Shown here: positions 1 through 64,000 of the stretch, in pieces
Position numbering within the stretch: position 1 is the stretch's first letter
Layout: each line of letters begins with the position of its first letter
DNA from: Escherichia coli
GTDB lineage: Bacteria; Pseudomonadota; Gammaproteobacteria; Enterobacterales; Enterobacteriaceae
DNA length: 64,000 nt
Reading direction: 5' to 3' (one strand)
Assembly: GCF_030013595.1 (NCBI RefSeq)
Contig: NZ_CP122771.1
The notes under the pieces: generated by a model
Databases searched by the model: none
What the model saw: only the letters and a program-made list of their open reading frames with translations
What the model was told of the DNA's origin: nothing
Translations under genes and position numbers: made by a program

Positions 1-88
1 GGAAGCCCGGCGGAAAATATTTCCCGGTGTGATGTTATGTGTTGAATGTCAGGCGTATCAGGAAAGACAGAGAAAACATTATGCATAA
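1..88 (+). CDS. traR: TraR, 3' end only (frame starts at nt 2; C-terminus ...CVECQAYQERQRKHYA)
   Basis: Translation of nt 2-88 gives the C4 zinc-finger tail characteristic of F TraR; lies directly upstream of traC as in F. Confidence 0.6.
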   Translation, partial: EARRKIFPGVMLCVECQAYQERQRKHYA

Positions 89-247
89 GTCAGTCGCAGA
101 ACATAGTGATTTAATTCCGGATGAACATGAGTGGATATTCAGAAAACAGAAATCTTTGTATATGCGCCGGGAAATGGCGCGTTAATTACAGGTATTCCCT
201 TCATGGCTACCGCATTTCTCGCTTTATTTTTCAACTAAGGAATTCAT

Positions 248-2875
248 GTGAATAACCCACTTGAGGCCGTCACTCAGGCGGTTAACTCCCTCGTCACAGC
301 ACTGAAACTGCCTGACGAATCCGCAAAGGCCAATGAAGTTCTGGGCGAAATGAGCTTCCCGCAGTTCAGCCGTCTGCTGCCGTACCGTGATTATAACCAG
401 GAATCCGGTCTGTTCATGAATGACACCACGATGGGCTTTATGCTGGAAGCCATTCCCATCAATGGGGCGAATGAGTCTATTGTGGAGGCGCTCGACCACA
501 TGCTGCGCACCAAACTGCCGCGCGGAGTGCCGTTCTGCATCCATCTGATGTCCAGTCAGCTTGTTGGTGACAGAATTGAATACGGGCTGCGTGAGTTCTC
601 CTGGTCCGGTGAACAGGCTGAACGGTTTAACGCCATTACCCGTGCCTATTATATGAACGCGGCAGCGACACAGTTTCCGCTGCCGGAGGGGATGAATCTG
701 CCCCTGACCCTGCGCCATTACCGGGTATTCTTCTCGTACTGTTCTCCCTCGAAGAAAAAAAGCCGGGCTGACATTCTGGAAATGGAAAACCTGGTGAAAA
801 TCATCCGGGCGTCGTTACAGGGGGCCAGTATCACCACACAGGCGGTGGATGCACAGGCCTTTATCGATATTGTCGGGGAGATGATTAACCATAACCCGGA
901 CTCCCTGTATCCGAAAAGACGTCAGCTGGACCCGTATTCTGATCTGAATTATCAGTGTGTGGAGGACAGTTTTGACCTGAAAGTCCGGGCGGATTACCTG
1001 ACGCTGGGCCTGCGTGAGAACGGCAGGAACAGCACGGCCCGCATCCTGAATTTCCATCTGGCCCGTAACCCGGAAATCGCCTTTCTGTGGAACATGGCCG
1101 ACAACTACAGCAACCTGCTGAACCCGGAACTGTCCATCTCCTGTCCGTTCATCCTGACGCTGACTCTGGTGGTGGAAGACCAGGTGAAAACTCACAGCGA
1201 AGCCAACCTGAAGTACATGGACCTGGAGAAAAAGTCGAAGACCTCCTATGCCAAATGGTTTCCGTCCGTGGAGAAAGAGGCGAAGGAGTGGGGGGAACTG
1301 CGTCAGCGGCTGGGCTCCGGTCAGTCCTCTGTCGTGTCCTACTTCCTCAACATCACAGCATTCTGCAAGGACAATAATGAAACGGCGCTGGAAGTGGAGC
1401 AGGACATCCTGAACAGCTTCCGTAAAAACGGTTTTGAGCTGATTTCACCGCGCTTTAACCACATGCGCAATTTCCTGACCTGTCTGCCCTTTATGGCCGG
1501 GAAAGGGTTGTTTAAACAGCTGAAAGAGGCCGGAGTGGTACAGCGCGCAGAGAGCTTTAATGTGGCCAACCTGATGCCGTTAGTGGCGGATAACCCCCTG
1601 ACACCGGCAGGTCTGCTGGCACCCACCTACCGTAACCAGCTGGCGTTTATCGATATTTTCTTCCGGGGGATGAATAACACCAACTACAACATGGCGGTCT
1701 GTGGCACCTCCGGGGCCGGTAAAACCGGGCTGATACAGCCACTTATCCGCAGCGTGCTGGACTCCGGGGGCTTTGCCGTGGTGTTCGACATGGGGGATGG
1801 CTACAAGTCCCTGTGTGAGAACATGGGCGGGGTGTATCTGGACGGTGAAACCCTGCGTTTTAACCCGTTTGCGAACATCACCGATATTGACCAGTCAGCG
1901 GAGCGTGTCCGCGACCAGTTGTCGGTGATGGCCAGCCCCAACGGTAACCTGGATGAAGTGCATGAAGGTCTGCTGCTGCAGGCGGTCAGGGCCTCCTGGC
2001 TGGCTAAAAAGAATAAGGCGCGCATCGATGATGTGGTGGATTTCCTGAAAAACGCCCGTGATAACGACCAGTATGTAGAGTCACCGACTATCCGCAGCCG
2101 TCTGGACGAAATGATTGTGCTGCTTGACCAGTACACTGCTAACGGCACTTATGGCCAGTATTTCAACTCCGATGAGCCGTCCCTGCGGGATGATGCGAAA
2201 ATGGTGGTGCTGGAGCTGGGCGGACTGGAAGACCGTCCGTCCCTGCTGGTTGCGGTGATGTTCAGCCTTATCATTTACATTGAGAACCGGATGTACCGCA
2301 CGCCGCGTAACCTCAAGAAACTGAACGTTATTGATGAAGGCTGGCGTCTGCTGGACTTCAAAAATCACAAGGTCGGTGAATTTATTGAGAAAGGCTACCG
2401 TACGGCCCGCCGTCATACCGGTGCCTATATCACCATCACACAGAACATCGTCGACTTTGACTCTGATAAGGCCTCCAGTGCTGCCCGCGCGGCATGGGGT
2501 AACTCCTCCTACAAAATTATCCTCAAACAGAGTGCGAAGGAGTTCGCGAAATACAACCAGCTGTATCCGGACCAGTTCCTGCCACTGCAGCGCGACATGA
2601 TTGGTAAGTTTGGTGCAGCCAAAGACCAGTGGTTCAGTTCCTTCCTGCTGCAGGTGGAAAACCATTCCTCCTGGCACCGTCTGTTTGTGGACCCGTTAAG
2701 CCGCGCCATGTACAGCTCTGACGGCCCGGATTTTGAGTTTGTGCAGCAGAAGCGTAAAGAGGGGCTGAGTATTCATGAGGCAGTGTGGCAGCTGGCGTGG
2801 AAGAAGTCAGGGCCGGAGATGGCTTCGCTGGAAGCCTGGCTGGAAGAACATGAGAAATACAGGAGTGTGGCATGA
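248..2875 (+). CDS. traC: TraC, VirB4-like conjugative ATPase (GTG start)
   Basis: 875-aa ORF with N-terminus MNNPLEAVTQAVNSLV and Walker A GTSGAGKT; matches recalled F TraC in sequence and size. Confidence 0.95.
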   Translation: MNNPLEAVTQAVNSLVTALKLPDESAKANEVLGEMSFPQFSRLLPYRDYNQESGLFMNDTTMGFMLEAIPINGANESIVEALDHMLRTKLPRGVPFCIHLMSSQLVGDRIEYGLREFSWSGEQAERFNAITRAYYMNAAATQFPLPEGMNLPLTLRHYRVFFSYCSPSKKKSRADILEMENLVKIIRASLQGASITTQAVDAQAFIDIVGEMINHNPDSLYPKRRQLDPYSDLNYQCVEDSFDLKVRADYLTLGLRENGRNSTARILNFHLARNPEIAFLWNMADNYSNLLNPELSISCPFILTLTLVVEDQVKTHSEANLKYMDLEKKSKTSYAKWFPSVEKEAKEWGELRQRLGSGQSSVVSYFLNITAFCKDNNETALEVEQDILNSFRKNGFELISPRFNHMRNFLTCLPFMAGKGLFKQLKEAGVVQRAESFNVANLMPLVADNPLTPAGLLAPTYRNQLAFIDIFFRGMNNTNYNMAVCGTSGAGKTGLIQPLIRSVLDSGGFAVVFDMGDGYKSLCENMGGVYLDGETLRFNPFANITDIDQSAERVRDQLSVMASPNGNLDEVHEGLLLQAVRASWLAKKNKARIDDVVDFLKNARDNDQYVESPTIRSRLDEMIVLLDQYTANGTYGQYFNSDEPSLRDDAKMVVLELGGLEDRPSLLVAVMFSLIIYIENRMYRTPRNLKKLNVIDEGWRLLDFKNHKVGEFIEKGYRTARRHTGAYITITQNIVDFDSDKASSAARAAWGNSSYKIILKQSAKEFAKYNQLYPDQFLPLQRDMIGKFGAAKDQWFSSFLLQVENHSSWHRLFVDPLSRAMYSSDGPDFEFVQQKRKEGLSIHEAVWQLAWKKSGPEMASLEAWLEEHEKYRSVA

Positions 2876-3258
2876 GTTCAACGCAGAAACCCGCCGACGT
2901 CACGGCAGAACGACGCAGCCACTGGTGGTGGACGGTGCCGGGATGCCTGGCAATGGTGTTACTGAACGCAGCCGTCAGTTACGGCATTGTCAGACTGAAT
3001 GCACCGGTGACTGTCGCCTTCAACATGAAACAGACCGTGGATGCGTTTTTTGACAGCGCCAGTCAGAAACAACTGTCAGAAGCGCAGTCAAAAGCCCTTT
3101 CAGCGCGTTTTAACACGGCACTGGAAGCCAGCCTGCAGGCGTGGCAGCAGAAACACCACGCGGTCATTCTGGTGTCGCCTGCTGTGGTACAGGGGGCACC
3201 GGATATCACCCGGGAAATCCAGCAGGATATTGCCCGGCGAATGAGGGCGGAACCATGA
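2872..3258 (+). CDS. trbI: TrbI
   Basis: 128-aa ORF overlapping the traC stop; position and size match F TrbI. Confidence 0.85.
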   Translation: MSSTQKPADVTAERRSHWWWTVPGCLAMVLLNAAVSYGIVRLNAPVTVAFNMKQTVDAFFDSASQKQLSEAQSKALSARFNTALEASLQAWQQKHHAVILVSPAVVQGAPDITREIQQDIARRMRAEP

Positions 3259-3887
3259 GATGCCGGGGGCTGATTGCCCTGCTGATATGGGGGCAGAGTG
3301 TGGCCGCCGCCGATCTTGGTACCTGGGGCGATCTGTGGCCGGTAAAGGAGCCGGACATGCTGACGGTGATCATGCAGCGCCTGACGGCACTGGAGCTGTC
3401 CGGTGAGATGGGCCGGAAAATGGATGTCTTTAAGGAGCGGGTGATCCGCAACAGTCTGCGGCCCCCTGCCGTGCCCGGTATCGGACGCACGGAGAAATAC
3501 GGTAGCCGGTTGTTTGACCCGTCCGTCAGACTGGCTGCGGATATCCGGGATAACGAAGGGCGGGTGTTTGCCCGTCAGGGTGAAGTGATGAATCCGCTGC
3601 AGTATGTTCCTTTTAACCAGACGCTGTATTTCATCAATGGCGATGATCCGGCGCAGGTGGCCTGGATGAAACGCCAGACGCCGCCCACACTGGAGAGCAA
3701 AATCATCCTCGTGCAGGGCAGTATCCCGGAGATGCAGAAGTCTCTGGACAGCCGTGTTTACTTTGACCAGAACGGTGTGCTCTGCCAGCGCCTCGGCATT
3801 GATCAGGTCCCGGCACGGGTGAGCGCCGTTCCCGGCGATCGCTTCCTGAAGGTGGAATTTATTCCGGCAGAGGAGGGCAGAAAATGA
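3255..3887 (+). CDS. traW: TraW pilus assembly protein
   Basis: ATG at 3255 overlaps the trbI stop; signal peptide MRCRGLIALLIWGQSVAAADLG; 210 aa as in F TraW. Confidence 0.9.
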   Translation: MRCRGLIALLIWGQSVAAADLGTWGDLWPVKEPDMLTVIMQRLTALELSGEMGRKMDVFKERVIRNSLRPPAVPGIGRTEKYGSRLFDPSVRLAADIRDNEGRVFARQGEVMNPLQYVPFNQTLYFINGDDPAQVAWMKRQTPPTLESKIILVQGSIPEMQKSLDSRVYFDQNGVLCQRLGIDQVPARVSAVPGDRFLKVEFIPAEEGRK

Positions 3888-4876
3888 AGCGAAGCCTGTG
3901 GCTGCTGATGTTATTCCTTCTCGCCGGTCATGTCCCTGCAGCGTCTGCGGATTCTGCCTGTGAGGGGCGTTTTGTAAACCCGATCACGGATATCTGCTGG
4001 AGCTGTATTTTCCCGCTCTCGCTGGGCAGTATCAAAGTCAGTCAGGGTAAGGTCCCCGACACGGCGAACCCGTCGATGCCCATTCAGATTTGTCCGGCAC
4101 CGCCGCCGCTGTTCAGGCGTATCGGGCTGGCCATTGGTTACTGGGAGCCGATGGCGCTGACGGACGTCACCCGGTCACCGGGATGCATGGTGAACCTGGG
4201 CTTCAGCCTGCCGGCTTTTGGTAAAACGGCACAGGGAACGGCGAAAAAAGATGAGAAGCAGGTGAACGGGGCGTTCTATCACGTTCACTGGTACAAATAC
4301 CCGCTGACGTACTGGCTTAACATCATCACATCGCTGGGCTGTCTGGAAGGTGGTGACCTGGATATCGCTTATCTTTCTGAAATTGACCCCACCTGGACGG
4401 ACAGCAGCCTGACCACCATTCTCAATCCGGAAGCTGTCATCTTTGCCAATCCGATAGCACAGGGAGCCTGCGCAGCAGATGCGATTGCCAGCGCCTTTAA
4501 TATGCCTCTCGATGTTCTGTTCTGGTGTGCCGGTTCGCAGGGAAGTATGTACCCGTTCAATGGCTGGGTGAGTAATGAGTCCAGTCCGTTGCAGTCCTCC
4601 CTGCTGGTCAGTGAACGCATGGCGTTCAAGCTGCACCGTCAGGGCATGATTATGGAAACCATCGGGAAAAATAACGCCGTCTGTAATGAATATCCGTCCC
4701 CAATCCTGCCCAAAGAACGCTGGCGTTACCAGATGGTGAATATGTATCCGGACAGCGGGCAGTGCCACCCGTTCGGGCGCAGCGTGACCCGCTGGGAAAC
4801 CGGGAAAAATCCGCCCAACACAAAGAAAAACTTCGGCTACCTGATGTGGCGTAAACGTAACTGTGTTTTCCTGTAA
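3884..4876 (+). CDS. traU: TraU
   Basis: 330-aa ORF, signal peptide, cysteine-rich; same size and position as F TraU. Confidence 0.95.
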   Translation: MKRSLWLLMLFLLAGHVPAASADSACEGRFVNPITDICWSCIFPLSLGSIKVSQGKVPDTANPSMPIQICPAPPPLFRRIGLAIGYWEPMALTDVTRSPGCMVNLGFSLPAFGKTAQGTAKKDEKQVNGAFYHVHWYKYPLTYWLNIITSLGCLEGGDLDIAYLSEIDPTWTDSSLTTILNPEAVIFANPIAQGACAADAIASAFNMPLDVLFWCAGSQGSMYPFNGWVSNESSPLQSSLLVSERMAFKLHRQGMIMETIGKNNAVCNEYPSPILPKERWRYQMVNMYPDSGQCHPFGRSVTRWETGKNPPNTKKNFGYLMWRKRNCVFL

Positions 4877-4901
4877 AACTACTAATTCTGAAGGATTTTT
4901 T

Positions 4902-5363
4902 ATGTATAAACAGGCAACAGAATTAATGCTGAACTTTAAAGACCGCATTCTGATTAAGGGGGAAGAAGATACCGGCAAGTCAACTCTCCTGACTGAAATA
5001 AGAATCAGTGATAGTGATTCCCGGTATTACAACTTTAAAACTCTTAACTCTGCGGGGTATAACCAGCTTTGTGATGAAAATATTGATGATTTTGATTTTC
5101 TGAATACACCTGAAAAGACGTTAATCCTTGATGGAGTCAGGCTGTGTGAAAAGAAAATGACATCAAAAGTTATCAGGTTAATTAAACAGGCCAGAAAATA
5201 TCATAAACGCCTGGTTGTGGTTGCAGACTCATGTGAGTCTGAGTTTATCGAACTGTTGTTTGATGGTGTTATTGCATTGTCCTTCAATTCTGACAGAGAA
5301 AGGAGCTGCAATGTTTATACGCCATCAAGGTGTCGTAATACAGATAATATTTATGCCAGGTAA
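4902..5363 (+). CDS. Hypothetical small P-loop NTPase-like protein
   Basis: AT-rich ORF with RBS aagga before ATG 4902; canonical Walker A GEEDTGKST after a hydrophobic strand and Walker B-like RLVVVADS; no tra-gene counterpart recalled at this position in F. Confidence 0.5.
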   Translation: MYKQATELMLNFKDRILIKGEEDTGKSTLLTEIRISDSDSRYYNFKTLNSAGYNQLCDENIDDFDFLNTPEKTLILDGVRLCEKKMTSKVIRLIKQARKYHKRLVVVADSCESEFIELLFDGVIALSFNSDRERSCNVYTPSRCRNTDNIYAR

Positions 5364-5392
5364 ATGTGTAAACAAAAACAGAGGAGGGTGTA

Positions 5393-5845
5393 ATGAGTAA
5401 TAATATAAAATATGGCTCCAGAATACTTGATATGGGTGTTCTGCTGGAGATGAAAGCGCTTGTGAATGCAAATGGTGGTGTGTCACGGTGCATTATGGAG
5501 TGCCGGCAGCTTGCCTGTGAGGTCCGTCATTCGCAACAATTACTGGATAAGCTGTCATGTATTGACGACTGGCTGTGCCGGTTTTCCTCAATAATGTATC
5601 ACCGTTTTGATAAAGAACAGATTCAGTGGCGGGAGGATGTGGACAGGAATTATCCCAGAGAAAAAGTTTATATTTTCAGTCCCGATGATGTCTCCGTCCA
5701 TAATAATGATATTAAAGACTCTGCCAATAACACATCAGGAATAACCGTGTCGGTTACAGCCAGTAAAATATTTGCAGGTCAGAAAGAGTTTGATGCTTTT
5801 TTAAAACTGGCAGAAAAACTGAGAGAAAACCCTACGGGTAATTAA
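5393..5845 (+). CDS. Hypothetical protein, likely co-operonic partner of the P-loop protein
   Basis: 150-aa AT-rich ORF 30 bp downstream of the previous gene with strong RBS gaggaggg; no recognisable motif. Confidence 0.5.
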   Translation: MSNNIKYGSRILDMGVLLEMKALVNANGGVSRCIMECRQLACEVRHSQQLLDKLSCIDDWLCRFSSIMYHRFDKEQIQWREDVDRNYPREKVYIFSPDDVSVHNNDIKDSANNTSGITVSVTASKIFAGQKEFDAFLKLAEKLRENPTGN

Positions 5846-5872
5846 ATTGTAATAATGCCATCAGGATATATC

Positions 5873-6511
5873 ATGAACTGGAAAATATTTGCACTTTTTG
5901 CCCTGACTGCAGGAATGCATATCACTGTTCATGCCTCAGACAATGTGAACACTCCTGAAAACCGCCAGTTCCTGAAGCAGCAGGAAAATTTAAGCAGACA
6001 ACTGCGTGAAAAACCTGACCATCAGCTGAAGGCCTGGGCGGAGAAACAGGTGCTGGAGAACCCCCTTCAGCGTTCAGATAACCATTTCCTGGATGAGCTG
6101 GTTCGTAAACAGCAGGCTTCGCAGGACGGGAAACCCCGGCAGGGGGCCCTGTATTTTGTGTCGTTTTCCATTCCCGAAGAGGGGCTGAAACGGATGCTGG
6201 GCGAAACCCGGCACTACGGTATACCCGCCACACTGCGGGGCATGGTGAACAATGACCTGAAGACCACCGCTGAAGCCGTGCTGTCCCTGGTGAAAGACGG
6301 CGCGACTGATGGTGTTCAGATCGACCCGACGCTGTTTTCACAGTACGGCATTCGCAGCGTACCGACACTGGTGGTGTTCTGCAGTCAGGGATACGACATC
6401 ATCCGGGGAAACCTGCGGGTCGGCCAGGCGCTGGAGAAAGTGGCCGCCACGGGTGACTGCCGGCAGGTGGCTCATGATTTACTGGCAGGGAAAGGAGATT
6501 CCGGGAAATGA
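5873..6511 (+). CDS. trbC: TrbC (periplasmic pilus assembly protein) with a divergent N-terminus
   Basis: From ...ASDNVNTPENRQFLKQQENLSRQLREKPDHQLKAW the protein matches recalled F TrbC; signal peptide MNWKIFALFALTAGMHITVHA differs from F; upstream ATG at 5855 is an alternative start. Confidence 0.85.
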   Translation: MNWKIFALFALTAGMHITVHASDNVNTPENRQFLKQQENLSRQLREKPDHQLKAWAEKQVLENPLQRSDNHFLDELVRKQQASQDGKPRQGALYFVSFSIPEEGLKRMLGETRHYGIPATLRGMVNNDLKTTAEAVLSLVKDGATDGVQIDPTLFSQYGIRSVPTLVVFCSQGYDIIRGNLRVGQALEKVAATGDCRQVAHDLLAGKGDSGK

Positions 6512-8358
6512 AACGTATGTTACCTCTGATACTGGCTCTGGTTGCCGGCATGGCACAGGCTGACAGCAACAGTGATTACCGGGCCGGTTCTGATTTTGCT
6601 CACCAGATCAAAGGACAGGGAAGCAGCAGTATTCAGGGCTTTAAGCCACAGGAGAGTATCCCCGGCTATAACGCGCATCCGGACGAGACAAAATATTACG
6701 GTGGCGTGACTGCCGGCGGGGATGGCGGCCTGAAAAATGACGGCACCACGGAATGGGCGACCGGTGAAACCGGAAAAACCATCACAGAGTCCTTCATGAA
6801 CAAGCCGAAAGACATTCTTTCACCGGATGCACCGTTCATTCAGACCGGCAGGGATGTGGTGAACCGGGCTGACAGCATTGTGGGAAACACAGGCCAGCAG
6901 TGTAGTGCACAGCAGATAAACCGCAGTGAATTCACAAACTATACCTGTGAACGGGACACGATGGTGGAGGAGTATTGCACACGGACTGCCAGGATCACCG
7001 GAGACTGGAAATACACAGATGAATATCGTGAGGTGACGATACCGCACTCACAGTTCCGGTTCAGTATGAACGGGCTGAAACTGGTGTTCAGTGTCACGGC
7101 TCCGGTAACCGGTACAGTGGAAAGTGCATCATTGTCTGTATACGCCGCTTTTTTCTTCCTGAACTCTCGTTATACCTTCATGAATTCAACGTTCAATGTT
7201 GGCCTGGTAAACGGGCAGTCGGGTACTTTCCCCCTGTCCGGGGCGACAGGTTTGCAGGTGACACAAGGGCAGGTTCTGACCGGCAGTGGCTGTACTGCTA
7301 ACGGTAACTGTCTTTCTGGCGGGAACGGTGACCGACAGGTTTATGAGAAACTGGCCAGCGGCGCGTCCACCTTTACACTGAAACTCAGGATGAAGGTCCG
7401 TGATAAAGAATGGGTTCCACGGGTGGAGTGGGTGGAGAGTTGTCCGTTTAATAAAGCGGATGGCGTGCTGAAAGGCACTGAGTGTTCAGAGCCGGGTGGT
7501 ACGAAAACTGGTGTGATGGAAGGTAAACCCTGGAGCATCACACAGGCGTGCTGGGCATACCGGGATAAATATGTCACACAGTCCGCAGATAATGGTACCT
7601 GTCAGAAATATGTCGATAATCCGGCCTGTACGCTGGCCTCACGTCAGTGCGCGTTTTATTCCGATGAGGGAACCTGTCTGCATGAGTATGCCACGTACTC
7701 CTGCGAGTCAAAAACATCAGGAAAAGTGATGGTCTGTGGTGGTGATGTCTTCTGCCTTGACGGTGAATGCGATAAGGCGCAGAGCGGAAAAAACAGTGAT
7801 TTTGGTGCAGCCGTATCACAGCTGGCTGCGCTTGCCGCTGCTGGTAAGGATGTTGCCGCCCTGAATGGTGTGGATGTCAGGGCTTTCACCGGCGAGGCGA
7901 AATTCTGCCGTAAGGCCGCAGCCGGCTTCAGTAACTGCTGTAAGGATGGTGGCTGGGGTCAGGATGTGGGTCTGGCGAAGTGTAACAGTGAAGAAAAGGC
8001 GCTGGGAAAGGCAAAGGACAACAAACTGACGGTGAGTGTTGGCGAGTTCTGTTCGAAAAAGGTACTCGGTGTCTGCCTGCAGAAAAAGCGCAGCTACTGC
8101 CAGTTTGATTCGAAACTGGCGCAGATAGTCCAGCAGCAGGGGCGTAACGGGCAGCTGCGTATCGGGTTTGGCAGCGCCAAAAGTCCTGACTGTCGTGGAA
8201 TAACCGTGGATGAACTGCAGCGTATTAAGTTCGACCAGCTGGACTTCACTAACTTCTACGAAGACCTGATGAATAACCAGAAAATCCCGGACAGTGGTGT
8301 TCTGACGCAGAAAGTGAAAGAACAGATTGCTGACCAGCTGAAACAGGCAGGACAGTAA
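6508..8358 (+). CDS. traN: TraN, outer-membrane mating-pair stabilisation protein
   Basis: 616 aa, signal peptide MKRMLPLILALVAGMAQA, cysteine-rich C-terminal half; matches F TraN. Confidence 0.95.
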   Translation: MKRMLPLILALVAGMAQADSNSDYRAGSDFAHQIKGQGSSSIQGFKPQESIPGYNAHPDETKYYGGVTAGGDGGLKNDGTTEWATGETGKTITESFMNKPKDILSPDAPFIQTGRDVVNRADSIVGNTGQQCSAQQINRSEFTNYTCERDTMVEEYCTRTARITGDWKYTDEYREVTIPHSQFRFSMNGLKLVFSVTAPVTGTVESASLSVYAAFFFLNSRYTFMNSTFNVGLVNGQSGTFPLSGATGLQVTQGQVLTGSGCTANGNCLSGGNGDRQVYEKLASGASTFTLKLRMKVRDKEWVPRVEWVESCPFNKADGVLKGTECSEPGGTKTGVMEGKPWSITQACWAYRDKYVTQSADNGTCQKYVDNPACTLASRQCAFYSDEGTCLHEYATYSCESKTSGKVMVCGGDVFCLDGECDKAQSGKNSDFGAAVSQLAALAAAGKDVAALNGVDVRAFTGEAKFCRKAAAGFSNCCKDGGWGQDVGLAKCNSEEKALGKAKDNKLTVSVGEFCSKKVLGVCLQKKRSYCQFDSKLAQIVQQQGRNGQLRIGFGSAKSPDCRGITVDELQRIKFDQLDFTNFYEDLMNNQKIPDSGVLTQKVKEQIADQLKQAGQ

Positions 8359-8381
8359 AGCAGGGAAAATAACCGGGGAAA

Positions 8382-8642
8382 ATGATGAAGGTCATATTCA
8401 CTTCTAATCGTATTGTTGATTTTATTATCCGGCTTTTGATTACAGCGATTGTCATTTCTCCGGTAATTATCTGGTCGTGGGATACGGTAAAAGAAACCAC
8501 GGCAGACGGGATGCTTGCCGCTGCTTTCGTTATCCTTTACTCCGGTGTGCTCCTGTTTATTCTGTATTTTTGTTTTTCTGCCCTGACTGACCTGCAGAAA
8601 CCTGATGAAAGAAAAAGTGATGAAAGGAATGAAGATGAATAA
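8382..8642 (+). CDS. trbE: TrbE
   Basis: 86-aa small membrane protein between traN and traF as in F. Confidence 0.75.
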   Translation: MMKVIFTSNRIVDFIIRLLITAIVISPVIIWSWDTVKETTADGMLAAAFVILYSGVLLFILYFCFSALTDLQKPDERKSDERNEDE

Positions 8643-9378
8643 AGCATTACTGCCACTGTTACTCTGCTGCTTTATTTTTCCGGCGTCAGGAAAAGATGCA
8701 GGCTGGCAGTGGTATAACGAGAAAATAAATCCGAAGGAAAAAGAAAATAAACCTGTACCTGCAGCCCCCCGTCAGGAACCGGATATTATGCAGAAACTGG
8801 CCGCACTGCAGACGGCAACAAAGCGGGCGCTGTACGAAGCCATTCTGTATCCCGGCGTGGATAATTTTGTGAAATATTTCCGGCTGCAAAATTACTGGAC
8901 TCAGCAGGCCGGGCTTTTCACCATGAGCGCCAGAAAGGCCATGCTGGCGCATCCCGAACTGGACTATAACCTGCAGTACAGCCATTACAACGGCACGGTC
9001 CGGAACCAGCTGGCGGCAGACCAGGCGCAGCAGCGACAGGCCATTGCGAAACTGGCTGAACACTACGGCATCATGTTTTTTTACCGGGGGCAGGACCCCA
9101 TCGACGGGCAACTGGCGCAGGTCATTAATGGCTTCCGGGATACGTATGGTCTGAGTGTTATTCCCGTTTCCGTGGATGGCGTGATTAATCCGCTGTTGCC
9201 GGATTCCCGGACTGACCAGGGGCAGGCGCAGCGCCTCGGCGTGAAATATTTCCCGGCCATGATGCTGGTTGACCCGAAACAGGGCAGTGTTCGCCCGTTA
9301 TCATACGGCTTTATTTCGCAGGACGACCTGGCAAAACAGTTCCTGAACGTTTCTGAAGATTTTAAACCCAATTTTTAA
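8635..9378 (+). CDS. traF: TraF, thioredoxin-fold pilus assembly protein
   Basis: ATG 8635 gives MNKALLPLLLCCFIFPASGKDAGWQWYNEK..., 247 aa as in F TraF. Confidence 0.9.
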   Translation: MNKALLPLLLCCFIFPASGKDAGWQWYNEKINPKEKENKPVPAAPRQEPDIMQKLAALQTATKRALYEAILYPGVDNFVKYFRLQNYWTQQAGLFTMSARKAMLAHPELDYNLQYSHYNGTVRNQLAADQAQQRQAIAKLAEHYGIMFFYRGQDPIDGQLAQVINGFRDTYGLSVIPVSVDGVINPLLPDSRTDQGQAQRLGVKYFPAMMLVDPKQGSVRPLSYGFISQDDLAKQFLNVSEDFKPNF

Positions 9379-9393
9379 TCGCGGATTTGATTT

Positions 9394-9741
9394 ATGAGTG
9401 AAGATTATTTGAAAATGTTTACAGGTGTTGTTCTGTTAATATTTGTCATTATTGCCGGTTATTTCTTTTCTGAGCGTAATGACAGGAAAATGTTTCTCCT
9501 GAGCTCACTGGTTTTCCTTGTTATTAATATCGCGTGTTTATATGTGCTTACCGCCAGTCTCTGGTTTCTGTGTGGTGCAATTATGAGTCAGGGCGCAGCA
9601 CTGGTTGTTTCAATAGTTGCGGCCGCATTACCGGACGTTACGAGCTTCGACAGGTTCAGAAGAATATTTATCTGTATTATGTTGTCATCGGTATGGTCCG
9701 GAGTGATGTGGTTTTTTATAAGGGGGCTTATGACAGGCTAA
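9394..9741 (+). CDS. trbA: TrbA
   Basis: 115-aa hydrophobic protein following traF; same size and position as F TrbA. Confidence 0.8.
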   Translation: MSEDYLKMFTGVVLLIFVIIAGYFFSERNDRKMFLLSSLVFLVINIACLYVLTASLWFLCGAIMSQGAALVVSIVAAALPDVTSFDRFRRIFICIMLSSVWSGVMWFFIRGLMTG

Positions 9742-9796
9742 GTCATATAAAACGGTCATAAAAACCATACAAAATAATGAGGTTGATTACTGAAGA

Positions 9797-10057
9797 TCAT
9801 ATGATAAACCATACCGCAATCCAGTGGCTTCTGAATAGCTCGCAAAAATAAATATAGATAATTGAAAATAACCATAATACAACGATGCCTGCTGCGATAC
9901 TTAATAAACTTATTACAAGATAGTCAGGGAAGGCATTGACCGGTAATGAATGTGATGCTGCATATATCAGCGCAATAATTGCCGCATTTCCCAGTAACGA
10001 CTCTCTTATTATGTTTCTGATTATTTCCAGTTTTTCTTTAAAAGATCGCTTTTCCAT
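9797..10057 (-). CDS. artA: ArtA-like membrane protein on the anti-tra strand
   Basis: Only convincing minus-strand ORF in the tra operon; AT-rich and hydrophobic; position between trbA and traQ matches F artA. Confidence 0.55.
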   Translation of the reverse strand: MEKRSFKEKLEIIRNIIRESLLGNAAIIALIYAASHSLPVNAFPDYLVISLLSIAAGIVVLWLFSIIYIYFCELFRSHWIAVWFII

Positions 10058-10137
10058 TTGTACCTCTGATTAATATCACACAAACGCGAATATTACAGAC
10101 ATGAATACTCTCATGTAAATAATAACCGGAGTTTAAC

Positions 10138-10422
10138 ATGATAAGTAAACGCAGATTCTCTTTACCCCGGCTTGATATTACGGGAATGTGGGTATTTTCC
10201 CTGGGTGTCTGGTTTCATATCGTCGCCCGTCTTGTTTACAGCAAACCCTGGATGGCTTTTTTTCTGGCGGAGCTGATTGCGGCCATCCTTGTGCTGTTCG
10301 GCGCATACCAGGTGCTGGATGCATGGATTGCCCGTGTCAGCCGGGAAGAGCGTGAGGCACTGGAAGCCAGGCAACAGGCCATGATGGCAGAGCAGCAGGA
10401 GGGCGGACATGTCTCTCACTAA
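10138..10422 (+). CDS. traQ: TraQ, pilin chaperone
   Basis: 94 aa with N-terminus MISKRRFSLPRLDITGMWVF as recalled for F TraQ. Confidence 0.85.
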   Translation: MISKRRFSLPRLDITGMWVFSLGVWFHIVARLVYSKPWMAFFLAELIAAILVLFGAYQVLDAWIARVSREEREALEARQQAMMAEQQEGGHVSH

Positions 10423-10954
10423 ATTACTGCCGGTCATTTTGTTGATGATGGCCACAGGTGTGCAGGCCTCCACCCGGGATGAAATTGAACGACTCTGGAA
10501 TCCGCAGGGTATGGCCGCGCAGCCTGCACAACCGGCAGCAGACACATCAGCCAGGACAGAAAAGCCGGCTCCCCGCTGGTTCCGCCTCAGCAACGGCAGG
10601 CAGGTTAACCTGGCCGACTGGAAGGTGGTGCTGTTTATGCAGGGGCATTGCCCTTACTGCCACCAGTTTGACCCGGTACTGAAGCAGTTGGCACAGCAGT
10701 ACGGCTTTTCCGTTTTTCCCTACACCCTGGATGGTCAGGGGGATACCGCCTTTCCGGAAGCATTACCGGTGCCACCGGAGGTGATGCAGACCTTCTTCCC
10801 GAATATCCCGGTGGCCACACCGACCACCTTCCTGGTCAACGTCAACACGCTTGAGGCATTACCGCTTTTACAGGGGGCAACGGATGCCGCCGGTTTTATG
10901 GCGCGGATGGATACCGTTCTGCAGATGTACGGAGGAAAAAAAGGTGCGAAATAA
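10409..10954 (+). CDS. trbB: TrbB, periplasmic thioredoxin-like disulfide isomerase
   Basis: 181 aa, signal peptide, CPYC active-site motif; size as F TrbB. Confidence 0.9.
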   Translation: MSLTKLLPVILLMMATGVQASTRDEIERLWNPQGMAAQPAQPAADTSARTEKPAPRWFRLSNGRQVNLADWKVVLFMQGHCPYCHQFDPVLKQLAQQYGFSVFPYTLDGQGDTAFPEALPVPPEVMQTFFPNIPVATPTTFLVNVNTLEALPLLQGATDAAGFMARMDTVLQMYGGKKGAK

Positions 10955-11225
10955 GCAGGTGGTGTTACTCATTGCCGGAATATCCGGCATCGCGACGGGA
11001 ATAATCGTCAGCCTGAATATCCCCTTTATCCGTCAGGGGCTTTTTTATCCCGCCAGCCCTGTAGAAATTGTCGTTTCGCTGTGCCTTACCTTTTCTGTTT
11101 CTGTTGTGTTTTTTGTGGGGGCAATTGTGGGATGGATTTTGGTGTCTGAAATATATTACAGCTGCATGACCAGTCTGAATAAATTATCAGAAATATCAGA
11201 GGGAACTTATAATGAAAGAAAATAA
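10944..11225 (+). CDS. trbJ: TrbJ (GTG start overlapping the trbB stop)
   Basis: 93-aa hydrophobic protein in frame from GTG 10944; position and size as F TrbJ. Confidence 0.65.
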   Translation: MRNKQVVLLIAGISGIATGIIVSLNIPFIRQGLFYPASPVEIVVSLCLTFSVSVVFFVGAIVGWILVSEIYYSCMTSLNKLSEISEGTYNERK

Positions 11226-11604
11226 AAATAATCCTGAACTCAAAATCAGAAGTACAGAACGAGATTATAAATACATTTCCAGAATTACTGACAGGTATGC
11301 TGTATTGTCTCTGGTATTCCTGACTGCCGGAATTGTTTTATGGATAGTTATGAATATTATTTTTGATGCCTGTATTGATTCGTGGAAAGCGGACCCGGAA
11401 TTAAATAACGTACGTTATATGTGGAACATCCTGATGTATGCCATTCCGTGTACGTTATGGGCGCTTGCATCCGGCTTTTTTGTTGCGGGTTATCTGCTGC
11501 CTTTATGTGCGTTACCAGTCAGAAATATCAGGATATTCCTGTTGAAACGCCGTATGCGCCGGGAGAACACATTAAGGGAGGGCAGCAATAATGCTTCGCA
11601 TTAA
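11212..11604 (+). CDS. trbF: TrbF
   Basis: 130-aa membrane protein between trbJ and traH as in F. Confidence 0.7.
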   Translation: MKENKNNPELKIRSTERDYKYISRITDRYAVLSLVFLTAGIVLWIVMNIIFDACIDSWKADPELNNVRYMWNILMYAIPCTLWALASGFFVAGYLLPLCALPVRNIRIFLLKRRMRRENTLREGSNNASH

Positions 11605-12964
11605 GCCTCTTTTTATTCTTTGTGCCGCCTTACTGACGGTGACGCCTGCAGCGTCAGCGGATGTGAACAGCGACATGAATCAGTTCTTTAACAAGCTGGG
11701 CTTCGCCTCCAATACCACACAGTCGGGCGTCTGGCAGGGGCAGGCTGCCGGCTATGCTTACGGCGGCTCCCTGTATGCCCGTACTCAGGTCAAAAATGTT
11801 CAGCTGATTTCCATGACGCTGCCGGATATCAATGCCGGATGTGGCGGCATCGATGCCTACCTCGGTTCGTTCAGTTTTATTAATGGCGAGCAGCTGCAGC
11901 GTTTTGTTAAGCAGATTATGAGCAATGCTGCCGGTTACTTCTTTGACCTTGCCCTGCAGACAACGGTGCCGGAAATTAAAACCGCAAAAGACTTCCTGCA
12001 GAAAATGGCAAGCGACATTAACAGTATGAACCTCAGTTCCTGCCAGGCGGCGCAGGGGATTATCGGCGGGCTTTTCCCCCGGACGCAGGTGTCCCAGCAA
12101 AAAGTCTGTCAGGACATTGCCGGTGAGAGCAATATTTTTGCTGACTGGGCGGCTTCCCGGCAGGGATGTACCGTTGGCGGTAAATCTGACAGCGTCAGGG
12201 ATAAAGCCAGCGACAAGGATAAGGAGCGGGTGACCAAAAACATTAACATCATGTGGAATGCGCTTTCCAAAAACAGAATGTTTGACGGCAACAAAGAGCT
12301 GAAAGAGTTTGTGATGACGCTGACCGGCTCACTGGTGTTTGGTCCCAACGGCGAAATCACACCGCTGTCGGCCAGAACCTCTGACCGCTCAATTATCCGG
12401 GCCATGATGGAAGGCGGCACAGCAAAAATTTATCACTGCAACGATTCTGATAAATGCCTGAAAGTGGTGGCTGACACACCGGTGACCATCAGCCGGGATA
12501 ATGCACTGAAGTCTCAGATTACTAAACTTCTGGCCAGCATTCAGAACAAAGCGGTCAGTGACACGCCTCTGGATGACAAGGAAAAAGGTTTTATTTCCAG
12601 TACCACCATCCCCGTCTTCAAATACCTGGTTGACCCGCAGATGCTCGGTGTTTCCAACAGTATGATTTACCAGCTGACGGACTATATCGGTTACGACATC
12701 CTGCTGCAGTACATTCAGGAGCTGATACAGCAGGCCCGGGCGATGGTGGCCACGGGAAATTATGACGAAGCAGTTATCGAACATATTAACGACAATATGA
12801 ATGATGCCACCCGGCAGATTGCGGCGTTTCAGTCACAGGTGCAGGTACAGCAGGATGCGCTGCTGGTTGTCGATCGTCAGATGAGCTACATGCGTCAGCA
12901 GCTTTCCGCCCGCATGCTCAGTCGTTACCAGAACAACTATCACTTCGGAGGGAGCACACTGTGA
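11591..12964 (+). CDS. traH: TraH
   Basis: 457 aa with signal peptide MLRIKPLFILCAALLTVTPAASA; matches F TraH. Confidence 0.95.
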   Translation: MLRIKPLFILCAALLTVTPAASADVNSDMNQFFNKLGFASNTTQSGVWQGQAAGYAYGGSLYARTQVKNVQLISMTLPDINAGCGGIDAYLGSFSFINGEQLQRFVKQIMSNAAGYFFDLALQTTVPEIKTAKDFLQKMASDINSMNLSSCQAAQGIIGGLFPRTQVSQQKVCQDIAGESNIFADWAASRQGCTVGGKSDSVRDKASDKDKERVTKNINIMWNALSKNRMFDGNKELKEFVMTLTGSLVFGPNGEITPLSARTSDRSIIRAMMEGGTAKIYHCNDSDKCLKVVADTPVTISRDNALKSQITKLLASIQNKAVSDTPLDDKEKGFISSTTIPVFKYLVDPQMLGVSNSMIYQLTDYIGYDILLQYIQELIQQARAMVATGNYDEAVIEHINDNMNDATRQIAAFQSQVQVQQDALLVVDRQMSYMRQQLSARMLSRYQNNYHFGGSTL

Positions 12965-15783
12965 ATGAAGTTTATGTGATTGCCGGTGGTGAGTGGTTGC
13001 GGAATAACCTGAATGCCATTGCCGCCTTTATGGGGACCCGGACGTGGGATTCCATTGAAAAAATTGCGCTCACATTGTCTGTTCTCGCGGTGGCCGTAAT
13101 GTGGGTACAGCGGCACAACGTGATGGATTTGCTGGGCTGGGTGGCCGTGTTTGTGCTTATCAGCCTACTGGTTAATGTCCGCACATCGGTGCAGATTATT
13201 GATAACAGTGACCTGGTCAAAGTTCACCGGGTGGATAATGTGCCGGTCGGACTGGCGATGCCACTTTCACTGACGACCCGTATCGGGCATGCAATGGTGG
13301 CCAGTTACGAGATGATCTTCACGCAACCGGACAGTGTCACCTACAGCAAAACGGGGATGCTGTTTGGCGCAGAACTGGTATCAAAAAGCACCGACTTTTT
13401 GTCCCGTAATCCGGAGATCGCCAATCTTTTCCAGGATTATGTGCAGAACTGCGTGATGGGGGATATTTACCTGAACCACAAATACACGCTGGAGGAACTG
13501 ATGGCCTCCGCTGATCCTTACACGCTGATTTTTTCCCGCCCCAGTCCGCTGCGGGGCGTTTATGACAGCAATAATAATTTCGTGACCTGTAAGGACGCGT
13601 CGGTTTCGCTGAAAGACAAGCTGAATCTGGACACACAGAGTGGCGGAAAAACATGGCATTATTATGCCCAGCAGCTATTTGGTGGACGCCCTGATCCGAA
13701 CCTGTTGTTCAGTACGCTGATTGGCGACAGTTACAGTTACTTCTATGGCTCAAGTAAATCAGCCAGCCAGATCATCCGCCAGAATGTCACCATCAATGCG
13801 CTGAAGGAGGGGATCACCAGTTATGCCGCACGTAATGGTGATTCGGCCAGCCTGGTGAATCTGGCCACCACATCATCGATGGAGAAGCAACGTCTGGCAC
13901 ATGTCTCCATCGGTCATGTGGCGATGCGGACACTGCCCATGACGCAGACCATCCTGACGGGGATCGCCATCGGTATTTTCCCGCTCCTGGTACTGGCGGC
14001 TGTCTTCAACAAACTGACGCTGTCCGTCCTGAAAGGCTATGTGTTTGCCCTGATGTGGTTGCAGTCATGGCCAATGTTGTACGCCATTCTGAACAGCGCC
14101 ATGACATTTTATGCGAAGCAGAATGGTGCACCGGTGGTGCTCTCGGAAATTTCACAGATACAGCTGAAATACTCCGATCTGGCTTCCACTGCCGGGTATC
14201 TTTCCATGATGATCCCGCCATTATCCTGGATGATGGTCAGGGGGCTCGGGGCAGGATTTTCCAGTGTGTACAGCCATTTCGCTTCCTCTGCTATCAGCCC
14301 GACCGCCAGTGCAGCAGGCAGTGTGGTTGACGGTAATTACTCCTACGGCAACATGCAGACGGAGAACGTGAACGGCTTCAGCTGGAGCACCAACAGCACC
14401 ACGTCGTTTGGTCAGATGATGTACCAGACCGGCAGTGGCGCAACCGCCACACAGACCCGTGACGGTAATATGGTGATGGATGCAAGCGGAGCTATGTCCC
14501 GGTTACCGGTCGGCATCAATGCAACGCGTCAGATTGCGGCAGCACAACAGGAAATGGCCCGGGAAGCATCGAACAGAGCAGAAAGTGCCCTGCATGGTTT
14601 CAGCAGCAGTATTGCCAGTGCCTGGAACACGCTCAGTCAGTTTGGTTCTAACCGGGGGAGCAGTGACTCTGTCACCGGTGGTGCTGACAGTACGATGAGT
14701 GCACAGGACTCCATGATGGCCAGCCGTATGCGCAGTGCAGTGGAAAGCTATGCGAAGGCGCATAATATCAGTAATGAGCAGGCGACTCAGGAACTGGCAT
14801 CCAGAAGTACGAGAGCTTCTGCCGGGATGTATGGAGATGCTCATGCTGAATGGGGGGTTAAACCTAAAATTCTTGGTGTTGGTGGCGGCTTAGGTGTTAA
14901 AGGTGGTGGTCGCGCTGGTATTGATTGGGAAGATAATGATGCGCATACGGCAAGTAGTAATACTCAGTCGAGCCATAATGCTCGTCATGATATCGATGCC
15001 AGAGCTACACAAGACTTTAAAGAGGCCAGCGATTACTTTACCAGTCGCAAGGTCAGTGAGTCCGGCAGCCATACTGACAATAATGCTGATTCCCGTGTGG
15101 ATCAGTTGTCTGCAGCCCTGAATTCAGCGAAGCAGAGTTACGACCAGTTCACGACGAATATGACCCGCAGCCATGAATATGCTGAAATGGCATCCCGTAC
15201 TGAAAGCATGAGTGGGCAGATGAGTGAAGACTTGTCGCAACAGTTTGCACAGTATGTAATGAAACACGCGCCACAGGATGCAGAAGCTATTCTGACAAAC
15301 ACCAGTTCACCGGAGATTGCAGAACGTCGTCGGGCGATGGCCTGGTCTTTTGTGCAGGAACAGGTACAGCCTGGTGTTGATAATGCCTGGCGGGAATCCC
15401 GTGGCGATATTGGTAAAGGAATGGAGAGCGTACCTTCGGGTGGTGGCAGTCAGGATATTATTGCTGACCATCAGGGACATCAGGCCATTATTGAGCAAAG
15501 AACGCAGGACAGTAATATCCGTAATGATGTAAAACATCAGGTTGATAATATGGTCACAGAATATAAAGGGAATATAGGTGATACTCAGAACAGCATACGT
15601 GGCGAGGAAAATATTGTAAGAGGACAGTATTCTGAGCTGCAGAATCACCATAAAACAGAGGCATTATCTCAGGATAATAAATATAATGAAGAAAAGTCGG
15701 CTCAGGAAAGAATGCCCGGGGCTGACAGTCCACAGGAACTTATGAAAAGGGCAAAGGAATATCAGGATAAGTATAAGCAATAA
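12961..15783 (+). CDS. traG: TraG (mating-pair stabilisation / entry exclusion target)
   Basis: 940 aa with N-terminal membrane domain and large periplasmic C-terminal domain; size as F TraG. Confidence 0.95.
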   Translation: MNEVYVIAGGEWLRNNLNAIAAFMGTRTWDSIEKIALTLSVLAVAVMWVQRHNVMDLLGWVAVFVLISLLVNVRTSVQIIDNSDLVKVHRVDNVPVGLAMPLSLTTRIGHAMVASYEMIFTQPDSVTYSKTGMLFGAELVSKSTDFLSRNPEIANLFQDYVQNCVMGDIYLNHKYTLEELMASADPYTLIFSRPSPLRGVYDSNNNFVTCKDASVSLKDKLNLDTQSGGKTWHYYAQQLFGGRPDPNLLFSTLIGDSYSYFYGSSKSASQIIRQNVTINALKEGITSYAARNGDSASLVNLATTSSMEKQRLAHVSIGHVAMRTLPMTQTILTGIAIGIFPLLVLAAVFNKLTLSVLKGYVFALMWLQSWPMLYAILNSAMTFYAKQNGAPVVLSEISQIQLKYSDLASTAGYLSMMIPPLSWMMVRGLGAGFSSVYSHFASSAISPTASAAGSVVDGNYSYGNMQTENVNGFSWSTNSTTSFGQMMYQTGSGATATQTRDGNMVMDASGAMSRLPVGINATRQIAAAQQEMAREASNRAESALHGFSSSIASAWNTLSQFGSNRGSSDSVTGGADSTMSAQDSMMASRMRSAVESYAKAHNISNEQATQELASRSTRASAGMYGDAHAEWGVKPKILGVGGGLGVKGGGRAGIDWEDNDAHTASSNTQSSHNARHDIDARATQDFKEASDYFTSRKVSESGSHTDNNADSRVDQLSAALNSAKQSYDQFTTNMTRSHEYAEMASRTESMSGQMSEDLSQQFAQYVMKHAPQDAEAILTNTSSPEIAERRRAMAWSFVQEQVQPGVDNAWRESRGDIGKGMESVPSGGGSQDIIADHQGHQAIIEQRTQDSNIRNDVKHQVDNMVTEYKGNIGDTQNSIRGEENIVRGQYSELQNHHKTEALSQDNKYNEEKSAQERMPGADSPQELMKRAKEYQDKYKQ

Positions 15784-15804
15784 TGCTGTTTTTGGGAGAT
15801 GATA

Positions 15805-16284
15805 ATGAGATGTTTAACCCATATTGCTCTGGTAGCGGTGATACAGTTTATCGCCTGTTATCTGGCTGGTTGGGAGAATGCCGAAACAATTTTTATGCTG
15901 TTCTTCATAGTACTATGGCAGGGACTGTTTATATGGTTGTTCTCTCAAATACGAAAAAAACGGAATGTGTCGGATGAGTTTAAGTTTAGTAAAGGCGTTT
16001 GGTATATAACGATGCCAGTATCTTCCTTACTCTCTCCATTATTAAGCCTGATGGTTTTTATCATTGGTACACTATACGAATTAAGGCGAGTTAGTGGTTG
16101 TGTAAGTGTAAGAGAATGGATGCAATCTCAGGTAAATGAACAAACTAATGAAGATTTGCATCTGGATTTTGATAATATGGATTTTCATCGTACTAATCCT
16201 GCAACAGGATTACCTATGTCAGGTATTGGTGTGGATATCGGTGGTAATTCATATGGTTATTGTTCAAAACGATATGATGAGTGA
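15805..16284 (+). CDS. traS: TraS, entry-exclusion inner-membrane protein
   Basis: AT-rich hydrophobic ORF between traG and traT; RBS gggag 6 nt before ATG 15805; TraS is position-conserved but sequence-variable. Confidence 0.65.
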   Translation: MRCLTHIALVAVIQFIACYLAGWENAETIFMLFFIVLWQGLFIWLFSQIRKKRNVSDEFKFSKGVWYITMPVSSLLSPLLSLMVFIIGTLYELRRVSGCVSVREWMQSQVNEQTNEDLHLDFDNMDFHRTNPATGLPMSGIGVDIGGNSYGYCSKRYDE

Positions 16285-16332
16285 ATCTTAATTTGTATAT
16301 TATGACGTTTTATTCAATATGAAGGAACATTG

Positions 16333-17064
16333 ATGAAAATGAAAAAATTGATGATGGTTGCACTGGTCAGTTCCACTCTGGCCCTTTCAGGGTGTGGTGC
16401 GATGAGCACAGCAATCAAGAAGCGTAACCTTGAGGTGAAGACTCAGATGAGTGAGACCATCTGGCTTGAACCCGCCAGCGAACGCACGGTATTTCTGCAG
16501 ATCAAAAACACGTCTGATAAAGACATGAGTGGGCTGCAGGGCAAAATTGCTGATGCTGTGAAAGCAAAAGGATATCAGGTGGTGACTTCTCCGGATAAAG
16601 CCTACTACTGGATTCAGGCGAATGTGCTGAAGGCCGATAAGATGGATCTGCGGGAATCTCAGGGATGGCTGAACCGTGGTTATGAAGGCGCAGCAGTTGG
16701 TGCAGCGTTAGGTGCCGGTATCACCGGATATAATTCCAGTTCTGCCGGTGCCACACTCGGTGTGGGCCTTGCTGCCGGTCTGGTGGGTATGGCTGCAGAT
16801 GCGATGGTGGAAGATGTGAACTATACCATGATCACGGATGTGCAGATTGCAGAGCGTACTAAGGCAACGGTGACAACGGATAATGTTGCCGCCCTGCGTC
16901 AGGGCACATCAGGTGCGAAAATTCAGACCAGTACTGAAACAGGTAACCAGCATAAATACCAGACCCGTGTGGTCTCAAATGCGAACAAGGTTAACCTGAA
17001 ATTTGAAGAGGCGAAGCCTGTTCTCGAAGACCAGCTGGCCAAATCAATCGCAAATATTCTCTGA
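16333..17064 (+). CDS. traT: TraT, surface-exclusion and serum-resistance lipoprotein
   Basis: Lipobox LALSGC; near-identity to recalled F TraT (…[49 protein letters not shown]…). Confidence 0.9.
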
Positions 17065-17072
17065 ACCTCGTC

Positions 17073-17097
17073 AGGAGGCTGGTCTGACCGGCCTCCT
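17073..17097 (+). terminator. Hairpin immediately after traT
   Basis: Inverted repeat AGGAGGCTGGTC / GACCGGCCTCCT directly downstream of the traT stop. Confidence 0.45.
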
Positions 17098-17266
17098 TGC
17101 TGACGCCTCGCGTTGCTCGTTGTCCAACCCCGGGACGTAACAAAATAAATTTTGTCACTTCCCGGCGTTTCCGAAATAAATATGAAAACACTGAGCGGTT
17201 GTGCAAATTCTTTGTGCGACCGTGAAGTGTTGCCGGCGAAGCCGGGATCTTCCGGAGAAAGTCATT

Positions 17267-18004
17267 ATGACATCAGACAATATCGCTGAATATGTTGGTG
17301 AGAATAATCAATTTACTGAGAAGCCTGTAACTGAATACCCCCCGGTGATACAGGATAATACAGTGACCACTAAAGACTATCTGTACAGCAATAATATTGA
17401 TACTGACCTTTTAGTGGTTATCGGAGGGCTTATTGTTATATTGTTTCTCATGATGCTTATCATGTACTTTATTAATTCTCTCAGGCATAAGGAATTAACT
17501 GAAATACTGACAAAAATATCTTTTCCTGAAAAATCCGGGAGCAATTCGCTTAAACCGGAAGCGGTCAGCTGTAATTTGTTGTCCCTGTGTGTGCTGGCAC
17601 CGGTATTCTTTACACCCAGAAAGCTGGCTGAAGTTTCCAGGGAGATCATCGTGGCGAGTGCGCAGGAAATTGCATGGACGCCGGGGAGCAGTCGTATTGA
17701 TGGCCACCAGGCGGAGAATATCACCTGGGCGATTTCATCGCAGTCTCCTGCCGATAAGTATGATCTCATCAATAAAACCTCCCGTGTTTCTCCTGACAGT
17801 GGCCGTTTTTATGAACCGGACACAGTTCTGGATCACCGTGAACGGGTACGCCTTTTTATTCAGATCCAGTTTCCGCATGGGAGTGACTGGTCTGAAGTAT
17901 TGCGCCTGACTGACATTGTTACAGAGAAGGTCTCTTCCGGCAGGGCTGCAGGCGGGTATCACCACCGACATACAGGGTACACCTGGTCTGTTTCTGTGAA
18001 TTAA
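17267..18004 (+). CDS. Hypothetical membrane protein between traT and traD
   Basis: RBS ggaga then ATG 17267; one predicted TM segment [22 protein letters not shown]; 246 aa. Confidence 0.5.
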
Positions 18005-18054
18005 CCCCACATCATCCTTTTCTGCCCTGTTCCAGATTTTCCCGGAGTTTCATC

Positions 18055-20280
18055 ATGAGTTTTAACGCAAAGGATATGACCCAGGGCGGTCAGATTGCGT
18101 CCATGCGTATCCGCATGTTCAGCCAGATCGCCAATATCATGCTTTACTGCCTGTTTATTTTTTTCTGGATACTCGTTGGTCTGATTTTATGGGTAAAAAT
18201 AAGCTGGCAGACGTTTGTGAACGGCTGTATTTACTGGTGGTGTACCACGCTGGAAGGCATGCGGGATTTAATCAAGTCCCAGCCAGTATATGAGATCCAG
18301 TATTACGGCAAAACCTTCCGGATGAACGCGGCTCAGGTACTGCATGATAAATACATGATCTGGTGCGGTGAGCAGCTATGGTCCGCATTCGTTCTGGCGT
18401 CTGTCGTGGCCCTGGTTATTTGCCTGATTACCTTCTTTGTTGTTTCCTGGATTCTGGGGCGTCAGGGTAAACAACAGAGCGAAAATGAAGTCACAGGTGG
18501 TCGTCAGCTGACAGACAATCCGAAAGATGTTGCCCGGATGCTGAAAAAAGACGGCAAGGACTCCGATATCCGGATTGGCGACCTGCCGATTATCCGAGAT
18601 TCCGAAATCCAGAACTTCTGTCTGCACGGCACAGTCGGGGCCGGTAAGTCGGAGGTTATCCGTCGTCTGGCCAACTACGCCCGTAAGCGTGGTGATATGG
18701 TGGTGATTTATGACCGTTCAGGGGAATTTGTTAAAAGTTACTATGATCCCTCCATCGATAAAATCCTGAATCCGCTGGATGCCCGCTGTGCCGCATGGGA
18801 TTTGTGGAAGGAGTGCCTGACACAGCCGGATTTTGATAATACCGCGAACACGCTGATCCCTATGGGTACAAAAGAGGACCCGTTCTGGCAGGGGTCAGGA
18901 CGTACCATTTTTGCGGAAGCGGCGTACCTGATGCGTAATGACCCCAACCGCAGCTACAGCAAACTGGTGGACACACTGCTTTCCATCAAAATCGAAAAAC
19001 TGCGTACCTTCCTGCGTAATTCACCGGCAGCCAACCTGGTGGAAGAGAAAATTGAGAAAACGGCGATTTCCATCCGTGCTGTGCTGACCAACTACGTGAA
19101 AGCCATCCGTTACCTGCAGGGGATTGAGCATAACGGTGAGTCTTTTACCATCCGTGACTGGATGCGTGGTGTCCGGGAAGATCAGAAAAACGGCTGGCTG
19201 TTTATCTCGTCGAATGCCGACACCCATGCCTCCCTGAAGCCGGTGATCTCCATGTGGCTGTCCATTGCCATTCGTGGTCTGCTGGCAATGGGAGAAAACC
19301 GTAATCGTCGTGTGTGGTTTTTCTGTGACGAGTTACCCACGTTACACAAACTGCCGGACCTGGTGGAGATCCTGCCGGAAGCCCGTAAGTTCGGTGGCTG
19401 TTATGTGTTTGGTATCCAGTCCTATGCCCAGCTGGAAGATATCTACGGTGAGAAAGCGGCGGCCACGCTGTTTGACGTCATGAACACCCGTGCCTTTTTC
19501 CGTTCTCCCAGCCATAAGATTGCAGAGTTCGCTGCCGGTGAAATTGGTGAGAAAGAGCACCTGAAAGCCAGCGAGCAGTATTCCTACGGTGCTGACCCGG
19601 TACGTGACGGGGTATCGACCGGTAAGGATATGGAGCGTCAGACGCTGGTCAGTTATTCCGACATTCAGTCTCTGCCGGATCTGACCTGTTATGTCACTCT
19701 GCCCGGACCGTATCCGGCAGTCAAACTCTCTCTGAAATATCAGGCACGTCCGAAGGTTGCCCCGGAGTTTATTCCGCGTGACATCAACCCGGAAATGGAG
19801 AACCGTCTGAGTGCCGTACTTGCCGCAAGGGAAGCAGAAGGTCGCCAGATGGCCAGCCTCTTCGAACCGGAGGTTGCCTCCGGAGAAGGCGTGACTCAGG
19901 CTGAACAGCCACAACAGCCACAACAGCCACAACAGCCACAACAGCCACAACAGCCACAACAGCCACAACAGCCACAACAGCCACAACAGCCACAACAGCC
20001 AGTGTCTTCTGTCATCAATGATAAGAAGTCAGATGCAGGTGTGAGTGTTCCGGCAGGGGGGATCGAGCAGGAGCTGAAAATGAAACCGGAAGAAGAGATG
20101 GAACAGCAACTGCCACCCGGGATCAGTGAATCCGGTGAAGTGGTGGATATGGCCGCTTATGAGGCATGGCAACAGGAAAATCATCCGGACATCCAGCAGC
20201 ATATGCAGCGTCGTGAAGAGGTGAACATTAATGTACACCGGGAGCGCGGGGAGGATGTTGAGCCGGGAGATGATTTCTGA
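18055..20280 (+). CDS. traD: TraD, type IV coupling protein
   Basis: 741 aa, N-terminal TM segments, Walker [10 protein letters not shown]-terminal QQP repeat tract and acidic tail as in F/R100 TraD. Confidence 0.95.
19906..19995 (+). repeat. Tandem 9-bp repeat (cagccacaa) x10 encoding the (QQP)n tract of TraD
   Basis: Ten perfect 9-bp units read directly in the sequence. Confidence 0.9.
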
Positions 20281-23200
20281 TGTTGAGTTTCAGCGTTGTT
20301 AAATCGGCAGGCAGTGCCGGAAACTATTACACCGACAAGGATAATTACTATGTGCTGGGCAGCATGGGAGAACGCTGGGCTGGTCAGGGGGCTGAACAGC
20401 TTGGGCTGCAGGGCAGCGTCGATAAGGATGTTTTTACCCGTCTTCTGGAGGGCAGGCTGCCGGACGGAGCGGATTTAAGCCGCATGCAGGATGGCAGTAA
20501 TAAGCATCGTCCCGGCTACGACCTGACCTTCTCCGCCCCCAAAAGTGTCTCCATGATGGCCATGCTCGGGGGGGATAAACGTCTTATTGATGCACATAAC
20601 CAGGCCGTGGATTTTGCTGTCCGTCAGGTGGAGGCGCTGGCTTCCACACGGGTGATGACGGACGGACAGTCAGAAACGGTGCTGACCGGTAATCTGGTGA
20701 TGGCACTGTTTAACCATGACACCAGTCGCGATCAGGACCCACAGTTACACACGCATGTGGTGGTGGCTAATGTCACGCAGCATAATGGCGAGTGGAAGAC
20801 ACTGAGCAGTGACAAAGTGGGGAAAACCGGATTTTCCGAGAACGTGCTCGCGAACCGGATTGCGTTCGGGAAAATATATCAGAGTGAGTTACGTCAGCGC
20901 GTTGAGGCGCTGGGTTATGAAACCGAAGTGGTCGGTAAGCACGGTATGTGGGAGATGCCGGGCGTACCGGTGGAGGCCTTTTCCAGTCGTTCACAGGCTA
21001 TCAGGGAGGCCGTCGGTGAAGACGCCTCGCTGAAATCCCGGGATGTGGCGGCGCTGGATACGCGTAAATCCAAACAGCACGTCGATCCGGAAATCAGAAT
21101 GGCTGAATGGATGCAGACGCTGAAGGAAACCGGGTTCGACATCCGGGCATATCGTGACGCGGCGGATCAGCGTGCGGAGATCCGCACGCTGACGCCCGGG
21201 CCTGCTTCACAGGACGGGCCGGATGTGCAGCAGGCGGTGACACAGGCGATTGCCGGATTAAGTGAACGAAAAGTGCAGTTCACGTACACGGACGTGCTGG
21301 CCAGAACGGTCGGCATACTGCCGCCGGAAAATGGTGTGATTGAACGGGCACGCGCCGGTATCGATGAGGCCATCAGCCGTGAGCAGCTTATCCCCCTCGA
21401 CCGTGAGAAGGGGCTGTTCACGTCCGGGATTCATGTGCTCGATGAGCTGTCAGTCCGGGCACTCAGTCGTGACATCATGAAACAGAACCGGGTGACCGTA
21501 CATCCGGAGAAAAGTGTTCCCCGGACGGCCGGTTACAGCGATGCCGTCAGCGTGCTGGCACAGGATCGCCCGTCGCTGGCCATTGTGTCCGGGCAGGGCG
21601 GTGCAGCCGGGCAGCGTGAGCGGGTGGCTGAACTGGTCATGATGGCCCGGGAGCAGGGGCGGGAGGTGCAGATTATCGCTGCTGACCGTCGCTCGCAGAT
21701 GAACATGAAGCAGGATGAGCGTCTGTCCGGTGAGCTGATAACCGGGCGGCGTCAGCTGCTGGAGGGCATGACCTTCACGCCGGGCAGTACCGTTATCGTC
21801 GACCAGGGCGAAAAACTCTCCCTGAAAGAGACGTTAACTCTGCTGGACGGTGCCGCACGGCATAACGTACAGGTCCTGATAATCGACAGCGGGCAGCGGA
21901 CCGGTACCGGCAGTGCGCTGATGGCCATGAAGGATGCCGGAGTGAACACATATCGCTGGCAGGGGGGAGAACAGCGACCGGCAACCATCATCAGTGAACC
22001 GGACCGTAATGTCCGCTATGCCCGGCTGGCCGGAGATTTTGCGGTCAGCGTGAAAGCCGGAGAAGAGAGCGTGGCGCAGGTCAGTGGAGTACGGGAACAG
22101 GCCATGCTGACTCAGACCATTCGCAGTGAGCTGAAAACACAGGGCGTACTCGGACATCCGGAGGTGACCATGACCGCGCTGTCACCGGTCTGGCTGGACA
22201 GCCGGAGTCGTTATCTGCGGGATATGTACCGCCCGGGGATGGTGATGGAGCAGTGGAACCCGGAGACACGCAGTCATGACCGCTATGTGATAGACCGGGT
22301 GACGGCGCAGAGTCACAGCCTGACCCTGCGGGATGCGCAGGGCGAAACGCAGGTGGTGCGTATTTCCTCCCTGGACAGCAGCTGGTCGCTGTTCCGGCCG
22401 GAAAAAATGCCGGTGGCAGACGGCGAGCGACTGAGGGTGACCGGGAAAATTCCCGGACTCCGAGTCTCCGGCGGTGACCGCCTGCAGGTGGCATCCGTCA
22501 GTGAAGATGTGATGACGGTTGTTGTGCCGGGGCGGGCTGAACCGGCCTCCCTGCCTGTGAGCGATTCACCGTTCACGGCACTGAAGCTGGAGAATGGCTG
22601 GGTGGAAACGCCCGGGCATTCCGTCAGCGACAGTGCGAAGGTTTTTGCCTCCGTCACACAGATGGCAATGGACAAGGCCACCCTGAACGGTCTGGCCCGC
22701 AGTGGTCGTGATGTCCGGCTGTATTCCTCACTGGATGAAACCCGTACTGCGGAAAAACTTGCCCGCCATCCGTCCTTTACGGTGGTTTCTGAGCAGATAA
22801 AGGCGCGGGCCGGTGAGACATCGCTGGAAACGGCTATCAGTCATCAGAAGTCCGCACTTAACACACCGGCACAGCAGGCCATTCATCTTGCCCTTCCGGT
22901 GGTGGAAAGTAAAAACCTGGCCTTCAGCCATGTGGACCTGCTGACAGAGGCAAAGTCGTTTGCTGCAGAAGGAACCAGTTTTGCTGACCTGGGGCGGGAA
23001 ATCAATGCGCAGATAAAACGCGGTGACTTACTGTATGTGGATGTGGCAAAAGGCTATGGCACAGGCCTGCTGGTTTCCCGTGCGTCGTATGAGGCAGAAA
23101 AGAGCATTCTTCGCCATATTCTCGAAGGTAAGGAGGCGGTCACGCCGCTGATGGAGAGAGTACCTGGCGAACTCATGGAGAAACTGACATCAGGACAGCG

Positions 23201-25550
23201 TGCCGCCACCCGCATGATACTGGAAACGTCCGACCGTTTCACGGTGGTGCAGGGCTATGCCGGTGTGGGTAAGACCACACAGTTCCGGGCGGTGATGTCA
23301 GCCGTGAACATGCTGCCGGAGAGTGAGCGTCCCCGTGTCGTTGGGCTGGGCCCCACGCACCGTGCGGTCGGGGAGATGCGCAGCGCCGGCGTGGATGCAC
23401 AGACACTGGCGTCCTTTCTGCATGACACGCAGCTGCAGCAGCGCAGCGGAGAAACGCCGGATTTCAGCAACACGCTGTTTCTGCTCGATGAGAGCTCAAT
23501 GGTGGGCAATACCGACATGGCACGGGCATACGCCCTGATTGCGGCCGGTGGTGGTCGTGCCGTGGCCAGCGGTGACACGGACCAGCTGCAGGCCATCGCG
23601 CCCGGTCAGCCTTTCCGTCTCCAGCAGACGCGCAGTGCTGCCGATGTGGTCATCATGAAGGAGATTGTGCGCCAGACGCCGGAGCTGCGGGAGGCGGTAT
23701 ACAGCCTGATTAACCGGGATGTGGAAAGGGCACTGTCCGGGCTTGAGAGTGTGAAACCGTCTCAGGTGCCACGTCAGGAGGGCGCATGGGTACCGGAGCA
23801 CTCCGTGACGGAGTTCAGTCACAGCCAGGAAGCGAAACTGGCAGAAGCGCAGCAGAAGGCGATGCTGAAAGGTGAGGCTTTTCCGGATATTCCCATGACA
23901 CTGTATGAAGCCATTGTCCGCGATTATACCGGCAGGACGCCGGAAGCACGGGAGCAGACGCTGATTGTCACGCATCTGAATGAGGACCGGCGCGTACTGA
24001 ACAGCATGATTCATGATGCACGGGAAAAGGCCGGTGAGCTGGGAAAAGAGCAGGTCATGGTGCCTGTCCTGAACACAGCGAATATACGCGACGGGGAGTT
24101 GCGTCGTCTCTCCACCTGGGAGACACATCGGGACGCACTTGCCCTGGTGGATAATGTGTATCACCGGATTGCCGGTATCAGCAAGGATGACGGGCTGATA
24201 ACTCTGCAGGATGCGGAAGGTAACACGCGGCTGATTTCGCCCCGGGAGGCGGTGGCTGAAGGCGTCACACTGTACACTCCGGACACCATCCGGGTGGGAA
24301 CCGGTGACCGGATGCGCTTCACGAAGAGTGACCGGGAGCGCGGTTATGTGGCCAACAGCGTCTGGACGGTGACAGCGGTTTCCGGTGACAGTGTCACGCT
24401 GTCGGACGGACAGCAGACCCGGGTGATTCGCCCCGCCCAGGAGCAGGCAGAGCAACATATTGACCTGGCCTATGCCATCACCGCCCACGGTGCGCAGGGG
24501 GCGAGTGAAACCTTTGCCATTGCGCTTGAAGGCACGGAAGGTAACCGGAAACTGATGGCCGGCTTTGAGTCAGCCTACGTGGCCCTGTCGCGTATGAAGC
24601 AGCATGTGCAGGTGTACACCGATAATCGTCAGGGCTGGACGGATGCCATTAACAATGCCGTACAGAAAGGAACTGCCCACGATGTGCTGGAGCCGAAACC
24701 GGACCGGGAGGTCATGAATGCAGAGCGGCTGTTCAGTACGGCGCGGGAGCTGCGGGACGTGGCGGCAGGGCGTGCCGTTCTTCGTCAGGCGGGGCTTGCC
24801 GGGGGAGACAGTCCTGCACGGTTTATTGCACCGGGACGTAAATATCCACAGCCGTATGTGGCACTGCCGGCGTTTGACCGTAACGGCAAATCAGCCGGTA
24901 TCTGGCTGAACCCGCTGACCTCGGATGACGGAAACGGGCTGCGGGGATTCAGCGGTGAAGGCCGTGTGAAAGGCAGCGGGGATGCGCAGTTCGTGGCCCT
25001 GCAGGGCAGCCGTAACGGAGAAAGCCTGCTGGCTGATAATATGCAGGAGGGTGTCCGGATTGCCCGTGATAATCCTGACAGCGGTGTGGTGGTAAGAATC
25101 GCCGGTGAAGGCCGTCCGTGGAATCCCGGTGCCATCACCGGTGGCCGCGTGTGGGGGGATATCCCGGACAACAGCGTCCAGCCGGGAGCCGGAAATGGCG
25201 AGCCGGTCACGGCAGAGGTACTGGCACAGCGGCAGGCTGAAGAGGCCATCCGCCGTGAAACGGAACGCCGTGCGGATGAAATTGTCCGTAAAATGGCAGA
25301 GAACAAACCTGACCTGCCGGATGGCAAAACAGAGCAGGCTGTCAGGGAGATTGCCGGGCAGGAGCGTGACCGGGCTGCCATAACTGAACGGGAAGCCGCG
25401 CTGCCGGAGAGTGTGCTGCGTGAATCACAACGGGAGCGGGAAGCGGTCCGGGAGGTTGCCCGGGAAAATCTGCTGCAGGAGCGTCTGCAGCAGATGGAGC
25501 GGGATATGGTTCGTGACCTGCAGAAAGAGAAAACCCTGGGCGGAGACTGA
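20280..25550 (+). CDS. traI: TraI, relaxase/helicase
   Basis: 1756 aa, N-terminus [24 protein letters not shown]; ATGA overlap with the traD stop; size identical to F TraI. Confidence 0.95.
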   Translation: MLSFSVVKSAGSAGNYYTDKDNYYVLGSMGERWAGQGAEQLGLQGSVDKDVFTRLLEGRLPDGADLSRMQDGSNKHRPGYDLTFSAPKSVSMMAMLGGDKRLIDAHNQAVDFAVRQVEALASTRVMTDGQSETVLTGNLVMALFNHDTSRDQDPQLHTHVVVANVTQHNGEWKTLSSDKVGKTGFSENVLANRIAFGKIYQSELRQRVEALGYETEVVGKHGMWEMPGVPVEAFSSRSQAIREAVGEDASLKSRDVAALDTRKSKQHVDPEIRMAEWMQTLKETGFDIRAYRDAADQRAEIRTLTPGPASQDGPDVQQAVTQAIAGLSERKVQFTYTDVLARTVGILPPENGVIERARAGIDEAISREQLIPLDREKGLFTSGIHVLDELSVRALSRDIMKQNRVTVHPEKSVPRTAGYSDAVSVLAQDRPSLAIVSGQGGAAGQRERVAELVMMAREQGREVQIIAADRRSQMNMKQDERLSGELITGRRQLLEGMTFTPGSTVIVDQGEKLSLKETLTLLDGAARHNVQVLIIDSGQRTGTGSALMAMKDAGVNTYRWQGGEQRPATIISEPDRNVRYARLAGDFAVSVKAGEESVAQVSGVREQAMLTQTIRSELKTQGVLGHPEVTMTALSPVWLDSRSRYLRDMYRPGMVMEQWNPETRSHDRYVIDRVTAQSHSLTLRDAQGETQVVRISSLDSSWSLFRPEKMPVADGERLRVTGKIPGLRVSGGDRLQVASVSEDVMTVVVPGRAEPASLPVSDSPFTALKLENGWVETPGHSVSDSAKVFASVTQMAMDKATLNGLARSGRDVRLYSSLDETRTAEKLARHPSFTVVSEQIKARAGETSLETAISHQKSALNTPAQQAIHLALPVVESKNLAFSHVDLLTEAKSFAAEGTSFADLGREINAQIKRGDLLYVDVAKGYGTGLLVSRASYEAEKSILRHILEGKEAVTPLMERVPGELMEKLTSGQRAATRMILETSDRFTVVQGYAGVGKTTQFRAVMSAVNMLPESERPRVVGLGPTHRAVGEMRSAGVDAQTLASFLHDTQLQQRSGETPDFSNTLFLLDESSMVGNTDMARAYALIAAGGGRAVASGDTDQLQAIAPGQPFRLQQTRSAADVVIMKEIVRQTPELREAVYSLINRDVERALSGLESVKPSQVPRQEGAWVPEHSVTEFSHSQEAKLAEAQQKAMLKGEAFPDIPMTLYEAIVRDYTGRTPEAREQTLIVTHLNEDRRVLNSMIHDAREKAGELGKEQVMVPVLNTANIRDGELRRLSTWETHRDALALVDNVYHRIAGISKDDGLITLQDAEGNTRLISPREAVAEGVTLYTPDTIRVGTGDRMRFTKSDRERGYVANSVWTVTAVSGDSVTLSDGQQTRVIRPAQEQAEQHIDLAYAITAHGAQGASETFAIALEGTEGNRKLMAGFESAYVALSRMKQHVQVYTDNRQGWTDAINNAVQKGTAHDVLEPKPDREVMNAERLFSTARELRDVAAGRAVLRQAGLAGGDSPARFIAPGRKYPQPYVALPAFDRNGKSAGIWLNPLTSDDGNGLRGFSGEGRVKGSGDAQFVALQGSRNGESLLADNMQEGVRIARDNPDSGVVVRIAGEGRPWNPGAITGGRVWGDIPDNSVQPGAGNGEPVTAEVLAQRQAEEAIRRETERRADEIVRKMAENKPDLPDGKTEQAVREIAGQERDRAAITEREAALPESVLRESQREREAVREVARENLLQERLQQMERDMVRDLQKEKTLGGD

Positions 25551-25569
25551 TACAGGAAGACAAACACTG

Positions 25570-26316
25570 ATGACAACGGATAACACGAACACGACACGTA
25601 ACGATTCACTGGCTGCCCGGACCGATACCTGGTTGCAGTCGTTTCTGGTCTGGTCACCCGGACAGCGGGATATCATCAAAACGGTGGCACTGGTGCTGAT
25701 GGTACTGGACCACATCAATCTGATATTCCAGCTGAAGCAGGAATGGATGTTTCTGGCCGGGCGTGGAGCCTTTCCGCTGTTTGCCCTGGTGTGGGGGCTG
25801 AATCTGTCCCGTCATGCGCATATCCGGCAACCGGCCATTAACCGGCTGTGGGGATGGGGGATTATTGCCCAGTTCGCATATTATCTGGCAGGCTTTCCCT
25901 GGTATGAGGGGAATATCCTGTTTGCCTTTGCAGTGGCGGCACAGGTGCTGACGTGGTGTGAAACGCGCAGTGGGTGGCGTACAGCAGCGGCCATTCTTCT
26001 GATGGCGCTGTGGGGGCCTTTGTCCGGCACCAGTTACGGCATTGCCGGGCTGCTGATGCTGGCAGTCAGCCACCGGCTGTACCGGGCGGAAGACAGAGCG
26101 GAACGTCTGGCGCTGGTCGCCTGCCTGCTGGCTGTTATTCCGGCGCTTAACCTTGCCACCAGTGATGCAGCGGCGGTGGCCGGTCTTGTGATGACGGTGC
26201 TGACCGTTGGTCTGGTGTCGTGTGCAGGAAAATCATTACCCCGTTTCTGGCCCGGGGATTTTTTCCCGGTATTCTACGCCTGTCATCTGGCTGTGCTGGG
26301 CGTTCTGGCGCTGTGA
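25570..26316 (+). CDS. traX: TraX, pilin N-acetylase
   Basis: ATG 25570 gives MTTDNTNTTRNDSLAARTDTWLQSFLV...; polytopic membrane protein, 248 aa as in F. Confidence 0.9.
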   Translation: MTTDNTNTTRNDSLAARTDTWLQSFLVWSPGQRDIIKTVALVLMVLDHINLIFQLKQEWMFLAGRGAFPLFALVWGLNLSRHAHIRQPAINRLWGWGIIAQFAYYLAGFPWYEGNILFAFAVAAQVLTWCETRSGWRTAAAILLMALWGPLSGTSYGIAGLLMLAVSHRLYRAEDRAERLALVACLLAVIPALNLATSDAAAVAGLVMTVLTVGLVSCAGKSLPRFWPGDFFPVFYACHLAVLGVLAL

Positions 26317-26370
26317 CGGGTGTGGTATCTTTGACCGCAAGAGGATGATTCGTCAGAGGCAGAACACAGC

Positions 26371-26931
26371 ATGACAGAGCAGAAGCGACCGGTACTGACA
26401 CTGAAGCGGAAAACGGAAGGGGAGACGCCTGTCCGCAGGCGGAAAACCATCATCAATGTCACCACGCCACCAAAGTGGAAGGTGAAAAAGCAGAAGCTGG
26501 CCGAGAAAGCAGCCCGGGAAGCAGAGCTGGCGGCAAAAAAAGCGCAGGCCAGACAGGCACTGTCCATTTATCTGAATCTGCCCACGCTGGATGAGGCCGT
26601 GAATACCCTGAAACCCTGGTGGCCGGGATTGTTTGACGGTGACACGCCCCGGCTTCTGGCCTGCGGTATCCGGGACGTGTTACTGGAAGACGTGGCGCAG
26701 CGGAATATCCCGCTCTCGCATAAAAAACTGCGCAGGGCGCTGAAGGCCATCACCCGTTCAGAAAGCTATCTGTGTGCCATGAAAGCCGGTGCCTGCCGGT
26801 ATGACACGGAAGGGTATGTGACGGAGCATATTTCTCAGGAGGAGGAAGCGTATGCGGCAGCGCGTCTGGATAAAATCCGCCGCCAGAACCGGATAAAGGC
26901 AGAACTTCAGGCCGTGCTTGATGAGAAATAA
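26371..26931 (+). CDS. finO: FinO, RNA chaperone of fertility inhibition (intact)
   Basis: 186 aa with N-terminus [25 protein letters not shown]; full length, not IS-interrupted as in F. Confidence 0.95.
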
Positions 26932-27062
26932 AAAAAAGCCTCCATCAGAGAGGAGGCAGGGAAATAAGGCTTAAAAGGAAATAACTTCCGTACCCGAAAG
27001 GAAGCCAATTCAGTAGATTATTTAACACCATAATACTGACGGGTTAAAGAGGAGTGATAAAG

Positions 27063-27275
27063 ATGAATGGATTCAGAAACAGTTCACGGAACGGTCAGGT
27101 CTGGTGCTGGCAGCGTGCCGGAAGCCGGGCCGTTATTCTGGAAGTCAGTGGTCGCTGGATGGAAGCGGCAGAAGCATGGCGACGGGCTGCCAGTGTTGCA
27201 CCCCGGACAGACTGGCAGCAGTTTGCCCGAAAAAGGGCTGAACACTGCCACCGGCGCTGCCGGGGAAGGGTGTAA
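27063..27275 (+). CDS. Small hypothetical Arg/Trp-rich protein (70 aa)
   Basis: Strong RBS aaagaggag upstream of ATG 27063; basic protein MNGFRNSSRNGQVWCWQRAGSR...; coding status uncertain. Confidence 0.3.
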   Translation: MNGFRNSSRNGQVWCWQRAGSRAVILEVSGRWMEAAEAWRRAASVAPRTDWQQFARKRAEHCHRRCRGRV

Positions 27276-27561
27276 CGAAAAAAGCAGCCTTCATTACTCC
27301 AGGTATTCAGAAGGCTGAATAATGCATGAGATTTTTCTTTTTTATATCTGGCCTGGCAGTATGACCAGTCAGCAGTCATTATCACAGGATTATTGCTGTA
27401 TTAAGTAATAGCGTGCTGTTTTGTGATTGATTTCATAAAACAAGACGTCGTTTAATATGCGCCTGAATATTCACGAGGGAAGTCTTTCTTTTTATATGGT
27501 GCTCCCGGAAATAAAATATTTTTTGTTATTGCTCACCCTGTTATGAATAAAAGGTAAAAAC

Positions 27562-28239
27562 ATGGAAGAAAATAATACGAGTACAGATAAAAACACCCTG
27601 ACAGCCCTTATTGATTATGAAAACTGTGGCAGCCTGAAAAATATTTCCCTTGAGCAGTATGGGGAACTGATTATTTTTGTCGGGCCACAGCAGAACGTCG
27701 TTGTTCTTCCTGCAGACTCTTTTCCTGAAGGTGCGAGAATCACTATCAGGCAGGTGAGTGGTGTGTCCAGGAATAATGTCGATTTTCATCTTGTTCTGGA
27801 GCTGGGGCGGATAAGCTGTTGTGCAGCAGGGAAAGATAAAACATACCACATCATTTCATCGGATAAGGGATATGACGGTGTTATCAGGACGCTGAAAGAA
27901 GCCGGTATTACCTGCATTCGTCGTGATGTACCGGAAAGTATTGCTGCTGCCGGTGAGTCTGGTGCAGACAAAAGTAACTGCCTGAAACAACCTTCTGTTC
28001 CTGAAAGTGATATCGTCAGCCGTTGGGCAGGAAAGCTGCAGCAGATAGCCGGCAGCGGAGCCGGTAATATGCCTGTGTCCGTCGAAACATTTAATAATTA
28101 TTTAAAGTCACACATGCGTGACGAATGGAACAAAACCCGGGCAGTGGCGATAAGGAATGAACTGGTTCGTCGGGGAGTCACAGAAGTCAGGGAGAAAAAG
28201 ATAATCTGGAAAAAGGCGAAAAAGGAGAATAAAGCATGA
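27562..28239 (+). CDS. Hypothetical protein (225 aa)
   Basis: ATG with AT-rich promoter-like upstream region; basic C-terminal tail; no family recognised with confidence. Confidence 0.5.
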   Translation: MEENNTSTDKNTLTALIDYENCGSLKNISLEQYGELIIFVGPQQNVVVLPADSFPEGARITIRQVSGVSRNNVDFHLVLELGRISCCAAGKDKTYHIISSDKGYDGVIRTLKEAGITCIRRDVPESIAAAGESGADKSNCLKQPSVPESDIVSRWAGKLQQIAGSGAGNMPVSVETFNNYLKSHMRDEWNKTRAVAIRNELVRRGVTEVREKKIIWKKAKKENKA

Positions 28240-28267
28240 GGTATCGCAGCTGTGCTCAGATAAAAAC

Positions 28268-28302
28268 AGCCCCCGTTGCGGTTGCGGAGCGAAGGGGGCT
28301 GA
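28268..28302 (+). terminator. Hairpin after the 225-aa gene
   Basis: CAGCCCCC ... GGGGGCTG stem 30 bp after the stop codon. Confidence 0.45.
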
Positions 28303-28555
28303 AAAGGGGAATTAAGGATGATTGTTATTATGGTGAACCAGAAGGTTATCCCTGTCTGTAAGCTGAATCGGACTAAACGACATAATACCTGTAACATCAC
28401 TGAAACATCAGCGGTATATGTGGTGTGTATGAATATCCCGGCAGCATTAATTCTTCTGTGAGGAAATGCATTGATAAGAAACAGAATAAGTCGGTGGTAA
28501 GGAAAATGAATTTATTAATTCAGTATCCGTTTATCAGATAAAAAAGGGAAAGAGT

Positions 28556-29149
28556 ATGGTGAAACTGATTATTTTTATTCTCATTGTTCTGATTATTGCA
28601 GCGTTACTTATCCGGATTATCCTCAGAAGTGTAAATCAGCATTCTCCTTTGCTGATGCAATTGCATGCGGCAGGTATACGGACCGGTGATGCAGAGCGAA
28701 TACTGTCCAGCGGTGAATACTGGCAACGTCAGAAGACGCTGCTGACAGAAAGGGAAGTCAGTTTTATGAAAGGACTGTTCAGAATTGTGGATATGAAGCG
28801 GTGGTATCTGTGTCCGCAGGTACGGGTCGCGGATATCGTCCAGCTGAACGAGAATATCCGGCCACGATCACGCCAGTGGTGGCAGTTATTCAGAATGGTG
28901 TCTCAGTGGCATGTTGATGTGGTTATCGTTGAGCGGCGTTCGTTCAGTATTGTTGCAGCAGTAGAGCTGGATGATGCCAGCCATTTACGACCGGAACGCA
29001 GACGCCGGGATATTCTTCTGGAAGAGGTTCTGAGGCAGGCTGGTATTCCGTTGCTCAGAAGCCACGATGCCAGAAAACTGCTGCAGATGACCGGAGAATG
29101 GCTGAATACAACAGGGGCTGATCAGCAGTCCCCGGAACATCGTAGCTGA
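28556..29149 (+). CDS. Membrane-anchored protein with a PD-(D/E)xK-like motif, DUF2726-like
   Basis: N-terminal TM helix MVKLIIFILIVLIIAALLIRII; motif HVDVVIVERRSFSIVAAVELDDASH suggests a restriction-endonuclease-like fold; assignment from recall only. Confidence 0.5.
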   Translation: MVKLIIFILIVLIIAALLIRIILRSVNQHSPLLMQLHAAGIRTGDAERILSSGEYWQRQKTLLTEREVSFMKGLFRIVDMKRWYLCPQVRVADIVQLNENIRPRSRQWWQLFRMVSQWHVDVVIVERRSFSIVAAVELDDASHLRPERRRRDILLEEVLRQAGIPLLRSHDARKLLQMTGEWLNTTGADQQSPEHRS

Positions 29150-29303
29150 CGCCTTCGCGTTGCTCAGTTGTCCAACCCCGGGAGCGGGAAAAAGCAAGTT
29201 TTCCCCGCTCCCGGCGTTTCTGTAATAAAAAACGGGAAATGGTGGTCACAGAGTAAATGCCGGAACCACCTGTACCCAAACTTTATATAATAATGGTGAA
29301 TAT

Positions 29304-29768
29304 ATGAAATATGATGATGTATCAGAATTGATGATTAAGCGTGAACACAATATTCTTATTATGGGGAATTCTGCCTCCCACATTGATAAATTTTTTAAGG
29401 GATATTCTATACCAGGTTCTAAATATTATGATTTCACTCAGATTAACAGTGATTCAGATGTAGAGAGAAATGAGCATGCTGTCTCATTTATCAGGGATGC
29501 AATGAATAGTGAAGAGCACACAATCATTTTTAATTGTGTTGGGTGGCATGATTTAGGTGGTGGATCAGCAGTATCACAGTTTGCAATGATGGTCAGAAAA
29601 TTTGGTAAACAACTTATTGTCGCTGTAAGTGAAAAGGATGCCATCAAATTAAAAGATAACTTTAATATTATTGGAACGTTGTCATATGGTAAAGAAAATT
29701 TTATTGCCATGAGTCATACGAAAAGCGAGTTAACTGGAGGGAAATGTCGGTACCGGATTAAAAATTGA
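29304..29768 (+). CDS. Hypothetical AT-rich orphan protein (154 aa)
   Basis: ATG preceded by AT-rich region and a strong upstream hairpin; no recognisable family. Confidence 0.45.
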   Translation: MKYDDVSELMIKREHNILIMGNSASHIDKFFKGYSIPGSKYYDFTQINSDSDVERNEHAVSFIRDAMNSEEHTIIFNCVGWHDLGGGSAVSQFAMMVRKFGKQLIVAVSEKDAIKLKDNFNIIGTLSYGKENFIAMSHTKSELTGGKCRYRIKN

Positions 29769-29967
29769 TGTAAATAAAAAGCATACTTATTGGCTGGAGT
29801 GACGCCTTCGTGCTTCTGTAGTAAAAAGCGGGAAAGGCAGGTAATAGTCAGCAACAGGGAATGTGGTATTATCGCGGCGGGTGTCTGAGCCTTTCTGGTT
29901 CAGGCAAGACGCAGGTACCAGAAATGCGAAGACCCCACTCGTTAATCCATTAACTCGTGAGGCCTGC

Positions 29968-30174
29968 ATGAAGTACCTTAACACTACTGATTGTAGCCTC
30001 TTCCTTGCAGAGAGGTCAAAGTTTATGACGAAATATGCCCTTATCGGGTTGCTCGCCGTGTGCGCCACGGTGTTGTGTTTTTCACTGATATTCAGGGAAC
30101 GGTTATGTGAGCTGAATATTTACAGGGGAAATACAGTGGTGCAGGTAACTCTGGCCTACGAAGCACGGAAGTAA
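29968..30174 (+). CDS. SrnB' overlapping leader ORF (mok-like) of the srnB locus
   Basis: ATG 29968 in frame with the toxin; MKYLNTTDCSLFLAERSKF... precedes the toxin Met. Confidence 0.5.
   Translation: MKYLNTTDCSLFLAERSKFMTKYALIGLLAVCATVLCFSLIFRERLCELNIYRGNTVVQVTLAYEARK
30025..30174 (+). CDS. srnB: SrnB, Hok/Gef-family membrane toxin
   Basis: 49-aa peptide MTKYALIGLLAVCATVLCFSLIFRERLCELNIYRGNTVVQVTLAYEARK matches recalled F SrnB/Hok family. Confidence 0.8.
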   Translation: MTKYALIGLLAVCATVLCFSLIFRERLCELNIYRGNTVVQVTLAYEARK

Positions 30175-30457
30175 GCTGCCGGGCGGGGACGGAAGTCCCC
30201 GCTTTCCGGAAGTGTGAGGTATTTCAGGGGCAGACACCCGACATGCCAGAAACAGCCGGTCCCGCCCGGGGCCGGCATCCTGGTTAAGGCATTTCCTGCT
30301 TTTCAGTCATTTCATTATCAAAATCACATTAAACGGTCGTAATCAGACATGATTTGTGCGCCAACACAGATCTTCGTCACAATTCTCAAGTCGCTGATTT
30401 CAAAAAACTGTAGTATCCTCTGCGAAACGATCCCTGTTTGAGTATTGAGGAGGCGAG

Positions 30458-30706
30458 ATGTCGCAGACAGAAAATGCAGTGACTTCCTCATCAGGTACAA
30501 AGCGAGCATACAGAAAAGGTAATCCTCTGACGCTTGCAGAACGTCAGCAGGCATCCCTGGCAAGAAAACGAGCTACACATAAAGAACTCAGAGTGTTCAT
30601 TCCTGCTGCGTTAAAAGCGCAATTGCAGGTGATGTGTGAAGCTGAGGGCGTTACCCAGGCTGAGATGATTGCCGAACTGATAAAGCAGAAGAGTGCTTTT
30701 AGCTAA
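30458..30706 (+). CDS. repA2: CopB (RepA2), transcriptional repressor of repA
   Basis: 82 aa with N-terminus [24 protein letters not shown] as recalled for IncFII CopB. Confidence 0.85.
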
Positions 30707-30949
30707 CTAAAATGTAGCGACATCACATTCTTGCCTGTTTCTGGTGTGCGTGATAGATTGCTGATCGTTTAAGGAATTTTGTGGCTGGCCACGCCGTAAG
30801 GTGGCAGGGAACTGGTTCTGATGTGGATTTACAGGAGCCAGAAAAGCGAAAACCCCGATAATCTTTCTATGTTTGGCGACGAAGAAGATTACCGGGGCCA
30901 TCTAAAAACCGTATAGCCAACAATTCAGCTATGCGGGGAGTATAGTTAT

Positions 30950-31024
30950 ATGCCCGGAAAAGTTCAAGACTTCTTTCTGTGCTCACTCCTTCTGCGCATT
31001 GTAAGTGCAGGATGGTGTGACTGA
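30950..31024 (+). CDS. tap: Tap leader peptide (RepA6) translationally coupled to repA1
   Basis: 24-codon [27 protein letters not shown] whose stop overlaps the repA1 GTG start, as in R1/R100. Confidence 0.55.
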
Positions 31025-31874
31025 TCTTCAACAAACGTATTACCGCCAGGTAAAGAACCCGAATCCGGTGTTCACACCCCGTGAAGGTGCCGGAACACTG
31101 AAGTTCTGCGAAAAACTGATGGAAAAGGCGGTGGGCTTCACCTCCCGTTTTGATTTCGCTATTCATGTGGCGCATGCCCGTTCGAAGGGACTGCGTCGGC
31201 GCATGCCACCGGTGCTGCGTCGACGGGCTATTGATGCACTGCTGCAGGGGCTGTGTTTCCACTATGACCCGCTGGCCAACCGTGTCCAGTGCTCCATCAC
31301 CACGCTGGCCATTGAGTGCGGGCTGGCGACGGAGTCTGCTGCCGGAAAACTCTCTATCACCCGAGCCACCCGCGCCCTGACGTTCCTCGCAGAGCTGGGC
31401 CTGATTACCTACCAGACGGAATATGACCCGCTTATCGGGTGCTACATTCCGACCGACATCACGTTCACACCGGCACTGTTTGCCGCTCTCGATGTGTCTG
31501 AGGTGGCGGTGGCAGCTGCGCGCCGCAGTCGTGTGGAATGGGAAAACAGACAGCGCAAGAAGCAGGGACTGGATGCACTGGGTATGGATGAACTGATAGC
31601 GAAAGCCTGGCGTTTTGTGCGTGAGCGTTTCCGCAGTTACCAGACAGAGCTTAAGTCCCGGGGAATAAAGCGTGCCCGTGCGCGTCGTGATGCGGACAGG
31701 GAACGTCAGGATATTGTCACCCTGGTGAAACGGCAGCTGACGCGCGAAATCGCGGAAGGGCGCTTCACTGCTAATCGTGAGGCAGTAAAACGCGAAGTGG
31801 AGCGTCGTGTGAAGGAGCGCATGATTCTGTCACGTAACCGTAATTACAGCCGGCTGGCCACAGCTTCCCCCTGA
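31017..31874 (+). CDS. repA1: RepA1, IncFII replication initiator (GTG start)
   Basis: 285 aa starting [30 protein letters not shown]; matches recalled R100 RepA1. Confidence 0.9.
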
Positions 31875-32049
31875 AAGTGACTTCTCCTGAATAATCCGGC
31901 CCGCGCCGGAGGCATTCGCACGCCTGAAGCCTGTCAGCGAACAAAAAAGCAGCACTGCATACAAAAAACAATCTCATCATCCACCTTCAGGTGCATCCGG
32001 TTCCCCCTGTTTTTGATGCAAAACACCTCCCACAGACGGGTAATTTTGC

Positions 32050-32058
32050 TTATCCACA
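32050..32058 (+). promoter_or_regulatory. DnaA box (TTATCCACA) in the probable oriR downstream of repA1
   Basis: Perfect consensus 9-mer about 175 bp after the repA1 stop, where the IncFII origin lies. Confidence 0.4.
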
Positions 32059-32786
32059 TTTAACTGCAAGGGACTTCCCCATAAGGTTACAACCGTTCAT
32101 GTCATAAAGCGCCAGCCGTCAGCGTTACAGGGTGCAATGTATCTTTTAAACACCTGTTTATATCTCCTTTAAACTACTTAATTACATTCATTTAAAAAGA
32201 AAACCTATTCACTGCCTGTCCTGTGGACAGACAGATATGCACCTCCCACCGCAAGCGGCGGGCCCCGACCAGAAACTATTTAGTTACAACACTCAAATAC
32301 AACCACCGGAAGAACCCCGGTCCCGCGCAGAACTGAAACCACAAAGCCCCTCCTCATAACTGAAAAGCGAGGCCGCCCCCGCCCAAAGGGCGGGAACAAC
32401 ATCGCTTTTAATTATGAATGTTGTAACTACATTATCATCGCTGCCAGTTCTCTGGCTGGAAGTCCTCAGTACACGCTCGTAAGCGGCCCTCACGGCCCGC
32501 TAACGCGGAGATACGCCCCGACTTCGGGTAAACCCTTGTCGGGACCACTCCGACCGCGCACAGAAGCTCTCTCATGGCTGAAAGCGGGTATGGTCTGGCA
32601 GGGCCGGGGATGGGTAAGGTGAAATCTATCAATCAGTACCGGCTTACGCCGGGCTTCGGCGGTTTTACTCCTGTATCATATGAAACAACAGAGTGCCGCC
32701 TTCCATGCCGCTGATGCGGCATATCCTGGTGACGATATCTGAATCGTTATATACTGTGTATATACGTAGTAATGACGAGGTGATAA

Positions 32787-33056
32787 ATGGCACAGGTTAA
32801 TATGAGTTTAAGAATCGACGCTGAACTGAAGGATGCTTTTATGGCCGCTGCAAAAAGCATGGACCGTAATGGCTCTCAGTTAATCCGGGATTTTATGCGC
32901 CAGACCGTTGAACGGCAGCATAATACCTGGTTCCGTGACCAGGTTGCGGCAGGACGTCAGCAACTCGAGCACGGCGATGTGCTTCCCCATGACATGGTCG
33001 AATCTTCTGCTGCTGCATGGCGGGATGAGATGAGCAGGAAGATTGCCGGTAAATGA
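32787..33056 (+). CDS. Ribbon-helix-helix antitoxin (RelB/ParD-like)
   Basis: 89 aa, MAQVNMSLRIDAELKDAFMAAAKSMDRNGSQLIRDFMRQ is a typical RHH; stop overlaps the downstream start (ATGATG). Confidence 0.7.
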   Translation: MAQVNMSLRIDAELKDAFMAAAKSMDRNGSQLIRDFMRQTVERQHNTWFRDQVAAGRQQLEHGDVLPHDMVESSAAAWRDEMSRKIAGK

Positions 33057-33217
33057 TGGAGATATTTTGGACCATGCTGGCCAGCCAGGACAGGAAGCGC
33101 ATTCGTGAGTACATTGCGGAGCAGAACCTGATGGTCGCCATTGAACTGGACGAACGGATTGGTTATTTCGGACGAACGCACCGGCTTACGCCGGTTTTAC
33201 ATCTGTACTACATGTAA
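33056..33217 (+). pseudogene. Truncated RelE/ParE-like toxin (53 codons)
   Basis: Reading frame MEIFWTMLASQDRKRIREYIAEQNLMVAIELDERIGYFGRTHRLTPVLHLYYM runs into the repeat motif accggcttacgccgg and stops; too short for a functional toxin. Confidence 0.45.
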
Positions 33218-33264
33218 CCTCATACACACATAAATGAGTAACATACTGATTAATATGGTAAATC

Positions 33265-34188
33265 ATGACGATTGAAAGCTTTTTTATTGGCACCCGCCGC
33301 TCTGATAAACGTTACGGGCCTCAGAGCAAGGATATGCAGGTTTCTGAATTCATTTCTCTGATTTCTCCCCAAAATGCCCCTCATAAGGTTGTGTTACCTG
33401 ATTTTACTGGTCTGGCAATTCAGCTTGATGCACAAATCAGGAACCAGTTTCATCAACTGAAAGAGGATGAGCACTTCCTTCGATATCGGCAGTTGTCGGA
33501 AAGGTGGTATCAGGCGGACTCTATTAGTGACAGAAACAACCGCAGTAAGCGTTTTGAGAAGATCATGGATGACTCACTTGATTTTTTGCTTTACAGCCAA
33601 GACGTCATGCCTAACATCAATCCAGATGATCTCCAATGGCATGATTACGAAAAGGCTAGCAGTAAGGGTAAAATGTACTGTGTAGCGCTTCTGTTCCATG
33701 TCATTGCACGGGCTGCATATGAACCCGAATCTGTGGGTAAAGATCCGACACTTCCAGAATATTGCCGGTGGATGAAAAATTGGATAGAGAAAACATTAGG
33801 TCATGATTTTTTAGATAGAATGATGATCTATTGTGCGCTGTTTGCCCCAGCGTATTTTCCCGCGTTACAACGTCTGAGCGGAGAGAAAGAAACGCGTGAT
33901 GTCCATGAATTCCTGGCTGAGCATGTTCGCACTTTAGCTCAAAAAAATTCTTCAGAGGTAAATTATAGAGATCAACGGCAATTCACGTTTGGCTACACCA
34001 TGTTCACGAAGCAACAATTTGAATTTCTGGGCATGATGCGCGATGTCCATTACCGGATTGATTGTATTGAACAGCTCCTTCTGGACCTTATAGAACGTAA
34101 GGTTGTGGATTTCACTGATGCATCTGTTGCAGGCACGTGGATTGAGAAGCAAATTCAGCGGCTTGAATCAAACGACGTAAAGCAGTAA
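33265..34188 (+). CDS. Hypothetical protein (307 aa), orphan
   Basis: Long ORF with ATG start immediately after the truncated toxin; no recognisable family. Confidence 0.5.
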   Translation: MTIESFFIGTRRSDKRYGPQSKDMQVSEFISLISPQNAPHKVVLPDFTGLAIQLDAQIRNQFHQLKEDEHFLRYRQLSERWYQADSISDRNNRSKRFEKIMDDSLDFLLYSQDVMPNINPDDLQWHDYEKASSKGKMYCVALLFHVIARAAYEPESVGKDPTLPEYCRWMKNWIEKTLGHDFLDRMMIYCALFAPAYFPALQRLSGEKETRDVHEFLAEHVRTLAQKNSSEVNYRDQRQFTFGYTMFTKQQFEFLGMMRDVHYRIDCIEQLLLDLIERKVVDFTDASVAGTWIEKQIQRLESNDVKQ

Positions 34189-34807
34189 CCCTCTGAACTG
34201 TAAATTGGGTAGTCAGATTTAATTATTGGCACCTGTTCATAGGTGCCACCTTTCTGAAAGAATGTATCCTAATTTTTCGATATCCAAACTGACCCCTATT
34301 TTAGATGTTTCATTTATCACACCCTAAAGCTGAATATTTATCACAAGCCATTTTTACCGATAAATAACTAAGGCGATCAATGCCAATGGACTTACAATAA
34401 TAAACAGATTCTTTTTTGCTATTCAGGTTCGTAACACGGGGTCTGAAGTCCAATGGAACGAAAACGTACGTTAGTGAAGTAACTGTATGATATATCAAGA
34501 CATAATGGACATAGAAAAACGCCATCAAAACGGTGTCTTTTTAATCGAAAATTGGCACTTAACGGACGGCATTGTCTACTAATCGATTTTTAGACGATAA
34601 TTTTCCTCTTACCGTACATTTTCGTACGGTTGGCCCTCAAACCCCGATTTGAACTCAATCGGATAACCTGAATGCAATACCGCAATGGCGATAATTTAAA
34701 AGCGATAGCCGTTGACGCAAAATCAATCCGTTACGCATCTCTATTGGTTAAATAATGCGCTTAACGTACAAAATTTTCCCATATCCAAACTGACCCCTTA
34801 AAGGACA

Positions 34808-35155
34808 TCAACACGCATTCGGCGTTTTTTCTTGTCCAATTGTGATTTTCGTGAGCTCCGTATCAGTGAAATTTCCCTTTCCTGATTCTGTGTCAAAGTC
34901 ACCAGGTTTGAACCGGTGTACATCCTGCCATATAGAGAAACAGGTGTGGCAGGTGACAGGCAGTTCTCCATCAGCCACCTTTTCGCAGTTTTCAATCAGT
35001 ACCCGTTCCTTATTGTATTGTAAGTTATAACCACTTGTGCAAAGCGTTTCATACCCGTGAGCGCCTGTCACGATATGTGTGGCAATCCGTTCCCTGACTT
35101 TTCCGTTCACTAATAACTGTTCACGTGTGGTGATCGTTCGCATTCTCTTCCTCAT
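34808..35155 (-). CDS. Hypothetical protein (115 aa) with Cys/His pattern
   Basis: Minus-strand ORF convergent with the 307-aa gene; RBS-like ggaaa before ATG; cysteines and histidines suggest possible metal binding. Confidence 0.4.
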   Translation of the reverse strand: MRKRMRTITTREQLLVNGKVRERIATHIVTGAHGYETLCTSGYNLQYNKERVLIENCEKVADGELPVTCHTCFSIWQDVHRFKPGDFDTESGKGNFTDTELTKITIGQEKTPNAC

Positions 35156-35480
35156 CAGCTTTCCTGTAGAAGCCTCCTGACTATAAGGCTCCGGATATCT
35201 TACCCGCTCATTTTGGCTGGAGGTAGTGGTGGCGTCAGAGGATGAATTACTGACATTGTATATGAAGCTTTGAGTTTTTTCTGGATTTCATCAGTGTTTA
35301 TCTTTATTTGTTCTTGTTTGTTCTCTTTTGTGCTGTTGGAGTCGGTTTTTGTCTGTGTTTTTCTTTATTTTTCCATTTGTGGCCGATATCAGGTCTTTAC
35401 CGATACGTTGTTTTAGGTGATAATCGTTTTTGATCTCGTATTTTTCTAAAAAAATCCATTTTATTTATGTGAGGTTCTAG

Positions 35481-36461
35481 ATGCGTATCTTTGTAGACGA
35501 CGGCTCTACCAACATCAAACTGGCCTGGGTTGAAGACGGTGCAGTGAAAACGTTAATTAGTCCGAATAGTTTTAAGCCGGAATGGTCTATGACGCTGCAG
35601 GGACTGACTGATGCCACTGTACCCGCTTCCGCAAACTATGAGATTGATGGAGAAAAATACAGCTTTGATCAATTGAGTCCGGATGCAGTGCGCACCACAG
35701 AAACGCGTTATCAGTACAGCGACGTTAATGTGGTTGCTATTCATCATGCGTTGATGCAGTCAGGTATTGCTCCACAACCTGTTGATATTGTTGTGACTTT
35801 ACCTTTAGGTGAGTATCTGGATGAGAACGATCAGCCAAATCTGGCTAATATCGAACGTAAGAAAAATAATGTCCGGCGAACTGTAACAGTTCAGGGGCGT
35901 GAAAACTTTACCATTCGTAAAGTCAGTGTCTTGCCTGAGTCCGTGCCTGCCGGTTTTGACGTGCTGAAAGATCTGAATGATCTGGAGTCGCTGTTGATTG
36001 TTGATATCGGTGGAACGACCCTTGATATTGCACATGTCCGCAGCAAAATGTCAGGTTTCACAAAAACCTATTGTGACCCCAAGACTGGCGTCTCCATCAT
36101 TACTGAAGCAGTTAAGCATGCGATGGATGTGAATGTGAGTACACGAACCAGTTCTTATTTTGCAGATCGTCTAATCCAGGGCCGGGATGACAATGAATTC
36201 CTGACCCGTTATATCCCGAATGCAGAACAGCGTGAGCGGATCCTGACAGTATTACGTGACCGGGAAAAAAAACTGCAGCATCGTGTGGCGGATTCAGTAG
36301 GACGCTTTGCTGGTTTTACTCATGTTATGGTTGTTGGCGGTGGTGCCAGCCTTGTGGCTGGGGCAGTAAAAAAAGCGACAGGAGTGGGTGATAACCGTTT
36401 CTTTGTCAGTGACAATCCTCAGTTCGATCTGGTGTTGGGAATGATGGCAATGAAGGGATGA
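35481..36461 (+). CDS. stbA: StbA/ParM actin-like partition ATPase
   Basis: 326 aa; MRIFVDDGSTNIKLAW... and DIGGTTLDI motifs match recalled R1 ParM / R100 StbA. Confidence 0.85.
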   Translation: MRIFVDDGSTNIKLAWVEDGAVKTLISPNSFKPEWSMTLQGLTDATVPASANYEIDGEKYSFDQLSPDAVRTTETRYQYSDVNVVAIHHALMQSGIAPQPVDIVVTLPLGEYLDENDQPNLANIERKKNNVRRTVTVQGRENFTIRKVSVLPESVPAGFDVLKDLNDLESLLIVDIGGTTLDIAHVRSKMSGFTKTYCDPKTGVSIITEAVKHAMDVNVSTRTSSYFADRLIQGRDDNEFLTRYIPNAEQRERILTVLRDREKKLQHRVADSVGRFAGFTHVMVVGGGASLVAGAVKKATGVGDNRFFVSDNPQFDLVLGMMAMKG

Positions 36462-36886
36462 GTATGGCTGATAATCGTAAGTGCTCTTTTTATATTTATC
36501 CGGAACGAAATGCAGCTGATCGGGTGGCTGACAGGTTTCTTGAAAAATTGCCTCAGAAAGAACGTGGTCGGGCAATGCGGGCCATGATGTTGTGTGGTGC
36601 TGCATTGATGAAGCAGGATGAACGATTGCCGTTCCTGATAGCTGAATTCCTGACAGACAGCACGTCTATGCAGGATATTCAACGAATTATCAGTAGTACG
36701 CTACCACAACAGGAAAATGGTGAAGTCGTTCGTTTGCTGGAGGCATTTCTGCAGTCTGCTGGTAATAATGCAAAAGCGATCCTGCCTGCGGTTGATTCTG
36801 CTACGCAAGAAATATCTGCTCCAGTCGATCAGAATCTCCTGGAAACAAGAAACAACATTAAGAACTTGTTTCCGGATGATGAATAA
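36458..36886 (+). CDS. stbB: StbB/ParR partition adaptor
   Basis: 142-aa ORF overlapping the stbA stop; position as ParR/StbB. Confidence 0.65.
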   Translation: MSMADNRKCSFYIYPERNAADRVADRFLEKLPQKERGRAMRAMMLCGAALMKQDERLPFLIAEFLTDSTSMQDIQRIISSTLPQQENGEVVRLLEAFLQSAGNNAKAILPAVDSATQEISAPVDQNLLETRNNIKNLFPDDE

Positions 36887-36904
36887 GAACTGAACTCTGT
36901 TAAA

Positions 36905-36928
36905 GGACGCTGTTGCGTCCTTTTTTCT
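36905..36928 (+). terminator. Rho-independent terminator after stbB
   Basis: GGACGC-tgtt-GCGTCC followed by a T-run. Confidence 0.6.
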
Positions 36929-37258
36929 TTTCCGACAAAGGATGTCGCCGGGCTCCTCTTTTTACTGCGCCGGCTGACGCGGCGCGGCAGGAACGCTGCC
37001 TGTGGTCAGTATCCCGCGTCCGGCCGGGCACGGGACGGGCGCTTTTACCGCTCCCGGCTGGCGTCGGTGGCAGTGTACGCCAGCCCGTCGCCCTTTTCTG
37101 ATGAACGCCCTTCAAGCCGCTTTCGCGGCATATCCTCGCCGTCAAACAGACGACGGCTGCGGTATTCCACGGTCGGCCTGACCCGTTATCGGACGCGGTG
37201 AACAGCCCACAGGCCGCGGGGAACGGGCGCCACAGGGGCGCCCTCCCGGTGCTCTCTG
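36924..37258 (+). repeat. Leading-region repeat type A, copy 1 (Frpo/ssi-like)
   Basis: About 335 bp nearly identical to 38244-38567; GC-rich with multiple hairpins, upstream of a leading-region gene. Confidence 0.7.
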
Positions 37259-37286
37259 CTGAAGCAGAAGTGAGAGGAGAATTCCC

Positions 37287-38213
37287 ATGCCAAACTGGTG
37301 CTCAAATCGTATGCATTTTTCTGGTGAACCGGCACAGATTGCTGAGATTAAACGACTGGCCAGCGGTGCAGTCACACCGTTTTATCGCCGCGCCACAAAT
37401 GAAGGTATTCAGCTGTTTCTGGCCGGAAGTGCCGGACTTCTGCAGACCACTGAAGATGTGCAGTTTGAACCGTGCCCCGGAGTGACGGCTGCCGGACGTG
37501 GTGTTGTATCGCCGGAGAATATCGCGTTCACCTGCTGGCTGACACACCTGCAGAACGGTGTGCTACTGGATGAACAAAACTGCCTGATGCTGCATGAACT
37601 CTGGCTGCAGAGTGGTACTGGCCAGCGTCGCTGGGAAGGATTACCGGATGAGGTCAGGGAAACCATCACCGTGCATTTCACCGCCAAAAGAGGTGACTGG
37701 TGTGGCTTCTGGAGTAACGAGGATGTATCGGTGTGGTGGAACCGTCTGTGTGACAATGTACTGCCGGAAAAAACCATGCCGTTTGACCTGCTGACGGTTC
37801 TGCCCACCCGCCTGGATGTTGAAGTGAATGGCTTTAACGGTGGTGTTCTGAATGGTGTTCCTTCTGCGTATCACTGGTATACGGAACAGTATGGCGTGAA
37901 GTGGCCTGTGGGGTATGAGGTGAATATCAGCCGTCAGGGAGAAAACTTCATTCAGGTGGATTTCGACACGCCGTGGTGTCAGCCGGAAAGCAACGTTGTT
38001 GCAGAATTAAGCCGCCGTTTCGGCTGCACGCTGGAGCACTGGTACGCCGAACAGGGCTGCAATTTCTGTGGCTGGCAGTTGTATGAGCGCGGAGAGCTCG
38101 TTGATGTGCTGTGGGGGGAACTGGAATGGTCTTCCCCGACAGATGACGATGAGCTGCCGGAAGTCACCGGACCTGCGTGGATAGTCGACAAGGTGGCGCA
38201 TTATGGCGGATGA
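37287..38213 (+). CDS. Conserved leading-region protein (308 aa, Trp/Cys-rich)
   Basis: RBS gagagga before ATG 37287; first gene after repeat type A copy 1. Confidence 0.6.
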   Translation: MPNWCSNRMHFSGEPAQIAEIKRLASGAVTPFYRRATNEGIQLFLAGSAGLLQTTEDVQFEPCPGVTAAGRGVVSPENIAFTCWLTHLQNGVLLDEQNCLMLHELWLQSGTGQRRWEGLPDEVRETITVHFTAKRGDWCGFWSNEDVSVWWNRLCDNVLPEKTMPFDLLTVLPTRLDVEVNGFNGGVLNGVPSAYHWYTEQYGVKWPVGYEVNISRQGENFIQVDFDTPWCQPESNVVAELSRRFGCTLEHWYAEQGCNFCGWQLYERGELVDVLWGELEWSSPTDDDELPEVTGPAWIVDKVAHYGG

Positions 38214-38227
38214 AGTATGACGGAGAC

Positions 38228-38250
38228 GGGCGGGCAACCGCCCGTTTCTT
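38228..38250 (+). terminator. Terminator-like hairpin after the 308-aa gene
   Basis: GGGCGG-gcaa-CCGCCC followed by a T-run. Confidence 0.5.
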
Positions 38251-38567
38251 TTCCGGTAAAGGATGTCGCCGTGCTCCTCTTTTTACTGCGCCGGCTGACG
38301 CGGCGCGGCATAAACGCTGCCTGTGGTCAGTGTCCCGCGTCCGGCGGGCACGGGACGGACGCTTTTACCGCTCCCGGCTGGCGTCAGTGACAGTGTACGC
38401 CAGCCCGTCGCCCTTTCTGATGAACGCCCTTCAAGCCGCTTTCGCGGCATAGCCTTGCCGTCAAACAGACGACGGCTGCGGTATTCCACGGTCGGCCTGA
38501 CCCGTTACCGGACGCGGTGAACAGCCCACAGGCCGCGGGGAACGGGCACCACAGGGGTGCCCTCCCG
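38244..38567 (+). repeat. Leading-region repeat type A, copy 2 (Frpo/ssi-like)
   Basis: Near-identical to 36924-37258. Confidence 0.7.
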
Positions 38568-38595
38568 GTGCCCTCTGTAAGAGAAGGAGGCTTTT

Positions 38596-39279
38596 ATGTC
38601 CCGTTTTATCCTGGGTGACTGCGTGCGAGTTATGGCCACGTTTCCGGACAATGCTGTCGATTTCATCCTCACCGACCCGCCGTATCTCGTCGGTTTCCGT
38701 GACCGTTCCGGGCGCACCATTGCCGGTGACGTTAACGATGACTGGCTGCAACCTGCCAGTAATGAGATGTACCGCGTACTCAAAAAAGACGCGTTAATGG
38801 TGAGCTTCTATGGCTGGAACCGCGTCGATCGCTTTATGGCCGCCTGGAAAAATGCGGGATTCAGCGTGGTTGGCCACCTGGTGTTTACCAAAACCTACAC
38901 ATCGAAGGCCGCATATGTGGGCTATCGCCACGAATGCGCCTACATCCTGGCAAAAGGACGTCCGGCGCTGCCTCAGAAGCCATTGCCCGACGTGCTGGGC
39001 TGGAAATATTCAGGCAACCGCCATCACCCGACGGAAAAGCCTGTTACCAGCCTGCAACCGCTCATTGAGAGCTTCACACATCCGAACGCGATTGTGCTGG
39101 ACCCGTTTGCAGGCAGCGGCTCAACATGCGTCGCCGCCCTCCAGTCCGGACGCCGGTATATCGGTATCGAGCTGCTTGAACAGTATCACCGTGCCGGACA
39201 GCAACGACTGGCCGCCGTGCAACGGGCCATGCAGCAGGGGGCCGCGAATGATAACTGGTTTGAACCGGAGGCGGCGTAA
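38596..39279 (+). CDS. Orphan DNA methyltransferase (DPPY motif IV, then FAGSGST motif I)
   Basis: 227 aa with ILTDPPYLVGF and LDPFAGSGSTCVAA; no adjacent restriction endonuclease. Confidence 0.8.
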   Translation: MSRFILGDCVRVMATFPDNAVDFILTDPPYLVGFRDRSGRTIAGDVNDDWLQPASNEMYRVLKKDALMVSFYGWNRVDRFMAAWKNAGFSVVGHLVFTKTYTSKAAYVGYRHECAYILAKGRPALPQKPLPDVLGWKYSGNRHHPTEKPVTSLQPLIESFTHPNAIVLDPFAGSGSTCVAALQSGRRYIGIELLEQYHRAGQQRLAAVQRAMQQGAANDNWFEPEAA

Positions 39280-39501
39280 ATGAACTATGCCGGACACGAA
39301 AAACTTCGCGCCGAAGTGGCGGAGGTGGCCAACACCATGTGTGACCTTCGGGCCAGGCTGAACGATATGGAGCATCGCTGTCGCTTTGATTCCGATGTGC
39401 TTGTTGAACGCCTGACACGCCAGACGCTGTATCGCGCCAATCGCCTGTTCATGGAGGCATATACCGAAATTCTGGAACTGGATTCCTGCTTCAAAGATTG
39501 A
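39280..39501 (+). CDS. Hypothetical small leading-region protein (73 aa)
   Basis: ATG immediately after the methyltransferase stop (TAAATG). Confidence 0.45.
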   Translation: MNYAGHEKLRAEVAEVANTMCDLRARLNDMEHRCRFDSDVLVERLTRQTLYRANRLFMEAYTEILELDSCFKD

Positions 39502-39512
39502 GGAGAGAGAGT

Positions 39513-39947
39513 ATGTACGGAACATGCGAAACGCTGTGCCGGGAGCTGGCAGCAAAGTATCCGGGAGACACGCCACTGATGCTGGTTATCTGGTCTCCGG
39601 AAGATATTCAGGCACTGGCTGACGGTATGGAAATTTCTCTGACCGATCATGAAATCAGGACCGTCCTGGCGCGCATGGAGGACATCCCGGAAGACCAGCG
39701 GACTGAATCCGGTATTTCTTCCGCCGCGGTGATGGAGATTATCAGCAACGTGAGCGAAAACCGCCAGGTGACCGTCCCTGCTGAACTGCTGGCGTCCCTG
39801 ATTCAGACCGCTGAACAGGCACTGTGGAAACGTGAGTGGGCCGCCCGTGATAACGGCCTCGCCGTCCCGGAATGCGTTACCCGCCGTCAGGCGGTGGTTA
39901 ATCAGGCCCGCACCCTGCTGAAAAACAACACACACGAAAACAACTGA
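39513..39947 (+). CDS. Hypothetical leading-region protein, paralog of 41662-42084
   Basis: RBS gaggagagaga before ATG 39513; shares MYxT... N-terminus and RQVTVPA motif with the paralog. Confidence 0.55.
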
Positions 39948-39997
39948 TGTTATCGCCGCCTGCCCTGCGGGCGGCGATACAGGGAGAACGCTTAATC

Positions 39998-40777
39998 ATG
40001 AACGAAAACAGCACGCTGAACGCACTGATTTGTCGTCACGCCCGTAACCTGCTGCTGGCGCAGGGCTGGCCGGAGGAGACGGATGTTGATCAGCGAGATC
40101 CACAGAACTATCCGGGCTGGATCAGCATTTACGTGCGGCTGGATGCGCCCCGGCTGGCGACGTTACTTATCAACCGTCACGGCGGCGTACTGCCGCCGCT
40201 CCTGGCCTCCGCCATTCAGAGACTGACCGGAACCGGGGCGGAACTGGTACTGTCCGGCAGTCAGTGGCAGTCGCTGCCGGTACTTCCGGCAGACGGAACG
40301 CAGGTGTCTTTCCCGTATGCCGGAGAATGGCTGACCGAAGACGAAATCAGGGCTGTTCTTGATGCGGTGCACGATGCGGTACGAAGCATCTGTTACCAGG
40401 TGGCAGAAGATGCGCGGCGTATCCGTGCGGCGCTGACCACCACCGGTCAGACGTTGCTGACCCGCCAGACGCGCCGCTTTCGCCTGGTCGTGAAGGAAAG
40501 CGATCACCCCTGCTGGCTCGATGAAGATGACGAAAACCTGCCCGTGGTGCTCGATGCCATCGTGAACCGGGGAGCACGTTTTTCGTCGGTGGAAATGTAT
40601 CTGGTCAGTGAGTGTATTGAGCATATCCTGTCCAGTGGGCTGGCCTGCGATGTGCTGCGTATACCGGATGAACCGCCCCGCCGCTGGTTTGACCGTGGTG
40701 TTCTGCGGGAAGTTGTCCGGGAAGCCCGGGCCGAAATCCGCAGCATGGCGGATGCCCTGACAAAAATCAGGGGCTGA
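39998..40777 (+). CDS. Hypothetical leading-region protein (259 aa)
   Basis: ATG 39998 preceded by agggaga; uninterrupted ORF. Confidence 0.55.
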
Positions 40778-41189
40778 TGATGGCGGGGAAAATCCCCGCC
40801 TTTTTCCTGCCGGTCCCCGGACAGAGCACAAAGGAAGTCGCCGCCGGCTCCGCTTTACCCGGCCATGCAGGCATGGCCTTGTGGGTTTTCAGTTATGTGG
40901 CCACAGTGTCGTGTGCGGGCTGTGCCGTGCCTCCATCTTAGCCGGGCTGGCGTTGATGCAAGGGTACGCTTCGCCGCTGCGGTCACCCGGTCCCTCCTTC
41001 CCGTCTGCCGTGATTTTCCGGTCGTTCACCCGCTCAGATTTCGCGGTCTCACCCTCCAACTCCCGCCAGCCGTGTGCGTCAGGCTGCGGCTTCCCTTGCG
41101 CCCTGTGCATCCCCGCCTTATCGCCCGGCTTTTATGGAGGCACGGCACCGCCCGGTGTCGCGGAATATGTGAACAACGGAGGAAATCCC

Positions 41190-41615
41190 ATGCAGTATGC
41201 AAAATCTGTCATTCTGAACGTTGAAGAGTGCGACCGTCTGTCTTTTCTGCCTTACCTGTTTGGCAACGATTTTCTGTATGCCGAGGCATCTGTGTACGCG
41301 CTGGCGAAAAAAATGATGCCGGAATATGAAGGCGGATTCTGGCACTTCATCCGCCTGCCGGACGGTGGCGGTTACATGATGCCGGATGGCGACCGTTTTC
41401 ATCTGGTCAACGGTGAAAACTGGTTTGACCGTACGGTCAGCGCCGATGCCGCAGGCATCATTCTGACCTCCCTTGTGATTAACCGCCAGTTGTGGCTGTA
41501 CCACGACAGCGGGGATGCGGGACTGACACACCTGTACCGGATGCGCGATGCGCAGTTGTGGAGCCACATCGAATTTCACCCCGAATGTAACGCGATTTAC
41601 GCGGCACTGGACTGA
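41190..41615 (+). CDS. ArdB/KlcA-family antirestriction protein
   Basis: 141 aa; motifs [20 protein letters not shown] and [10 protein letters not shown] resemble recalled KlcA/ArdB. Confidence 0.75.
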
Positions 41616-41661
41616 TTAACGGACGGGGCGGCAATGCCGTCCCTGTAAAGGCGACGAGAAC

Positions 41662-42084
41662 ATGTACTGTACTGTTAAAGAAATTATCCGCGAAGTGCTG
41701 GATACAGACGTGCCGGACAGTGAATGCGTTTTTGCCGTGGTGCTGACCCGTGGGGATGTGCGTCACATAGCCCAGGACTGGAACCTGTCAGACGATGAGC
41801 TGGAAACCGTCATGCAGCGGCTGGACGATGCCTTTGAGCATGGTGCGGATGTCAGCGTTGTTCACGACGTTGTTCGTGAACTGATGGAAGAAAAGCGCGC
41901 CAGCCGTCAGGTGACAGTCCCGGCGGTGATGCTGGAAAAAGTGATGGCGCTGGCAGGCAGTGAAATGAAGCGCCTGTATGCCGTCGGGAGTGAGAACGGG
42001 GGCGACGGTGACGCATTCGTCAGGGAAGAACGCGAAGCAATGGACGTTGTGTTACAGGCGCTGGACGGGGAGCACATGTCATGA
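41662..42084 (+). CDS. Hypothetical leading-region protein, paralog of 39513-39947
   Basis: 140 aa; shares N-terminal MYCT and RQVTVPA motif with the paralog. Confidence 0.55.
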   Translation: MYCTVKEIIREVLDTDVPDSECVFAVVLTRGDVRHIAQDWNLSDDELETVMQRLDDAFEHGADVSVVHDVVRELMEEKRASRQVTVPAVMLEKVMALAGSEMKRLYAVGSENGGDGDAFVREEREAMDVVLQALDGEHMS

Positions 42085-42272
42085 ATATCAGCACAGAAAC
42101 CCGCGAAATTCTGCGTAATTACAGGGCCGTGATTAATGCACGACGTCGTGAGATGGGGCAGAAACCGCTCACCACCGCGCAGGTTGTTGATGAAATCTGC
42201 GATTTTGTGGCGAATCAGCAGGCGGTTTTCCTCGGTGGTCACTACATCCTGCAGGGTAACAGAAACAGATGA
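42081..42272 (+). CDS. Hypothetical small protein (63 aa)
   Basis: ATGA overlap with the preceding gene. Confidence 0.4.
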   Translation: MNISTETREILRNYRAVINARRREMGQKPLTTAQVVDEICDFVANQQAVFLGGHYILQGNRNR

Positions 42273-42458
42273 TACAGAGGCAGGCGGTGGAGGCCGCCTG
42301 TCAGCCCGCGCGAAAACCCCTGGCAGGCTGGCGCCTGCCGGAAGGGAAGCGGGCCACGCTGGCGCGTCGCCCGTTACCCTTCCCGTTTGTGATGTGTCCG
42401 GAATGTTTTTTTCTGATGGTATGACCCTGTTCCTGTTGTTGTTGTTGTTCTTTTCTCT

Positions 42459-43072
42459 GCTGCCCTGATTCTGACTACTGCAGTGTTGTCCTGTCTGCCT
42501 GCGCACCTTCGGCTCCCGGCTGCCTGGCGGCATCCGGTCGTCAGGCCCGACTCCGACAGGCAGCTGCTGGCGCACCCGCCAGTCTCCGCCGAACCCGCTG
42601 GCGCGGTTTCGGGCTGTCGCTACGGTCCGATGCGTGAAAACCCCGGGCTTGCAGCGACCGTTCCGGTCGCGCCACCCTTGTCGCGCCGTGGCCTGCGCTC
42701 CCGGCATCCCGGCAAAAGGCCGCCGGGATGTAAGGCGCAACGCCGTTTCGCGCACGCGCTCTCCGTCGTTGCGGCGGGTCCCTGCTCATTGCCTGCCGGG
42801 TGCCACACACCCGTATGAGTCCCTGTCGCCGGGGGCTGATACAGCCACAACCTGCCGCACTGACTGTCCAGGGTAAATGAACAGCCCACAAAATTTTTTA
42901 CCCAAAACCCGGTAAAAAATTTTGCGTTCTGCCCGGGACAGGTGCGTCAGGCCGTGGCAGTGATGCCCCTTGCGGCGAAGGTTCTCAAACGGGTGAAGTT
43001 CATACCACAGGGAATACAGCAGCAGGTTCCCGCGAAACGTCAAAACCGCGGCTCCCGAAACTCAACGGGTGA
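42459..43072 (+). repeat. Leading-region repeat type B, copy 1 (Frpo-like; contains a 14-bp perfect hairpin at 42888-42926)
   Basis: About 600 bp shared with 45926-46373 and 56247-56835; conserved hairpin CAAAATTTTTTACC/GGTAAAAAATTTTG. Confidence 0.7.
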
Positions 43073-43303
43073 TGTTCTTTAAAAATCAGGATTTATTTCA
43101 GGCTCCGGCAATATGCATTTATTTGTTCTGTCAGTCATCCGGCTGGCAGGTAATGAGAACGCAGGAACAGAAGGAGGAAAACACCGGAGAACGTCAGACG
43201 CAGATATGAAAAAAGCAGGTCAGGGACCTGCTTAATCCACACCGCAGAGACTGCACGAACAGTCTTTACGGTTTCATTAATTAACGTCATAAGAGGCTAA
43301 ATT

Positions 43304-43534
43304 ATGACAGTAAGTATTGTTTCACCTTCCGCAGCGGCTGTAAAGCCCCGCCGTCATCCCCGTTTCAGACGCGAAGACATCCCCGCGCCGGAAATTGACC
43401 CCGTGCTGAAAGCCTTCGGGCGACACATTGCCCGGAGTTTTCACCGGGGGCGTGGTGTACACATCCCCGCCATGAAAAACACGACCTTCGGGCAGGTGCT
43501 CCGCACACTCGAACTGAAACGCGCTTTTAACTGA
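43304..43534 (+). CDS. Hypothetical small basic protein (76 aa)
   Basis: ATG with upstream gaggc; first ORF after repeat B copy 1. Confidence 0.4.
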   Translation: MTVSIVSPSAAAVKPRRHPRFRREDIPAPEIDPVLKAFGRHIARSFHRGRGVHIPAMKNTTFGQVLRTLELKRAFN

Positions 43535-43585
43535 TGAGGTGAGCCGCCCCGCGAGGGGCGGCAACAGACGGAAGGAGAACATTTT

Positions 43586-44947
43586 ATGACATTAGCAGCA
43601 ATCACCATGACCGCCCCGGAAGCCGCCAGCCCTGTGCAGATGTACCGCGCGACCTACTCACCGGATGACAACAAACTGCGCCTGTATGCCGTGTCACGTC
43701 TTGACCCGGAGACGTATAAAAAAGTGCATGATGCCGGTTTCCGCTGGGCACCAAAACAGGAGCTGTTTGTCGCGCTAGCCTGGACACCGGGCCGGGAAGA
43801 CGTGCTCCTCTCACTTGCCGGAGAGATTGAGGATGAAGACAGCACGCTCGCTGAACGTCAGGAAGCACGGGCGGAGCGGTTTACCGGATACAGCGGAAAG
43901 CGGGCCAGTGAATCCGCACAGGCACTTGATGAAGTGGAAAGACTGGCCGCGATGATCCCGCCCGGTCAGCCCATTCTTGTGGGGCATCACAGCGAACGCC
44001 GCACCCGTCGTGATGCGCAGCGTATTGAAAACGGCATGAAACGAGCAGTGATGCTCTTTGAACGTGCGGAATACTGGGAAGAGCGGGCGCGGTCGGCACG
44101 GCTTCACGCGAAGTATAAAGAACGTCCGGACGTTCGCTGGCGTCGCATCAAAAAAATCGAAGCTGATTTGCGCAAGGCTGAAAAGACCATCGCACAGTCG
44201 CAGAAATATCTGACGATGTGGCGGGCTGAATCGCTGGATCTGAATATGGCAAAATTCATCAGCAGTTATGACCGTATCAGTGCCTGTTTCCCGCTGGATA
44301 CGTATCCGCGCCCGGCAGAAAAAAGCCAGTATGAAGGGAGCCGGTCGTTATGGTCGGCCCTGGATGATGACATCATCACCACGGAGCAGGCCCGCGAAAT
44401 TGCGATCCGCTGTCATGAACGGCAGATTCAGCATCAACAACGCTGGGTTAACCACTATCAGAACCGCCTGATCTATGAGCGTACCATGCTGGACGAAAGC
44501 GGCGGCGTGGTTACCCGGACACAGGATTTTGAGCCGGGCGGACAGGTTTTCAGCCGGGGCGAGTGGCTGACCATCATCCGTGTGAACAAAAGCAACGGGG
44601 CGGTGAGTTCAGTCACAACGCCGAATTACAGTTTCCTCGGGTACAGCGGCACGATGAAAGTGACGCCCGATCGCATCACGGACTACAAAGCACCATCGGC
44701 AGAAGAGGCTGCCGTCGCCAGCCAGGCCGCGAAGCGTCCGCCGGTAGTCAACTATCCGGGGGAAGGTTTCCGGGAAATGACAAAGGCACAGTGGGCCGCC
44801 CTGCCCCGGGACTGTAAGGCCGTGCGCAGTGTGGCAGAAGCAGAAGACCACGGGGCATACCGCTACCGCCGCACAATGGACAATAATTTCCGTCTGGTGA
44901 ATGTGTATATCACCGACATGAAAATTACGGAAATCCCACAGAAATAA
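43586..44947 (+). CDS. Conserved leading-region protein (453 aa)
   Basis: RBS aaggaga before ATG 43586; long uninterrupted ORF. Confidence 0.6.
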   Translation: MTLAAITMTAPEAASPVQMYRATYSPDDNKLRLYAVSRLDPETYKKVHDAGFRWAPKQELFVALAWTPGREDVLLSLAGEIEDEDSTLAERQEARAERFTGYSGKRASESAQALDEVERLAAMIPPGQPILVGHHSERRTRRDAQRIENGMKRAVMLFERAEYWEERARSARLHAKYKERPDVRWRRIKKIEADLRKAEKTIAQSQKYLTMWRAESLDLNMAKFISSYDRISACFPLDTYPRPAEKSQYEGSRSLWSALDDDIITTEQAREIAIRCHERQIQHQQRWVNHYQNRLIYERTMLDESGGVVTRTQDFEPGGQVFSRGEWLTIIRVNKSNGAVSSVTTPNYSFLGYSGTMKVTPDRITDYKAPSAEEAAVASQAAKRPPVVNYPGEGFREMTKAQWAALPRDCKAVRSVAEAEDHGAYRYRRTMDNNFRLVNVYITDMKITEIPQK

Positions 44948-44993
44948 GGTATATCCCCCCGGGAAATCCCCGGGGGATGACGGAGATAATGAC

Positions 44994-45557
44994 ATGCACA
45001 GTCAGTTAAGAGAACGTATCCGGCTGATGCGCGCAAGGCTGGATAACGCCGCGCCGGTTGCTGAAATCCGGGCTGAATCTCAGCTTTTTGTGACTCCTGC
45101 CCCGGTCTGTGATCGCCTGGTGACGCTGGCGGAGATCAGCAACCGTGATCACATTCTGGAACCCTCTGCCGGCACCGGGGCCATACTGCGGGCGATTCGG
45201 GATACCGCGCCGGGGGCCATGTGTGATGCGGTGGAAATCAACAGCGGGCTGGTCCGGTATCTGCGGGAAAATTTTAACGGTGTCAGGGTTCAGTGTGGCG
45301 ACTTCATGGAATGGCAGCCGGTGCAGTATTACAGCCGGGTTATCATGAATCCGCCGTTCAGCCACGGGCAGGATATCCGGCATATCCTGCGGGCCTTTTC
45401 CCTGTTGCGTCCGGGTGGCGTGCTGGTCGCCGTCTGTCTCAACGGACCACGCCAGCAGGAGAAGCTGTTGCCGTTTTCTGACGTCCGCGAGGAGCTGCCG
45501 CGCGGCACGTTTGCTTATACCCGTGTTCCGACGATGATTATTCGTCTGCGGGCCTGA
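44994..45557 (+). CDS. Orphan SAM-dependent DNA methyltransferase (EPSAGTGA motif I, then NPPF motif IV)
   Basis: 187 aa with ILEPSAGTGAIL and VIMNPPFSHG; no partner endonuclease. Confidence 0.7.
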   Translation: MHSQLRERIRLMRARLDNAAPVAEIRAESQLFVTPAPVCDRLVTLAEISNRDHILEPSAGTGAILRAIRDTAPGAMCDAVEINSGLVRYLRENFNGVRVQCGDFMEWQPVQYYSRVIMNPPFSHGQDIRHILRAFSLLRPGGVLVAVCLNGPRQQEKLLPFSDVREELPRGTFAYTRVPTMIIRLRA

Positions 45558-45721
45558 AGACGCCGGGCAGGCGGGAGGATAAATGCCTGTCTGTCCGCGC
45601 CGGGAAAAGACCGCGCGCCGGTGGCGCTGAAAGGGGCCGCGCTGACGCGCCGCCCCTTTCATTACGCGGACGTTCTGACGGGGGCTTCTGTCTTTTCAGA
45701 CCTGTCATTTGCCTGTTACTG

Positions 45722-45775
45722 ATGATGTTGTTGTTCCTGCTACTGCTACTGCTACTGCTACTGCTACTGCTACTG
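45722..45775 (+). repeat. Microsatellite (GTT)n followed by (CTGCTA)6 upstream of repeat B copy 2
   Basis: Six perfect tandem CTGCTA units read directly; the equivalent position in copy 1 (42432-42450) carries (GTT)5. Confidence 0.85.
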
Positions 45776-45925
45776 TTCTTCTTTTTTCTGATGCTCTCAT
45801 TACTGTCTGTTTTGTTGTTCTCCTGCTTATGCCTTTTCCGGGCGTCCCCCTGGCGGGGCGGGCTGTCGTGAACGGAGCCAGCGAAGCTGTCTCCGCCCTG
45901 GCGGGCTTCCATCCCTGACGCCAAA

Positions 45926-46373
45926 CCCCCTGGCTTGCAGCGACCGTTCCGGTCGCGCCGCCTCTGTCGCGCCGTGACCTGCGCTCCCGGCATCCCGGCA
46001 AAAGGCCGCCGGGATGTGAGGGGCAACGCCGTTTCGCGCACGCGCTCTTCGTCGTTGCGGCGGGTGCCTGCCCGTTGTTGTATCCGGTGCCCTGCACCCG
46101 TTTAAGCCCCTGTCGCCGGGGGCAAAGACAGCCACAACCGTCTCCGCCAGTCCAGGGGTGAAATGCACATCCCACAAAAGTTTTTGCCCAAAAGCCGGCA
46201 AAAACTTTTGTGGTCTGCCCCCGGACAGTCGTTTCCGGCCGTGGCAGTGATGCCCCTTGCGGCGAAGGTTCTCAAACGGGTGATGGTTAATACCGGAGGG
46301 AACAAACGGCAGGTCCCCGCAAAACGTCAAAACCGCGGCTCCCGAAACTCAACGGGTGATGGGGGCTGAAAAC
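45926..46373 (+). repeat. Leading-region repeat type B, copy 2 (5'-truncated; hairpin at 46174-46212)
   Basis: Aligns with copy 1 from ...ggcttgcagcgaccgttcc onward; hairpin arms carry compensatory changes. Confidence 0.7.
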
Positions 46374-46394
46374 ATCAACAGAAGGAGACACATC

Positions 46395-46925
46395 ATGGCA
46401 GTTCGTGGAATTAACAAGGTCATTCTTGTCGGTCGCCTGGGAAAAGATCCGGAAGTCCGTTACATCCCCAACGGGGGCGCAGTGGCAAACCTGCAGGTGG
46501 CCACGTCAGAAAGCTGGCGTGACAAACAGACGGGGGAGATGCGGGAGCAGACGGAATGGCATCGCGTGGTGTTGTTCGGCAAGCTCGCGGAAGTGGCTGG
46601 TGAATATTTGCGTAAGGGTGCGCAGGTCTACATCGAGGGGCAACTCCGTACCCGTAGCTGGGACGACAACAACGGCGTCACCCGTTACATCACTGAAATC
46701 CTTGTTAAAAACACGGGCACCATGCAGATGCTGGGACGTGCCGCAGGTACTCAGACTCAGCCGGAAGAGGCGCAACAGTTCAGCGGTCAGCCTCAGCCGG
46801 AATCACAGCCGGAACCGAAAAAAGGTGGCGCGAAAACGAAAGGCCGTGGACGTAAGGCCGCGCAGCCGGAGCCTCAGCAGCCGTCTGAACCCGCGTATGA
46901 CTTCGATGACGACATTCCGTTCTAA
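46395..46925 (+). CDS. ssb: Plasmid single-stranded DNA-binding protein
   Basis: [48 protein letters not shown]... OB-fold and acidic C-terminal tail DFDDDIPF. Confidence 0.9.
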
Positions 46926-46953
46926 CGAAAGACAGTGACAACCGCCCCGTCCA

Positions 46954-47214
46954 GTGCGGGGCATCACCGGAGATATGAGGATGAGCGAATATTTCAGAAT
47001 ATTTCAGGGGCTGCCTGACGGCTCCTTTACCCGCGAACAGGCTGAAGCCGTTGCCGCACAGTACCGGAATGTCTTTATCGAGGATGATCAGGGAACGCAT
47101 TTTCGCCTGGTTGTCCGCAATAACAGTGGCCTGGTCTGGCGTACCTGGAATTTTGAGGACGGTGCCGGGTACTGGATGAACCATGTCATCCGGAATTTCG
47201 GCATTCTTAAGTAA
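46954..47214 (+). CDS. Hypothetical small leading-region protein (86 aa)
   Basis: ORF immediately after ssb; internal ATG at 46981 is an alternative start. Confidence 0.45.
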
Positions 47215-47277
47215 GAGAGGTGCCGGACGGGAACGCGTCCGGCAGACATACAACCATCCCGGTCAAAGGAGAAATAT

Positions 47278-49236
47278 ATGTCAGTTACAGAGTCTAAGAC
47301 AAAAACGGAGCGTAAATCCAGCCGTAAACCTGCAAAAACGCAGGAAACAGTCCTGTCTGCCCTGCTGGCGCAGACGGAGGAAGTGAGCGTGCCGCTGGCC
47401 TCACTGATTAAATCACCGCTGAATGTGCGCACGGTGCCGTATTCTGCGGAGTCCGTCAGCGAACTGGCGGACTCCATTAAAGGTGTCGGCCTGTTACAGA
47501 ATCTGGTTGTTCATGCCCTGCCAGGTGACCGTTACGGTGTCGCCGCAGGCGGTCGCCGACTGGCAGCACTCAACATGCTGGCAGAGCGCAACATCCTTCC
47601 GGCTGACTGGCCTGTACGCGTGAAGGTCATTCCGCAGGAGCTGGCGACTGCCGCATCGATGACCGAGAACGGTCAGCGTCGGGATATGCACCCTGCCGAA
47701 CAGATTGCCGGATTCCGCGCAATGGCGCAGGAAGGCAAAACACCTGCACAAATCGGTGATTTGCTGGGCTATTCACCCCGCCACGTTCAGCGAATGCTGA
47801 AACTGGCTGACCTTGCGCCTGTCATCCTCGATGCGCTGGCAGAAGACCGCATCACCACCGAACACTGTCAGGCGCTGGCGCTGGAGAACGACACCGCGCG
47901 TCAGGTGCAGGTGTTTGAAGCCGCCTGTCAGTCGGGATGGGGCGGTAAACCGGAAGTACAGACCATTCGTCGTCTGGTGACCGAAAGTGAAGTGGCGGTG
48001 GCGGGGAACAGTAAATTCCGCTTCGTGGGGGCTGATGCCTTCTCGCCAGACGAACTGCGCACCGATTTGTTCAGCGACGACGAAGGTGGCTATGTGGACT
48101 GCGTGGCGCTCGATGCCGCCCTGCTGGAAAAACTCCAGGCTGTCGCAGAGTTCCTTCGGGAAGCCGAAGGCTGGGAATGGTGCGCCGGACGCATGGAGCC
48201 TGTCGGTGAGTGCCGTGAGGATGCCGGAACATACCGCTGTCTGCCGGAGCCGGAAGCGGTGCTGACGGAGGCGGAAGAAGAACGTCTGAACGAACTGATG
48301 ACGCGTTACGACGCGCCGGAAAACCAGTGTGAGGAATCTGACCTGCTGGAAGCAGAAATGAAGCTGATGCGCTGCATGGCGAAGGTCAGGGCGTGGACGC
48401 CGGAGATGCGTGCCGGAGGTGGAGTGGTGGTGTCCTGGCGTTATGGCAACGTGTGTGTCCAGCGTGGTGTGCAGTTGCGCAGTGAGGATGACGTGGCTGA
48501 CGACGCTGACCGTACGGAACAGGTGCAGGAGAAAGCGTCAGTGGAGGAAATCAGTCTGCCACTGCTGACGAAAATGTCTTCCGAACGCACGCTGGCAGTC
48601 CAGGCAGCACTGATGCAGCAACCGGACAAATCTCTGGCACTGCTGGCATGGACGCTCTGCCTGAATGTGTTTGGCAGCGGAGCGTACAGTAAACCAGCAC
48701 AAATCAGCCTGGAATGTAAACATTATTCGCTGACCAGCGATGCGCCATCGGGGAAGGAAGGTGCCGCATTCATGGCGCTGATGGCAGAAAAAGCCCGTCT
48801 TGCTGCCCTGTTACCGGAGGGATGGTCACGGGACATGACGACATTCCTGTCACTCAGTCAGGAGGTGCTGTTATCCCTGCTCAGTTTCTGCACCGCATGC
48901 AGCCTTAACGGTGTCCAGACCCGTGAGTGTGGTCACACGTCACGCAGTCCGCTTGACACGCTGGAAACCGCCATCGGCTTTCACATGCGAGACTGGTGGC
49001 AGCCGACAAAAGCAAACTTCTTCGGACACCTGAAAAAGCCGCAGATTATCGCAGCCCTGAATGATGCCGGACTGTCCGGTGCCGCACGGGATGCAGAGAA
49101 GATGAAGAAAGGTGATGCGGCTGAACATGCAGAGCACCATATGAAAGACAACCGCTGGGTGCCTGGCTGGATGTGTGCACCACGTCCACAGACGGATACC
49201 ACTGAACGCACCGATAACCTGGCTGATGCCGCCTGA
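47278..49236 (+). CDS. ParB-like nuclease-domain protein (652 aa)
   Basis: RBS aaaggaga before ATG; N-terminal ParB/Srx-like region (LQNLVVHALPGDRYGVAAGGRRLAAL). Confidence 0.75.
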   Translation: MSVTESKTKTERKSSRKPAKTQETVLSALLAQTEEVSVPLASLIKSPLNVRTVPYSAESVSELADSIKGVGLLQNLVVHALPGDRYGVAAGGRRLAALNMLAERNILPADWPVRVKVIPQELATAASMTENGQRRDMHPAEQIAGFRAMAQEGKTPAQIGDLLGYSPRHVQRMLKLADLAPVILDALAEDRITTEHCQALALENDTARQVQVFEAACQSGWGGKPEVQTIRRLVTESEVAVAGNSKFRFVGADAFSPDELRTDLFSDDEGGYVDCVALDAALLEKLQAVAEFLREAEGWEWCAGRMEPVGECREDAGTYRCLPEPEAVLTEAEEERLNELMTRYDAPENQCEESDLLEAEMKLMRCMAKVRAWTPEMRAGGGVVVSWRYGNVCVQRGVQLRSEDDVADDADRTEQVQEKASVEEISLPLLTKMSSERTLAVQAALMQQPDKSLALLAWTLCLNVFGSGAYSKPAQISLECKHYSLTSDAPSGKEGAAFMALMAEKARLAALLPEGWSRDMTTFLSLSQEVLLSLLSFCTACSLNGVQTRECGHTSRSPLDTLETAIGFHMRDWWQPTKANFFGHLKKPQIIAALNDAGLSGAARDAEKMKKGDAAEHAEHHMKDNRWVPGWMCAPRPQTDTTERTDNLADAA

Positions 49237-49290
49237 TGAACAACCACACCGCCCCGCCGGAGACGGGGCGGCAGCAAGGGAGATACCGTG

Positions 49291-49725
49291 ATGAAAACTG
49301 AACTGACCCTGAATGTATTACAGACCATGAGTGCACAGGAATATGAAGATATCCGGGCAGCCGGAAGTGATGAACGTCGTGAGCTGACACACGCCGTGAT
49401 GCGGGAACTGGATGCGCCGGACAACTGGACGATGAACGGCGAGTACGGCAGCGAGTTCGGCGGCTTTTTCCCCGTCCAGGTCCGCTTCACGCCTGCCCAC
49501 GAACGTTTTCACCTGGCGTTATGTTCACCGGGCGATGTCTCTCAGGTCTGGGTGCTGGTTCTGGTGAATGCCGGTGGTGAGCCGTTTGCGGTGGTTCAGG
49601 TGCAGCGGCGGTTTGTACCGGAAGCTGTCAGCCATTCACTGGCACTGGCGGCGTCACTGGATGGGCAGGGGTACAGCGTTAACGACATCATCCATATCCT
49701 GATGGCGGAAGGAGGTCAGGCATGA
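49291..49725 (+). CDS. psiB: PsiB, plasmid SOS-inhibition protein B
   Basis: [36 protein letters not shown]... matches recalled F PsiB (144 aa). Confidence 0.9.
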
Positions 49726-50441
49726 GCGCACGTTCACAGGCACTGGTTCCCCTCAGCGCAGAGCAACAGGCCGCATGGCGGGCGGTGGCGGAGACGGAAA
49801 AACGCCGCCATCAGGGAAACTCGCTGGCGGAATATCCGTATGCGGGGGCGTTTTTCCGCTGTCTGAACGGAAGCCGCAGGATATCGCTGTCTGACCTGCG
49901 ATTTTTCATGCCGTCCCTGACCGCAGAAGAACTGCACGGCAACCGTCTTCAGTGGCTGTATGCCATCGATGTGCTGATTGAAACACAGGGCGAGGTCTGC
50001 CTCCTTCCCCTTCCCGGTGATGCAGCAGAGCGGCTGTTCCCGTCGGTGCGGTTCCGTGTCAGGGAACGCAGTCGCCATAAATCCGCGCTGGTCATGCAGA
50101 AGTACAGCCGCCAGCAGGCACGGGAGGCAGAGCAGAAAGCCCGTGCGTACCAGGCGCTGGTTGCTCAGGCTGAAATCGAACTGGCATTCCATTCGCCGGA
50201 GACGGTCGGAAGCTGGCATGCCCGCTGGAGTGACCGGGTGGCGGAGCATGACCTGGAAACGCTGTTCTGGCAGTGGGGTGAGCGTTTTCCGTCACTGGCC
50301 GGAATGGAACGCTGGCAGTGGCAGGATATGCCGTTCTGGCAGGTCATCGCAGAGGCTGGTATGGCGGCAAGGGTGGTCGGTCATGCTGTTCGTGAGATGG
50401 AGCGGTGGATGGTGCCGAACAAACTCCGGGAGGCAGCGTGA
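49722..50441 (+). CDS. psiA: PsiA
   Basis: 239-aa ORF overlapping the psiB stop; size and position as F PsiA. Confidence 0.9.
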
Positions 50442-50474
50442 TGCGTAAGCGGCTCGCCAGAACCGTATTGATAT

Positions 50475-52046
50475 TTACTGAGAGGTCAGATCAACTTTCC
50501 AGGGCAACAGATCGCGTACCCGGTTTGCCGGCCAATCCTGGATATGCTCAATGACGTAACGCAGCCATTTTTCTGGTTCCACATTGTTCAGACGGCATGT
50601 GCCGATCAGCGAGTACAACACCGCCGCATGTTCGCCACCGCTGTCGGAACCCGCGAAGAGCCAGTTTTTCCGGCCTACGGCCACTCCCCGTAAGGCGTTC
50701 TCTGCGATGTTGTTGTCGATTTCCACCCAGCCATTACTGCAGTACACGTTCAGGGCCTCCCACTGTTTCAGCAGGTATGCGAACGCTTTTGCCGTATCCG
50801 AGTGACGCGACAGTGTTTTCATCTGTTCCTGTATCCAGTCATACAGTGACTGCATCAGTGGAGCCGCTCTGGCTTTTCTTGCTGCCAGACGCTGTTCTGC
50901 TGAACATCCCCGGACTTCTGCCTCGATGACATACAGTTCACCGATACGCTGCAGGGCTTCCGTGGTGATGTCGGTTGGCACTCTTGCATGCACATCGTGG
51001 ATTTTTCTCCGGGCATGGGCCATACACGCGGCTTCCGTTATTCTGCCGGATTCGTATAACGCCCGGTAACCACCGTAAGCATCTGCCTGAAGCACACCGC
51101 TGTAACCGGCCAGGTGATTCTGTGGATGGATACCTTTCCGGTCCGGGCTGTACGCGAACCAGACCGCCGGGGGCATCTGTGAACCGGCGTTACGGTCATC
51201 ACGGACATAGACCCACAGCCGGGCAGTTCTTGTTTTACCACTGCCCGGCTCCTGGACCGGAACGGGGATATCATCCGCATGGACTTTACCGGGCATCAGC
51301 ACATACTGGCGCAGCACGTCATACAGCGGCTCCAGCAGTTCAGCAACGGCACCGGTCCAGCGCCCCAGCGTGGCGCGGCTCAGTTCCACGCCCTGACGAA
51401 GGTATATTTCTGACTGGCGGTATAACGGCAGATGGTCTGCATACTTCCCGGTGACGATATGAGCCAGAAGCCCCGCTCCGGCATAACTGCGTGCAATGGG
51501 TTTTGAAGGTACTGGTGCCTGCACGATATGGTCGCACCGGCAACAGGCCAGTTTCGGACGTTGTGTTTCGATAACCTTAAAAGCGCTGCTGATAAGCTCC
51601 AGTTGCTCTGACACATCACACCCCAGAGGACTGAGGTCACCACCACAGGCCGGGCAGCATTCCTCTTCCGGCCGGATGACCCGGGTTTCACGGGGAAGTG
51701 AGGCCGGTAACGGCTTACGGGCTGAAGACTGGCGCAGGGCGGATGGCAGTACCGGGTCATATTGCTCATCCAGCGTTTCCGCCATTTCTTCCTGAAGTGC
51801 GCTGATTCGCTCCTGGGCTTCCTGTATCTGCCGTTCGGTTTTAGCGCGAAGTTTTTCTGAGCTTTTACCGAACTGCATGCGCTGCAGTTTCGCAACCAGC
51901 GCCTTCAGCCGGTTGATTTCGGAAGCATAAGCCGCCACCCGCTGTGAGAGCAGGCGGTTGTATTTCGCCATCTGGCGGATGGTGTCCTGTTGCGTCTGCA
52001 ACAGTGCCCGCAGGCGGGCATTCTCATGAGCAAGTGAGGTGTCCAT
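50475..52046 (-). CDS. IS66-family transposase (TnpC)
   Basis: 523 aa with N-terminal coiled coil, CxxC...CC zinc-finger region and DDE-type core typical of IS66 TnpC. Confidence 0.9.
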
Positions 52047-52065
52047 ATCCTCACTTTACAACGGG

Positions 52066-52413
52066 TTATATGCGGATGCCAGCGCGTTCCGTTCGTTTCG
52101 GGTGCTTCCAGTCGATGCCTTCGAGAAGCATGGACAACTGAGCCGGAGTAAGGTGAACCTTTCCATCGCGGGTGACCGGCCAGACGAAGCGGCCCCGCTC
52201 CAGGCGTTTGGTGAAGAGGCACAGTCCGTCACTGTCAGCCCACAGCACTTTTATCTGGTCACCCCGGCGTCCGCGGAAGATGAACAGATGCCCGGAGAAC
52301 GGGTCATCCTTCAGGACGTTCTGAACTTTTGAGGCCAGGCCGTTAAAGCCATTTCGCATATCGGTGATACCGGCAACCAGCCAGATACGCGAACCGGCAG
52401 GGAGAGATATCAT
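52066..52413 (-). CDS. IS66-family accessory protein TnpB (Orf2)
   Basis: 115 aa, MISLPAGSRIWLVAGITDMRNGFNGLA... typical IS66 Orf2. Confidence 0.85.
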   Translation of the reverse strand: MISLPAGSRIWLVAGITDMRNGFNGLASKVQNVLKDDPFSGHLFIFRGRRGDQIKVLWADSDGLCLFTKRLERGRFVWPVTRDGKVHLTPAQLSMLLEGIDWKHPKRTERAGIRI

Positions 52414-53063
52414 CAGTGGCTGCTCCCTTTCATTTCGCGGATAAGTGTCTGTAATAACGCCGGTGTCAGTTCACCTTTCAGCCTGAGAGTTCCGGCCGGC
52501 AGAACCAGCTCGCAGCACAGACTGTCTGGCAGTGTATTTATCTGTTCAGGTATCTGCACTGGTGCCGGGATTTTATTATCCGGCTCCGGAGTTAACGTCA
52601 CGGGAAGTAGCGATGTTTCATGTTCGCCGGGCGGTTGCAGGCCACCGTTACGCCAGAGATGCCGCCAGTTAAAGAGCAGGTTATCGTTAATTCCATTCTC
52701 TCGAGCTATTTGTGCGACACAAGCACCGGGTAAAAGAGTTTGCTGAACCAGTCTCCATTTAAACTCCGGTGAAAATCGGTTCCGGCGGGGTTTCTCTGCT
52801 TTCACAGGCTGAGTCACGGTCGGGGCTGAAGGGTATCGCCCCGGGAAAAGAGCCCGGGCCAGTTGCCCGCAGGAATATTCACCGGAAAGAGGCCAGTCAG
52901 TGAATACCTGGTGAAATCGCCTCACCAGAGAAAAAATGGCGGTTTTGCTGACACCGGTCTGCGCAGAAATGCGCGGGTACGACAGTGACTCGTCAAATCT
53001 CAGCTGTAGCACACGCAGGATCAATTCCGGATTGTCTGCCAGTACCGCTTTTCGTGCATTCAT
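52413..53063 (-). CDS. IS66-family accessory protein TnpA (Orf1, HTH)
   Basis: 216-aa ORF overlapping the tnpB start; first gene of the IS66 operon. Confidence 0.75.
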   Translation of the reverse strand: MNARKAVLADNPELILRVLQLRFDESLSYPRISAQTGVSKTAIFSLVRRFHQVFTDWPLSGEYSCGQLARALFPGRYPSAPTVTQPVKAEKPRRNRFSPEFKWRLVQQTLLPGACVAQIARENGINDNLLFNWRHLWRNGGLQPPGEHETSLLPVTLTPEPDNKIPAPVQIPEQINTLPDSLCCELVLPAGTLRLKGELTPALLQTLIREMKGSSH

Positions 53064-53374
53064 CTTAAATGTCCCTTTACTGCGAAAATGGACATTAGTA
53101 TCGGAAACAGGAAAGGGAGGCGAAAGACGGTTTAAATGAGACGGTTACCGTGATGCGGCAACAATCACATGGATTTCCCGTGAACGGTCTGAATGAGCGG
53201 ATTATTTTCAGGGAAAGTGAGTGTGGTCAGCGTGCAGGTATATGGGCTATGATGTGCCCGGCGCTTGAGGCTTTCTGCCTCATGACGTGAAGGTGGTTTG
53301 TTGCCGTGTTGTGTGGCAGAAAGAAGATAGCCCCGTAGTAAGTTAATTTTCATTAACCACCACGAGGCATCCCT

Positions 53375-53587
53375 ATGTCTAGTCCACATCAGGATAGCCT
53401 CTTACCGCGCTTTGCGCAAGGAGAAGAAGGCCATGAAACTACCACGAAGTTCCCTTGTCTGGTGTGTGTTGATCGTGTGTCTCACACTGTTGATATTCAC
53501 TTATCTGACACGAAAATCGCTGTGCGAGATTCGTTACAGAGACGGACACAGGGAGGTGGCGGCTTTCATGGCTTACGAATCCGGTAA
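53375..53587 (+). CDS. mok: Mok (FlmC) leader ORF overlapping hok
   Basis: 70-codon ORF overlapping hok in a different frame, as in hok/sok loci. Confidence 0.5.
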
Positions 53588-53591
53588 GTAG
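53433..53591 (+). CDS. hok: Hok (FlmA) post-segregational killing toxin
   Basis: 52 aa [52 protein letters not shown] matches recalled Hok. Confidence 0.9.
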
Positions 53592-53902
53592 CAACCTGGA
53601 GGCGGGCGCAGGCCCGCCTTTTCAGGACTGATGCTGGTCTGACTACTGAAGCGCCTTTATAAAGGGGCTGCTGGTTCGCCGGTAGCCCCTTTCTCCTTGC
53701 TGATGTTGTACGGGCATGAACAACCTGACTTCAGGAAGGTCGTTTCCCTTCAGGAACGGGGATGAACGCGCGCCTGCGGCGCCCGTTCTTTTCCCCCGCC
53801 TTCTCTGGTTATGGCCTGTCAGAAATCACATCACCTTCCCTGTGATTATTCTCTTTTTCTTCCTGCTCTGATTCTGACTACTGCAGTGTTGTCCTGTCTG
53901 CC

Positions 53903-56246
53903 GGGTCGGGTAGCAGCGGCACATTGCTGCGCCGCCGCCCCCTAAGAACGGAGCGTGCGAGTTTTCCCGCACTCCGCTCAAGCCTTTATAAGTGCTTTCG
54001 GTGAGCACCGGCTTCCCTGCTGTGTAACTGTCGGTGGCAGTTCGGATGTAACAACTCGAGATTGGTCAGTTCGTCACTGCCGCCCATAACTTTCCTGATC
54101 CGGTGATGTATATTCCATCCGGTCTGGTTGGTTATGAGTTGTCCGCACTGCGGACAGTGTTTCCCCTGCCTCTTCCAGAGTTGAACTACTGTCTTCATCT
54201 TCTTTGATTTGCCTTTCCAGATTAGATCCAGACGACGTTCAAAGTAGATTTCCATTCCGGGGGTGTATGGTGTTGCTTCGCCTTTGATTTTTATATGGCG
54301 CTTTATCGGTGTTTCCATTGCCCGGAAGAGTGTCAGAATTTTCCCTTCCGGGGTTATGGCTTTAAAGATCCAGCGCCTGCCTTCAAAGGAGAAGTATCGT
54401 CCGGCGATCCACCGCAATCCTTTCCGGGGATGCCGTCTTACACACCATCGCCATATAGCTCGCCAGATTTGGGTGTCGACATAATTAAATGTTTCTTTCG
54501 CCACGACGTGTCGGTGATAGGTAGCCCATCCCCGGATCACCGGGTTTAGCTGGCCTATCAGTTTCCATGCCGGGAGCGTCGGATTGCGTTTAATTATTTC
54601 TCTGACTTTACAGAGGAAGTTCTTCAGGTTTTTCTTCGACGGTTTAATCAGCATTTTACCGTTGTACTTCCTGACGTTCTGCCCTAAAAAGTCGAAGCCT
54701 TTATCTATATGTGTGATCGCTGTTTTTTCTTCCGACAGTTCCAGCCCTCGTTCGCGCATGAAAGCTGCAATCAGTGGTCTGACCTCATTTTCCAGCAATT
54801 CACGGGAGCTGCCTGAACAGATGAAATCATCAGCATATCTCACATAATTCACCTGGTGCTTTGCACTGTGATAACCACTTTTCCTGAACGTTTGCATCAG
54901 TTCCTTCTCCAGTCCGTCCAGAGCCATGTTGGCGAGAACAGGGGATATGATGCCTCCCTGCGGTGTCCCGCTGTTCGTATGGTTAAACACGCCTCTTTCC
55001 ATGTAACCTGCTTTCAACCATTTTTTAAGCAGTCTCCTGTCCATCGGAATATGGGAAAGCAGCCAGTCATGGCTGATGTTATCGAAACACCCTTTAATAT
55101 CGCCCTCCAGTATCCATTTGGGCGATACTTTCTGGCTCATCCGCAGAAAAATGGACTCAATGGCGTCATGCGTGCTGCGCATTGGTCTGAAACCATAGCT
55201 GTTATGGTCAGCAGTGGTCTCGGATACGGGTTCCAGAGCCAGCAGCCACAGTGCCTGCATGGCCCGGTCCCTCATTGTGGGTATGCCCAGCGGTCGCGTT
55301 TTGCCGTTTGATTTTGGGATATGTATTCGCCGTAGTGGCTGTGGCCTGTAACCACACAGATTCAGGCTGCATATTCCTTCCCATTTCTCCTTCGGTGTGT
55401 GCCATATTTTTCCGTCAATACCGGGTGTCCTTTTACCGGTATTTTCAGTTACACGCCTGACAGCCACGGCTTTGCCGGAGAATGAGCGGGTGAGGATGCG
55501 CTGTAGTTCTCTGACCTGCCGCCATTGTTGCTGTCGGGTTGCCTTTGCAATCCGTAACTGTAGCTTTCGCACCCGGGCATGGCATGCTTTCCAGTTTATG
55601 GTGTGCCAGCCTGTCGGGTGGGGTATCGTGGACACACTGATGTGTGTATTCATCTCGCTGATATCCTTTTGACTGCTTTACAGCTTTTCATGCAATTAAA
55701 GACCAGACGGAAGTCTGCCCGCTTTCGCGTCGGGGAACCTGCCCCGTATCCCGGTTATTACGGCCGGGCATTCGCTTTTTCCGTCCTCCTATGCCCGCAC
55801 CGCTAACAGTGTTCCTTGCGGTTCACCTGCCTGTGAGGCAGCGATACGGGTTTACCAGGTTCCGCTTAACATACAGAGGGTCAGGGCGGGTTCTGTCTCT
55901 TCACCGGGGGTCTCTGCGCCCATGTGCTCCCTGTGCGCGAGGTAGCAACCGGACCCCGTACCTTTTGGTTCAGGCCTGTCAGCATCTTTGGCCTGTTGCC
56001 GATAACGGTGTTTATCAACAGTTCACATGTGTTAACCCTTCTGACCAGCCTTGCTCTCCTGCCGCATGATGCTTGCAGCAAGGTAAAGCCCCTCACGGGG
56101 CTTTACCCGGGCTGACGCCCGGCTCTCGTTGTCCCGGGAGCTTCAGACCCCGCCGTTGCCGGCAACGCCTGTCCCGGTAGGCTACAGCTAATGGGATAGC
56201 TGGTTTTATCAATGTAAAACAATACGTTAAGCGACTTCCTGTCGCA
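53903..56246 (-). mobile_element. Group II intron (about 2.34 kb) inserted in a type B leading-region repeat; low-coordinate boundary uncertain by about 10 bp
   Basis: Minus-strand 5' end GTGCGAC at 56246; domain V GAGCGGAGTGCGGGAAAACTCGCACGCTCCGTTC at 53946-53979; flanks rejoin to match uninterrupted copy 1 at 42459-42510. Confidence 0.8.
53986..55653 (-). CDS. Group II intron-encoded protein (reverse transcriptase / maturase / HNH endonuclease)
   Basis: 555 aa with RT motifs (YADD), maturase X region and C-terminal HNH-like Cys/His cluster. Confidence 0.9.
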   Translation of the reverse strand: MNTHISVSTIPHPTGWHTINWKACHARVRKLQLRIAKATRQQQWRQVRELQRILTRSFSGKAVAVRRVTENTGKRTPGIDGKIWHTPKEKWEGICSLNLCGYRPQPLRRIHIPKSNGKTRPLGIPTMRDRAMQALWLLALEPVSETTADHNSYGFRPMRSTHDAIESIFLRMSQKVSPKWILEGDIKGCFDNISHDWLLSHIPMDRRLLKKWLKAGYMERGVFNHTNSGTPQGGIISPVLANMALDGLEKELMQTFRKSGYHSAKHQVNYVRYADDFICSGSSRELLENEVRPLIAAFMRERGLELSEEKTAITHIDKGFDFLGQNVRKYNGKMLIKPSKKNLKNFLCKVREIIKRNPTLPAWKLIGQLNPVIRGWATYHRHVVAKETFNYVDTQIWRAIWRWCVRRHPRKGLRWIAGRYFSFEGRRWIFKAITPEGKILTLFRAMETPIKRHIKIKGEATPYTPGMEIYFERRLDLIWKGKSKKMKTVVQLWKRQGKHCPQCGQLITNQTGWNIHHRIRKVMGGSDELTNLELLHPNCHRQLHSREAGAHRKHL

Positions 56247-56835
56247 CGCGCACCTTCGGCTCCCGGCTGCCTGGCGGCATCCGGTCGTCAGGCCCGACTC
56301 CGACAGGCAGCTGCTGGCGCACCTGCCAGTCTCCGCCGAACCCGCTGGCGCGGTTTCGGGCTGTCGCTACGGTCCGATGCGTGAAAACCCCGGGCTTGCA
56401 GCGACCGTTCCGGTCGCGCCGCCTCTGTCGCGCCGTGGCCTGCGCTCCCGGCATCCCGGCAAAAGGCCGCCGGGATGTAAGGCGCAACGCCGTTTCGCAA
56501 ACCGCGCTTCACGTCGTTGCGGCGGGTCCCTGCCCGTTGTTGTGTCCGGTGCCATTCACCTGTTTAAGCCCCTGTCGCCGGGGGCATAGACAGCCACAAC
56601 CGTCTCCGCCAGTCCAGGGGTGAAATGCACATCCCGCAAAACTTTTTGCCCAGAAGCAGGCAAAAACTTTTGCGGTCTGCCCCCGGACAGTCGTTTCCGG
56701 CCGTGGCAGTGATGCCCCATGCGGCGAAGGTTCTCAAACAGGTGATGGTGAATACCGGAGGGAACAAAAGGCAGGTCCCCGCAAAACGTCAAAACCGCGG
56801 CTCCCGAAACTCAACAGATGATGGGGGCTGAAAAC
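56247..56835 (+). repeat. Leading-region repeat type B, copy 3 (its 5' portion at 53862-53902 is separated by the intron; hairpin at 56635-56674)
   Basis: Aligns with copy 1 from gcgcaccttcggctcccggctgcctggcgg onward. Confidence 0.7.
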
Positions 56836-56855
56836 CAGAGAGAGGAGAAAGCAGG

Positions 56856-57143
56856 ATGAGTACCCGAAATATCCACGTTAACACCGCGTCGTACACGCTT
56901 CTTGTTGCCGGGAAGAAAAAAAACACCGGGGAAGAGTGGGACGTCCTGGAATTCAGCAGCCTGACTGAGCTGAAAAAATATCGCAAAAGCCACCCGGAAA
57001 AGATGGCCTTCAGTTATAGCTACGCGCTCAGTCAGGGTGTGGATAAGCAGTTCCGCCATATCAACATTGCGGAAGCCGATCACTTCAAACAGTTCCTGCG
57101 TCAGATTAAGCGTGCCGGCCTCGATATCCGGGCGATCTGCTGA
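56856..57143 (+). CDS. Hypothetical leading-region protein (95 aa)
   Basis: RBS gagaggaga before ATG 56856; first ORF after repeat B copy 3. Confidence 0.5.
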   Translation: MSTRNIHVNTASYTLLVAGKKKNTGEEWDVLEFSSLTELKKYRKSHPEKMAFSYSYALSQGVDKQFRHINIAEADHFKQFLRQIKRAGLDIRAIC

Positions 57144-57260
57144 CCGGATGTGATGAATACCCCTCCTGATTGTTGCAATCTTGTTAATGGAGATCGGGGG
57201 GATGATATTAAGCGGAAAAATTTTTTATTAAATTTATTCTTTCATAAAGGAGTAGCTGTT

Positions 57261-58082
57261 ATGCGATTAGCTTCCCGTTTTGGTCGGTATAATTCCATCC
57301 GCCGTGAACGTCCTTTAACGGATGATGAATTAATGCAGTTCGTGCCTTCGGTATTTTCCGGTGATAAACATGAGTCCCGGAGTGAACGTTATACGTATAT
57401 TCCAACAATCAATATCATCAATAAGTTACGTGATGAAGGTTTCCAGCCATTCTTTGCCTGTCAGAGTCGGGTTCGTGATTTGGGACGTCGCGAATACAGT
57501 AAACATATGTTACGTCTTCGCAGGGAAGGGCATATTAACGGACAGGAAGTTCCTGAAATTATCCTGCTTAATTCACATGATGGTTCATCCAGTTATCAGA
57601 TGATCCCCGGAATTTTTCGTTTTGTCTGCACAAATGGCCTGGTGTGCGGAAATAATTTTGGCGAAATCCGCGTTCCACATAAAGGTGATATTGTCGGGCA
57701 GGTTATCGAGGGAGCGTATGAAGTGCTCGGTGTCTTTGATAAGGTCACTGATAATATGGAGGCGATGAAAGAAATTCATCTTAACAGTGACGAGCAACAT
57801 TTATTTGGCAGAGCTGCACTGATGGTCAGGTATGAAGATGAAAATAAAACGCCAGTGACACCTGAACAGATAATTACTCCCCGTCGTCGGGAAGACAAAC
57901 AGAACGATCTCTGGACAACCTGGCAGCGGGTTCAGGAGAATATGATAAAAGGTGGATTATCGGGGCGAAGTGCCTCCGGGAAAAATACCAGGACAAGAGC
58001 CATTACAGGTATTGATGGTGATATAAGAATCAACAAGGCGTTATGGGTGATTGCCGAACAGTTCAGAAAGTGGAAGTCATGA
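57261..58082 (+). CDS. Conserved leading-region protein (273 aa)
   Basis: RBS aagga then ATG 57261; uninterrupted ORF. Confidence 0.55.
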   Translation: MRLASRFGRYNSIRRERPLTDDELMQFVPSVFSGDKHESRSERYTYIPTINIINKLRDEGFQPFFACQSRVRDLGRREYSKHMLRLRREGHINGQEVPEIILLNSHDGSSSYQMIPGIFRFVCTNGLVCGNNFGEIRVPHKGDIVGQVIEGAYEVLGVFDKVTDNMEAMKEIHLNSDEQHLFGRAALMVRYEDENKTPVTPEQIITPRRREDKQNDLWTTWQRVQENMIKGGLSGRSASGKNTRTRAITGIDGDIRINKALWVIAEQFRKWKS

Positions 58083-58091
58083 TAATATAAG

Positions 58092-58120
58092 TAAAGCCCC
58101 GAAAAAATTTTCGGGGTTTT
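58092..58120 (+). terminator. Rho-independent terminator
   Basis: AAAGCCCCGAAAAAATTTTCGGGGTTTT perfect hairpin with T-run, 10 bp after the stop. Confidence 0.7.
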
Positions 58121-58378
58121 ACTTATATTATCATTTTTCGGCATTGCTGTGTCGTCTGATATACCTCAATTTCATCGACCGGCTTTCCGGTTGTCTGTAA
58201 ATATTGTGCCCGCGAAAAATGGTCTGGCAGGAGGCTGCGCAGTTACCGGGTATATATAAGATGGGTTCCCGCTTCGCGGGGCTTCGGCCAGTCAGTATTG
58301 TCACTCATATGATATTTTTGTGTGTGGCCTTCCATGCCGCTTTTGCGGCATAACCGGTATCTGACAATGTCTGTAAGA

Positions 58379-58888
58379 TTAATTGTTCTGCACGCTGTTA
58401 ATTTCCGGAAGTGATTTCTTCGTGGCCGGAAGCCGGATACCTTTACTGCTTTTTATCCCGGTATAAATCCGGTAAACCTCTGATGCGTAGGCAAGACGTC
58501 TCTGGTTCTGGCGTTCGGATTTCCTGAATCCTGCATTGTATGCACCAACGGCCTCCCAGGTGACGCCCCATTTTTTAAATGCTATTGCCAGATAATAAGC
58601 ACCGGTATAAATGTTCATGCAGGGATCTGTTGTCAGATGTTCCGGCTTAATTCCATAGCGGGCCAGTTCGTTAAAATGCTGGGAATCTACCTGCATCAGT
58701 CCGCTGCCATATCCCGTTACCGGATTAATACCGATGGCATTAACCCGGTAACGGGATTCTTTCCATGATATTGCTCTCAGTAAATCAGGATCTATTTTGT
58801 AATCCCGGCCTGCAAGATCAAAGCAATCAGTGGCATGGCAGATCTCATTTATAAACATCAGGCAGATGGCTAACATCCATTTTTTCAT
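58379..58888 (-). CDS. Lytic transglycosylase (SLT domain; F orf169 / gene X equivalent)
   Basis: 169 aa from ATG 58888; signal peptide; SLT motifs [10 protein letters not shown] and GLMQV; adjacent to oriT. Confidence 0.85.
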
Positions 58889-58934
58889 TTTTCCACCTCT
58901 GGTGACTTTATCCGTAAATAATTTAACCCACTCC

Positions 58935-59200
58935 ACAAAAAGGCTCAACAGGTTGGTGGTTCTCACCACCAAAAGCACCACACACTACGCAAAAACAAGT
59001 TTTTGCTGATTTGCCTTTTAAATCATGTAATTAACAAATGCTATTTATATTTAATAATTCTGAATTATTAAATAGAGAGTCGTTGGCGATCCTGTTACGA
59101 CCCTATAGCGACCCTTATTAGGATCAGTACTGACAATTTTCATGAAAAACATTGATATATATTAGGGGCGCCACTAGCGCCGGATCGCATTTTTTTATAG
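58935..59200 (+). other. oriT region with R100-type nic sequence (nic near 58979/58980 on the minus strand)
   Basis: Minus-strand TTTGCGTAGTGTGT^GGTGCTTTTGGTGGTGAGAACCACC matches recalled F-family oriT with R100-type nic core; followed by AT-rich region and inverted repeats before traM. Confidence 0.7.
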
Positions 59201-59303
59201 GATGATCCTAGAGGCGCTGCTAGGAGTGTCTTTCTTACTTGTAAACACTATATGCATATTTATAGTGAAAAGTTCATTGCTTAATTATGAAAGGTTTTAT
59301 CTT

Positions 59304-59687
59304 ATGGCCAGAGTAATTTTGTATATCAGTAATGATGTCTATGACAAAGTAAATGCGATAGTTGAACAGCGTCGTCAGGAGGGGGCAAGAGATAAAGATA
59401 TAAGTGTTTCGGGAACAGCTTCAATGCTTCTTGAACTGGGGCTTCGCGTACATCAGGCTCAGATGGAGCGTAAAGAGTCTGCATTTAATCAGACTGAGTT
59501 TAATAAATTACTTCTTGAATGTGTTGTAAAAACACAGTCATCAGTAGCGAAAATTTTGGGTATTGAGTCTCTAAGTCCCCATGTCTCCGGGAATCCAAAG
59601 TTTGAATATGCCAATATGGTTGAAGATATTCGTGAGAAGGTGTCATCTGAGATGGAACGATTTTTTCCAAAAAATGATGAGGAATAA
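59304..59687 (+). CDS. traM: TraM, oriT-binding relaxosome protein
   Basis: 127 aa MARVILYISNDVYDKVNAIVEQRRQEGARDKDISVSGTASMLLELGLRV... Confidence 0.9.
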   Translation: MARVILYISNDVYDKVNAIVEQRRQEGARDKDISVSGTASMLLELGLRVHQAQMERKESAFNQTEFNKLLLECVVKTQSSVAKILGIESLSPHVSGNPKFEYANMVEDIREKVSSEMERFFPKNDEE

Positions 59688-59794
59688 AAAAGAATTAAAA
59701 GTTGATTTACTTCAAATAACAGGATTTTGATCTGGTTCAATTTGATGACAATTAACCACATAAAGGGTATATTAATTATGTGGTTAATGCCACG

Positions 59795-59875
59795 TTAAAA
59801 ATTTAGTTTAAATCGCCGATGCAGGGAGAGCGACCTCCCTGCATCGACTGTCCATAGAATCCTTTGAGAGGAGGT
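59795..59875 (-). ncRNA. finP: FinP antisense RNA (approximate position)
   Basis: Region upstream of the traJ start contains hairpin TGCAGGGAG...CTCCCTGCA (59819-59845) where the traJ leader/finP stem-loops are expected; coordinates inferred. Confidence 0.35.
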
Positions 59876-59879
59876 TCCT

Positions 59880-60551
59880 ATGTATCCGACGGATCGTAGA
59901 CAACTTAATACTGAACGTCAAATATATTTGGATAAACAGTCTTTTGTAGATGTTTTTTCAATCCCTGCTTGCGTTCGAAATACTAATGGAGATTTTATCG
60001 GCTACAATGAAAAATTCTCTAAAGAATTTATAGGTAGTCTTGATATCAAAGAGTGGTTTTACTCCCTTCCTGTACAAGTAGCTACATCGTTTTTAAGAGA
60101 AGAACTGGATGCTATGTCTTTGCCTTCGTCCATGAATAAAATACAGAGCGTGGCTATAGGTGATAAACTCTGGCTGGTACAATTTATACCATTAATATAT
60201 GGGGAGGTGGTTAATGTTTTATGGCTTTTTTTCTGCAAAAATTCTAATGTGATAGTGGATTATTGTAGAGGATTACGTTCAAATATAACAAATGACAGAA
60301 TGCTTGAATTTAAAAACAAATCAACGGAAATCCAATGGAAAGTTTTTATTCTTTATTCATTTGGTTTTTGTCATGAATCGATAGCATCTCTTTTGTCTAT
60401 TACTAATGGTTCTTCCCGGAATGCAATTTCAGAAGTGTATAAGTTTTTCGGTATACATTCAAAACATGATTTGTTAATGATTTTTCATACAAGTAGGATG
60501 CATAGTTTATTTTTTGATGAATTGTTTTTTATTTTAAAATGTGCTGAATAG
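59880..60551 (+). CDS. traJ: TraJ, positive regulator of the tra operon
   Basis: 223-aa AT-rich ORF between traM and traY; RBS gagagg before ATG. Confidence 0.85.
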
Positions 60552-60687
60552 TTGATGTTTTGTTTTTGTTAAAAACAAGGTGACATTATGTCACCTTGTT
60601 TTGTTAATGTAATTTACTCTATTTTTGTTTCTATTTTTATGGATTCGTATAATTATATTTAATTATCTAAGTGGCTGAGGAGGAGAC

Positions 60688-60915
60688 TTGAGCAGAAATA
60701 TAATAAGGCCTGCTCCGGGCAATAAAGTTTTACTGGTATTGGACGATGCTACTAATCACAAGCTCTTAGGTGCCCGGGAGCGCAGCGGGAGAACAAAAAC
60801 TAATGAGGTGCTAGTCAGGTTACGTGATCATCTGAGCCGTTTTCCTGACTTTTATAATCTGGATGCAATAAAGGAGGGAACAGGGGAAACTGATTCGATA
60901 ATTAAAGATCTTTAA
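60688..60915 (+). CDS. traY: TraY, RHH relaxosome accessory protein (TTG start, 75 aa)
   Basis: RBS gaggaggag before TTG 60688; 75 aa as in R100-type TraY. Confidence 0.8.
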   Translation: MSRNIIRPAPGNKVLLVLDDATNHKLLGARERSGRTKTNEVLVRLRDHLSRFPDFYNLDAIKEGTGETDSIIKDL

Positions 60916-60972
60916 GTTTATTAATCTATCCACAATAGAGGTAACTTATGAATGCTATTTTGAGTGTTCAGG

Positions 60973-62029
60973 GGCTTTGTTGAATAAATCGAACTTTTGC
61001 TGAGTTGAAGGATCAGATCACGCATCCTCCCGACAACACAGACCATTCCGTGGCAAAGCAAAAGTTCAGAATCACCAACTGGTCCACCTACAACAAAGCT
61101 CTCATCAACCGTGGCTCCCTCACTTTCTGGCTGGATGATGAAGCGATTCAGGCCTGGTATGAGTCGGCAACGCCTTCATCACGAGGAAGGCCCCAGCGCT
61201 ATTCTGATCTCGCCATCACCACCGTTCTGGTGATTAAACGCGTATTCCGGCTGACCCTGCGGGCTGCGCAGGGCTTTATTGATTCCATTTTTTCTCTGAT
61301 GAACGTTCCGCTACGCTGCCCGGATTACAGCTGTGTCAGCAGGCGGGCAAAGTCGGTTAATGTCAGTTTCAAAACGCCCACCCGGGGTGAAATCGCACAC
61401 CTGGTAATTGATTCCACCGGGCTGAAGGTCTTCGGTGAAGGCGAGTGGAAAGTCAAAAAGCATGGCCAGGAACGCCGCCGTATCTGGCGTAAGCTGCATC
61501 TCGCCGTTGACAGTAAAACACATGAAATCATCTGCGCTGACCTGTCGCTGAACAACGTTACGGACTCAGAGGCCTTCCCCGGGTTAATCCGGCAAACCCA
61601 CCGGAAAATCAGGTCAGCCGCCGCCGATGGCGCTTACGATACCCGGCTATGTCACGATGAACTGCGGCGTAAGAAAATCAGCGCGCTTATCCCTCCCCGA
61701 AAAGGTGCGGGTTACTGGCCCGGTGAATATGCAGACCGTAACCGTGCAGTGGCTAATCAGCGAATGACCGGGAGTAATGCGCGGTGGAAATGGACAACAG
61801 ATTACAACCGTCGCTCGATAGCGGAAACGGCGATGTACCGGGTAAAACAGCTGTTCGGGGGTTCACTGACGCTGCGTGACTACGATGGTCAGGTTGCGGA
61901 GGCTATGGCCCTGGTACGAGCGCTGAACAAAATGACGAAAGCAGGTATGCCTGAAAGCGTGCGTATTGCCTGAAAACACAACCCGCTACGGGGGAGACTT
62001 ACCCAAAATCTGATTTATTCAACAAAGCC
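60973..62029 (+). mobile_element. IS903 (IS5 family, 1057 bp) with 9-bp target duplication GTGTTCAGG
   Basis: Terminal inverted repeats GGCTTTGTTGAATAAATCG at both ends; GTGTTCAGG at 60964-60972 and 62030-62038. Confidence 0.9.
61005..61973 (+). CDS. IS903 transposase
   Basis: 322-aa ORF filling the element; DDE-type IS5-family transposase. Confidence 0.9.
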   Translation: MKDQITHPPDNTDHSVAKQKFRITNWSTYNKALINRGSLTFWLDDEAIQAWYESATPSSRGRPQRYSDLAITTVLVIKRVFRLTLRAAQGFIDSIFSLMNVPLRCPDYSCVSRRAKSVNVSFKTPTRGEIAHLVIDSTGLKVFGEGEWKVKKHGQERRRIWRKLHLAVDSKTHEIICADLSLNNVTDSEAFPGLIRQTHRKIRSAAADGAYDTRLCHDELRRKKISALIPPRKGAGYWPGEYADRNRAVANQRMTGSNARWKWTTDYNRRSIAETAMYRVKQLFGGSLTLRDYDGQVAEAMALVRALNKMTKAGMPESVRIA

Positions 62030-62386
62030 GTGTTCAGGGTGCTTCTGCGCCCGTCAAAAAGAAGTCGTTTTTTTCTAAATTCACTCGTCTGAATATGCTT
62101 CGCCTGGCTCGCGCTGTGATCCCGGCTGCTGTTCTGATGATGTTCTTCCCGCAGCTGGCGATGGCCGCCGGCAGTAGTGGTCAGGACCTGATGGCAAGCG
62201 GTAACACCACGGTTAAGGCGACCTTCGGTAAGGACTCCAGTGTTGTTAAATGGGTTGTTCTGGCTGAAGTTCTGGTCGGTGCTGTCATGTACATGATGAC
62301 CAAAAACGTCAAGTTCCTGGCCGGTTTTGCCATCATCTCTGTATTTATTGCTGTGGGTATGGCCGTCGTTGGCCTGAAATAAAACG

Positions 62387-62698
62387 ATGTCGGGAGACGA
62401 GAATAAACTTAAGAAATATCGTTTCCCGGAAACACTGACCAACCAGAGCCGCTGGTTTGGCCTGCCACTGGATGAGCTGATCCCCGCAGCAATCTGTATT
62501 GGCTGGGGTATCACAACATCGAAATATCTGTTCGGTATTGGTGCAGCGGTTCTGGTTTATTTCGGGATTAAAAAACTGAAAAAAGGGCGGGGCAGTTCCT
62601 GGTTACGTGACCTGATTTACTGGTATATGCCAACAGCCCTGCTGCGCGGTATTTTTCATAATGTTCCCGATTCGTGTTTCCGGCAGTGGATTAAATAG
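62387..62698 (+). CDS. traL: TraL
   Basis: ...[59 protein letters not shown]... matches recalled F TraL. Confidence 0.9.
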
Positions 62699-62719
62699 AA
62701 CTGATACCAGGATTGTTAT

Positions 62720-63286
62720 ATGGAACACGGTGCCCGTTTAAGTACCAGTCGTGTAATGGCCATCGCCTTTATATTTATGTCAGTGCTTATTGTTCTCAGC
62801 CTCTCTGTTAACGTCATTCAGGGGGTGAATAACTACCGTCTTCAGAATGAGCAACGCACTGCGGTGACGCCAATGGCATTTAATGCCCCCTTTGCCGTGT
62901 CACAGAATAGTGCCGATGCCTCTTATTTACAGCAGATGGCGCTGTCATTTATTGCCCTCCGTCTGAATGTTTCATCAGAAACTGTCGATGCCTCACATCA
63001 GGCGCTTCTGCAATATATTCGTCCGGGGGCACAGAACCAGATGAAAGTTATTCTGGCCGAAGAAGCCCAGCGTATTAAAAACGATAACGTGAATTCTGCT
63101 TTTTTCCAGACCAGTGTCCGTGTCTGGCCTCAGTATGGCCGTGTGGAAATTCGTGGAGTGCTTAAAACCTGGATTGGTGATTCAAAACCTTTCACTGATA
63201 TCAAACATTACATCCTTATTCTGAAGCGGGAAAACGGGGTGACCTGGCTGGATAATTTCGGGGAAACAGACGATGAGAAAAAATAA
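62720..63286 (+). CDS. traE: TraE
   Basis: 188 aa with N-terminal TM segment; size and position as F TraE. Confidence 0.9.
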
Positions 63287-64000
63287 TACAGCAATAATAT
63301 TCGGCGGCCTGTTTTTTTCCTGCAGCGTGATGGCCGGAGCCGGTACGCTGGCCCCCACAGTGGTGCCAATGGTGAACGGTGGTCAGGCCAGTATTGCCAT
63401 CAGTAATACCAGCCCGAATCTGTTTACCGTTCCCGGTGACCGGATTATCGCCGTGAACAGTCTGGATGGTGCCCTGACCAATAATGAGCAGACCGCCTCC
63501 GGCGGTGTGGTGGTTGCCACCGTCAACAAAAAGCCCTTTACGTTCATTCTGGAAACAGAACGTGGTCTGAATCTTTCCATTCAGGCCGTTCCCCGTGAAG
63601 GCGCGGGGCGTACCATTCAGCTGGTCAGTGACCTGCGCGGAACCGGAGAAGAAGCCGGTGCGTGGGAAACGTCCACGCCTTACGAATCCCTGCTTGTGAC
63701 CATCAGCCAGGCCGTCCGTGGCGGAAAATTACCCGCAGGCTGGTATCAGGTCCCAGTGACAAAGGAAACCCTGCAGGCCCCGGCGGGGCTGTCTTCAGTG
63801 GCAGATGCCGTATGGACGGGGAATCACCTGAAGATGGTCCGCTTTGCCGTGGAAAATAAAACGCTGTCTGCTCTGAGTATCCGGGAAAGTGACTTCTGGC
63901 AGCCGGGAACCCGTGCCGTGATGTTCAGCCAGCCTGCCAGCCAGTTACTGGCTGGTGCGCGCATGGATGTGTATGTCATCCGTGACGGGGAGGGCAACTG
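63273..64000 (+). CDS. traK: TraK, 5' part (runs off the window)
   Basis: ATG 63273 overlaps the traE end; signal peptide [21 protein letters not shown]; secretin-like N-domain. Confidence 0.85.

Follow-up and report, generated by a model that had tools for sequence, protein, structure and literature searches.

Two hok-Family Type I Toxin-Antitoxin Modules, srnB/srnC and hok/mok/sok, on an F-like Plasmid of Escherichia coli

Known hok-Family Systems and Their Counterparts

The closest described relatives of the two loci considered here are the hok/mok/sok (parB) locus of plasmid R1 and the srnB/srnC and flmA/flmB/flmC (stm) loci of plasmid F. For R1 hok and F srnB, the literature documents post-segregational or rifampicin-induced killing and RNase III cleavage of the duplex (PMC1635323 among the sources). 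The window, the whole stretch of 64,000 nucleotides that was analysed, is almost certainly part of an F-like (IncFII-type) conjugative plasmid with two independent, intact hok-family type I toxin-antitoxin modules of the post-segregational killing type:

Locus A, adjoining the replicon: srnB/srnC, F-type, ~99% identical to srnB of plasmid F
Locus B, in the leading region: hok/mok/sok, R1-type

This two-cassette layout is ordinary, already-known biology, and plasmid F has the same two-locus arrangement.

The hok locus at 53260–53657 agrees with R1 at all of the 25 nucleotide positions named in the R1 mutational study (PMC9841398), the comparison covering those positions, and this agreement sets +1 of the mRNA at 53260. 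The matches include tac G4–T6, the anti-SD A70–C74, the mok SD G105/A106, the mok and hok starts, the stop codon and the 3′ stem G345/C358. As in R1, Mok has 70 aa and Hok 52 aa, and the target of the anti-Sok PNA occurs once, at the expected place. The context differs from that of R1 in having an IS66-family element directly upstream of hok and a group II intron ~250 bp downstream of the locus.

The srnB locus is ~99% identical to that of F from the promoter −10 (from 29851) to beyond fbi (alignment with NC_002483.1 2681–3201), whereas the −35 region, upstream of that −10, shows no relationship to F. It occupies the same site directly upstream of repA2/copB in the FII/FIC replicon and has the same in-frame 68-aa leader-plus-toxin ORF. 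Within the mRNA there are four substitutions relative to F: two in the SrnC/target region (29941 and 29964), one synonymous and one that changes the toxin (H32Y), the last being an allele also present in ~40 other plasmid records.

F flm lies at the same position after psiB/psiA as the hok locus and is ~92% identical to it overall, near-identical outside the antisense gene. The differences cluster in 53322–53386, which is the Sok/FlmB gene and its target. With the divergence from flm confined to this antisense/target block, the antisense specificity of the locus is, judged by sequence, that of R1 (sok) and not that of F (flmB).

Identification of the Two Loci

A preliminary description of this DNA had proposed two hok-family loci on one plasmid, srnB near the replicon and hok/mok in the leading region. 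Pfam HOK_GEF, Pfam DUF5431 for Mok and Rfam RF01794 at both loci confirm the proposal. With HOK_GEF (PF01848, cutoff 22), the 49-aa form of SrnB (30025–30171) scores 35.9 bits and Hok (53433–53588) 76.5 bits; Mok (53375–53584) scores 140 bits with DUF5431. The small (~50 aa) membrane toxin type with a Hok/Gef domain is thus encoded at both loci, and the two toxins are 39% identical. Rfam RF01794, named "sok", has a gathering score of 59 bits and gives full-length model matches of 98.2 bits at 29879–30035 and 88.9 bits at 53259–53435, both on the toxin strand. The long structured 5′ leader of the hok mRNA type is therefore present at both loci by covariance model. Since the model spans the mRNA from +1 to the toxin AUG, its matches demonstrate locus homology and not an antisense transcript; the Rfam search suggested earlier thus supports homology at both loci but does not delimit the antisense RNAs. 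There are no further matches to this model in the window at E ≤ 0.1, and no third or degenerate hok-like ORF or leader was found in the window by tblastn with Hok, SrnB and Mok, by a two-sequence HMM against all six-frame segments or by Rfam at E ≤ 0.1.

The proposed placement is equally well borne out, since srnB adjoins copB/repA2 and CopA, and hok/mok lies between psiB-psiA and traM/traJ. The end points given for the pair, 29968 and 53591, are exact: at the former the ATG of the 68-aa SrnB ORF begins, and the latter is the final base of the hok stop codon. Overlapping leader ORFs are present at both loci, as was said, but only mok and hok are in different frames; the srnB leader extends the toxin N-terminally in the same frame, also in F. 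Both toxin frames are uninterrupted, and each antisense RNA has a promoter and a hairpin (canonical terminators being missed by a simple scan), which leaves the earlier reading standing. At the level of sequence, the mRNA promoter, tac/fbi, 3′ hairpin, leader SD and ATG, and opposite-strand antisense promoter and stem-loop are all intact at both loci.

The srnB mRNA and Its Predicted Refolding

The srnB locus lies 284 bp upstream of the copB/repA2 ORF (30458–30706), and the CopA RNA of the IncFII replicon is at 30844–30932 (Rfam). Its sense-strand features are:

29845..29872, plus strand: srnB mRNA promoter, TAGTCA-16 nt-TATTAT with a TG extended −10, from a promoter scan
29879..30239, plus strand: full-length srnB mRNA, inferred, 361 nt; the Rfam model starts at 29879
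29879–29887, plus strand: 5′ tac GGGUGUCUG, pairing over 9 bp with 3′ fbi CAGACACCC at 30231–30239
29968..30174, plus strand: srnB leader ORF (mok analogue), the 68-aa "SrnB", with SD GAGG at 29959–29962, in frame with the toxin
30025..30174, plus strand: srnB toxin ORF, 49 aa, HOK_GEF match, the "Hok/Gef family protein" form in RefSeq
30183..30202, plus strand: GC-rich hairpin GCGGGGAC-GGAA-GUCCCCGC, from sequence and fold

The −10 region is kept in F and most other srnB homologues aligned, and it ends 7 nt ahead of the inferred +1 (29879). The leader SD–ATG is homologous in position to that of mok; at both loci the leader SD and start fall within the antisense target, and the leader frame extends to the toxin start. 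The same 150-nt toxin ORF is annotated by RefSeq on F and also on NZ_CP122686.1, an identical plasmid.

In the minimum free energy structure of the full-length srnB mRNA the ends are closed by 9 bp of perfect pairing (z = −6.6), and a tac/fbi 9-mer complement arises by chance in 0.07% of shuffles. In this pairing, pSTEC1025 has a compensatory change from G-C to A-U, and pEC244 has a wobble from C to U. In the full-length fold the leader SD is paired to 29933–29936 and the probability that the target of the SrnC tail is unpaired is 0.08. In the truncated form the 5′ end pairs to 29930–29936, the probability of being unpaired rises from 0.09 to 0.74 for the leader AUG, and that of the SrnC-tail target becomes 0.46. 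The folding model thus shows an in-silico refolding switch for the srnB mRNA. From its positional homology to the 3′ stem-loop of R1 hok, the hairpin at 30183–30202 would be the expected stop for 3′ exonucleolytic trimming, and hence the 3′ end of the truncated active mRNA, predicted near 30203.

In about one-third of related plasmids, NZ_MT269832.1 for instance, a 1-nt deletion makes the srnB leader a 19-codon uORF ending in ATGA on the toxin start, a rough split taken from the tblastn query start only (1 versus 4–6); since the toxin frame continues open in the upstream direction, tblastn coverage cannot tell in-frame leaders from frameshifted ones.

The hok/mok mRNA and Its Genetic Context

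The hok region at 53149–53905 is 100% identical to that of other plasmids and has the following sense-strand features:

53224..53253, plus strand: hok mRNA promoter, TGGTCA-18 nt-TATGAT, the −10 ending 7 nt before +1 (53260)
53260..53657, plus strand: full-length hok mRNA, 398 nt (R1 numbering), +1 at 53260
53260–53266 and 53649–53655, plus strand: hok tac and fbi, 7 bp
~53329–53334, plus strand: mok anti-SD (ucb), with the mok SD GAGG at 53364–53367
53375..53587, plus strand: mok leader ORF, 70 aa, overlapping hok in another frame, DUF5431
53433..53591, plus strand: hok toxin ORF, 52 aa, HOK_GEF, with start G176 and stop T330/G332 matching R1 numbering
53601–53618, plus strand: hok 3′ stem-loop (contains R1 G345/C358), the truncated mRNA ending at ~53620

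The mok start codon corresponds to T117/G118 of R1. In standard pipelines mok is annotated as a pseudogene and Hok is reduced to 41 aa. The length of 398 nt for the hok mRNA reportedly comes from Franch & Gerdes in 1996; it agrees with 361+39−2, and fbi lies at the 3′ end. A loss of 39 nt from the 3′ end of the hok mRNA has been described (PMC1635323).

The minimum free energy structure of the hok mRNA also has closed ends, with 7 bp of perfect pairing (z = −8.3) and a 0.9% chance of such a tac/fbi complement in shuffles. Between hok and srnB, three aligned pairs of the end pairing are changed on both sides (U-A/C-G, U-A/C-G and C-G/U-A). The published tac/ucb pairing is not reproduced in the minimum free energy structure of the truncated hok mRNA, although it was reproduced for srnB; since the sequence is that of R1, this miss is treated as a limit of thermodynamic folding.

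The hok/mok/sok locus follows psiB-psiA, on the same strand as these genes, and precedes traM/traJ. It is flanked by two mobile-element insertions, at 53147/8 and ~53906, both outside the transcription unit. The IS66-family element, located between psiA and hok, lies 70–75 bp upstream of the hok −35 and could alter the promoter context.

The Antisense RNAs Sok and SrnC

By sequence, an opposite-strand antisense gene of ~60–65 nt, with a promoter of its own located within the leader ORF, can be recognized at each locus:

53391..53419, minus strand: sok promoter, TTGCGC-17 nt-TATCCT, read from sequence
53321..53384 (53384→53321), minus strand: Sok antisense RNA, 64 nt, an 11-nt 5′ tail GACUAGACAUA and a stem-loop
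29990..30019, minus strand: srnC promoter, TTGACC-18 nt-TACAAT, 10 of 12 consensus positions
~29922..29983 (29983→29922), ±3 nt at each end, minus strand: SrnC antisense RNA, predicted, ~62 nt, a 14-nt single-stranded 5′ tail, a stem-loop and a U-rich end

PNA-1, an anti-Sok PNA with the sequence TATGTCTAGTC, is the complement of the 11-nt tail at the 5′ end of the 64-nt Sok (PMC1635323). The PNA-1 sequence occurs once in the window, at 53374–53384, and this published sequence sets the 5′ end of Sok at 53384. The sok promoter, 7 nt upstream of this literature-anchored end, matches the consensus at 8 of 12 positions and falls below the scanner threshold; it is kept in F flm apart from one spacer base and is homologous to the srnC promoter, with AAGAGGCTA common to both. 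Both hexamers of the srnC promoter are kept in all nine srnB homologues, decayed ones included, one of them with TTGACA. For SrnC, the transcription start was taken to lie 7 nt beyond the −10, the spacing seen for Sok, and the ends were set by analogy. The fold of Sok has −26.5 kcal/mol (z = −6.5) and that of SrnC −21.2 kcal/mol (z = −3.1). A simple terminator scan found no canonical terminator for Sok or SrnC. As the identical, experimentally proven R1 sequence gives the same result, these scanner misses (the sok promoter and both antisense terminators) are not evidence of absence.

The preliminary description had expected the antisense RNAs on the opposite strand near 53340–53405 and 29935–30000 and held that they could not be delimited from sequence. 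The strand was right and the ranges were approximately but not exactly so: the best estimates are 53321–53384 for Sok and ~29922–29983 for SrnC, and both RNAs can be delimited. The earlier ranges are shifted by 13–21 nt relative to these estimates. Standard pipelines leave Sok and SrnC unannotated, one deposited record has a spurious minus-strand ORF labelled "protein sok", and the Rfam family called "sok" matches the toxin strand.

The sok and srnC genes are homologous, with a common stem-loop core (GUUAAUG and GGGG...CUUC motifs) and promoter architecture. Their 5′ tails are unrelated (GACUAGACAUA in Sok, UGUUAAGGUACUUC in SrnC; longest common word 7 nt), and among srnB homologues no block varies more than the target of the SrnC tail (29971–29987). 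The calculated tail duplexes have −15.5 and −19.8 kcal/mol for the cognate pairs and −8.2 and −7.6 kcal/mol for the non-cognate pairs. By this calculation each tail is probably specific to its own target, that is, the two are orthogonal.

Proposed Mechanism of Killing

Transcription, processing, RNase III cleavage and killing at both loci are taken from the literature, and the mechanism would be that described in PMC4147584, PMC9841398 and PMC1635323. Each module would produce a stable toxin mRNA. At full length this mRNA would be locked, its extreme 5′ end (tac) being base-paired to its 3′ end (fbi). In the locked mRNA the leader SD would be held by the upstream box, so that neither ribosomes nor antisense RNA could bind. 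Slow 3′ trimming to the GC-rich hairpin would release the 5′ end, which would then capture the upstream box and expose the leader SD and ATG together with the antisense target loop. As long as the plasmid is present, the short unstable antisense RNA (Sok or SrnC), made from the constitutive opposite-strand promoter inside the leader ORF, would bind through its single-stranded 5′ tail and block translation of the leader and hence of the toxin, after which RNase III would destroy the antisense/mRNA duplex. In segregants that have lost the plasmid, the antisense RNA would decay first, the membrane toxin (Hok, 52 aa; SrnB, 49 or 68 aa) would be made and the cell would be killed.

Alternative Explanations

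Decayed relics are common among chromosomal hok loci and also occur among srnB copies on plasmids, and one or both loci of the window might likewise be remnants on an F-like backbone that are unable to kill. Decay of srnB does occur in the close relatives pLAU-OXA2 and pB16EC1124-1, where a 2-nt deletion truncates the toxin to 44 aa; pB16EC1124-1 also has IS26 in place of the srnB promoter and leader, and ~13% of a spread sample of plasmid matches have a C-terminally shortened SrnB. The two mobile-element insertions that flank hok and the H32Y change in SrnB point the same way. However, the window has no such lesions: neither ORF is shortened, no damage is seen in the promoters, tac/fbi, SD, leader ATG or 3′ hairpins, hok is base-for-base that of R1 at the 25 functional positions checked, and the insertions (53147/8 and ~53906) lie outside its transcription unit. 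Decay to this extent is very unlikely, and intact modules of the post-segregational killing type are the preferred reading.

Functional modules could still be non-redundant, with hok/sok acting mainly in phage exclusion or in early establishment once the plasmid has entered by conjugation, and srnB/srnC serving replicon-linked killing. The position of hok/sok in the leading region on the strand of psiB/psiA is consistent with such a division, as are the antisense tails, which are predicted to be orthogonal, so that the modules would be independently controlled. However, no sequence feature sets such a role apart, post-segregational killing is proven for R1 hok/sok (PMC1635323 among the sources), and an IS66-family element separates hok from psiA, which makes read-through from leading-region promoters unlikely. 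Division of labour of this kind is unlikely, and a more elaborate form of it, in which the in-frame srnB could give a 68-aa isoform beside the 49-aa toxin and hok/sok acts at establishment or against phage, is less likely again. The opposite relationship, in which Sok and SrnC cross-regulate the toxin mRNAs and the pair forms one partially redundant system, might be suggested by the homology of the antisense genes in stem-loop core and promoter architecture, but their recognition tails are unrelated, with a longest common word of 7 nt, the non-cognate duplexes are 7–12 kcal/mol weaker, and the five chromosomal Sok RNAs of MG1655 could not repress R1 hok (PMC9841398). Cross-regulation is thus extremely unlikely, and two independent modules remain the preferred reading.

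Implications

The main value of this analysis is annotation correction. The antisense coordinates, together with two intact and probably orthogonal modules, are useful for stability prediction, curing and anti-Sok strategies. Biologically, two such modules are what an F-like plasmid would be expected to carry for its maintenance. If the long SrnB isoform or the leader-frame polymorphism alters the strength or timing of killing, this would be a new tuning layer in a classic system.

Two hok-family loci on an F-like plasmid

In the window, which is an F-like conjugative plasmid, Rfam models match FinP with the traJ leader (59.8 kb), CopA (30844-30932) and the antisense RNAs directed at traI and traG; the closest DNA matches are IncFII-type E. 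coli plasmids of 60-70 kb. The preliminary description placed two Hok-family toxin loci on it, srnB/srnC near the replicon and hok/mok/sok in the leading region, and Pfam assigns both products to the Hok/Gef family (cutoff 22 bits), with 35.9 bits for the 49-aa form of SrnB starting at 30025 and 76.5 bits for the 52-aa Hok. A 70-aa ORF overlapping hok (53375-53587) belongs to the Mok family (DUF5431, 140 bits). The interval proposed for the pair, 29968-53591, runs between exact gene boundaries, from the ATG of a 68-aa ORF (29968-30174) to the final base of the stop codon of the 52-aa ORF (53433-53591). Rfam model RF01794 scores above gathering at both loci (98.2 and 88.9 bits) and matches nothing else in the whole window even at E<=0.1; a six-frame tblastn/HMM scan of the window found no third Hok-like ORF. 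The two-locus finding is correct and also ordinary. Plasmid F carries the same pair in the same two places, each locus is present in thousands of PLSDB plasmids, and according to a recent survey, divergent Hok homologues co-reside on replicons and occur in leading regions.

Besides CopA and FinP, Rfam matches four plasmid antisense RNAs known first from pHK01, the two to traI and traG among them. AS-pc01 falls within 29968-53591, yet has no relation to the hok family and no Hok-like ORF opposite.

43210-43309 (-), AS-pc01
27172-27355 (-), AS-pc02
23129-23205 (-), AS-traI
13680-13765 (-), AS-traG

Two insertions flank the hok locus in comparison with NZ_CP122686.1, a plasmid that is otherwise near-identical.

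~50445-53148, IS66-family element, ~2.7 kb, absent from NZ_CP122686.1
50475-52046, 52066-52413 and 52413-53063, all (-), ORFs of this element
~53906-56236 (-), group II intron, ~2.3 kb, with Rfam domain matches at both ends (53905-53981 and 56054-56203)
53986-55653 (-), reverse transcriptase/maturase ORF of the intron

The IS66-family element terminates in GTAAGCGGCTC / GTAACCGTCTC, is flanked by an 8-bp target duplication (CGTGATGC) and sits between the psiA stop codon (3-4 bp past it) and the hok promoter (~75 bp upstream of the -35). The intron lies ~250 bp beyond the 3' end of the hok mRNA, within a small hypothetical ORF of NZ_CP122686.1, and 14 nt are identical between its two junctions. 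Neither insertion touches the hok/sok transcription unit, and 53149-53905 is 100% identical to NZ_CP122686.1. psiA (49722-50441) is an intact 239-aa ORF, annotated as frameshifted in that plasmid (2670-3432 of comparison sequence L012).

Extent of the antisense RNA genes

The antisense RNAs had been placed near 29935-30000 and 53340-53405 and regarded as impossible to delimit precisely from sequence alone. Both ranges do overlap the genes, displaced by 13-21 nt; Sok can be delimited through a match to a published PNA, while for SrnC we can only infer the ends.

53224-53253 (+), hok promoter-like site, TGGTCA-18-TATGAT
53419-53414 and 53396-53391 (-), sok promoter, TTGCGC-17-TATCCT
53384->53321 (-), Sok
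29845-29872 (+), srnB mRNA promoter, TAGTCA-16-TATTAT with TG
30019-29990 (-), srnC promoter, TTGACC-18-TACAAT, 10/12 consensus
~29983->29922 (-), putative SrnC

With the hok mRNA +1 at 53260, 7 nt after the promoter-like site, all 25 positions named in an R1 mutational study (PMC9841398) carry the stated base in its nucleotide numbering. They include, on the 5' side, G4/C5/T6 of tac (the mRNA 5' end), the anti-SD A70-C74, the mok SD G105/A106 and the mok start T117/G118, and, on the 3' side, the hok start G176, stop T330/G332 and 3' stem G345/C358. The seven bases at the mRNA 5' end (53260-53266) are an exact complement of 53649-53655, and the minimum-energy fold of 53260-53657 closes the mRNA ends (z = -8.3). 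Sok has 64 nt and an 11-nt single-stranded 5' tail, to which the anti-Sok PNA-1 (TATGTCTAGTC) is complementary (PMC1635323). PNA-1 has a single match in the window, at 53374-53384, which puts the Sok start (minus strand) at 53384 and its end at 53321. The sok -10 lies seven bases upstream of this start; the promoter scores 8/12, under the scanner threshold, and is therefore not listed in the promoter scan. The 64-mer folds into a tail and a single long stem-loop (-26.5 kcal/mol, z = -6.5). The plasmid F counterpart, flm, is nearly identical to the window hok locus save in 53322-53386, exactly the Sok gene; this alignment lends independent support. As the divergence is confined to this gene, the window has R1 (sok) rather than F (flmB) specificity.

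In plasmid F (NC_002483.1), srnB likewise lies just upstream of the repA2/copB gene and is ~99% identical to the window from 29851 to beyond 30280, the transcribed part differing by four substitutions, one of which alters the toxin (H32Y). The window allele is 100% identical in ~40 plasmid records. Its promoter ends 7 nt before 29879, and the +1 derived from it coincides with the Rfam model start. The stretch 29879-29887 (GGGUGUCUG) is an exact complement of 30231-30239 (CAGACACCC), as happens by chance in 0.07% of shuffles, and the mRNA fold closes the ends (z = -6.6). Covariation supports this pairing: the outermost pair is A-U instead of G-C in pSTEC1025_1, a C to U change in pEC244_2 keeps a wobble pair, and three end pairs differ on both sides between srnB and hok with pairing kept, in the register of the Rfam alignments.

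The srnC promoter is kept in 9/9 aligned srnB homologues, decayed ones included. Placing the start 7 nt downstream of the -10, as in Sok, and the end at the U-run aligned with the 3' end of Sok, SrnC would extend from about 29983 to about 29922. The predicted RNA has a 14-nt tail and a stem-loop (-21.2 kcal/mol, z = -3.1), and the target of the tail, 29971-29987, is the most variable block across srnB homologues. Decayed srnB copies in NZ_CP045279.1 and CP088724.1 have a 2-nt deletion that leaves a 44-aa toxin; in the latter the promoter and 5' leader are replaced by IS26, with the srnC promoter still there.

Leader reading frames and predicted mRNA refolding

Overlapping leader ORFs had been described for both loci, which is literally true for mok only. 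The srnB leader ATG lies 57 nt upstream of the toxin start in the same frame, so that the 68-aa ORF is leader plus toxin, in the window, F, pSTEC1025_1 and pEC244_2. This leader frame (29968-30027) is polymorphic, as seen in comparison sequences L005, L006 and L007. A 1-nt deletion after codon 3 in pZ1322HEC0010-2 and pBSI052-KPC2 gives a 19-codon uORF whose ATGA end falls on the toxin start, and pCFSAN004178P_02 has a 13-codon uORF. Of 30 plasmid matches, a spread sample from the 2945 for srnB, ~43% start at residue 1 and ~33% at residues 4-6. Such polymorphism fits a role for leader translation rather than for the leader peptide.

In the literature model of hok-type control (PMC4147584, PMC9841398, PMC1635323), the full-length mRNA would be inert, with tac paired to the 3' end (fbi) and a box upstream holding the leader SD. 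Slow trimming of the 3' end as far as a GC hairpin, by which hok mRNA loses 39 nt (PMC1635323), would trigger refolding, with tac now paired to the upstream box, the SD to a downstream box, and both the leader start and the target of the antisense RNA exposed. Binding of the antisense 5' tail would then block translation of the leader, and hence of the toxin, and RNase III would destroy the duplex. Cells without the plasmid would lose the unstable antisense RNA first. Plain thermodynamic folding reproduces the switch for srnB.

Folding of srnB mRNA, full-length and truncated (ending about 30205)
5' end: full-length, paired with the 3' end (fbi); truncated, with 29930-29936
Leader SD (29959-29962): full-length, with 29933-29936; truncated, with 29997-30000
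SrnC-tail target, P(unpaired): full-length, 0.08; truncated, 0.46
Leader AUG, P(unpaired): full-length, 0.09; truncated, 0.74

The same calculation does not reproduce the pairing of tac with the upstream box (ucb) for hok, which we read as a limit of prediction, since hok here has the sequence of the R1 RNA solved by experiment.

Rfam model and public annotation

An Rfam search had been proposed for the antisense RNAs. RF01794 ('sok antitoxin') does match at both loci, but on the toxin strand (29879-30035 and 53259-53435, both (+)), with no minus-strand match in the window at E<=1. Its consensus starts at the mRNA 5' end (GGGUGCUUGAG...) and stops at the toxin AUG, so a match certifies the leader region, not an antisense transcript or its strand. 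Annotating straight from RF01794 would put the antitoxin RNA on the wrong strand and misstate its extent.

Identical sequences are poorly annotated in public records: mok is marked as a partial pseudogene, and Hok is shortened to 41 aa by use of an internal start. A 74-aa/62-aa minus-strand ORF (window 53165-53389 (-); L001 2517-2705; L012 3401-3827) is labelled 'protein sok' or 'hypothetical protein', and a sok or srnC RNA feature is absent from the annotation of identical sequence in L001 and L012.

Predicted independence of the two modules

The Sok and SrnC genes are homologous, but their 5' tails are unrelated; the longest word in common is 7 nt. Cognate tail-target duplexes reach -15.5 (Sok) and -19.8 kcal/mol (SrnC), the non-cognate ones -8.2 and -7.6 kcal/mol. 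Unrelated tails and weaker non-cognate duplexes predict that Sok and SrnC would not cross-protect, in agreement with the report that R1 hok escapes repression by the five chromosomal Sok RNAs (PMC9841398).

Follow-up and report, generated by a model that had tools for sequence, protein, structure and literature searches.

Judged from its sequence, a 64,000-nucleotide stretch of DNA from Escherichia coli (NZ_CP122771.1; hereafter the window, with positions counted from its first letter) almost certainly carries a complete and intact IncFII (RepFIIA, R1/R100-type) basic replicon. The region is already known and ordinary in kind, a textbook example of such a replicon with the known Tus/Ter fork trap. 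The earlier note had proposed a RepFIIA control region and origin at this place. The proposal is borne out by a match to the Rfam model of the CopA antisense RNA, with its stem-loops present, by an intact repA1 reading frame and by alignment with the basic replicon of R100 (identity of 93% for the whole region, 94% for repA1 and 98% for oriR). The presence of the individual parts, as well as their intactness, order, orientation and conservation, was observed directly. More than 5000 plasmid records align with the region at 90% identity or higher, and the annotation underlying it names a RepA regulator, Tap and IncFII RepA. The value of the assignment lies in annotation: it marks the window as an IncFII-type plasmid, places the copy-number circuit, the origin and the fork trap, and establishes that the replicon is intact.

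Replication initiator and its leader peptide

The gene for the IncFII replication initiator, repA1, occupies positions 31017–31874 of the plus strand, begins with a GTG codon and encodes a protein of 285 aa. Its frame is undisrupted, in agreement with the earlier note, which had placed repA1 in this region. The product matches the incFII_RepA profile TIGR03474 with 588 bits (cut-off 447), as well as NF010313 (622 bits) and PF02387 (E-value = 5.6e−26), and shares 97.2% of its amino acid residues with RepA1 of R100.

Immediately upstream lies tap (repA6; positions 30950–31024, plus strand), the 24-codon leader peptide that had likewise been anticipated, which matches the Pfam family PF08048 'Tap RepA1 leader peptide' with an E-value of 1.8e−14. 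The TGA stop codon of tap (31022–31024) overlaps the start of repA1 (GTG at 31017) within the sequence GTGACTGA (31017–31024). In addition, a hairpin predicted in the leader RNA at positions 30983–31020 hides both the Shine-Dalgarno sequence and the GTG start of repA1, and this is the layout required by the translational-coupling model of R1/NR1. By analogy with the R1/NR1 literature, translation of tap and repA1 would be coupled.

Copy-number control

The copB gene (repA2; positions 30458–30706, plus strand) is an 82-aa ORF for the ribbon-helix-helix repressor of the repA promoter and matches Pfam PF10723 (RepB-RCR_reg) with an E-value of 1.3e−33. The earlier note was right about its presence but not about its position: the region had been said to begin at 30707, which is the first base after the copB stop codon, so that the gene lies wholly to the left of that start. 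The counterpart of copB in the plasmid record CP122741.1 is annotated as 'replication regulatory protein RepA'. The CopB allele of the window is only 58% identical to CopB of R100 but 99–100% identical to CopB of other plasmids.

Downstream of copB we read directly from the sequence a putative repA promoter, PrepA (positions 30731–30759, plus strand), composed of a −35 hexamer TTGCCT (30731–30736), a 17-nt spacer and a −10 hexamer TAGATT (30754–30759). The same interval is presumed to contain the CopB operator. The two hexamers agree with the consensus at 8 of 12 positions, which is under the threshold of the promoter scanner. They align with conserved positions of R100, whereas the spacer and flanks diverge.

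The CopA antisense RNA, which had been expected on the minus strand at roughly 30760–30940, was found there by Rfam. The match to RF00042 (positions 30844–30932, minus strand) spans the full model (model positions 1–92) and scores 91.3 bits (gathering score 60; E-value = 4e−17). The predicted fold comprises two stem-loops (−33.9 kcal/mol, z = −4.4). In stem-loop II, the upper stem and the loop are not those of R100 but are identical to the allele found in two other loci of our collection (L005 and L008). CopT, the target of CopA, is the same stretch (30844–30932) on the plus strand, inside the repA leader. A permissive Rfam search over positions 30300–33300 returned, besides CopA itself, only two weak plus-strand echoes of the CopA hairpin.

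CopA appears to have its own sigma-70-like promoter, identified by the promoter scan on the minus strand at positions 30939–30967 (−35 TTGAAC, 17 nt, −10 TATACT; 9 of 12 consensus positions). Its position predicts a transcription start at about 30932, i.e. at the first position of the Rfam match, and the promoter region is 100% identical to that of R100. Overall, the promoter and terminator scan was no richer than shuffled sequences (three promoter-like matches against 2.3 expected and five terminator-like ones against 2.7), and from its output we used only the CopA promoter and a terminator-like hairpin on the minus strand, which is described below.

Origin of replication

The spacer between repA1 and oriR (positions 31875–32049, plus strand), corresponding to the 'CIS' region of R1, was assigned by position. 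It is 86% identical to R100, and 67% of its alignment columns are invariant among ten relatives, which makes it less conserved than oriR. In R1, this region is credited with the cis-action of RepA.

The minimal origin oriR, delimited by homology to approximately 32050–32237 (plus strand), starts at a DnaA box and is identical to R100 at 185 of 188 positions; the 188-bp extent follows the R1 literature. As the earlier note had claimed, a perfect DnaA box, TTATCCACA, is present downstream of repA1. It lies at positions 32050–32058 of the plus strand, is conserved with R100 oriR and is kept in nine of the ten close relatives. The window contains two perfect DnaA boxes where 0.52 would be expected, and at least two were seen in 9 of 100 shuffles. 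The box by itself is thus statistically unremarkable, and what counts is its conserved position. Reportedly, DnaA-dependent replication of R1 persists when the DnaA box is disrupted by point mutations. The origin also includes an AT-rich trough, with a GC content of 0.27–0.30 at about 32130–32219.

Ter sites and the predicted fork trap

Beyond oriR there is an inverted repeat, which the earlier note had described, without interpreting it, as a 10-bp repeat flanking a G/C hairpin. The repeat is real, although its left copy lies one base to the left of where it had been put: AGTTACAACA occupies positions 32282–32291 and TGTTGTAACT positions 32419–32428. It is in fact perfect over 11 bp (32281–32291 and 32419–32429), and an 18-nt version is 89% complementary. 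Based on sequence, this inverted repeat is the known IncFII pair of Tus-binding Ter sites and part of the same replicon. The Ter core motif GTTGTAACTA is found at 32281–32290 (minus strand) and 32420–32429 (plus strand), and these are its sole two copies in the 64 kb, against 0.08 expected; none of 100 shuffles contained two or more.

To define the Ter core we used position 6 plus positions 8–18 (G6, A8–T18), as in PMC8347550. The left site, equivalent to terRL (positions 32277–32299), reads TATTTGAGTGTTGTAACTAAATA on the minus strand and matches the core of TerB at 11 of 12 positions, the one mismatch being G instead of A at position 8. The right site, equivalent to terRR (positions 32411–32433, plus strand), reads ATTATGAATGTTGTAACTACATT and matches the TerB core at all 12 positions. 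Within the left site TTTAGTTACAACA is invariant in ten of ten relatives, as is GAATGTTGTAACTA within the right site in the ten close relatives, and GTTGTAACTA is common to 19 aligned, more distant loci. In the ten E. coli-type relatives, the Ter cores are invariant despite variable flanks.

The polarity of the sites was calibrated on the MG1655 chromosome, where the plus strand of TerB reads AATAAGTATGTTGTAACTAAAGT immediately upstream of tus. TerB arrests clockwise forks, and the calibration implies that forks travelling in the 5′ to 3′ direction of the GTTGTAAC strand are blocked. The left Ter site is accordingly predicted to block leftward forks and the right one rightward forks, so that the two would form a fork trap.

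The hairpin between the Ter sites

The G/C hairpin noticed earlier (CCCGCCC-aaa-GGGCGGG) was located at positions 32378–32394 and turned out to be the core of a longer palindrome. This GC-rich element of about 48 bp (approximately 32363–32410, assigned to the minus strand) has arms of 22 nt and lies directly against the right Ter site at position 1, its blocking face. A simple scanner classified it as terminator-like on the minus strand. A minus-strand promoter-like match overlapping the right Ter site was dismissed, being unconserved in other genera.

To see how widely the arrangement occurs, we scanned one genome per species for a Ter-pair pattern with 100–130 nt between the sites, which yielded 33 loci. 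Four of these (L018, L020, L025 and L028) have no such hairpin and were discounted as chance matches. About 29 of the 33 are considered genuine Ter pairs, and all of them have the hairpin, which was present in all 30 related loci; the hosts include Klebsiella, Citrobacter, Yersinia pestis, Pantoea, Erwinia, Rahnella, Buttiauxella, Kosakonia, Ewingella, Mixta and others. When read from the minus strand, the hairpin forms a near-continuous helix of 21 bp with three to four conserved U–G pairs, after which comes a conserved TTTTCAG. Of 23 distinct sequences, 22 fold more stably as the minus strand (mean −31.5 kcal/mol, versus −24.3 kcal/mol for the plus strand). Covariation was tested with an ungapped alignment of the 23 distinct hairpin sequences and 500 shuffles. 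In this alignment 94% of the hairpin cells are paired on the minus strand versus 79% on the plus strand, compared with 36–59% in slid controls. Five pairs have changed on both sides, and the observed covariation score was reached in none of the 500 shuffles. It should be noted that palindromes can also retain symmetry via templated repair.

With regard to function, one tentative candidate role for the hairpin is that of an intrinsic terminator shielding oriR and the left Ter site from leftward transcription. Another is that the template of the leading strand folds into this hairpin as single-stranded DNA, which would act at a fork stalled by Tus.

Structured block downstream and the Ter cassette

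The right Ter site is followed by a conserved and highly structured block (positions 32434–32735, no strand assigned), which is about 95% identical to R100 until homology ends near 32760; over 32471–32700, 80% of the alignment columns are invariant. Folded as single-stranded DNA, the block has z-scores of −3.2 (minus strand) and −2.2 (plus strand), and several of its hairpins show compensatory changes between genera. The consensus folds of the two strands differ in energy (−47.9 versus −38.4 kcal/mol), with G–U pairs on both strands. No known RNA family was found over either this block or the inter-Ter hairpin in the permissive Rfam search of 30300–33300. By its position, and following the order of sites described for R1 (PMC10331603), the block would correspond to the region of leading-strand start, the 'G site' of R1, which is a G4-type priming site whose single-stranded DNA hairpins primase recognizes.

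The left Ter site, the hairpin, the right Ter site and the block together make up a cassette, which in the collected loci sits approximately 400–730 bp downstream of three kinds of genes. In 13 loci it is beside a gene for IncFII RepA (58–97% amino acid identity), and the adjacent gene in Buttiauxella encodes a distant RepA_IncFII_LM protein. The two loci checked from Erwinia persicina and Rahnella sp. (L030 and L041) have the cassette next to a gene for a 355-aa protein, for which we found no match in Pfam or NCBIfam and no BLASTP similarity to RepA. Given its location next to different kinds of genes, the cassette looks like a portable module. A more far-reaching proposal would be that the hairpin is a functional, strand-specific and so far undescribed element of termination or priming, and that the cassette is a portable module joined to unrelated initiators of Enterobacterales; we put this forward tentatively and consider it, on the whole, rather unlikely.

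Alternative interpretations

A whole-window Rfam scan detected the traJ 5′ UTR/FinP, several tra antisense RNAs, two sok RNAs, a group II intron and a single CopA. These matches identify the window as an F-type conjugative plasmid. The multi-replicon state is common in IncF plasmids, and the nearest plasmid carries the MOB-suite label 'IncFIA', which might suggest that the replicon described here is a dead relic and that maintenance of the plasmid depends on a second replicon elsewhere. We regard this as very unlikely. Every part of the replicon is intact, and the label is uninformative here because 'IncFIA' is also what MOB-suite assigns to R100, the prototype of IncFII. Moreover, no second rep gene is annotated within the first 50 kb of the near-identical 66-kb plasmid CP122741.1. 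The IncFII basic replicon is probably the sole replicon of the plasmid.

Two other explanations concern the region beyond oriR. A palindrome enclosed by two short and perfect inverted repeats at a distance of about 130 bp superficially resembles a MITE or an IS remnant with terminal inverted repeats, in which case there would be no Ter pair at all. This identity was rejected as barely credible, since the repeat is exactly the Tus-binding core (with its 12/12 and 11/12 matches to TerB) and keeps a constant position relative to oriR across R100 and every relative examined, none of which shows an 'empty site'; the 64-kb window holds no additional copies, and the published ter sites of R1/R100 occupy the same position. 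The other explanation invokes a protein. The IncFII 'repA4 region' is known to contain ter sites (PMC4398462), and in R100 an ORF of 128 aa runs across both of them (L003:40033–40419). Positions 32237–32620 might then act through the RepA4 protein, the product of this R100/NR1 ORF, which is reported to be needed if the plasmid is to be stably inherited. A transposon-insertion study lists 'repA4' among the elements needed for maintenance of pEC958 (PMC4398462). However, a 1-bp deletion in the window introduces a stop after 40 codons of the repA4 ORF, and in eight of the ten close relatives the ORF is shortened to 5–87 codons, whereas both Ter cores and the hairpin have remained intact. Conservation thus tracks the DNA sites and structures rather than the reading frame, and we rejected the RepA4 protein as a highly improbable agent. 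The Ter pair is our preferred reading of the inverted repeat. A conserved cassette combined with a non-conserved repA4 frame could help to explain the destabilization of IncF plasmids by 'repA4' insertions and could be of interest to specialists in plasmid replication.

Proposed mode of replication

All functional steps, including replication itself, copy-number control and Tus binding, are proposed here by homology, applying the R1/NR1 model from the literature. Transcripts of repA1 would originate from two promoters, the constitutive promoter of copB and the repA promoter repressed by CopB. RepA1 would be translated only after ribosomes have translated the 24-codon tap leader, which is expected to open the hairpin masking the ribosome-binding site of repA1. 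CopA, an RNA of about 90 nt that is transcribed in the opposite direction from a promoter of its own, would pair with the CopT leader just upstream of tap and block translation of the latter and with it RepA1 synthesis, thereby setting the copy number.

RepA1 would then act in cis on oriR, located about 175 bp downstream, and together with DnaA bound at the TTATCCACA box would open the AT-rich end of the origin, with leading-strand synthesis presumably starting a few hundred bp further to the right. The two opposed Ter sites, which lie between oriR and the point where the leading strand starts, are expected to be bound by the host Tus protein. At the left site the leftward fork would halt almost immediately, whereas the rightward fork would circle the plasmid until it meets the right site. 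Since the leftward fork would be stopped by the left Ter site, replication would be unidirectional.

Comparison with known systems

R100 (NR1) served as the reference for comparison (NC_002134.1, basic replicon at 88253–90600), and R1 was compared through R100 and through the descriptions given in reviews. Colinearity with R100 begins upstream of copB and extends to about position 32760. The two replicons share the order and spacing of repA2/copB, CopA, tap, repA1, oriR, the two Ter sites and the structured block, and their Ter cores and DnaA boxes are identical. Identity at the nucleotide level is 99% for tap (one mismatch in 75 nt), 94% for repA1 and 98.4% for the 188 bp of oriR counted from the DnaA box. 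In contrast, it is 80% over the interval of the repA promoter and operator (30707–30843), 67% over the 27 nt that form the upper stem and loop in stem-loop II of CopA, and 63% for copB. High identity of tap, repA1 and oriR along with low identity of copB and the CopA loop is the pattern expected of IncFII alleles. The differences from R100 are a diverged CopB allele, with which the promoter/operator region of repA has diverged as well, the altered CopA loop, the repA4 ORF cut to 40 codons, a compensated C/G swap in the inter-Ter hairpin, and the downstream neighborhood, which is tir-pemIK in R100 and yacA plus a truncated yacB in the window.

Judging by sequence matches, the CopB and CopA-loop alleles are known variants, each also present in other sequenced plasmids. 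Because both differ from those of R100, it does not follow that the plasmid is incompatible with R100/R1. It could well prove compatible with IncFII plasmids of the classic type, which bears on replicon typing.

The closest known relative is plasmid unnamed1 of E. coli ETEC1745 (CP122741.1; 66 kb; pig faeces, Belgium), which is 99.9% identical to the window over positions 30300–32800. Its RepA1 is identical to that of the window at 284 of 285 residues. The flanks are also the same, with hok upstream and yacA downstream (yacB being unannotated), and it is otherwise essentially the same plasmid.

The Ter sites of the window share their conserved core with the E. coli TerB consensus, AATAAGTATGTTGTAACTAAAGT. 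However, chromosomal Ter sites of E. coli are hundreds of kb apart and opposite oriC, whereas the pair in the window is about 130 bp apart and beside a plasmid origin. In this respect the window corresponds to R1, in which two ter sites are found between oriR and the leading-strand start (PMC10331603). In R1, terRL halts the counter-clockwise fork almost at once, while the clockwise fork copies the plasmid until it reaches terRR (PMC10331603), and R1 is destabilized when ter or Tus is lacking (PMC4999828). Both the placement and the orientations of terRL and terRR agree with those deduced for the two Ter sites of the window, at which binding of Tus is predicted.

Distribution of the Ter cassette

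The cassette at 32277-32735 of the window, composed of the left Ter site, a GC-rich hairpin, the right Ter site and a structured block, has counterparts in many genera of Enterobacterales, as found among the loci of the Ter-pair pattern scan (L014-L046). The hairpin itself (32363-32410), located between both Ter sites, is kept with compensatory changes across 30 related loci, and its minus-strand fold, which makes use of U-G pairs, is clearly superior (94% versus 79% of cells paired). The genes upstream of the cassette vary: some loci have IncFII RepA and the Buttiauxella locus L024 a distant RepA_IncFII_LM protein, while in L030 and L041 (Erwinia persicina and Rahnella sp.) the cassette lies downstream of an unrelated 355-aa protein (L030:1303-2370, L041:6469-7536), for which a family search returned no match. 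The L044 copy sits on a 5.17-Mb Pantoea contig.

Six assemblies labelled as Streptomyces, Clostridiales, Lachnospiraceae, Sporosarcina, Collinsella and Chryseobacterium (L015, L016, L017, L019, L026 and L042) contain IncFII plasmid sequence of E. coli or other enterobacterial type, which is probably due to contamination or mis-binning. Two plasmids have unusual arrangements. In E. albertii pEA04.3 (L004, 1-1600), CopA and tap are positioned ~475 bp farther upstream of repA than usual and are separated from it by an additional annotated ORF. Plasmid pZ1323PEC0013-3 (L007) has the ori/Ter cassette with only an NYN-domain gene upstream, no CopA match and no annotated repA.

Genes and RNA elements in the window

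To the right of the cassette, the yacA-yacB region (32787-33217) encodes an intact yacA antitoxin gene (32787-33056), overlapped by the gene for the ParE-like toxin YacB. The latter is reduced to a remnant of ~37 codons, because similarity to intact yacAB loci stops at ~33165 and gives way to unrelated DNA with a 307-aa ORF (33265-34188); yacA is thus an orphaned antitoxin. Elsewhere in the window, sok antisense RNA matches are present at 29879-30174 and 53259-53435, the first overlapping the start of hok (30025-30174, assigned by correspondence with the CP122741.1 annotation), directly upstream of copB. Group II intron RNA domains (Rfam RF02012 and RF00029) occupy 53905-56203 on the minus strand, and a second perfect DnaA box (TTATCCACA; 57038-57046, minus strand) lies ~2.7 kb upstream of traJ/FinP.

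Comparison with R100

The 'repA4' ORF (32237-32359) is shortened by a 1-bp deletion to 40 codons, compared to 128 aa in R100, and is broken in eight of ten close relatives; it does not constitute a conserved coding sequence. The PLSDB/MOB-suite replicon label 'IncFIA' of the nearest relative, CP122741.1 (L001), should not be taken to denote a RepFIA replicon, because R100 (L002/L003), the IncFII prototype, is labelled likewise.

What the first reader, a model, noticed from the sequence alone, without database searches (positions are those of the whole stretch)
32635..32740. Dispersed element of about 100 bp with palindrome ATGCCGC-N4-GCGGCAT at recombination-prone junctions
Sequences at 32635-32740 and 58262-58368 share blocks gggcttcggc ... 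tcatatga ... gccttccatgccgc-N4-gcggcata ... tatctga. A deleted version lies at 33181-33217 at the toxin truncation point, and the same palindrome core recurs inside both type A repeats (around 37115-37131 and 38436-38452). Candidates are single-strand initiation sites, protein-binding sites or a miniature mobile element.
Basis: seen in the sequence. Interest (0 to 1): 0.5.

Follow-up and report, generated by a model that had tools for sequence, protein, structure and literature searches.

The report
Primase priming site, duplicated near oriT
The repeated 135-bp hairpin element is most likely the "G site", a phage-G4-like signal where host primase starts DNA synthesis next to the IncFII plasmid origin; a second, apparently undescribed copy sits on the transferred strand about 0.7 kb from the conjugation nick.

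Summary
Two direct copies of about 135 bp (32588-32723 and 58217-58352) are each other's best match in the window.

The window is an almost complete IncFII F-like plasmid. Copy A lies 716 bp after repA and about 360-400 bp past oriR. In 70+ loci, including R100 and IncI1 ColIb-P9, A-type copies keep this position after an IncFII or IncI rep gene. From memory of papers I could not read, this is where the primase-only "G site/ssiA" of R1/R100 maps.

On the - strand the element reads: three hairpins, then CCTGC(C/T)A(G/A)(A/G)CC. Many variants carry the exact phage alpha3 start sequence CCTGCTAAGCC. pSLT carries the G4 version, CTGCAAAGCC.

Copy B always lies between ORF273 (DUF932) and ORF169 (SLT). 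It is on the transferred strand, 627-760 nt from nic. It may prime complementary-strand synthesis in the recipient, or it may be a decaying relic.

33180-33217 is a truncated copy of a divergent subfamily. The "type A repeats" share only a 25-nt imperfect motif. There is no sign of a mobile element.

Copy A is known biology. Copy B is a modestly interesting new member.

The parts
32588..32723 (-). Copy A: G-site-type element downstream of oriR. The functional strand is inferred to be the - strand, the leading-strand template for rightward replication.
   Evidence: Covariance model 164.8 bits. It lies 716 bp after the repA stop, as in about 50 other loci at 708-746 bp. R100 carries the same element at the same place, 165 bits.
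32590..32602 (-). Start block of copy A: ATGGTCTGGCAGG on +, CCTGCCAGACCAT on -. The CTG is the complement of 32599-32601. The predicted primer starts at 32600 and runs rightward.
   Evidence: The CCTG block is kept in 60 of 62 A-type and 16 of 17 B-type distinct sequences. Variants carry CCTGCTAAGCC, which equals the alpha3 oric start, and pSLT carries CTGCAAAGCC, which equals the G4 start.
32634..32636 (-). Proximal CTG (TACTG on -), 2 nt 3' of hairpin a. This is an alternative primer start at 32635, giving a primer 5'-AGUACCGG...
   Evidence: G4 has hairpin I, then CTA, then CTG, and its primer begins AGUAGGG. However, this CTG is present in only 45 of 63 A-type variants and in no B-type variant.
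32639..32652 (-). Hairpin a of copy A: CCGGC-TTAC-GCCGG on +. On - the loop region reads GGCGTAAGCCG.
   Evidence: The middle pair covaries: G:C in A-type, C:G in B-type, and T:A in L145 (alignment). The loop region resembles the top of hairpin I in G4 (GGCGAAAGCCG) and alpha3 (GGCGTTAGCCG).
32658..32700 (-). Hairpin b of copy A: base GGCGG/CCGCC, with the palindrome TCATATGA (32676-32683) at the tip.
   Evidence: Three base pairs show changes on both sides between the A and B types, and 99.3% of cells are paired.
32705..32722 (-). Hairpin c of copy A: ATGCCGC-TGAT-GCGGCAT.
   Evidence: The stem is 100% paired across 80 distinct sequences, and the loop varies freely. Plasmid homology ends directly after it.
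58217..58352 (-). Copy B: a paralogue on the transferred strand, lying between the DUF932/ORF273 stop and the SLT/ORF169 stop.
   Evidence: Covariance model 97.2 bits. All 33 B-type loci lie 134-137 bp after DUF932 (a 34th lies at 51 bp) and within about 25 bp of the SLT stop. It is present in F and R100 and in about 4,190 plasmid records.
58219..58231 (-). Start block of copy B: CCTGCCAGACCAT on -. The predicted primer starts at 58229 and runs towards nic.
   Evidence: The 13-mer is identical to the one in copy A. It is also retained in the divergent B copy of L253.
58268..58280 (-). Hairpin a of copy B: CCCGC-TTC-GCGGG.
   Evidence: It carries a compensatory change relative to copy A. In F, L253 and other variants it has C-to-T changes that pair only on the + strand.
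58286..58329 (-). Hairpin b of copy B: base GGCCA/TGGCC, with TCATATGA at 58305-58312.
   Evidence: The base pairs are compensatory relative to copy A. The inner stem does not fit the A-type model.
58334..58351 (-). Hairpin c of copy B: ATGCCGC-TTTT-GCGGCAT.
33180..33217 (-). Truncated remnant of a second-subfamily element (hairpin a plus half of hairpin b, with a 9-nt deletion). It is fused to yacB after codon 37.
   Evidence: nhmmer finds it. L200 has the same junction. Full second-type copies lie 0.2-2.5 kb after intact yacB in L173, L177 and L243, scoring 86-94 bits.
37109..37132 (-). Related motif CCTTCAAGCCGCTTTCGCGGCATA inside type A repeat 1. The palindrome is imperfect.
   Evidence: nhmmer E 0.017 and covariance model 11.6 bits. 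The rest of the repeat is not significantly similar.
38428..38451 (-). The same motif inside type A repeat 2, upstream of the DNA methylase gene.
   Evidence: nhmmer E 0.032 and covariance model 10 bits. Homologous motifs occur in F, ColIb-P9 and pSLT upstream of the methylase gene.
31017..31874 (+). Context: the IncFII repA gene.
32051..32059 (+). Context: the dnaA box TTATCCACA, taken as the left end of oriR.
   Evidence: Read. The extent of oriR (about 188 bp) is from memory of Masai et al. 1983.
58979..58980 (-). Context: the oriT nick (GTGTGT^GGTGC on the - strand). The - strand is therefore the transferred strand, and copy B lies 627-760 nt from its 5' end.
   Evidence: The nic sequence of F and R100 is from memory.

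Best explanation
The element is a single-strand priming signal of the phage G4 type.

Proposed mechanism. When the - strand becomes single-stranded, three hairpins fold and keep a stretch free of SSB. Host primase DnaG alone then starts an RNA primer at a CTG near the 3' end of the element. DNA polymerase III extends that primer through the hairpins.

Copy A. It is the 'G site / ssiA' of the IncFII replicon. After RepA opens oriR, the helicase exposes the site about 360-400 nt downstream on the leading-strand template. The leading strand starts there and runs away from the origin. Predicted starts are window 32600, or less likely 32635.

Copy B. It is a paralogue in the same orientation on the transferred strand, about 750 nt from its 5' end. 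If active, a primer starting at 58229 would be extended towards nic. That would make ORF169 and oriT double-stranded early. After the strand is recircularised, synthesis could continue round the plasmid, as it does on a G4 circle.

What is shown: the repeat, its fixed positions, the conserved folded structure, and the match of the start block to G4 and alpha3.

What is inferred: primase dependence, the exact start site, and any activity of copy B.
For: 1. The repeat is real and specific.

2. The context is that of a replicon component.
- repA, then the dnaA box at 32051, then a Ter-like pair, then the element.
- Every A-type locus with an upstream gene lies 708-746 bp (one at 906 bp) after an IncFII RepA or IncI RepZ stop, in the same orientation. 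The downstream cargo varies.
- R100 has the element at the same place. ColIb-P9 has it between repZ and yacA.
- A published mini-R1 map lists 'ssiA' next to oriR1 (PMC10989972).

3. The structure is conserved.
- 90.4% of cells are paired, against 84.8 +/- 0.4 in shuffles (0 of 500 reach the observed value).
- With partners slid by 1-3 columns, only 24-46% are paired.
- Five pairs in stems a and b show changes on both sides.

4. There is strand-specific similarity to phage origins.
- G4 reads hairpin I, CTA, CTG, CAAAGCC, and its primer is annotated as starting at that CTG.
- alpha3 reads hairpin I, CTC, CTG, CTAAGCC.
- The - strand 3' end of the element reads CCTGC(C/T)A(G/A)(A/G)CC, and many variants have the exact 11-mer CCTGCTAAGCC.
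- The unrelated-looking pSLT RepFII site has a strong hairpin (z -5.4) directly followed by CTGCAAAGCC. It is on the same strand, 635 bp after repA.

5. The variable flank is on the 5' side of the - strand. The conserved start block is on the 3' side, as a G4-type signal requires.

6. The primase preference for 3'-GTC-5' on the template is stated in PMC3167613.
Against: - Neither BLAST nor the covariance model detects overall homology to G4 oric. The best model hit in the G4 genome scores 6 bits and lies elsewhere.
- In the window copies the conserved CTG is 37 nt from the nearest hairpin, not 3 nt as in G4. The CTG that is adjacent to hairpin a is missing in 29% of A-type variants and in all B-type variants.
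- The window copies carry CCAGACC, not C(A/T)AAGCC, after the CTG.
- The test for which strand keeps pairing through G-T wobble gave no consistent answer.
- Copy B shows signs of weak constraint. Its hairpin mismatches are not compensated in F and L253. It is decayed in pSLT. In an IncFII(K) plasmid a gene occupies its position.
- The papers that mapped the G site (Masai and Arai 1989; Bernander et al. 1992; Nomura et al. 1991; Tanaka et al. 1991) are not in the library. The link to the experimentally defined site therefore rests on position and on memory.
Confidence: 0.65

Rival explanations
1. Copy A is the functional G site, but copy B is a non-functional relic. It would be a piece of an old replicon edge left next to ORF169 by recombination, and it survives only because the whole leading region is young and nearly clonal.
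For: - B differs among plasmids about as much as its flanks do.
- The more divergent B in L253 has uncompensated mismatches in hairpins a and c and has lost the CATATG tip.
- F has two C.A mismatches in hairpin a on the transferred strand.
- pSLT has lost hairpin b.
- An IncFII(K) plasmid has a DUF5983 gene at that position.
- B lacks the CTG adjacent to hairpin a.
Against: - The 13-mer start block is identical in A and B even though the copies are only about 65% identical overall. It is also kept in L253.
- The stems of a and b differ from A by compensatory changes, not random ones.
- The orientation places the G4-like strand on the transferred strand.
Confidence: 0.3
2. Copy B works on the + strand, which is retained in the donor. 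There it would prime replacement-strand synthesis behind TraI as the transferred strand is unwound. This would be analogous to oriR and its G site, but on the opposite strand of the element.
For: - Several B variants (F, L220/L241, L226) have C-to-T changes in hairpin a. These keep T.G pairing only on the + strand.
- From memory, older work (Kingsman and Willetts 1978) suggested that donor conjugal synthesis needs de novo priming.
Against: - On the + strand, no conserved CTG or start block follows the hairpins.
- For A-type elements the 3' flank on that strand is the variable one.
- L253 keeps hairpin c better on the - strand.
- A and B are direct repeats although the forks run in opposite directions, so one strand cannot serve as the leading-strand template in both places.
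Confidence: 0.08
3. The palindromes (ATGCCGC-N4-GCGGCAT and TCATATGA) are binding sites for a dimeric protein on double-stranded DNA, for example a plasmid or host factor acting at both the replication and transfer origins.
For: - The stem of hairpin c never changes sequence in 80 distinct copies while its loop varies. A sequence-specific site would behave this way.
- A similar motif recurs in the type A repeats of several plasmids.
Against: - Stems a and b change sequence but keep pairing.
- The loop of hairpin c, which would be the centre of a duplex site, keeps its length but not its sequence.
- No candidate protein is known.
- An invariant stem is equally expected if primase reads the folded hairpin.
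Confidence: 0.1
4. It is a miniature mobile or recombination-promoting element that inserts at, or creates, module junctions.
For: - There are several full or partial copies per plasmid.
- Homology breakpoints fall exactly at its end.
- A truncated copy lies at the yacB deletion point.
- In some plasmids yacAB is bracketed by two copies.
Against: - Only three position classes are seen in more than 100 loci, each at a fixed distance from the same neighbouring genes.
- The two ends show no inverted-repeat relation to each other, and no associated transposase was seen.
- No scattered copies turned up in F, R100, pSLT or ColIb-P9.
- Breakpoints at the edge of an essential replicon module are expected without any special activity.
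Confidence: 0.04
5. It acts as RNA, for example as a 3' UTR or terminator of ORF169 and a leader or terminator upstream of yacA, or as an Frpo-like single-strand promoter.
For: - Copy A contains a weak terminator-like hairpin plus TTTT on the + strand.
- Copy B would be transcribed as the ORF169 3' end.
- The related motif lies inside repeats that probably act as single-strand promoters (PMC12672017).
Against: - The terminator-like feature is absent from B.
- A-type copies are conserved whether or not yacA follows.
- There is no Rfam match.
- No -35/-10 hexamers lie in the stems.
- It is about 135 nt long, against about 300 nt for Frpo, and it shows no similarity to the three Frpo-like repeats in the window.
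Confidence: 0.05

Closest known systems
G site of plasmid R1, ssiA of R100, and the ssi near the ColIb-P9 origin (G4-type, primase-dependent priming signals). References from memory: Masai and Arai 1989 JBC 264:8082; Nomura et al. 1991 Gene 108:15; Tanaka et al. 1991 Plasmid 25:125; Bernander et al. 1992 EMBO J 11:4481.
   Same: Copy A occupies the reported place, about 400 bp downstream of oriR. It is 96-100% identical across IncFII plasmids, including R100. It is also present after repZ in ColIb-P9. I regard copy A as this element.
   Different: None is expected for copy A, but the published coordinates could not be read. Copy B, the second-type copy after yacAB, and the motif in the type A repeats are not, to my knowledge, part of the published description.
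Origins of complementary-strand synthesis (oric) of phages G4 and alpha3
   Same: - One strand carries three hairpins followed on the 3' side by a CTG start.
- The start block has the form CTG-C(A/T)AAGCC, identical in some element variants and in pSLT.
- The top of hairpin I reads GGCG(A/T)(A/T)AGCCG, compared with GGCGTAAGCCG in hairpin a.
- The middle hairpin has a palindromic tip: CTCGAG in G4 and CATATG here.
   Different: - No overall homology is detectable.
- The hairpins differ in size and sequence.
- The conserved CTG is 37 nt from the nearest hairpin, not 3 nt.
- The window copies have CCAGACC after the CTG.
Frpo / ssiD-ssiE single-strand promoters of the F leading region, and the class 2-3 single-strand promoters of pESBL (Masai and Arai 1997; PMC12672017)
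   Same: These are also hairpin elements that act on the transferred strand soon after entry, and they can supply primers. Copy B lies in the same region and on the same strand.
   Different: Frpo is a hairpin of about 300 nt that rebuilds -35/-10 boxes for RNA polymerase. The present element is about 135 nt, has no promoter hexamers, and shows no similarity to the three Frpo-like repeats of the window. With the type A (probably class 3) repeats it shares only a 25-nt motif.
phiX174-type primosome assembly sites (n'-pas, PriA-dependent; ColE1 ssiA/ssiB)
   Same: These are single-strand initiation signals made of hairpins, placed just downstream of a plasmid origin (PMC3167613).
   Different: They recruit PriA and the full primosome and do not depend on a defined CTG start block. 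The match of the start block to G4 and alpha3 points to the primase-only type. PriA dependence was not testable.
RSF1010 ssiA/ssiB
   Same: They share the name and the general role of a single-strand priming hairpin (PMC8567376).
   Different: They are 40-nt inverted repeats read by the plasmid's own RepB' primase. The sequence is unrelated.

Membership tests
G4-type primase-dependent priming signal | Several stable hairpins on one strand, kept in evolution | tested here: met
   Three hairpins are present. 90.4% of cells are paired, against 84.8% in shuffles (0 of 500) and 24-46% with slid partners. Five pairs show compensatory changes. Fold z-scores are -2.4 for copy A and -3.0 for copy B on the - strand.
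G4-type primase-dependent priming signal | A 5'-CTG-3' start on the 3' side of the hairpins, within a block like CTG-C(A/T)AAGCC as in G4 and alpha3 | tested here: met
   CCTG is kept in 60 of 62 A-type and 16 of 17 B-type sequences at the 3' end of the - strand. The exact CCTGCTAAGCC of alpha3 occurs in many variants, and the CTGCAAAGCC of G4 occurs in pSLT. The window copies carry the variant CCTGCCAGACC.
G4-type primase-dependent priming signal | The start CTG lies within a few nucleotides of hairpin I, so that the primer copies that hairpin | tested here: inconclusive
   The conserved CTG is 37 nt from hairpin a. A CTG lying 2 nt from hairpin a exists in copy A, but it is absent from 29% of A-type variants and from all B-type variants. 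pSLT does have the hairpin directly abutting the CTG.
G4-type primase-dependent priming signal | Detectable overall sequence and structure homology to phage G4 oric | tested here: not met
   BLAST against phages gives no G4-group hit. The covariance model R1 does not hit the oric. Its best hit in the G4 genome scores 6 bits at 3583-3634. Only short blocks match.
G4-type primase-dependent priming signal | Priming needs only SSB and DnaG primase, with no RNA polymerase, PriA or DnaB | not testable with these tools
   This needs an in vitro single-strand to replicative-form assay.
G site / ssiA of IncFII and IncI replicons | A fixed place downstream of the origin, in a fixed orientation, across replicons | tested here: met
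   The element lies 708-746 bp (one locus at 906 bp) after the rep stop in all loci that include the upstream gene, for both IncFII RepA and IncI RepZ. In the window it is 716 bp after repA and about 360-400 bp after the inferred oriR.
G site / ssiA of IncFII and IncI replicons | The same sequence as in the plasmids where the site was mapped (R1, R100, ColIb-P9) | tested here: met
   R100 L251 6385-6528 scores 165 bits. ColIb-P9 L128 2196-2339 scores 156 bits. The R1 record is not in the collection.
G site / ssiA of IncFII and IncI replicons | Coincides with the published, experimentally mapped primer start | not testable with these tools
   The mapping papers are not held. Only a figure legend naming ssiA in mini-R1 was found.
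Frpo-type single-strand promoter | A hairpin of about 300 nt that rebuilds -35 and -10 boxes, with homology to Frpo/ssi1-3 | tested here: not met
   The element is about 135 nt. It has no promoter-like hexamers. It is not a member of the three Frpo-like repeat families D1, D3 and D5.
Miniature mobile element | Terminal inverted repeats, target duplications and many unrelated insertion sites | tested here: not met
   The ends (ATGGTCTGGCAGG and GCGGCAT) are not inverted repeats of each other (read). Target duplications were not looked for. Only fixed positions are seen in more than 100 loci.
Intrinsic terminator | A G+C-rich hairpin followed by a T run, shared by the copies | tested here: not met
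   There is a weak match in copy A only. Copy B has none. The real bidirectional terminator is at 58079-58134.

The most novel reading that the evidence does not exclude
Copy B is an active primase-only (DnaG + SSB) priming site on the transferred strand of F-like plasmids, about 750 nt from nic. It would start complementary-strand synthesis in the recipient independently of RNA polymerase and Frpo. First it would make ORF169 and oriT double-stranded. After recircularisation it would serve as a single G4-like origin for the whole strand. In addition, the hairpin-c/GGAAGG motif shared with the type A (probably class 3 single-strand promoter) repeats would be a common recognition module of transferred-strand elements.
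Probability: 0.22. Interest if true: 0.6.

Novelty: new member of a known kind. Interest (0 to 1): 0.33.

Why it matters
Copy A is textbook plasmid biology. It explains how IncFII and IncI replicons start their leading strand with host primase alone, and it needs no new idea.

The useful additions are as follows.

1. A precise sequence definition of the family: three hairpins plus a G4/alpha3-like start block, with a sharp right-hand boundary where plasmid cargo begins.

2. A conserved paralogue on the transferred strand next to ORF169, present in about 4,000 F-like plasmids. How complementary-strand synthesis starts in the recipient for F-like plasmids is still only partly explained by Frpo, and these plasmids carry no primase of their own. 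A primase-only site close to nic gives a simple, testable candidate.

3. A practical note for annotation: the edge of this element is where IncFII/IncI backbones and accessory modules such as yacAB or pemIK join.

Tried and rejected
- BLAST of both copies against 50,697 phage records found only chance-level hits and none to the G4 group.
- The covariance model of the element did not hit the oric in the G4 genome.
- Rfam gave no family at the element.
- The one genome-contig scan used too loose a pattern. It returned mostly GC-rich chance matches, and only three loci were real.
- tblastn with RepA, meant to reach divergent replicons, was saturated by near-identical IncFII plasmids.
- Using G-T versus A-C departures to decide the functional strand was inconclusive. 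Hairpin c favours the - strand with 3 cells, and B-type hairpin a favours the + strand with 3 cells.
- Extended homology between the element and the type A repeats looked significant at first (z 5-7). It fell to z of about 1-2.7 once the motif of about 30 nt was removed, so I reject it.
- The proximal TACTG was my first choice for the primer start. I demoted it because 29% of A-type variants and all B-type variants lack it.
- The 'tatctga' block is rejected as part of the element.
- Ten literature searches found no accessible text describing the R1/R100 G-site sequence or any ssi between ORF273 and ORF169. Direct look-ups of PMC98921, PMC4441207 and PMC557023 failed.
- The polarity of the Ter sites could not be used to settle the direction of replication, because the two sites are inverted and both lie between oriR and the element.
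Full report
**What the window is.** The best database match is a 67.6-kb E. coli IncFII conjugative plasmid. Nearly all genes are on the + strand, in this order:
- the tra operon, then finO;
- repA (31017-31874);
- the origin region (dnaA box at 32051-32059);
- the antitoxin gene yacA (32787-33056) and a truncated yacB;
- the leading region (ssb, psiB, anti-restriction genes and others);
- DUF932/ORF273;
- SLT/ORF169 on the - strand;
- oriT, then traM and the following genes.

The nick sequence GTGTGT^GGTGC lies on the - strand at 58980/58979. The - strand is therefore the transferred strand.

**Checking the observation.**
- The palindrome ATGCCGC-N4-GCGGCAT occurs exactly twice, with 0 expected.
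- The two surrounding regions are each other's best local match in the window: 53, against 16.7 +/- 2.2 for shuffles.
- The shared unit is larger than reported on the left. It begins with an identical 13-mer, ATGGTCTGGCAGG (32590 and 58219).
- It ends at GCGGCAT(A). Across 73 A-type loci, 25 different 12-mers follow that point.
- 33180-33217 is a true partial copy, but of a divergent second subfamily (see below).
- The type A repeats carry only an imperfect version, AAGCCGC-TTTC-GCGGCAT, inside a 24-nt related motif.

**Distribution.**
- Copy A matches at least 5,000 plasmid records, the cap of the search. Copy B matches about 4,190 records. Both are mostly 90-100% identical.
- A metagenome pattern scan gave 120 loci.
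- A profile of A plus B, and later a covariance model, recovered 107 elements, 80 of them distinct.
- Every A-type element whose upstream gene is on the contig lies 708-746 bp (one at 906 bp) after the stop of an IncFII RepA or an IncI-complex RepZ gene, in the same orientation.
- What follows an A-type element varies: yacA at 38 bp in about half of the loci, and other cargo in the rest.
- All 33 B-type elements with both neighbours on the contig lie 134-137 bp after DUF932 and within about 25 bp of the SLT stop; one further locus lies at 51 bp.
- R100 has both copies. F has copy B. ColIb-P9 has an A-type copy between repZ and yacA.
- These are position-specific components, not scattered insertions.

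**Structure.** On an alignment fitted to the model (80 distinct sequences), the three hairpins are 90.4% paired.
- Shuffles give 84.8 +/- 0.4% (0 of 500 reach the observed value), and sliding the partners gives 24-46%.
- Hairpin c, the palindrome, never changes its stem sequence while its loop varies freely.
- The base of hairpin b has three pairs, and hairpin a has two pairs, with changes on both sides. One pair of hairpin a is G:C in A-type and C:G in B-type, and T:A in L145 (alignment).
- Most of these changes trace to the single A/B split. The number of independent events is therefore small, but they are consistently compensatory.

**Which strand, and what kind of element.** From memory of the literature, R1 and R100 start their leading strand at a 'G site' about 400 bp downstream of oriR. 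That site is recognised by primase alone and resembles the complementary-strand origin of phage G4. ColIb-P9 has a G4-type ssi near its origin. I could not read these papers. The only accessible trace is a mini-R1 map that lists 'ssiA' beside oriR1.

The sequence evidence is as follows.
- G4 oric reads, 5' to 3' on the viral strand: hairpins III, II and I, then CTA-CTG-CAAAGCC. The primer is annotated as starting at that CTG.
- alpha3 reads hairpin I, then CTC-CTG-CTAAGCC.
- The - strand of the element reads hairpins c, b and a, then a spacer, then CCTGC(C/T)A(G/A)(A/G)CC.
- Many IncI and IncFII variants have the exact 11-mer CCTGCTAAGCC.
- The CCTG is kept in 60 of 62 A-type and 16 of 17 B-type sequences.
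- pSLT's RepFII replicon was missed by my models. On the same strand, 635 bp after repA, it has a very stable hairpin (z -5.4) directly followed by CTGCAAAGCC, the G4 sequence.
- The top of hairpin a (GGCGTAAGCCG) resembles the top of hairpin I in G4 (GGCGAAAGCCG) and alpha3 (GGCGTTAGCCG).
- The variable flank is on the 5' side of the - strand and the conserved block is on the 3' side, as a template-strand start signal requires.

Together this supports a G4-type priming signal on the - strand. That strand is the leading-strand template for replication moving away from repA. The predicted primer start is at 32600.

**Caveats on the family assignment.**
- A second CTG lies right next to hairpin a (start at 32635, primer AGUACC..., which recalls the AGUAGG... 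of G4). It is present in only 45 of 63 A-type variants and in no B-type variant.
- Neither BLAST nor the covariance model detects overall homology to G4. Membership of the G4-type class therefore rests on architecture, the start block and position, not on alignable homology.
- The G-T versus A-C wobble test for the functional strand was inconclusive.

**Copy B.** It has the same orientation as copy A, so its G4-like strand is the transferred strand.
- The start block is 750 nt, and the hairpins 627-717 nt, from the 5' end created at nic.
- A primer made there would be extended towards nic. It would convert ORF169 to duplex; the sense strand of ORF169 is the transferred strand, so the gene cannot be expressed from single-stranded DNA. 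The nic-proximal part of oriT would also become duplex.
- After recircularisation, synthesis could proceed round the plasmid.
- This is inference only, and the evidence for constraint on B is mixed.
  - For constraint: the start block is identical to that of copy A, and the stems differ from A by compensatory changes.
  - Against constraint: F and a more divergent copy (L253) have uncompensated mismatches. pSLT has lost hairpin b. An IncFII(K) plasmid has a DUF5983 gene at that position.
- I put about 0.3 on B being a relic.
- I do not know whether B was among the ssi mapped in F and R100 in 1991.

**The third copy and the 'junction' idea.**
- In L173, L177 and L243 an intact yacAB cassette is bracketed by the A-type element and a second, divergent element (86-94 bits) lying 0.2-2.5 kb downstream.
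- In the window, and in L200, yacB is cut after codon 37 and fused to a remnant of that second element. The remnant lacks the start block and hairpin c, so it cannot be functional.
- A-type homology also stops sharply after hairpin c. The element therefore does mark module boundaries.
- This is expected at the outer edge of an essential replicon part. The two ends of the element are not inverted repeats of each other, and no scattered copies were found. Target duplications were not looked for.

**The type A repeats.**
- They fold very strongly on the transferred strand: -101 kcal/mol, z -5.1.
- The second repeat sits just upstream of the DNA methylase gene. That is the position of the 'class 3' single-strand promoter described for pESBL and F (PMC12672017).
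- They share a motif of about 25-30 nt with the element: an imperfect hairpin c plus GAAGG.
- The apparent wider similarity disappeared when that motif was removed.
- Whether the motif has a common role is open.

**Verdict.**
- The repeat is real and is best explained as a primase priming signal.
- Copy A is an already known element.
- Copy B and the second-type copy are further members of the same family.
- Copy B gives a testable but unproven idea about how complementary-strand synthesis starts after conjugation.
- The mobile-element reading is not supported.

Noticed in passing
window 42501-43089, 45787-46376, 56248-56838: Three direct repeats of about 590 bp lie in the leading region (families D1, D3 and D5, 61-98% identity). 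By position and number they are probably the Frpo-type (class 1) single-strand promoters. I did not compare them with published Frpo sequences.
   Followed up: no
window 36924-37258 and 38245-38577: These are the 'type A' repeats. Repeat 1 folds at -101 kcal/mol on the transferred (- ) strand (z -5.1). The repeats lie upstream of a DUF1281 gene and of the DNA methylase (M.EcoGIX homologue). That is the position of the class 3 single-strand promoter reported in 2025 for pESBL and F. With the G-site elements they share only a motif of about 25 nt.
   Followed up: partly
window 53905-56203, - strand: Rfam finds a group II intron inserted in the leading region. Domains D1-D4 match at 56054-56203 (121.7 bits) and the 3' domains match at 53905-53981 (55.2 bits).
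   Followed up: no
window 32281-32292 (-) and 32418-32429 (+): Two Ter-like sites (GTTGTAACTA core) lie in inverted orientation between oriR and the priming element. Together they form a small fork trap. They are the only two such matches in the window, but about one match is expected by chance. The layout agrees with my memory of the Ter sites described for R1 and R100.
   Followed up: partly
window 58079-58134: A nearly perfect 27-nt inverted repeat with T runs on both sides lies right after DUF932/ORF273. It looks like a bidirectional terminator that would also end the ORF169 transcript after it has crossed copy B.
   Followed up: no
window 33056-33180; loci L173, L177, L243, L200: yacB is truncated after codon 37 in the window. 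In other IncFII and IncI plasmids the intact yacAB toxin-antitoxin cassette is bracketed by two G-site-like elements in direct orientation. This suggests the cassette moves or is lost by recombination between them.
   Followed up: partly
L126 (pSLT) 3405-3570, - strand: The IncFII(S) replicon of pSLT has no alignable copy of the element. At the equivalent place it has a very stable pair of hairpins (z -5.4) that ends directly in CTGCAAAGCC, the phage G4 start sequence. This looks like an independent version of the same device.
   Followed up: partly
L252 (Klebsiella IncFII(K) plasmid) 2655-2984: A DUF5983 gene fills the space between DUF932 and SLT where E. coli F-like plasmids carry copy B. 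That lineage therefore lacks copy B at this site.
   Followed up: partly
window 43210-43309 (-), 29879-30035 (+), 53259-53435 (+), 30844-30932 (-), 59778-59886: Rfam finds an AS-pc01 antisense RNA, two sok antitoxin RNAs, CopA, and the FinP / traJ 5' UTR pair. All are ordinary for an IncFII plasmid.
   Followed up: no
window 19879-20019: A run of 9-bp CAGCCACAA repeats (Gln-Pro-Gln) lies within the tra region of the + strand. From memory this matches the C-terminal repeat of TraD in F-like plasmids. The gene was not checked here.
   Followed up: no

Follow-up and report, generated by a model that had tools for sequence, protein, structure and literature searches.

In a 64,000-nt stretch of Escherichia coli contig NZ_CP122771.1 (assembly GCF_030013595.1), hereafter the window, an intact RHH antitoxin gene is overlapped by a RelE/ParE-like frame of 53 codons, and a 15-nt motif found upstream of the antitoxin recurs inside this short frame. 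The arrangement raises the question of whether the toxin gene has been truncated and, if so, whether the repeated motif was the site of the lesion, as the original prediction proposed.

The plasmid is of the conjugative F type, and the locus sits in its replication region, where the origin region is located between the IncFII RepA gene and the 89-aa antitoxin ORF (Table 1). CopA alone was matched when 30000-35000 was searched against Rfam families. An inverted pair containing GTTGTAACTA, at 32278-32295 and 32415-32432, flanks the region just downstream of oriR; it resembles the Tus-binding Ter sites of the R1/R100 replicon.

Table 1. Coordinates of the features in the window and of the corresponding genes on metagenomic contig L018.
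Sequence	Feature	Coordinates	Strand	Description
Window	CopA RNA	30844-30932		Rfam search
Window	IncFII RepA	31005-31874
Window	Post-origin repeat A	32465..32718	+	Non-coding; between RepFIIA ori/Ter region and yacA promoter
Window	yacA	32787..33056	+	Intact RHH type II antitoxin, 89 aa
Window	yacB pseudogene	33056..33166	+	First 37 codons of 92-aa ParE-family toxin
Window	53-codon read-through frame	33056..33217	+	37 YacB codons plus 16 unrelated codons
Window	Post-origin repeat B remnant	33167..33221	+	55 nt; alignment, native repeat-B contexts, blastn
Window	ORF307, conserved hypothetical	33265..34188	+	Segment begins at J2 (33221|33222)
L018	Repeat A
L018	yacA	7825-8094
L018	yacB	8091-8372
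L018	yacC	8407-9255		3'-5' exonuclease
L018	orf160	9371-9853
L018	Repeat B	9963-10210
L018	RHH	10277-10561
L018	ParE	10561-10836

An intact yacA is followed by a truncated yacB

The antitoxin of the window shares 96.6% identity over 89 aa with YacA of p92944, which is paired with an intact YacB, and the protein of the same locus carries the name YacA in RefSeq. Its match to TIGR02384 (RelB/DinJ; E 2e-5, 24.7 bits) lies under the curated cutoff of 45.65, and in the PDB it is matched weakly by CopG-family regulators (E 0.3-0.4). The yacA stop and the yacB start overlap by 1 nt (ATGA).

Full-length YacB, as encoded by p92944-NDM and by a second copy in plasmid ETEC4067, is a protein of 92 aa that is annotated in >1,000 plasmids and passes the RelE/StbE model TIGR02385, scoring 33.1 bits where 27.9 are required. 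Among solved structures, its nearest relative is ParE2 (5cw7; E 8.5e-8, residues 3-92). In a tblastn search, residues 1-37 of this protein mapped to 33056-33166 with 94.6% identity as the sole match, and neither the remaining 55 residues nor a second yacB was present anywhere in the 64 kb. The overlapping 53-codon frame does run as predicted, from an ATG at 33056 to a TAA at 33215-33217, but its product matched no family in NCBIfam. After codon 37, the frame continues for 16 codons as FGRTHRLTPVLHLYYM, whereas in p746, pETEC_73 and pFORC31.3 the tail is FGRTYRLTPGFGGFTPVLHVTSYTHK, comprising 26 codons, so that the product measures 53 aa in the window versus 63 aa in p746; this difference between sister plasmids results from a 10-nt difference in the DNA downstream, the repeat B remnant described below. 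Because the C-terminus is altered by a non-coding indel and the whole beta-sheet of the fold is missing, the 53-codon ORF is a pseudogene. A ParE-RelE toxin has a complete fold of ~90 aa, with N-terminal helices and a C-terminal beta-sheet, that matches the family model; judged by homology, the yacB stump would comprise only the N-terminal helical part of that fold plus a junk tail, and it is predicted to have lost toxicity. [quoted passage not shown]

The original prediction is partly borne out by these results. The antitoxin is an intact 89-aa ORF, and a RelE/ParE-type toxin was indeed truncated by a recombination or deletion junction, with the 3' 60% of the gene gone. Alignment with full-length homologous loci showed identity to 33167 followed by divergence, and native toxins of about 50 aa, which would have contradicted the prediction, did not emerge: the full-length toxin is 92 aa long.

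The lesion lies upstream of the motif, at a short patch shared with a second repeat

According to the alignments, homology to intact yacB ends at 33167, placing the break (J1) at 33167/33168. A continuous match from 32560 to 33167, followed by divergence, was obtained for >1,300 plasmids among the matches listed in a megablast search of PLSDB, in which the genes are annotated as yacA/yacB. The frame had been described as stopping exactly where it enters the motif; instead, the break precedes the motif, which starts at 33180, by 12 nt, and the frame reaches its stop codon 21 nt past the motif. The recurrence of the motif itself is real: the 15-mer ACCGGCTTACGCCGG is present exactly twice in the 64 kb, at 32638-32652 and 33180-33194, with 0 copies expected from 100 shuffles, and the likeness of the two copies exceeds the 15 nt (38 nt at 74%).

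The two copies belong to two related repeats. Copy 1 is held by repeat A, a stretch of ~250 nt that also contains a terminator-like hairpin with a T-run (32647-32661) and is 80-83% identical to a repeat B found in L018, L015 and L028. Copy 2 is held by a remnant of repeat B, through which the yacB' frame runs to its TAA. The copy 2 of the window lineage is without 10 nt (GCTTCGGCGG) that are kept in p746 and L018, and copy 2 of the IncI-gamma/K1 plasmids p746, pETEC_73 and pFORC31.3 is near-identical to copy 1 over ~45 nt. Copy 2 is preceded by 12 nt (TTCGGACGAACG) that are unlike the left flank of copy 1. When metagenome contigs were scanned with a degenerate version of these 12 nt plus the motif, 13 loci were recovered, and in 12 of them the 12-nt flank stood in its native, untruncated context, namely a repeat B with a second RHH-ParE pair behind it. 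The motif thus came along as a passenger of the repeat B remnant.

The crossover itself can be placed in a different short patch. Positions 33156-33167 of the window align to both yacB and repeat B with an 11-nt similarity. The patch reads GGATTGGTTAT on the yacB side and GGACTGGTGAT on the repeat B side, and (A)TTC comes next in each. J1 contains one extra T that a clean exchange within the ATTC microhomology would not leave. As read from these alignments, J1 bears the signature of short-homology illegitimate recombination, not that of a site-specific event at the motif, which the original prediction had taken for the junction.

The order of genes before the deletion was reconstructed mainly from one metagenomic contig, L018, an IncI-complex plasmid with a RepZ-like initiator (Table 1), and partial support came from the finished plasmid pBCE049-1 (L028), which carries repeat B, the RHH-ParE pair and a yacB-side fragment. 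Deleting L018 8206-10117 (~1.9 kb) recreates the junction of the window. The intact yacAB-yacC modules of p92944-NDM and L018 share the upstream repeat, yacA and the first 111 nt of yacB with the window at 94-97% identity, but differ from it in that their toxin still has all 92 aa and the exonuclease gene behind it is still present. The feature is thus very probably a deletion scar, in which a yacB stump was left beside an intact yacA after the loss of ~1.9 kb.

Under this explanation, the ancestor would have carried, downstream of an IncI-complex or IncFII origin, repeat A, yacA, yacB, yacC, orf160, repeat B and the RHH-ParE pair. Short-homology recombination would then have fused yacB codon 37/38 to repeat B, 12 nt upstream of the hairpin motif, removing the beta-sheet half of the toxin, yacC, orf160 and most of repeat B. 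At a second junction (J2, 33221|33222), 55 nt beyond J1, the repeat B remnant joins unrelated DNA with ORF307, and the GC content falls from ~52% to ~43% across the junctions; the joining of the remnant to this lower-GC segment would be a separate event. Neither J1 without J2 nor an intact repeat B before ORF307 was found in PLSDB or in the metagenome scan; either junction may have come first, and J1 may have originated by a single intramolecular deletion or by exchange between two plasmids. Throughout, yacA would have persisted as a presumed autoregulated orphan antitoxin.

We also considered insertion sequences as the cause. IS-mediated deletion is unlikely, as the junction is free of IS ends, inverted repeats and target duplications, and the IS91, IS21 and IS66 insertions seen in relatives occupy other positions and are later.

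Distribution of the scar

Across PLSDB, 55 plasmids, whose hosts are E. coli, E. albertii, Shigella and Salmonella, contain the complete stretch from yacA through yacB', the repeat B remnant and the spacer. The same junction occurs in 69 of 5,426 complete E. coli genomes, 1,260 of which contain any yacB match. It lies behind IncFII as well as IncI-gamma/K1 replicons, including those of the old ETEC plasmids p746, pETEC_73 and NC_007635. The IncF setting proposed earlier was therefore right for the backbone of this plasmid, which is IncFII, but too narrow for the junction. All 56 PLSDB plasmids carrying ORF307 have it tied to the scar, save for IS-broken copies, and the ORF307 side differs by up to ~5% among scar plasmids.

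The lesion as a RefSeq pseudogene, and an orphan YacA with a dead YacB in pWR100, are already public; the new detail is limited to the anatomy of the scar, that is, the remnant of a second post-origin repeat and the short-homology crossover.

yacA as an orphan antitoxin

The antitoxin ORF is intact and the window contains no complete cognate toxin gene, in keeping with an orphan antitoxin, which has no cognate toxin on its replicon. The near-identical 66-kb plasmid CP122741.1 likewise shows no ParE/RelE toxin among the annotations of its first 50 kb. Since both the ORF and the upstream sequence common to intact yacAB loci have been kept, YacA is presumably still produced as an autoregulated orphan antitoxin. 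Just 5' of the yacA ribosome-binding site, a perfect palindrome, GTATATAC, stands within a larger imperfect inverted repeat (32745-32775); it is kept in all yacA loci aligned and is a candidate YacA operator. A promoter scan of 32745-32775 found no consensus sigma-70 promoter.

Known systems offer several parallels. In Shigella flexneri pWR100, yacB was killed by a 2-nt insertion leading to a premature stop (PMC5658099), YacA (Orf176) is described as an orphan antitoxin that is also a substrate of type III secretion (PMC5658099; reviewed in PMC7354431), and yacAB is listed as inactive in pINV (PMC9455713). This plasmid resembles the window in that both have this gene pair behind a RepFIIA-type replicon, and in both a dead toxin accompanies an intact antitoxin (PMC5658099, PMC7354431, PMC9455713). 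The lesions differ, being a 2-nt insertion in pWR100 and, in the window, a deletion that fuses codon 37 to the remnant of the second post-origin repeat; the secretion of YacA is a report for Shigella. A Caulobacter parD beside a parE pseudogene is another example of an orphan antitoxin (reviewed in PMC7354431). As in the window, an intact antitoxin there adjoins a degraded cognate toxin, and by analogy cross-neutralisation of homologous toxins from incoming plasmids would be possible. A more distant comparison is provided by PaaA2-ParE2 of E. coli O157:H7 (5cw7, 5cze, 5czf), in which ParE2 is the nearest solved relative of full-length YacB at low identity, and PaaA2 weakly matches YacA residues 27-77 (E 0.22). 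PaaA2 is without an RHH DNA-binding domain, whereas YacA appears to have one, and of the toxin the window codes for just the first 37 residues.

Given the 96.6% identity of the window YacA to one whose partner YacB is intact, it is plausible, on sequence grounds, that the orphan could neutralise YacB of other plasmids. Whether the orphan yacA, perhaps with the 37-residue YacB stub, is under selection, either for anti-addiction against YacB or as a promoter or regulator driving ORF307, is a separate matter; we regard this as a tentative reading that is rather less likely than not to be correct. In its favour, yacA is an intact CDS in all RefSeq-annotated records among the 55 scar plasmids and in 8/8 of the scar-bearing loci that were translated, and its pN/pS is low (0.17 in scar-bearing loci vs 0.14 in intact loci). 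This ratio is nevertheless weak evidence of ongoing selection, since intact alleles share the majority of the yacA polymorphisms seen in scar-bearing loci, suggesting import by recombination, and a 270-nt ORF would usually survive so little divergence by chance. The same reading draws on independent losses of yacB with yacA kept, for which pUMNK88_Hly, pSE11-2 and pWR100 (PMC5658099) provide three cases. In pUMNK88_Hly (L032, 1817-2100), yacB is replaced right after the yacA stop by DNA leading to hlyC, and in pSE11-2 (L033, 2080-2356), yacB is frameshifted after residue 62; yacA is intact in both. Coexistence was also seen, as ETEC4067 has an intact yacAB in addition to its orphan yacA. Finally, ORF307 has just 43 nt of its own upstream DNA, which would suit a regulatory role of the yacA region. 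Against this reading, the tail of the stub varies between sister plasmids. Selection on the orphan would complement the deletion scar as an explanation without taking its place.

Alongside the yacB alleles of other plasmids that are frameshifted or deleted outright, the deletion scar adds another instance of toxin-first decay of an addiction module with the antitoxin retained. The part possibly worth further work is whether orphan YacA confers immunity to YacB post-segregational killing by competing plasmids.

Repeats as boundaries of exchangeable cassettes

Mosaics around the ~250-nt repeat were seen in several plasmids. In pMTY2805_IncBOKZ (L030, ~1550-1720), A-type sequence gives way to B-type immediately past GGCGGTTTT, and an RHH-ParE pair replaces yacAB directly behind the replicon. 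In ETEC4067 (L001, 7020-7180), the second yacAB is bordered by B-like sequence on the left and A-type sequence on the right, and the cargo between repeats A and B differs between L015, where it consists of four unrelated genes, and L018. Repeats of this family lie at cassette boundaries, most simply as a result of homologous recombination of ~80% identical copies. The idea of a recombination junction at the motif, advanced in the original prediction, consequently has some merit across these plasmids, though not in the lesion of the window.

A broader version would make the ~250-nt post-origin repeat a portable homology scaffold for repeatedly swapping, deleting or replacing toxin-antitoxin and cargo cassettes just past the origin of IncFII/IncI-complex plasmids, with the orphan yacA kept for disarming YacB. 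We consider this speculative and improbable as a whole; if it were true, the orphan yacA would help its carrier to coexist with, or displace, the very common yacAB plasmids.

The motif, formed by a hairpin, a T-run and an adjacent short palindrome, might also have been a recombination site in its own right, at which the truncation arose. The mosaics are what would speak for it, as the repeat around the motif is the boundary in those plasmids, but they are accounted for by ordinary homologous recombination between the ~80% identical copies. The break in the window lies within motif-free yacB coding sequence, no recombinase gene of the kind expected for a site-specific system is adjacent, and the hairpin folds no better than shuffled sequence (z -0.6 to -1.6). 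This origin of the truncation is very unlikely.

Other roles for the motif were examined. The same folding result gave it no support as a stable RNA hairpin or terminator; in a simple terminator scan, copy 1 passed and copy 2 of the window failed. It was rejected as part of ORF307, whose diverged homologues (35-67% identity) are without an upstream motif. The motif lies roughly at the position where we would assume the R1 primase 'G-site' to be, and a search of the literature for such a site near this position found nothing. A 46-aa ORF at 32574-32714 extends over motif copy 1 and is given as a hypothetical protein in certain RefSeq records. The peptide YRLTPGFGGFTPV of this ORF is repeated in the yacB' tail of p746-type plasmids for the sole reason that duplicated DNA is read in the same frame, and the ORF is probably not a gene.

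Annotation of the stump

The RefSeq label "yacB, incomplete, missing C-terminus" is given to 111 nt in NZ_CP070078.1 and pANT_60, whereas certain GenBank-only records name the short ORF a 'type II toxin-antitoxin system RelE/ParE family toxin'. Despite that label and the preserved ATGA start overlap with yacA, it is extremely improbable that the 53-codon ORF encodes a real toxin of short length or that the truncation is an assembly artefact, because its product matches no family and is missing everything past residue 37 relative to a homologue aligned over residues 3-92, its tail is variable, and the identical junction recurs across many independent complete assemblies. The deletion-scar explanation thus corrects a possible mis-annotation, and plasmid typing and toxin-antitoxin censuses should score this plasmid lineage as yacB-negative.

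ORF307 and its flanks

No match to ORF307 was found in Pfam, NCBIfam, PADLOC or PHROGs. Its AlphaFold model is all-alpha (pLDDT 72.8), and no PDB fold matched the model at E <= 0.001. Homologues of 35-67% identity are present in Enterobacterales and Aeromonas in variable mobile contexts, with AbiC-like, TIR (CAP12-PCTIR), DUF4238, VapBC and TacAT genes as neighbours. A 308-aa ORF located after repeat A in L015 was checked as a relative of ORF307 and proved to be unrelated. In the porcine ETEC plasmid ETEC4067 (NZ_CP122686.1; L001, 5210-7725), ORF307 is interrupted by IS91, and the complete second yacAB arrived together with this insertion.

The AT-rich intergenic DNA 3' of ORF307 (34438-34648) is 97% identical to DNA just upstream of repeat B in L023 (4059-4270), where the counterpart lies on the other side of the repeat. 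This likeness may record how the ORF307 segment was acquired.
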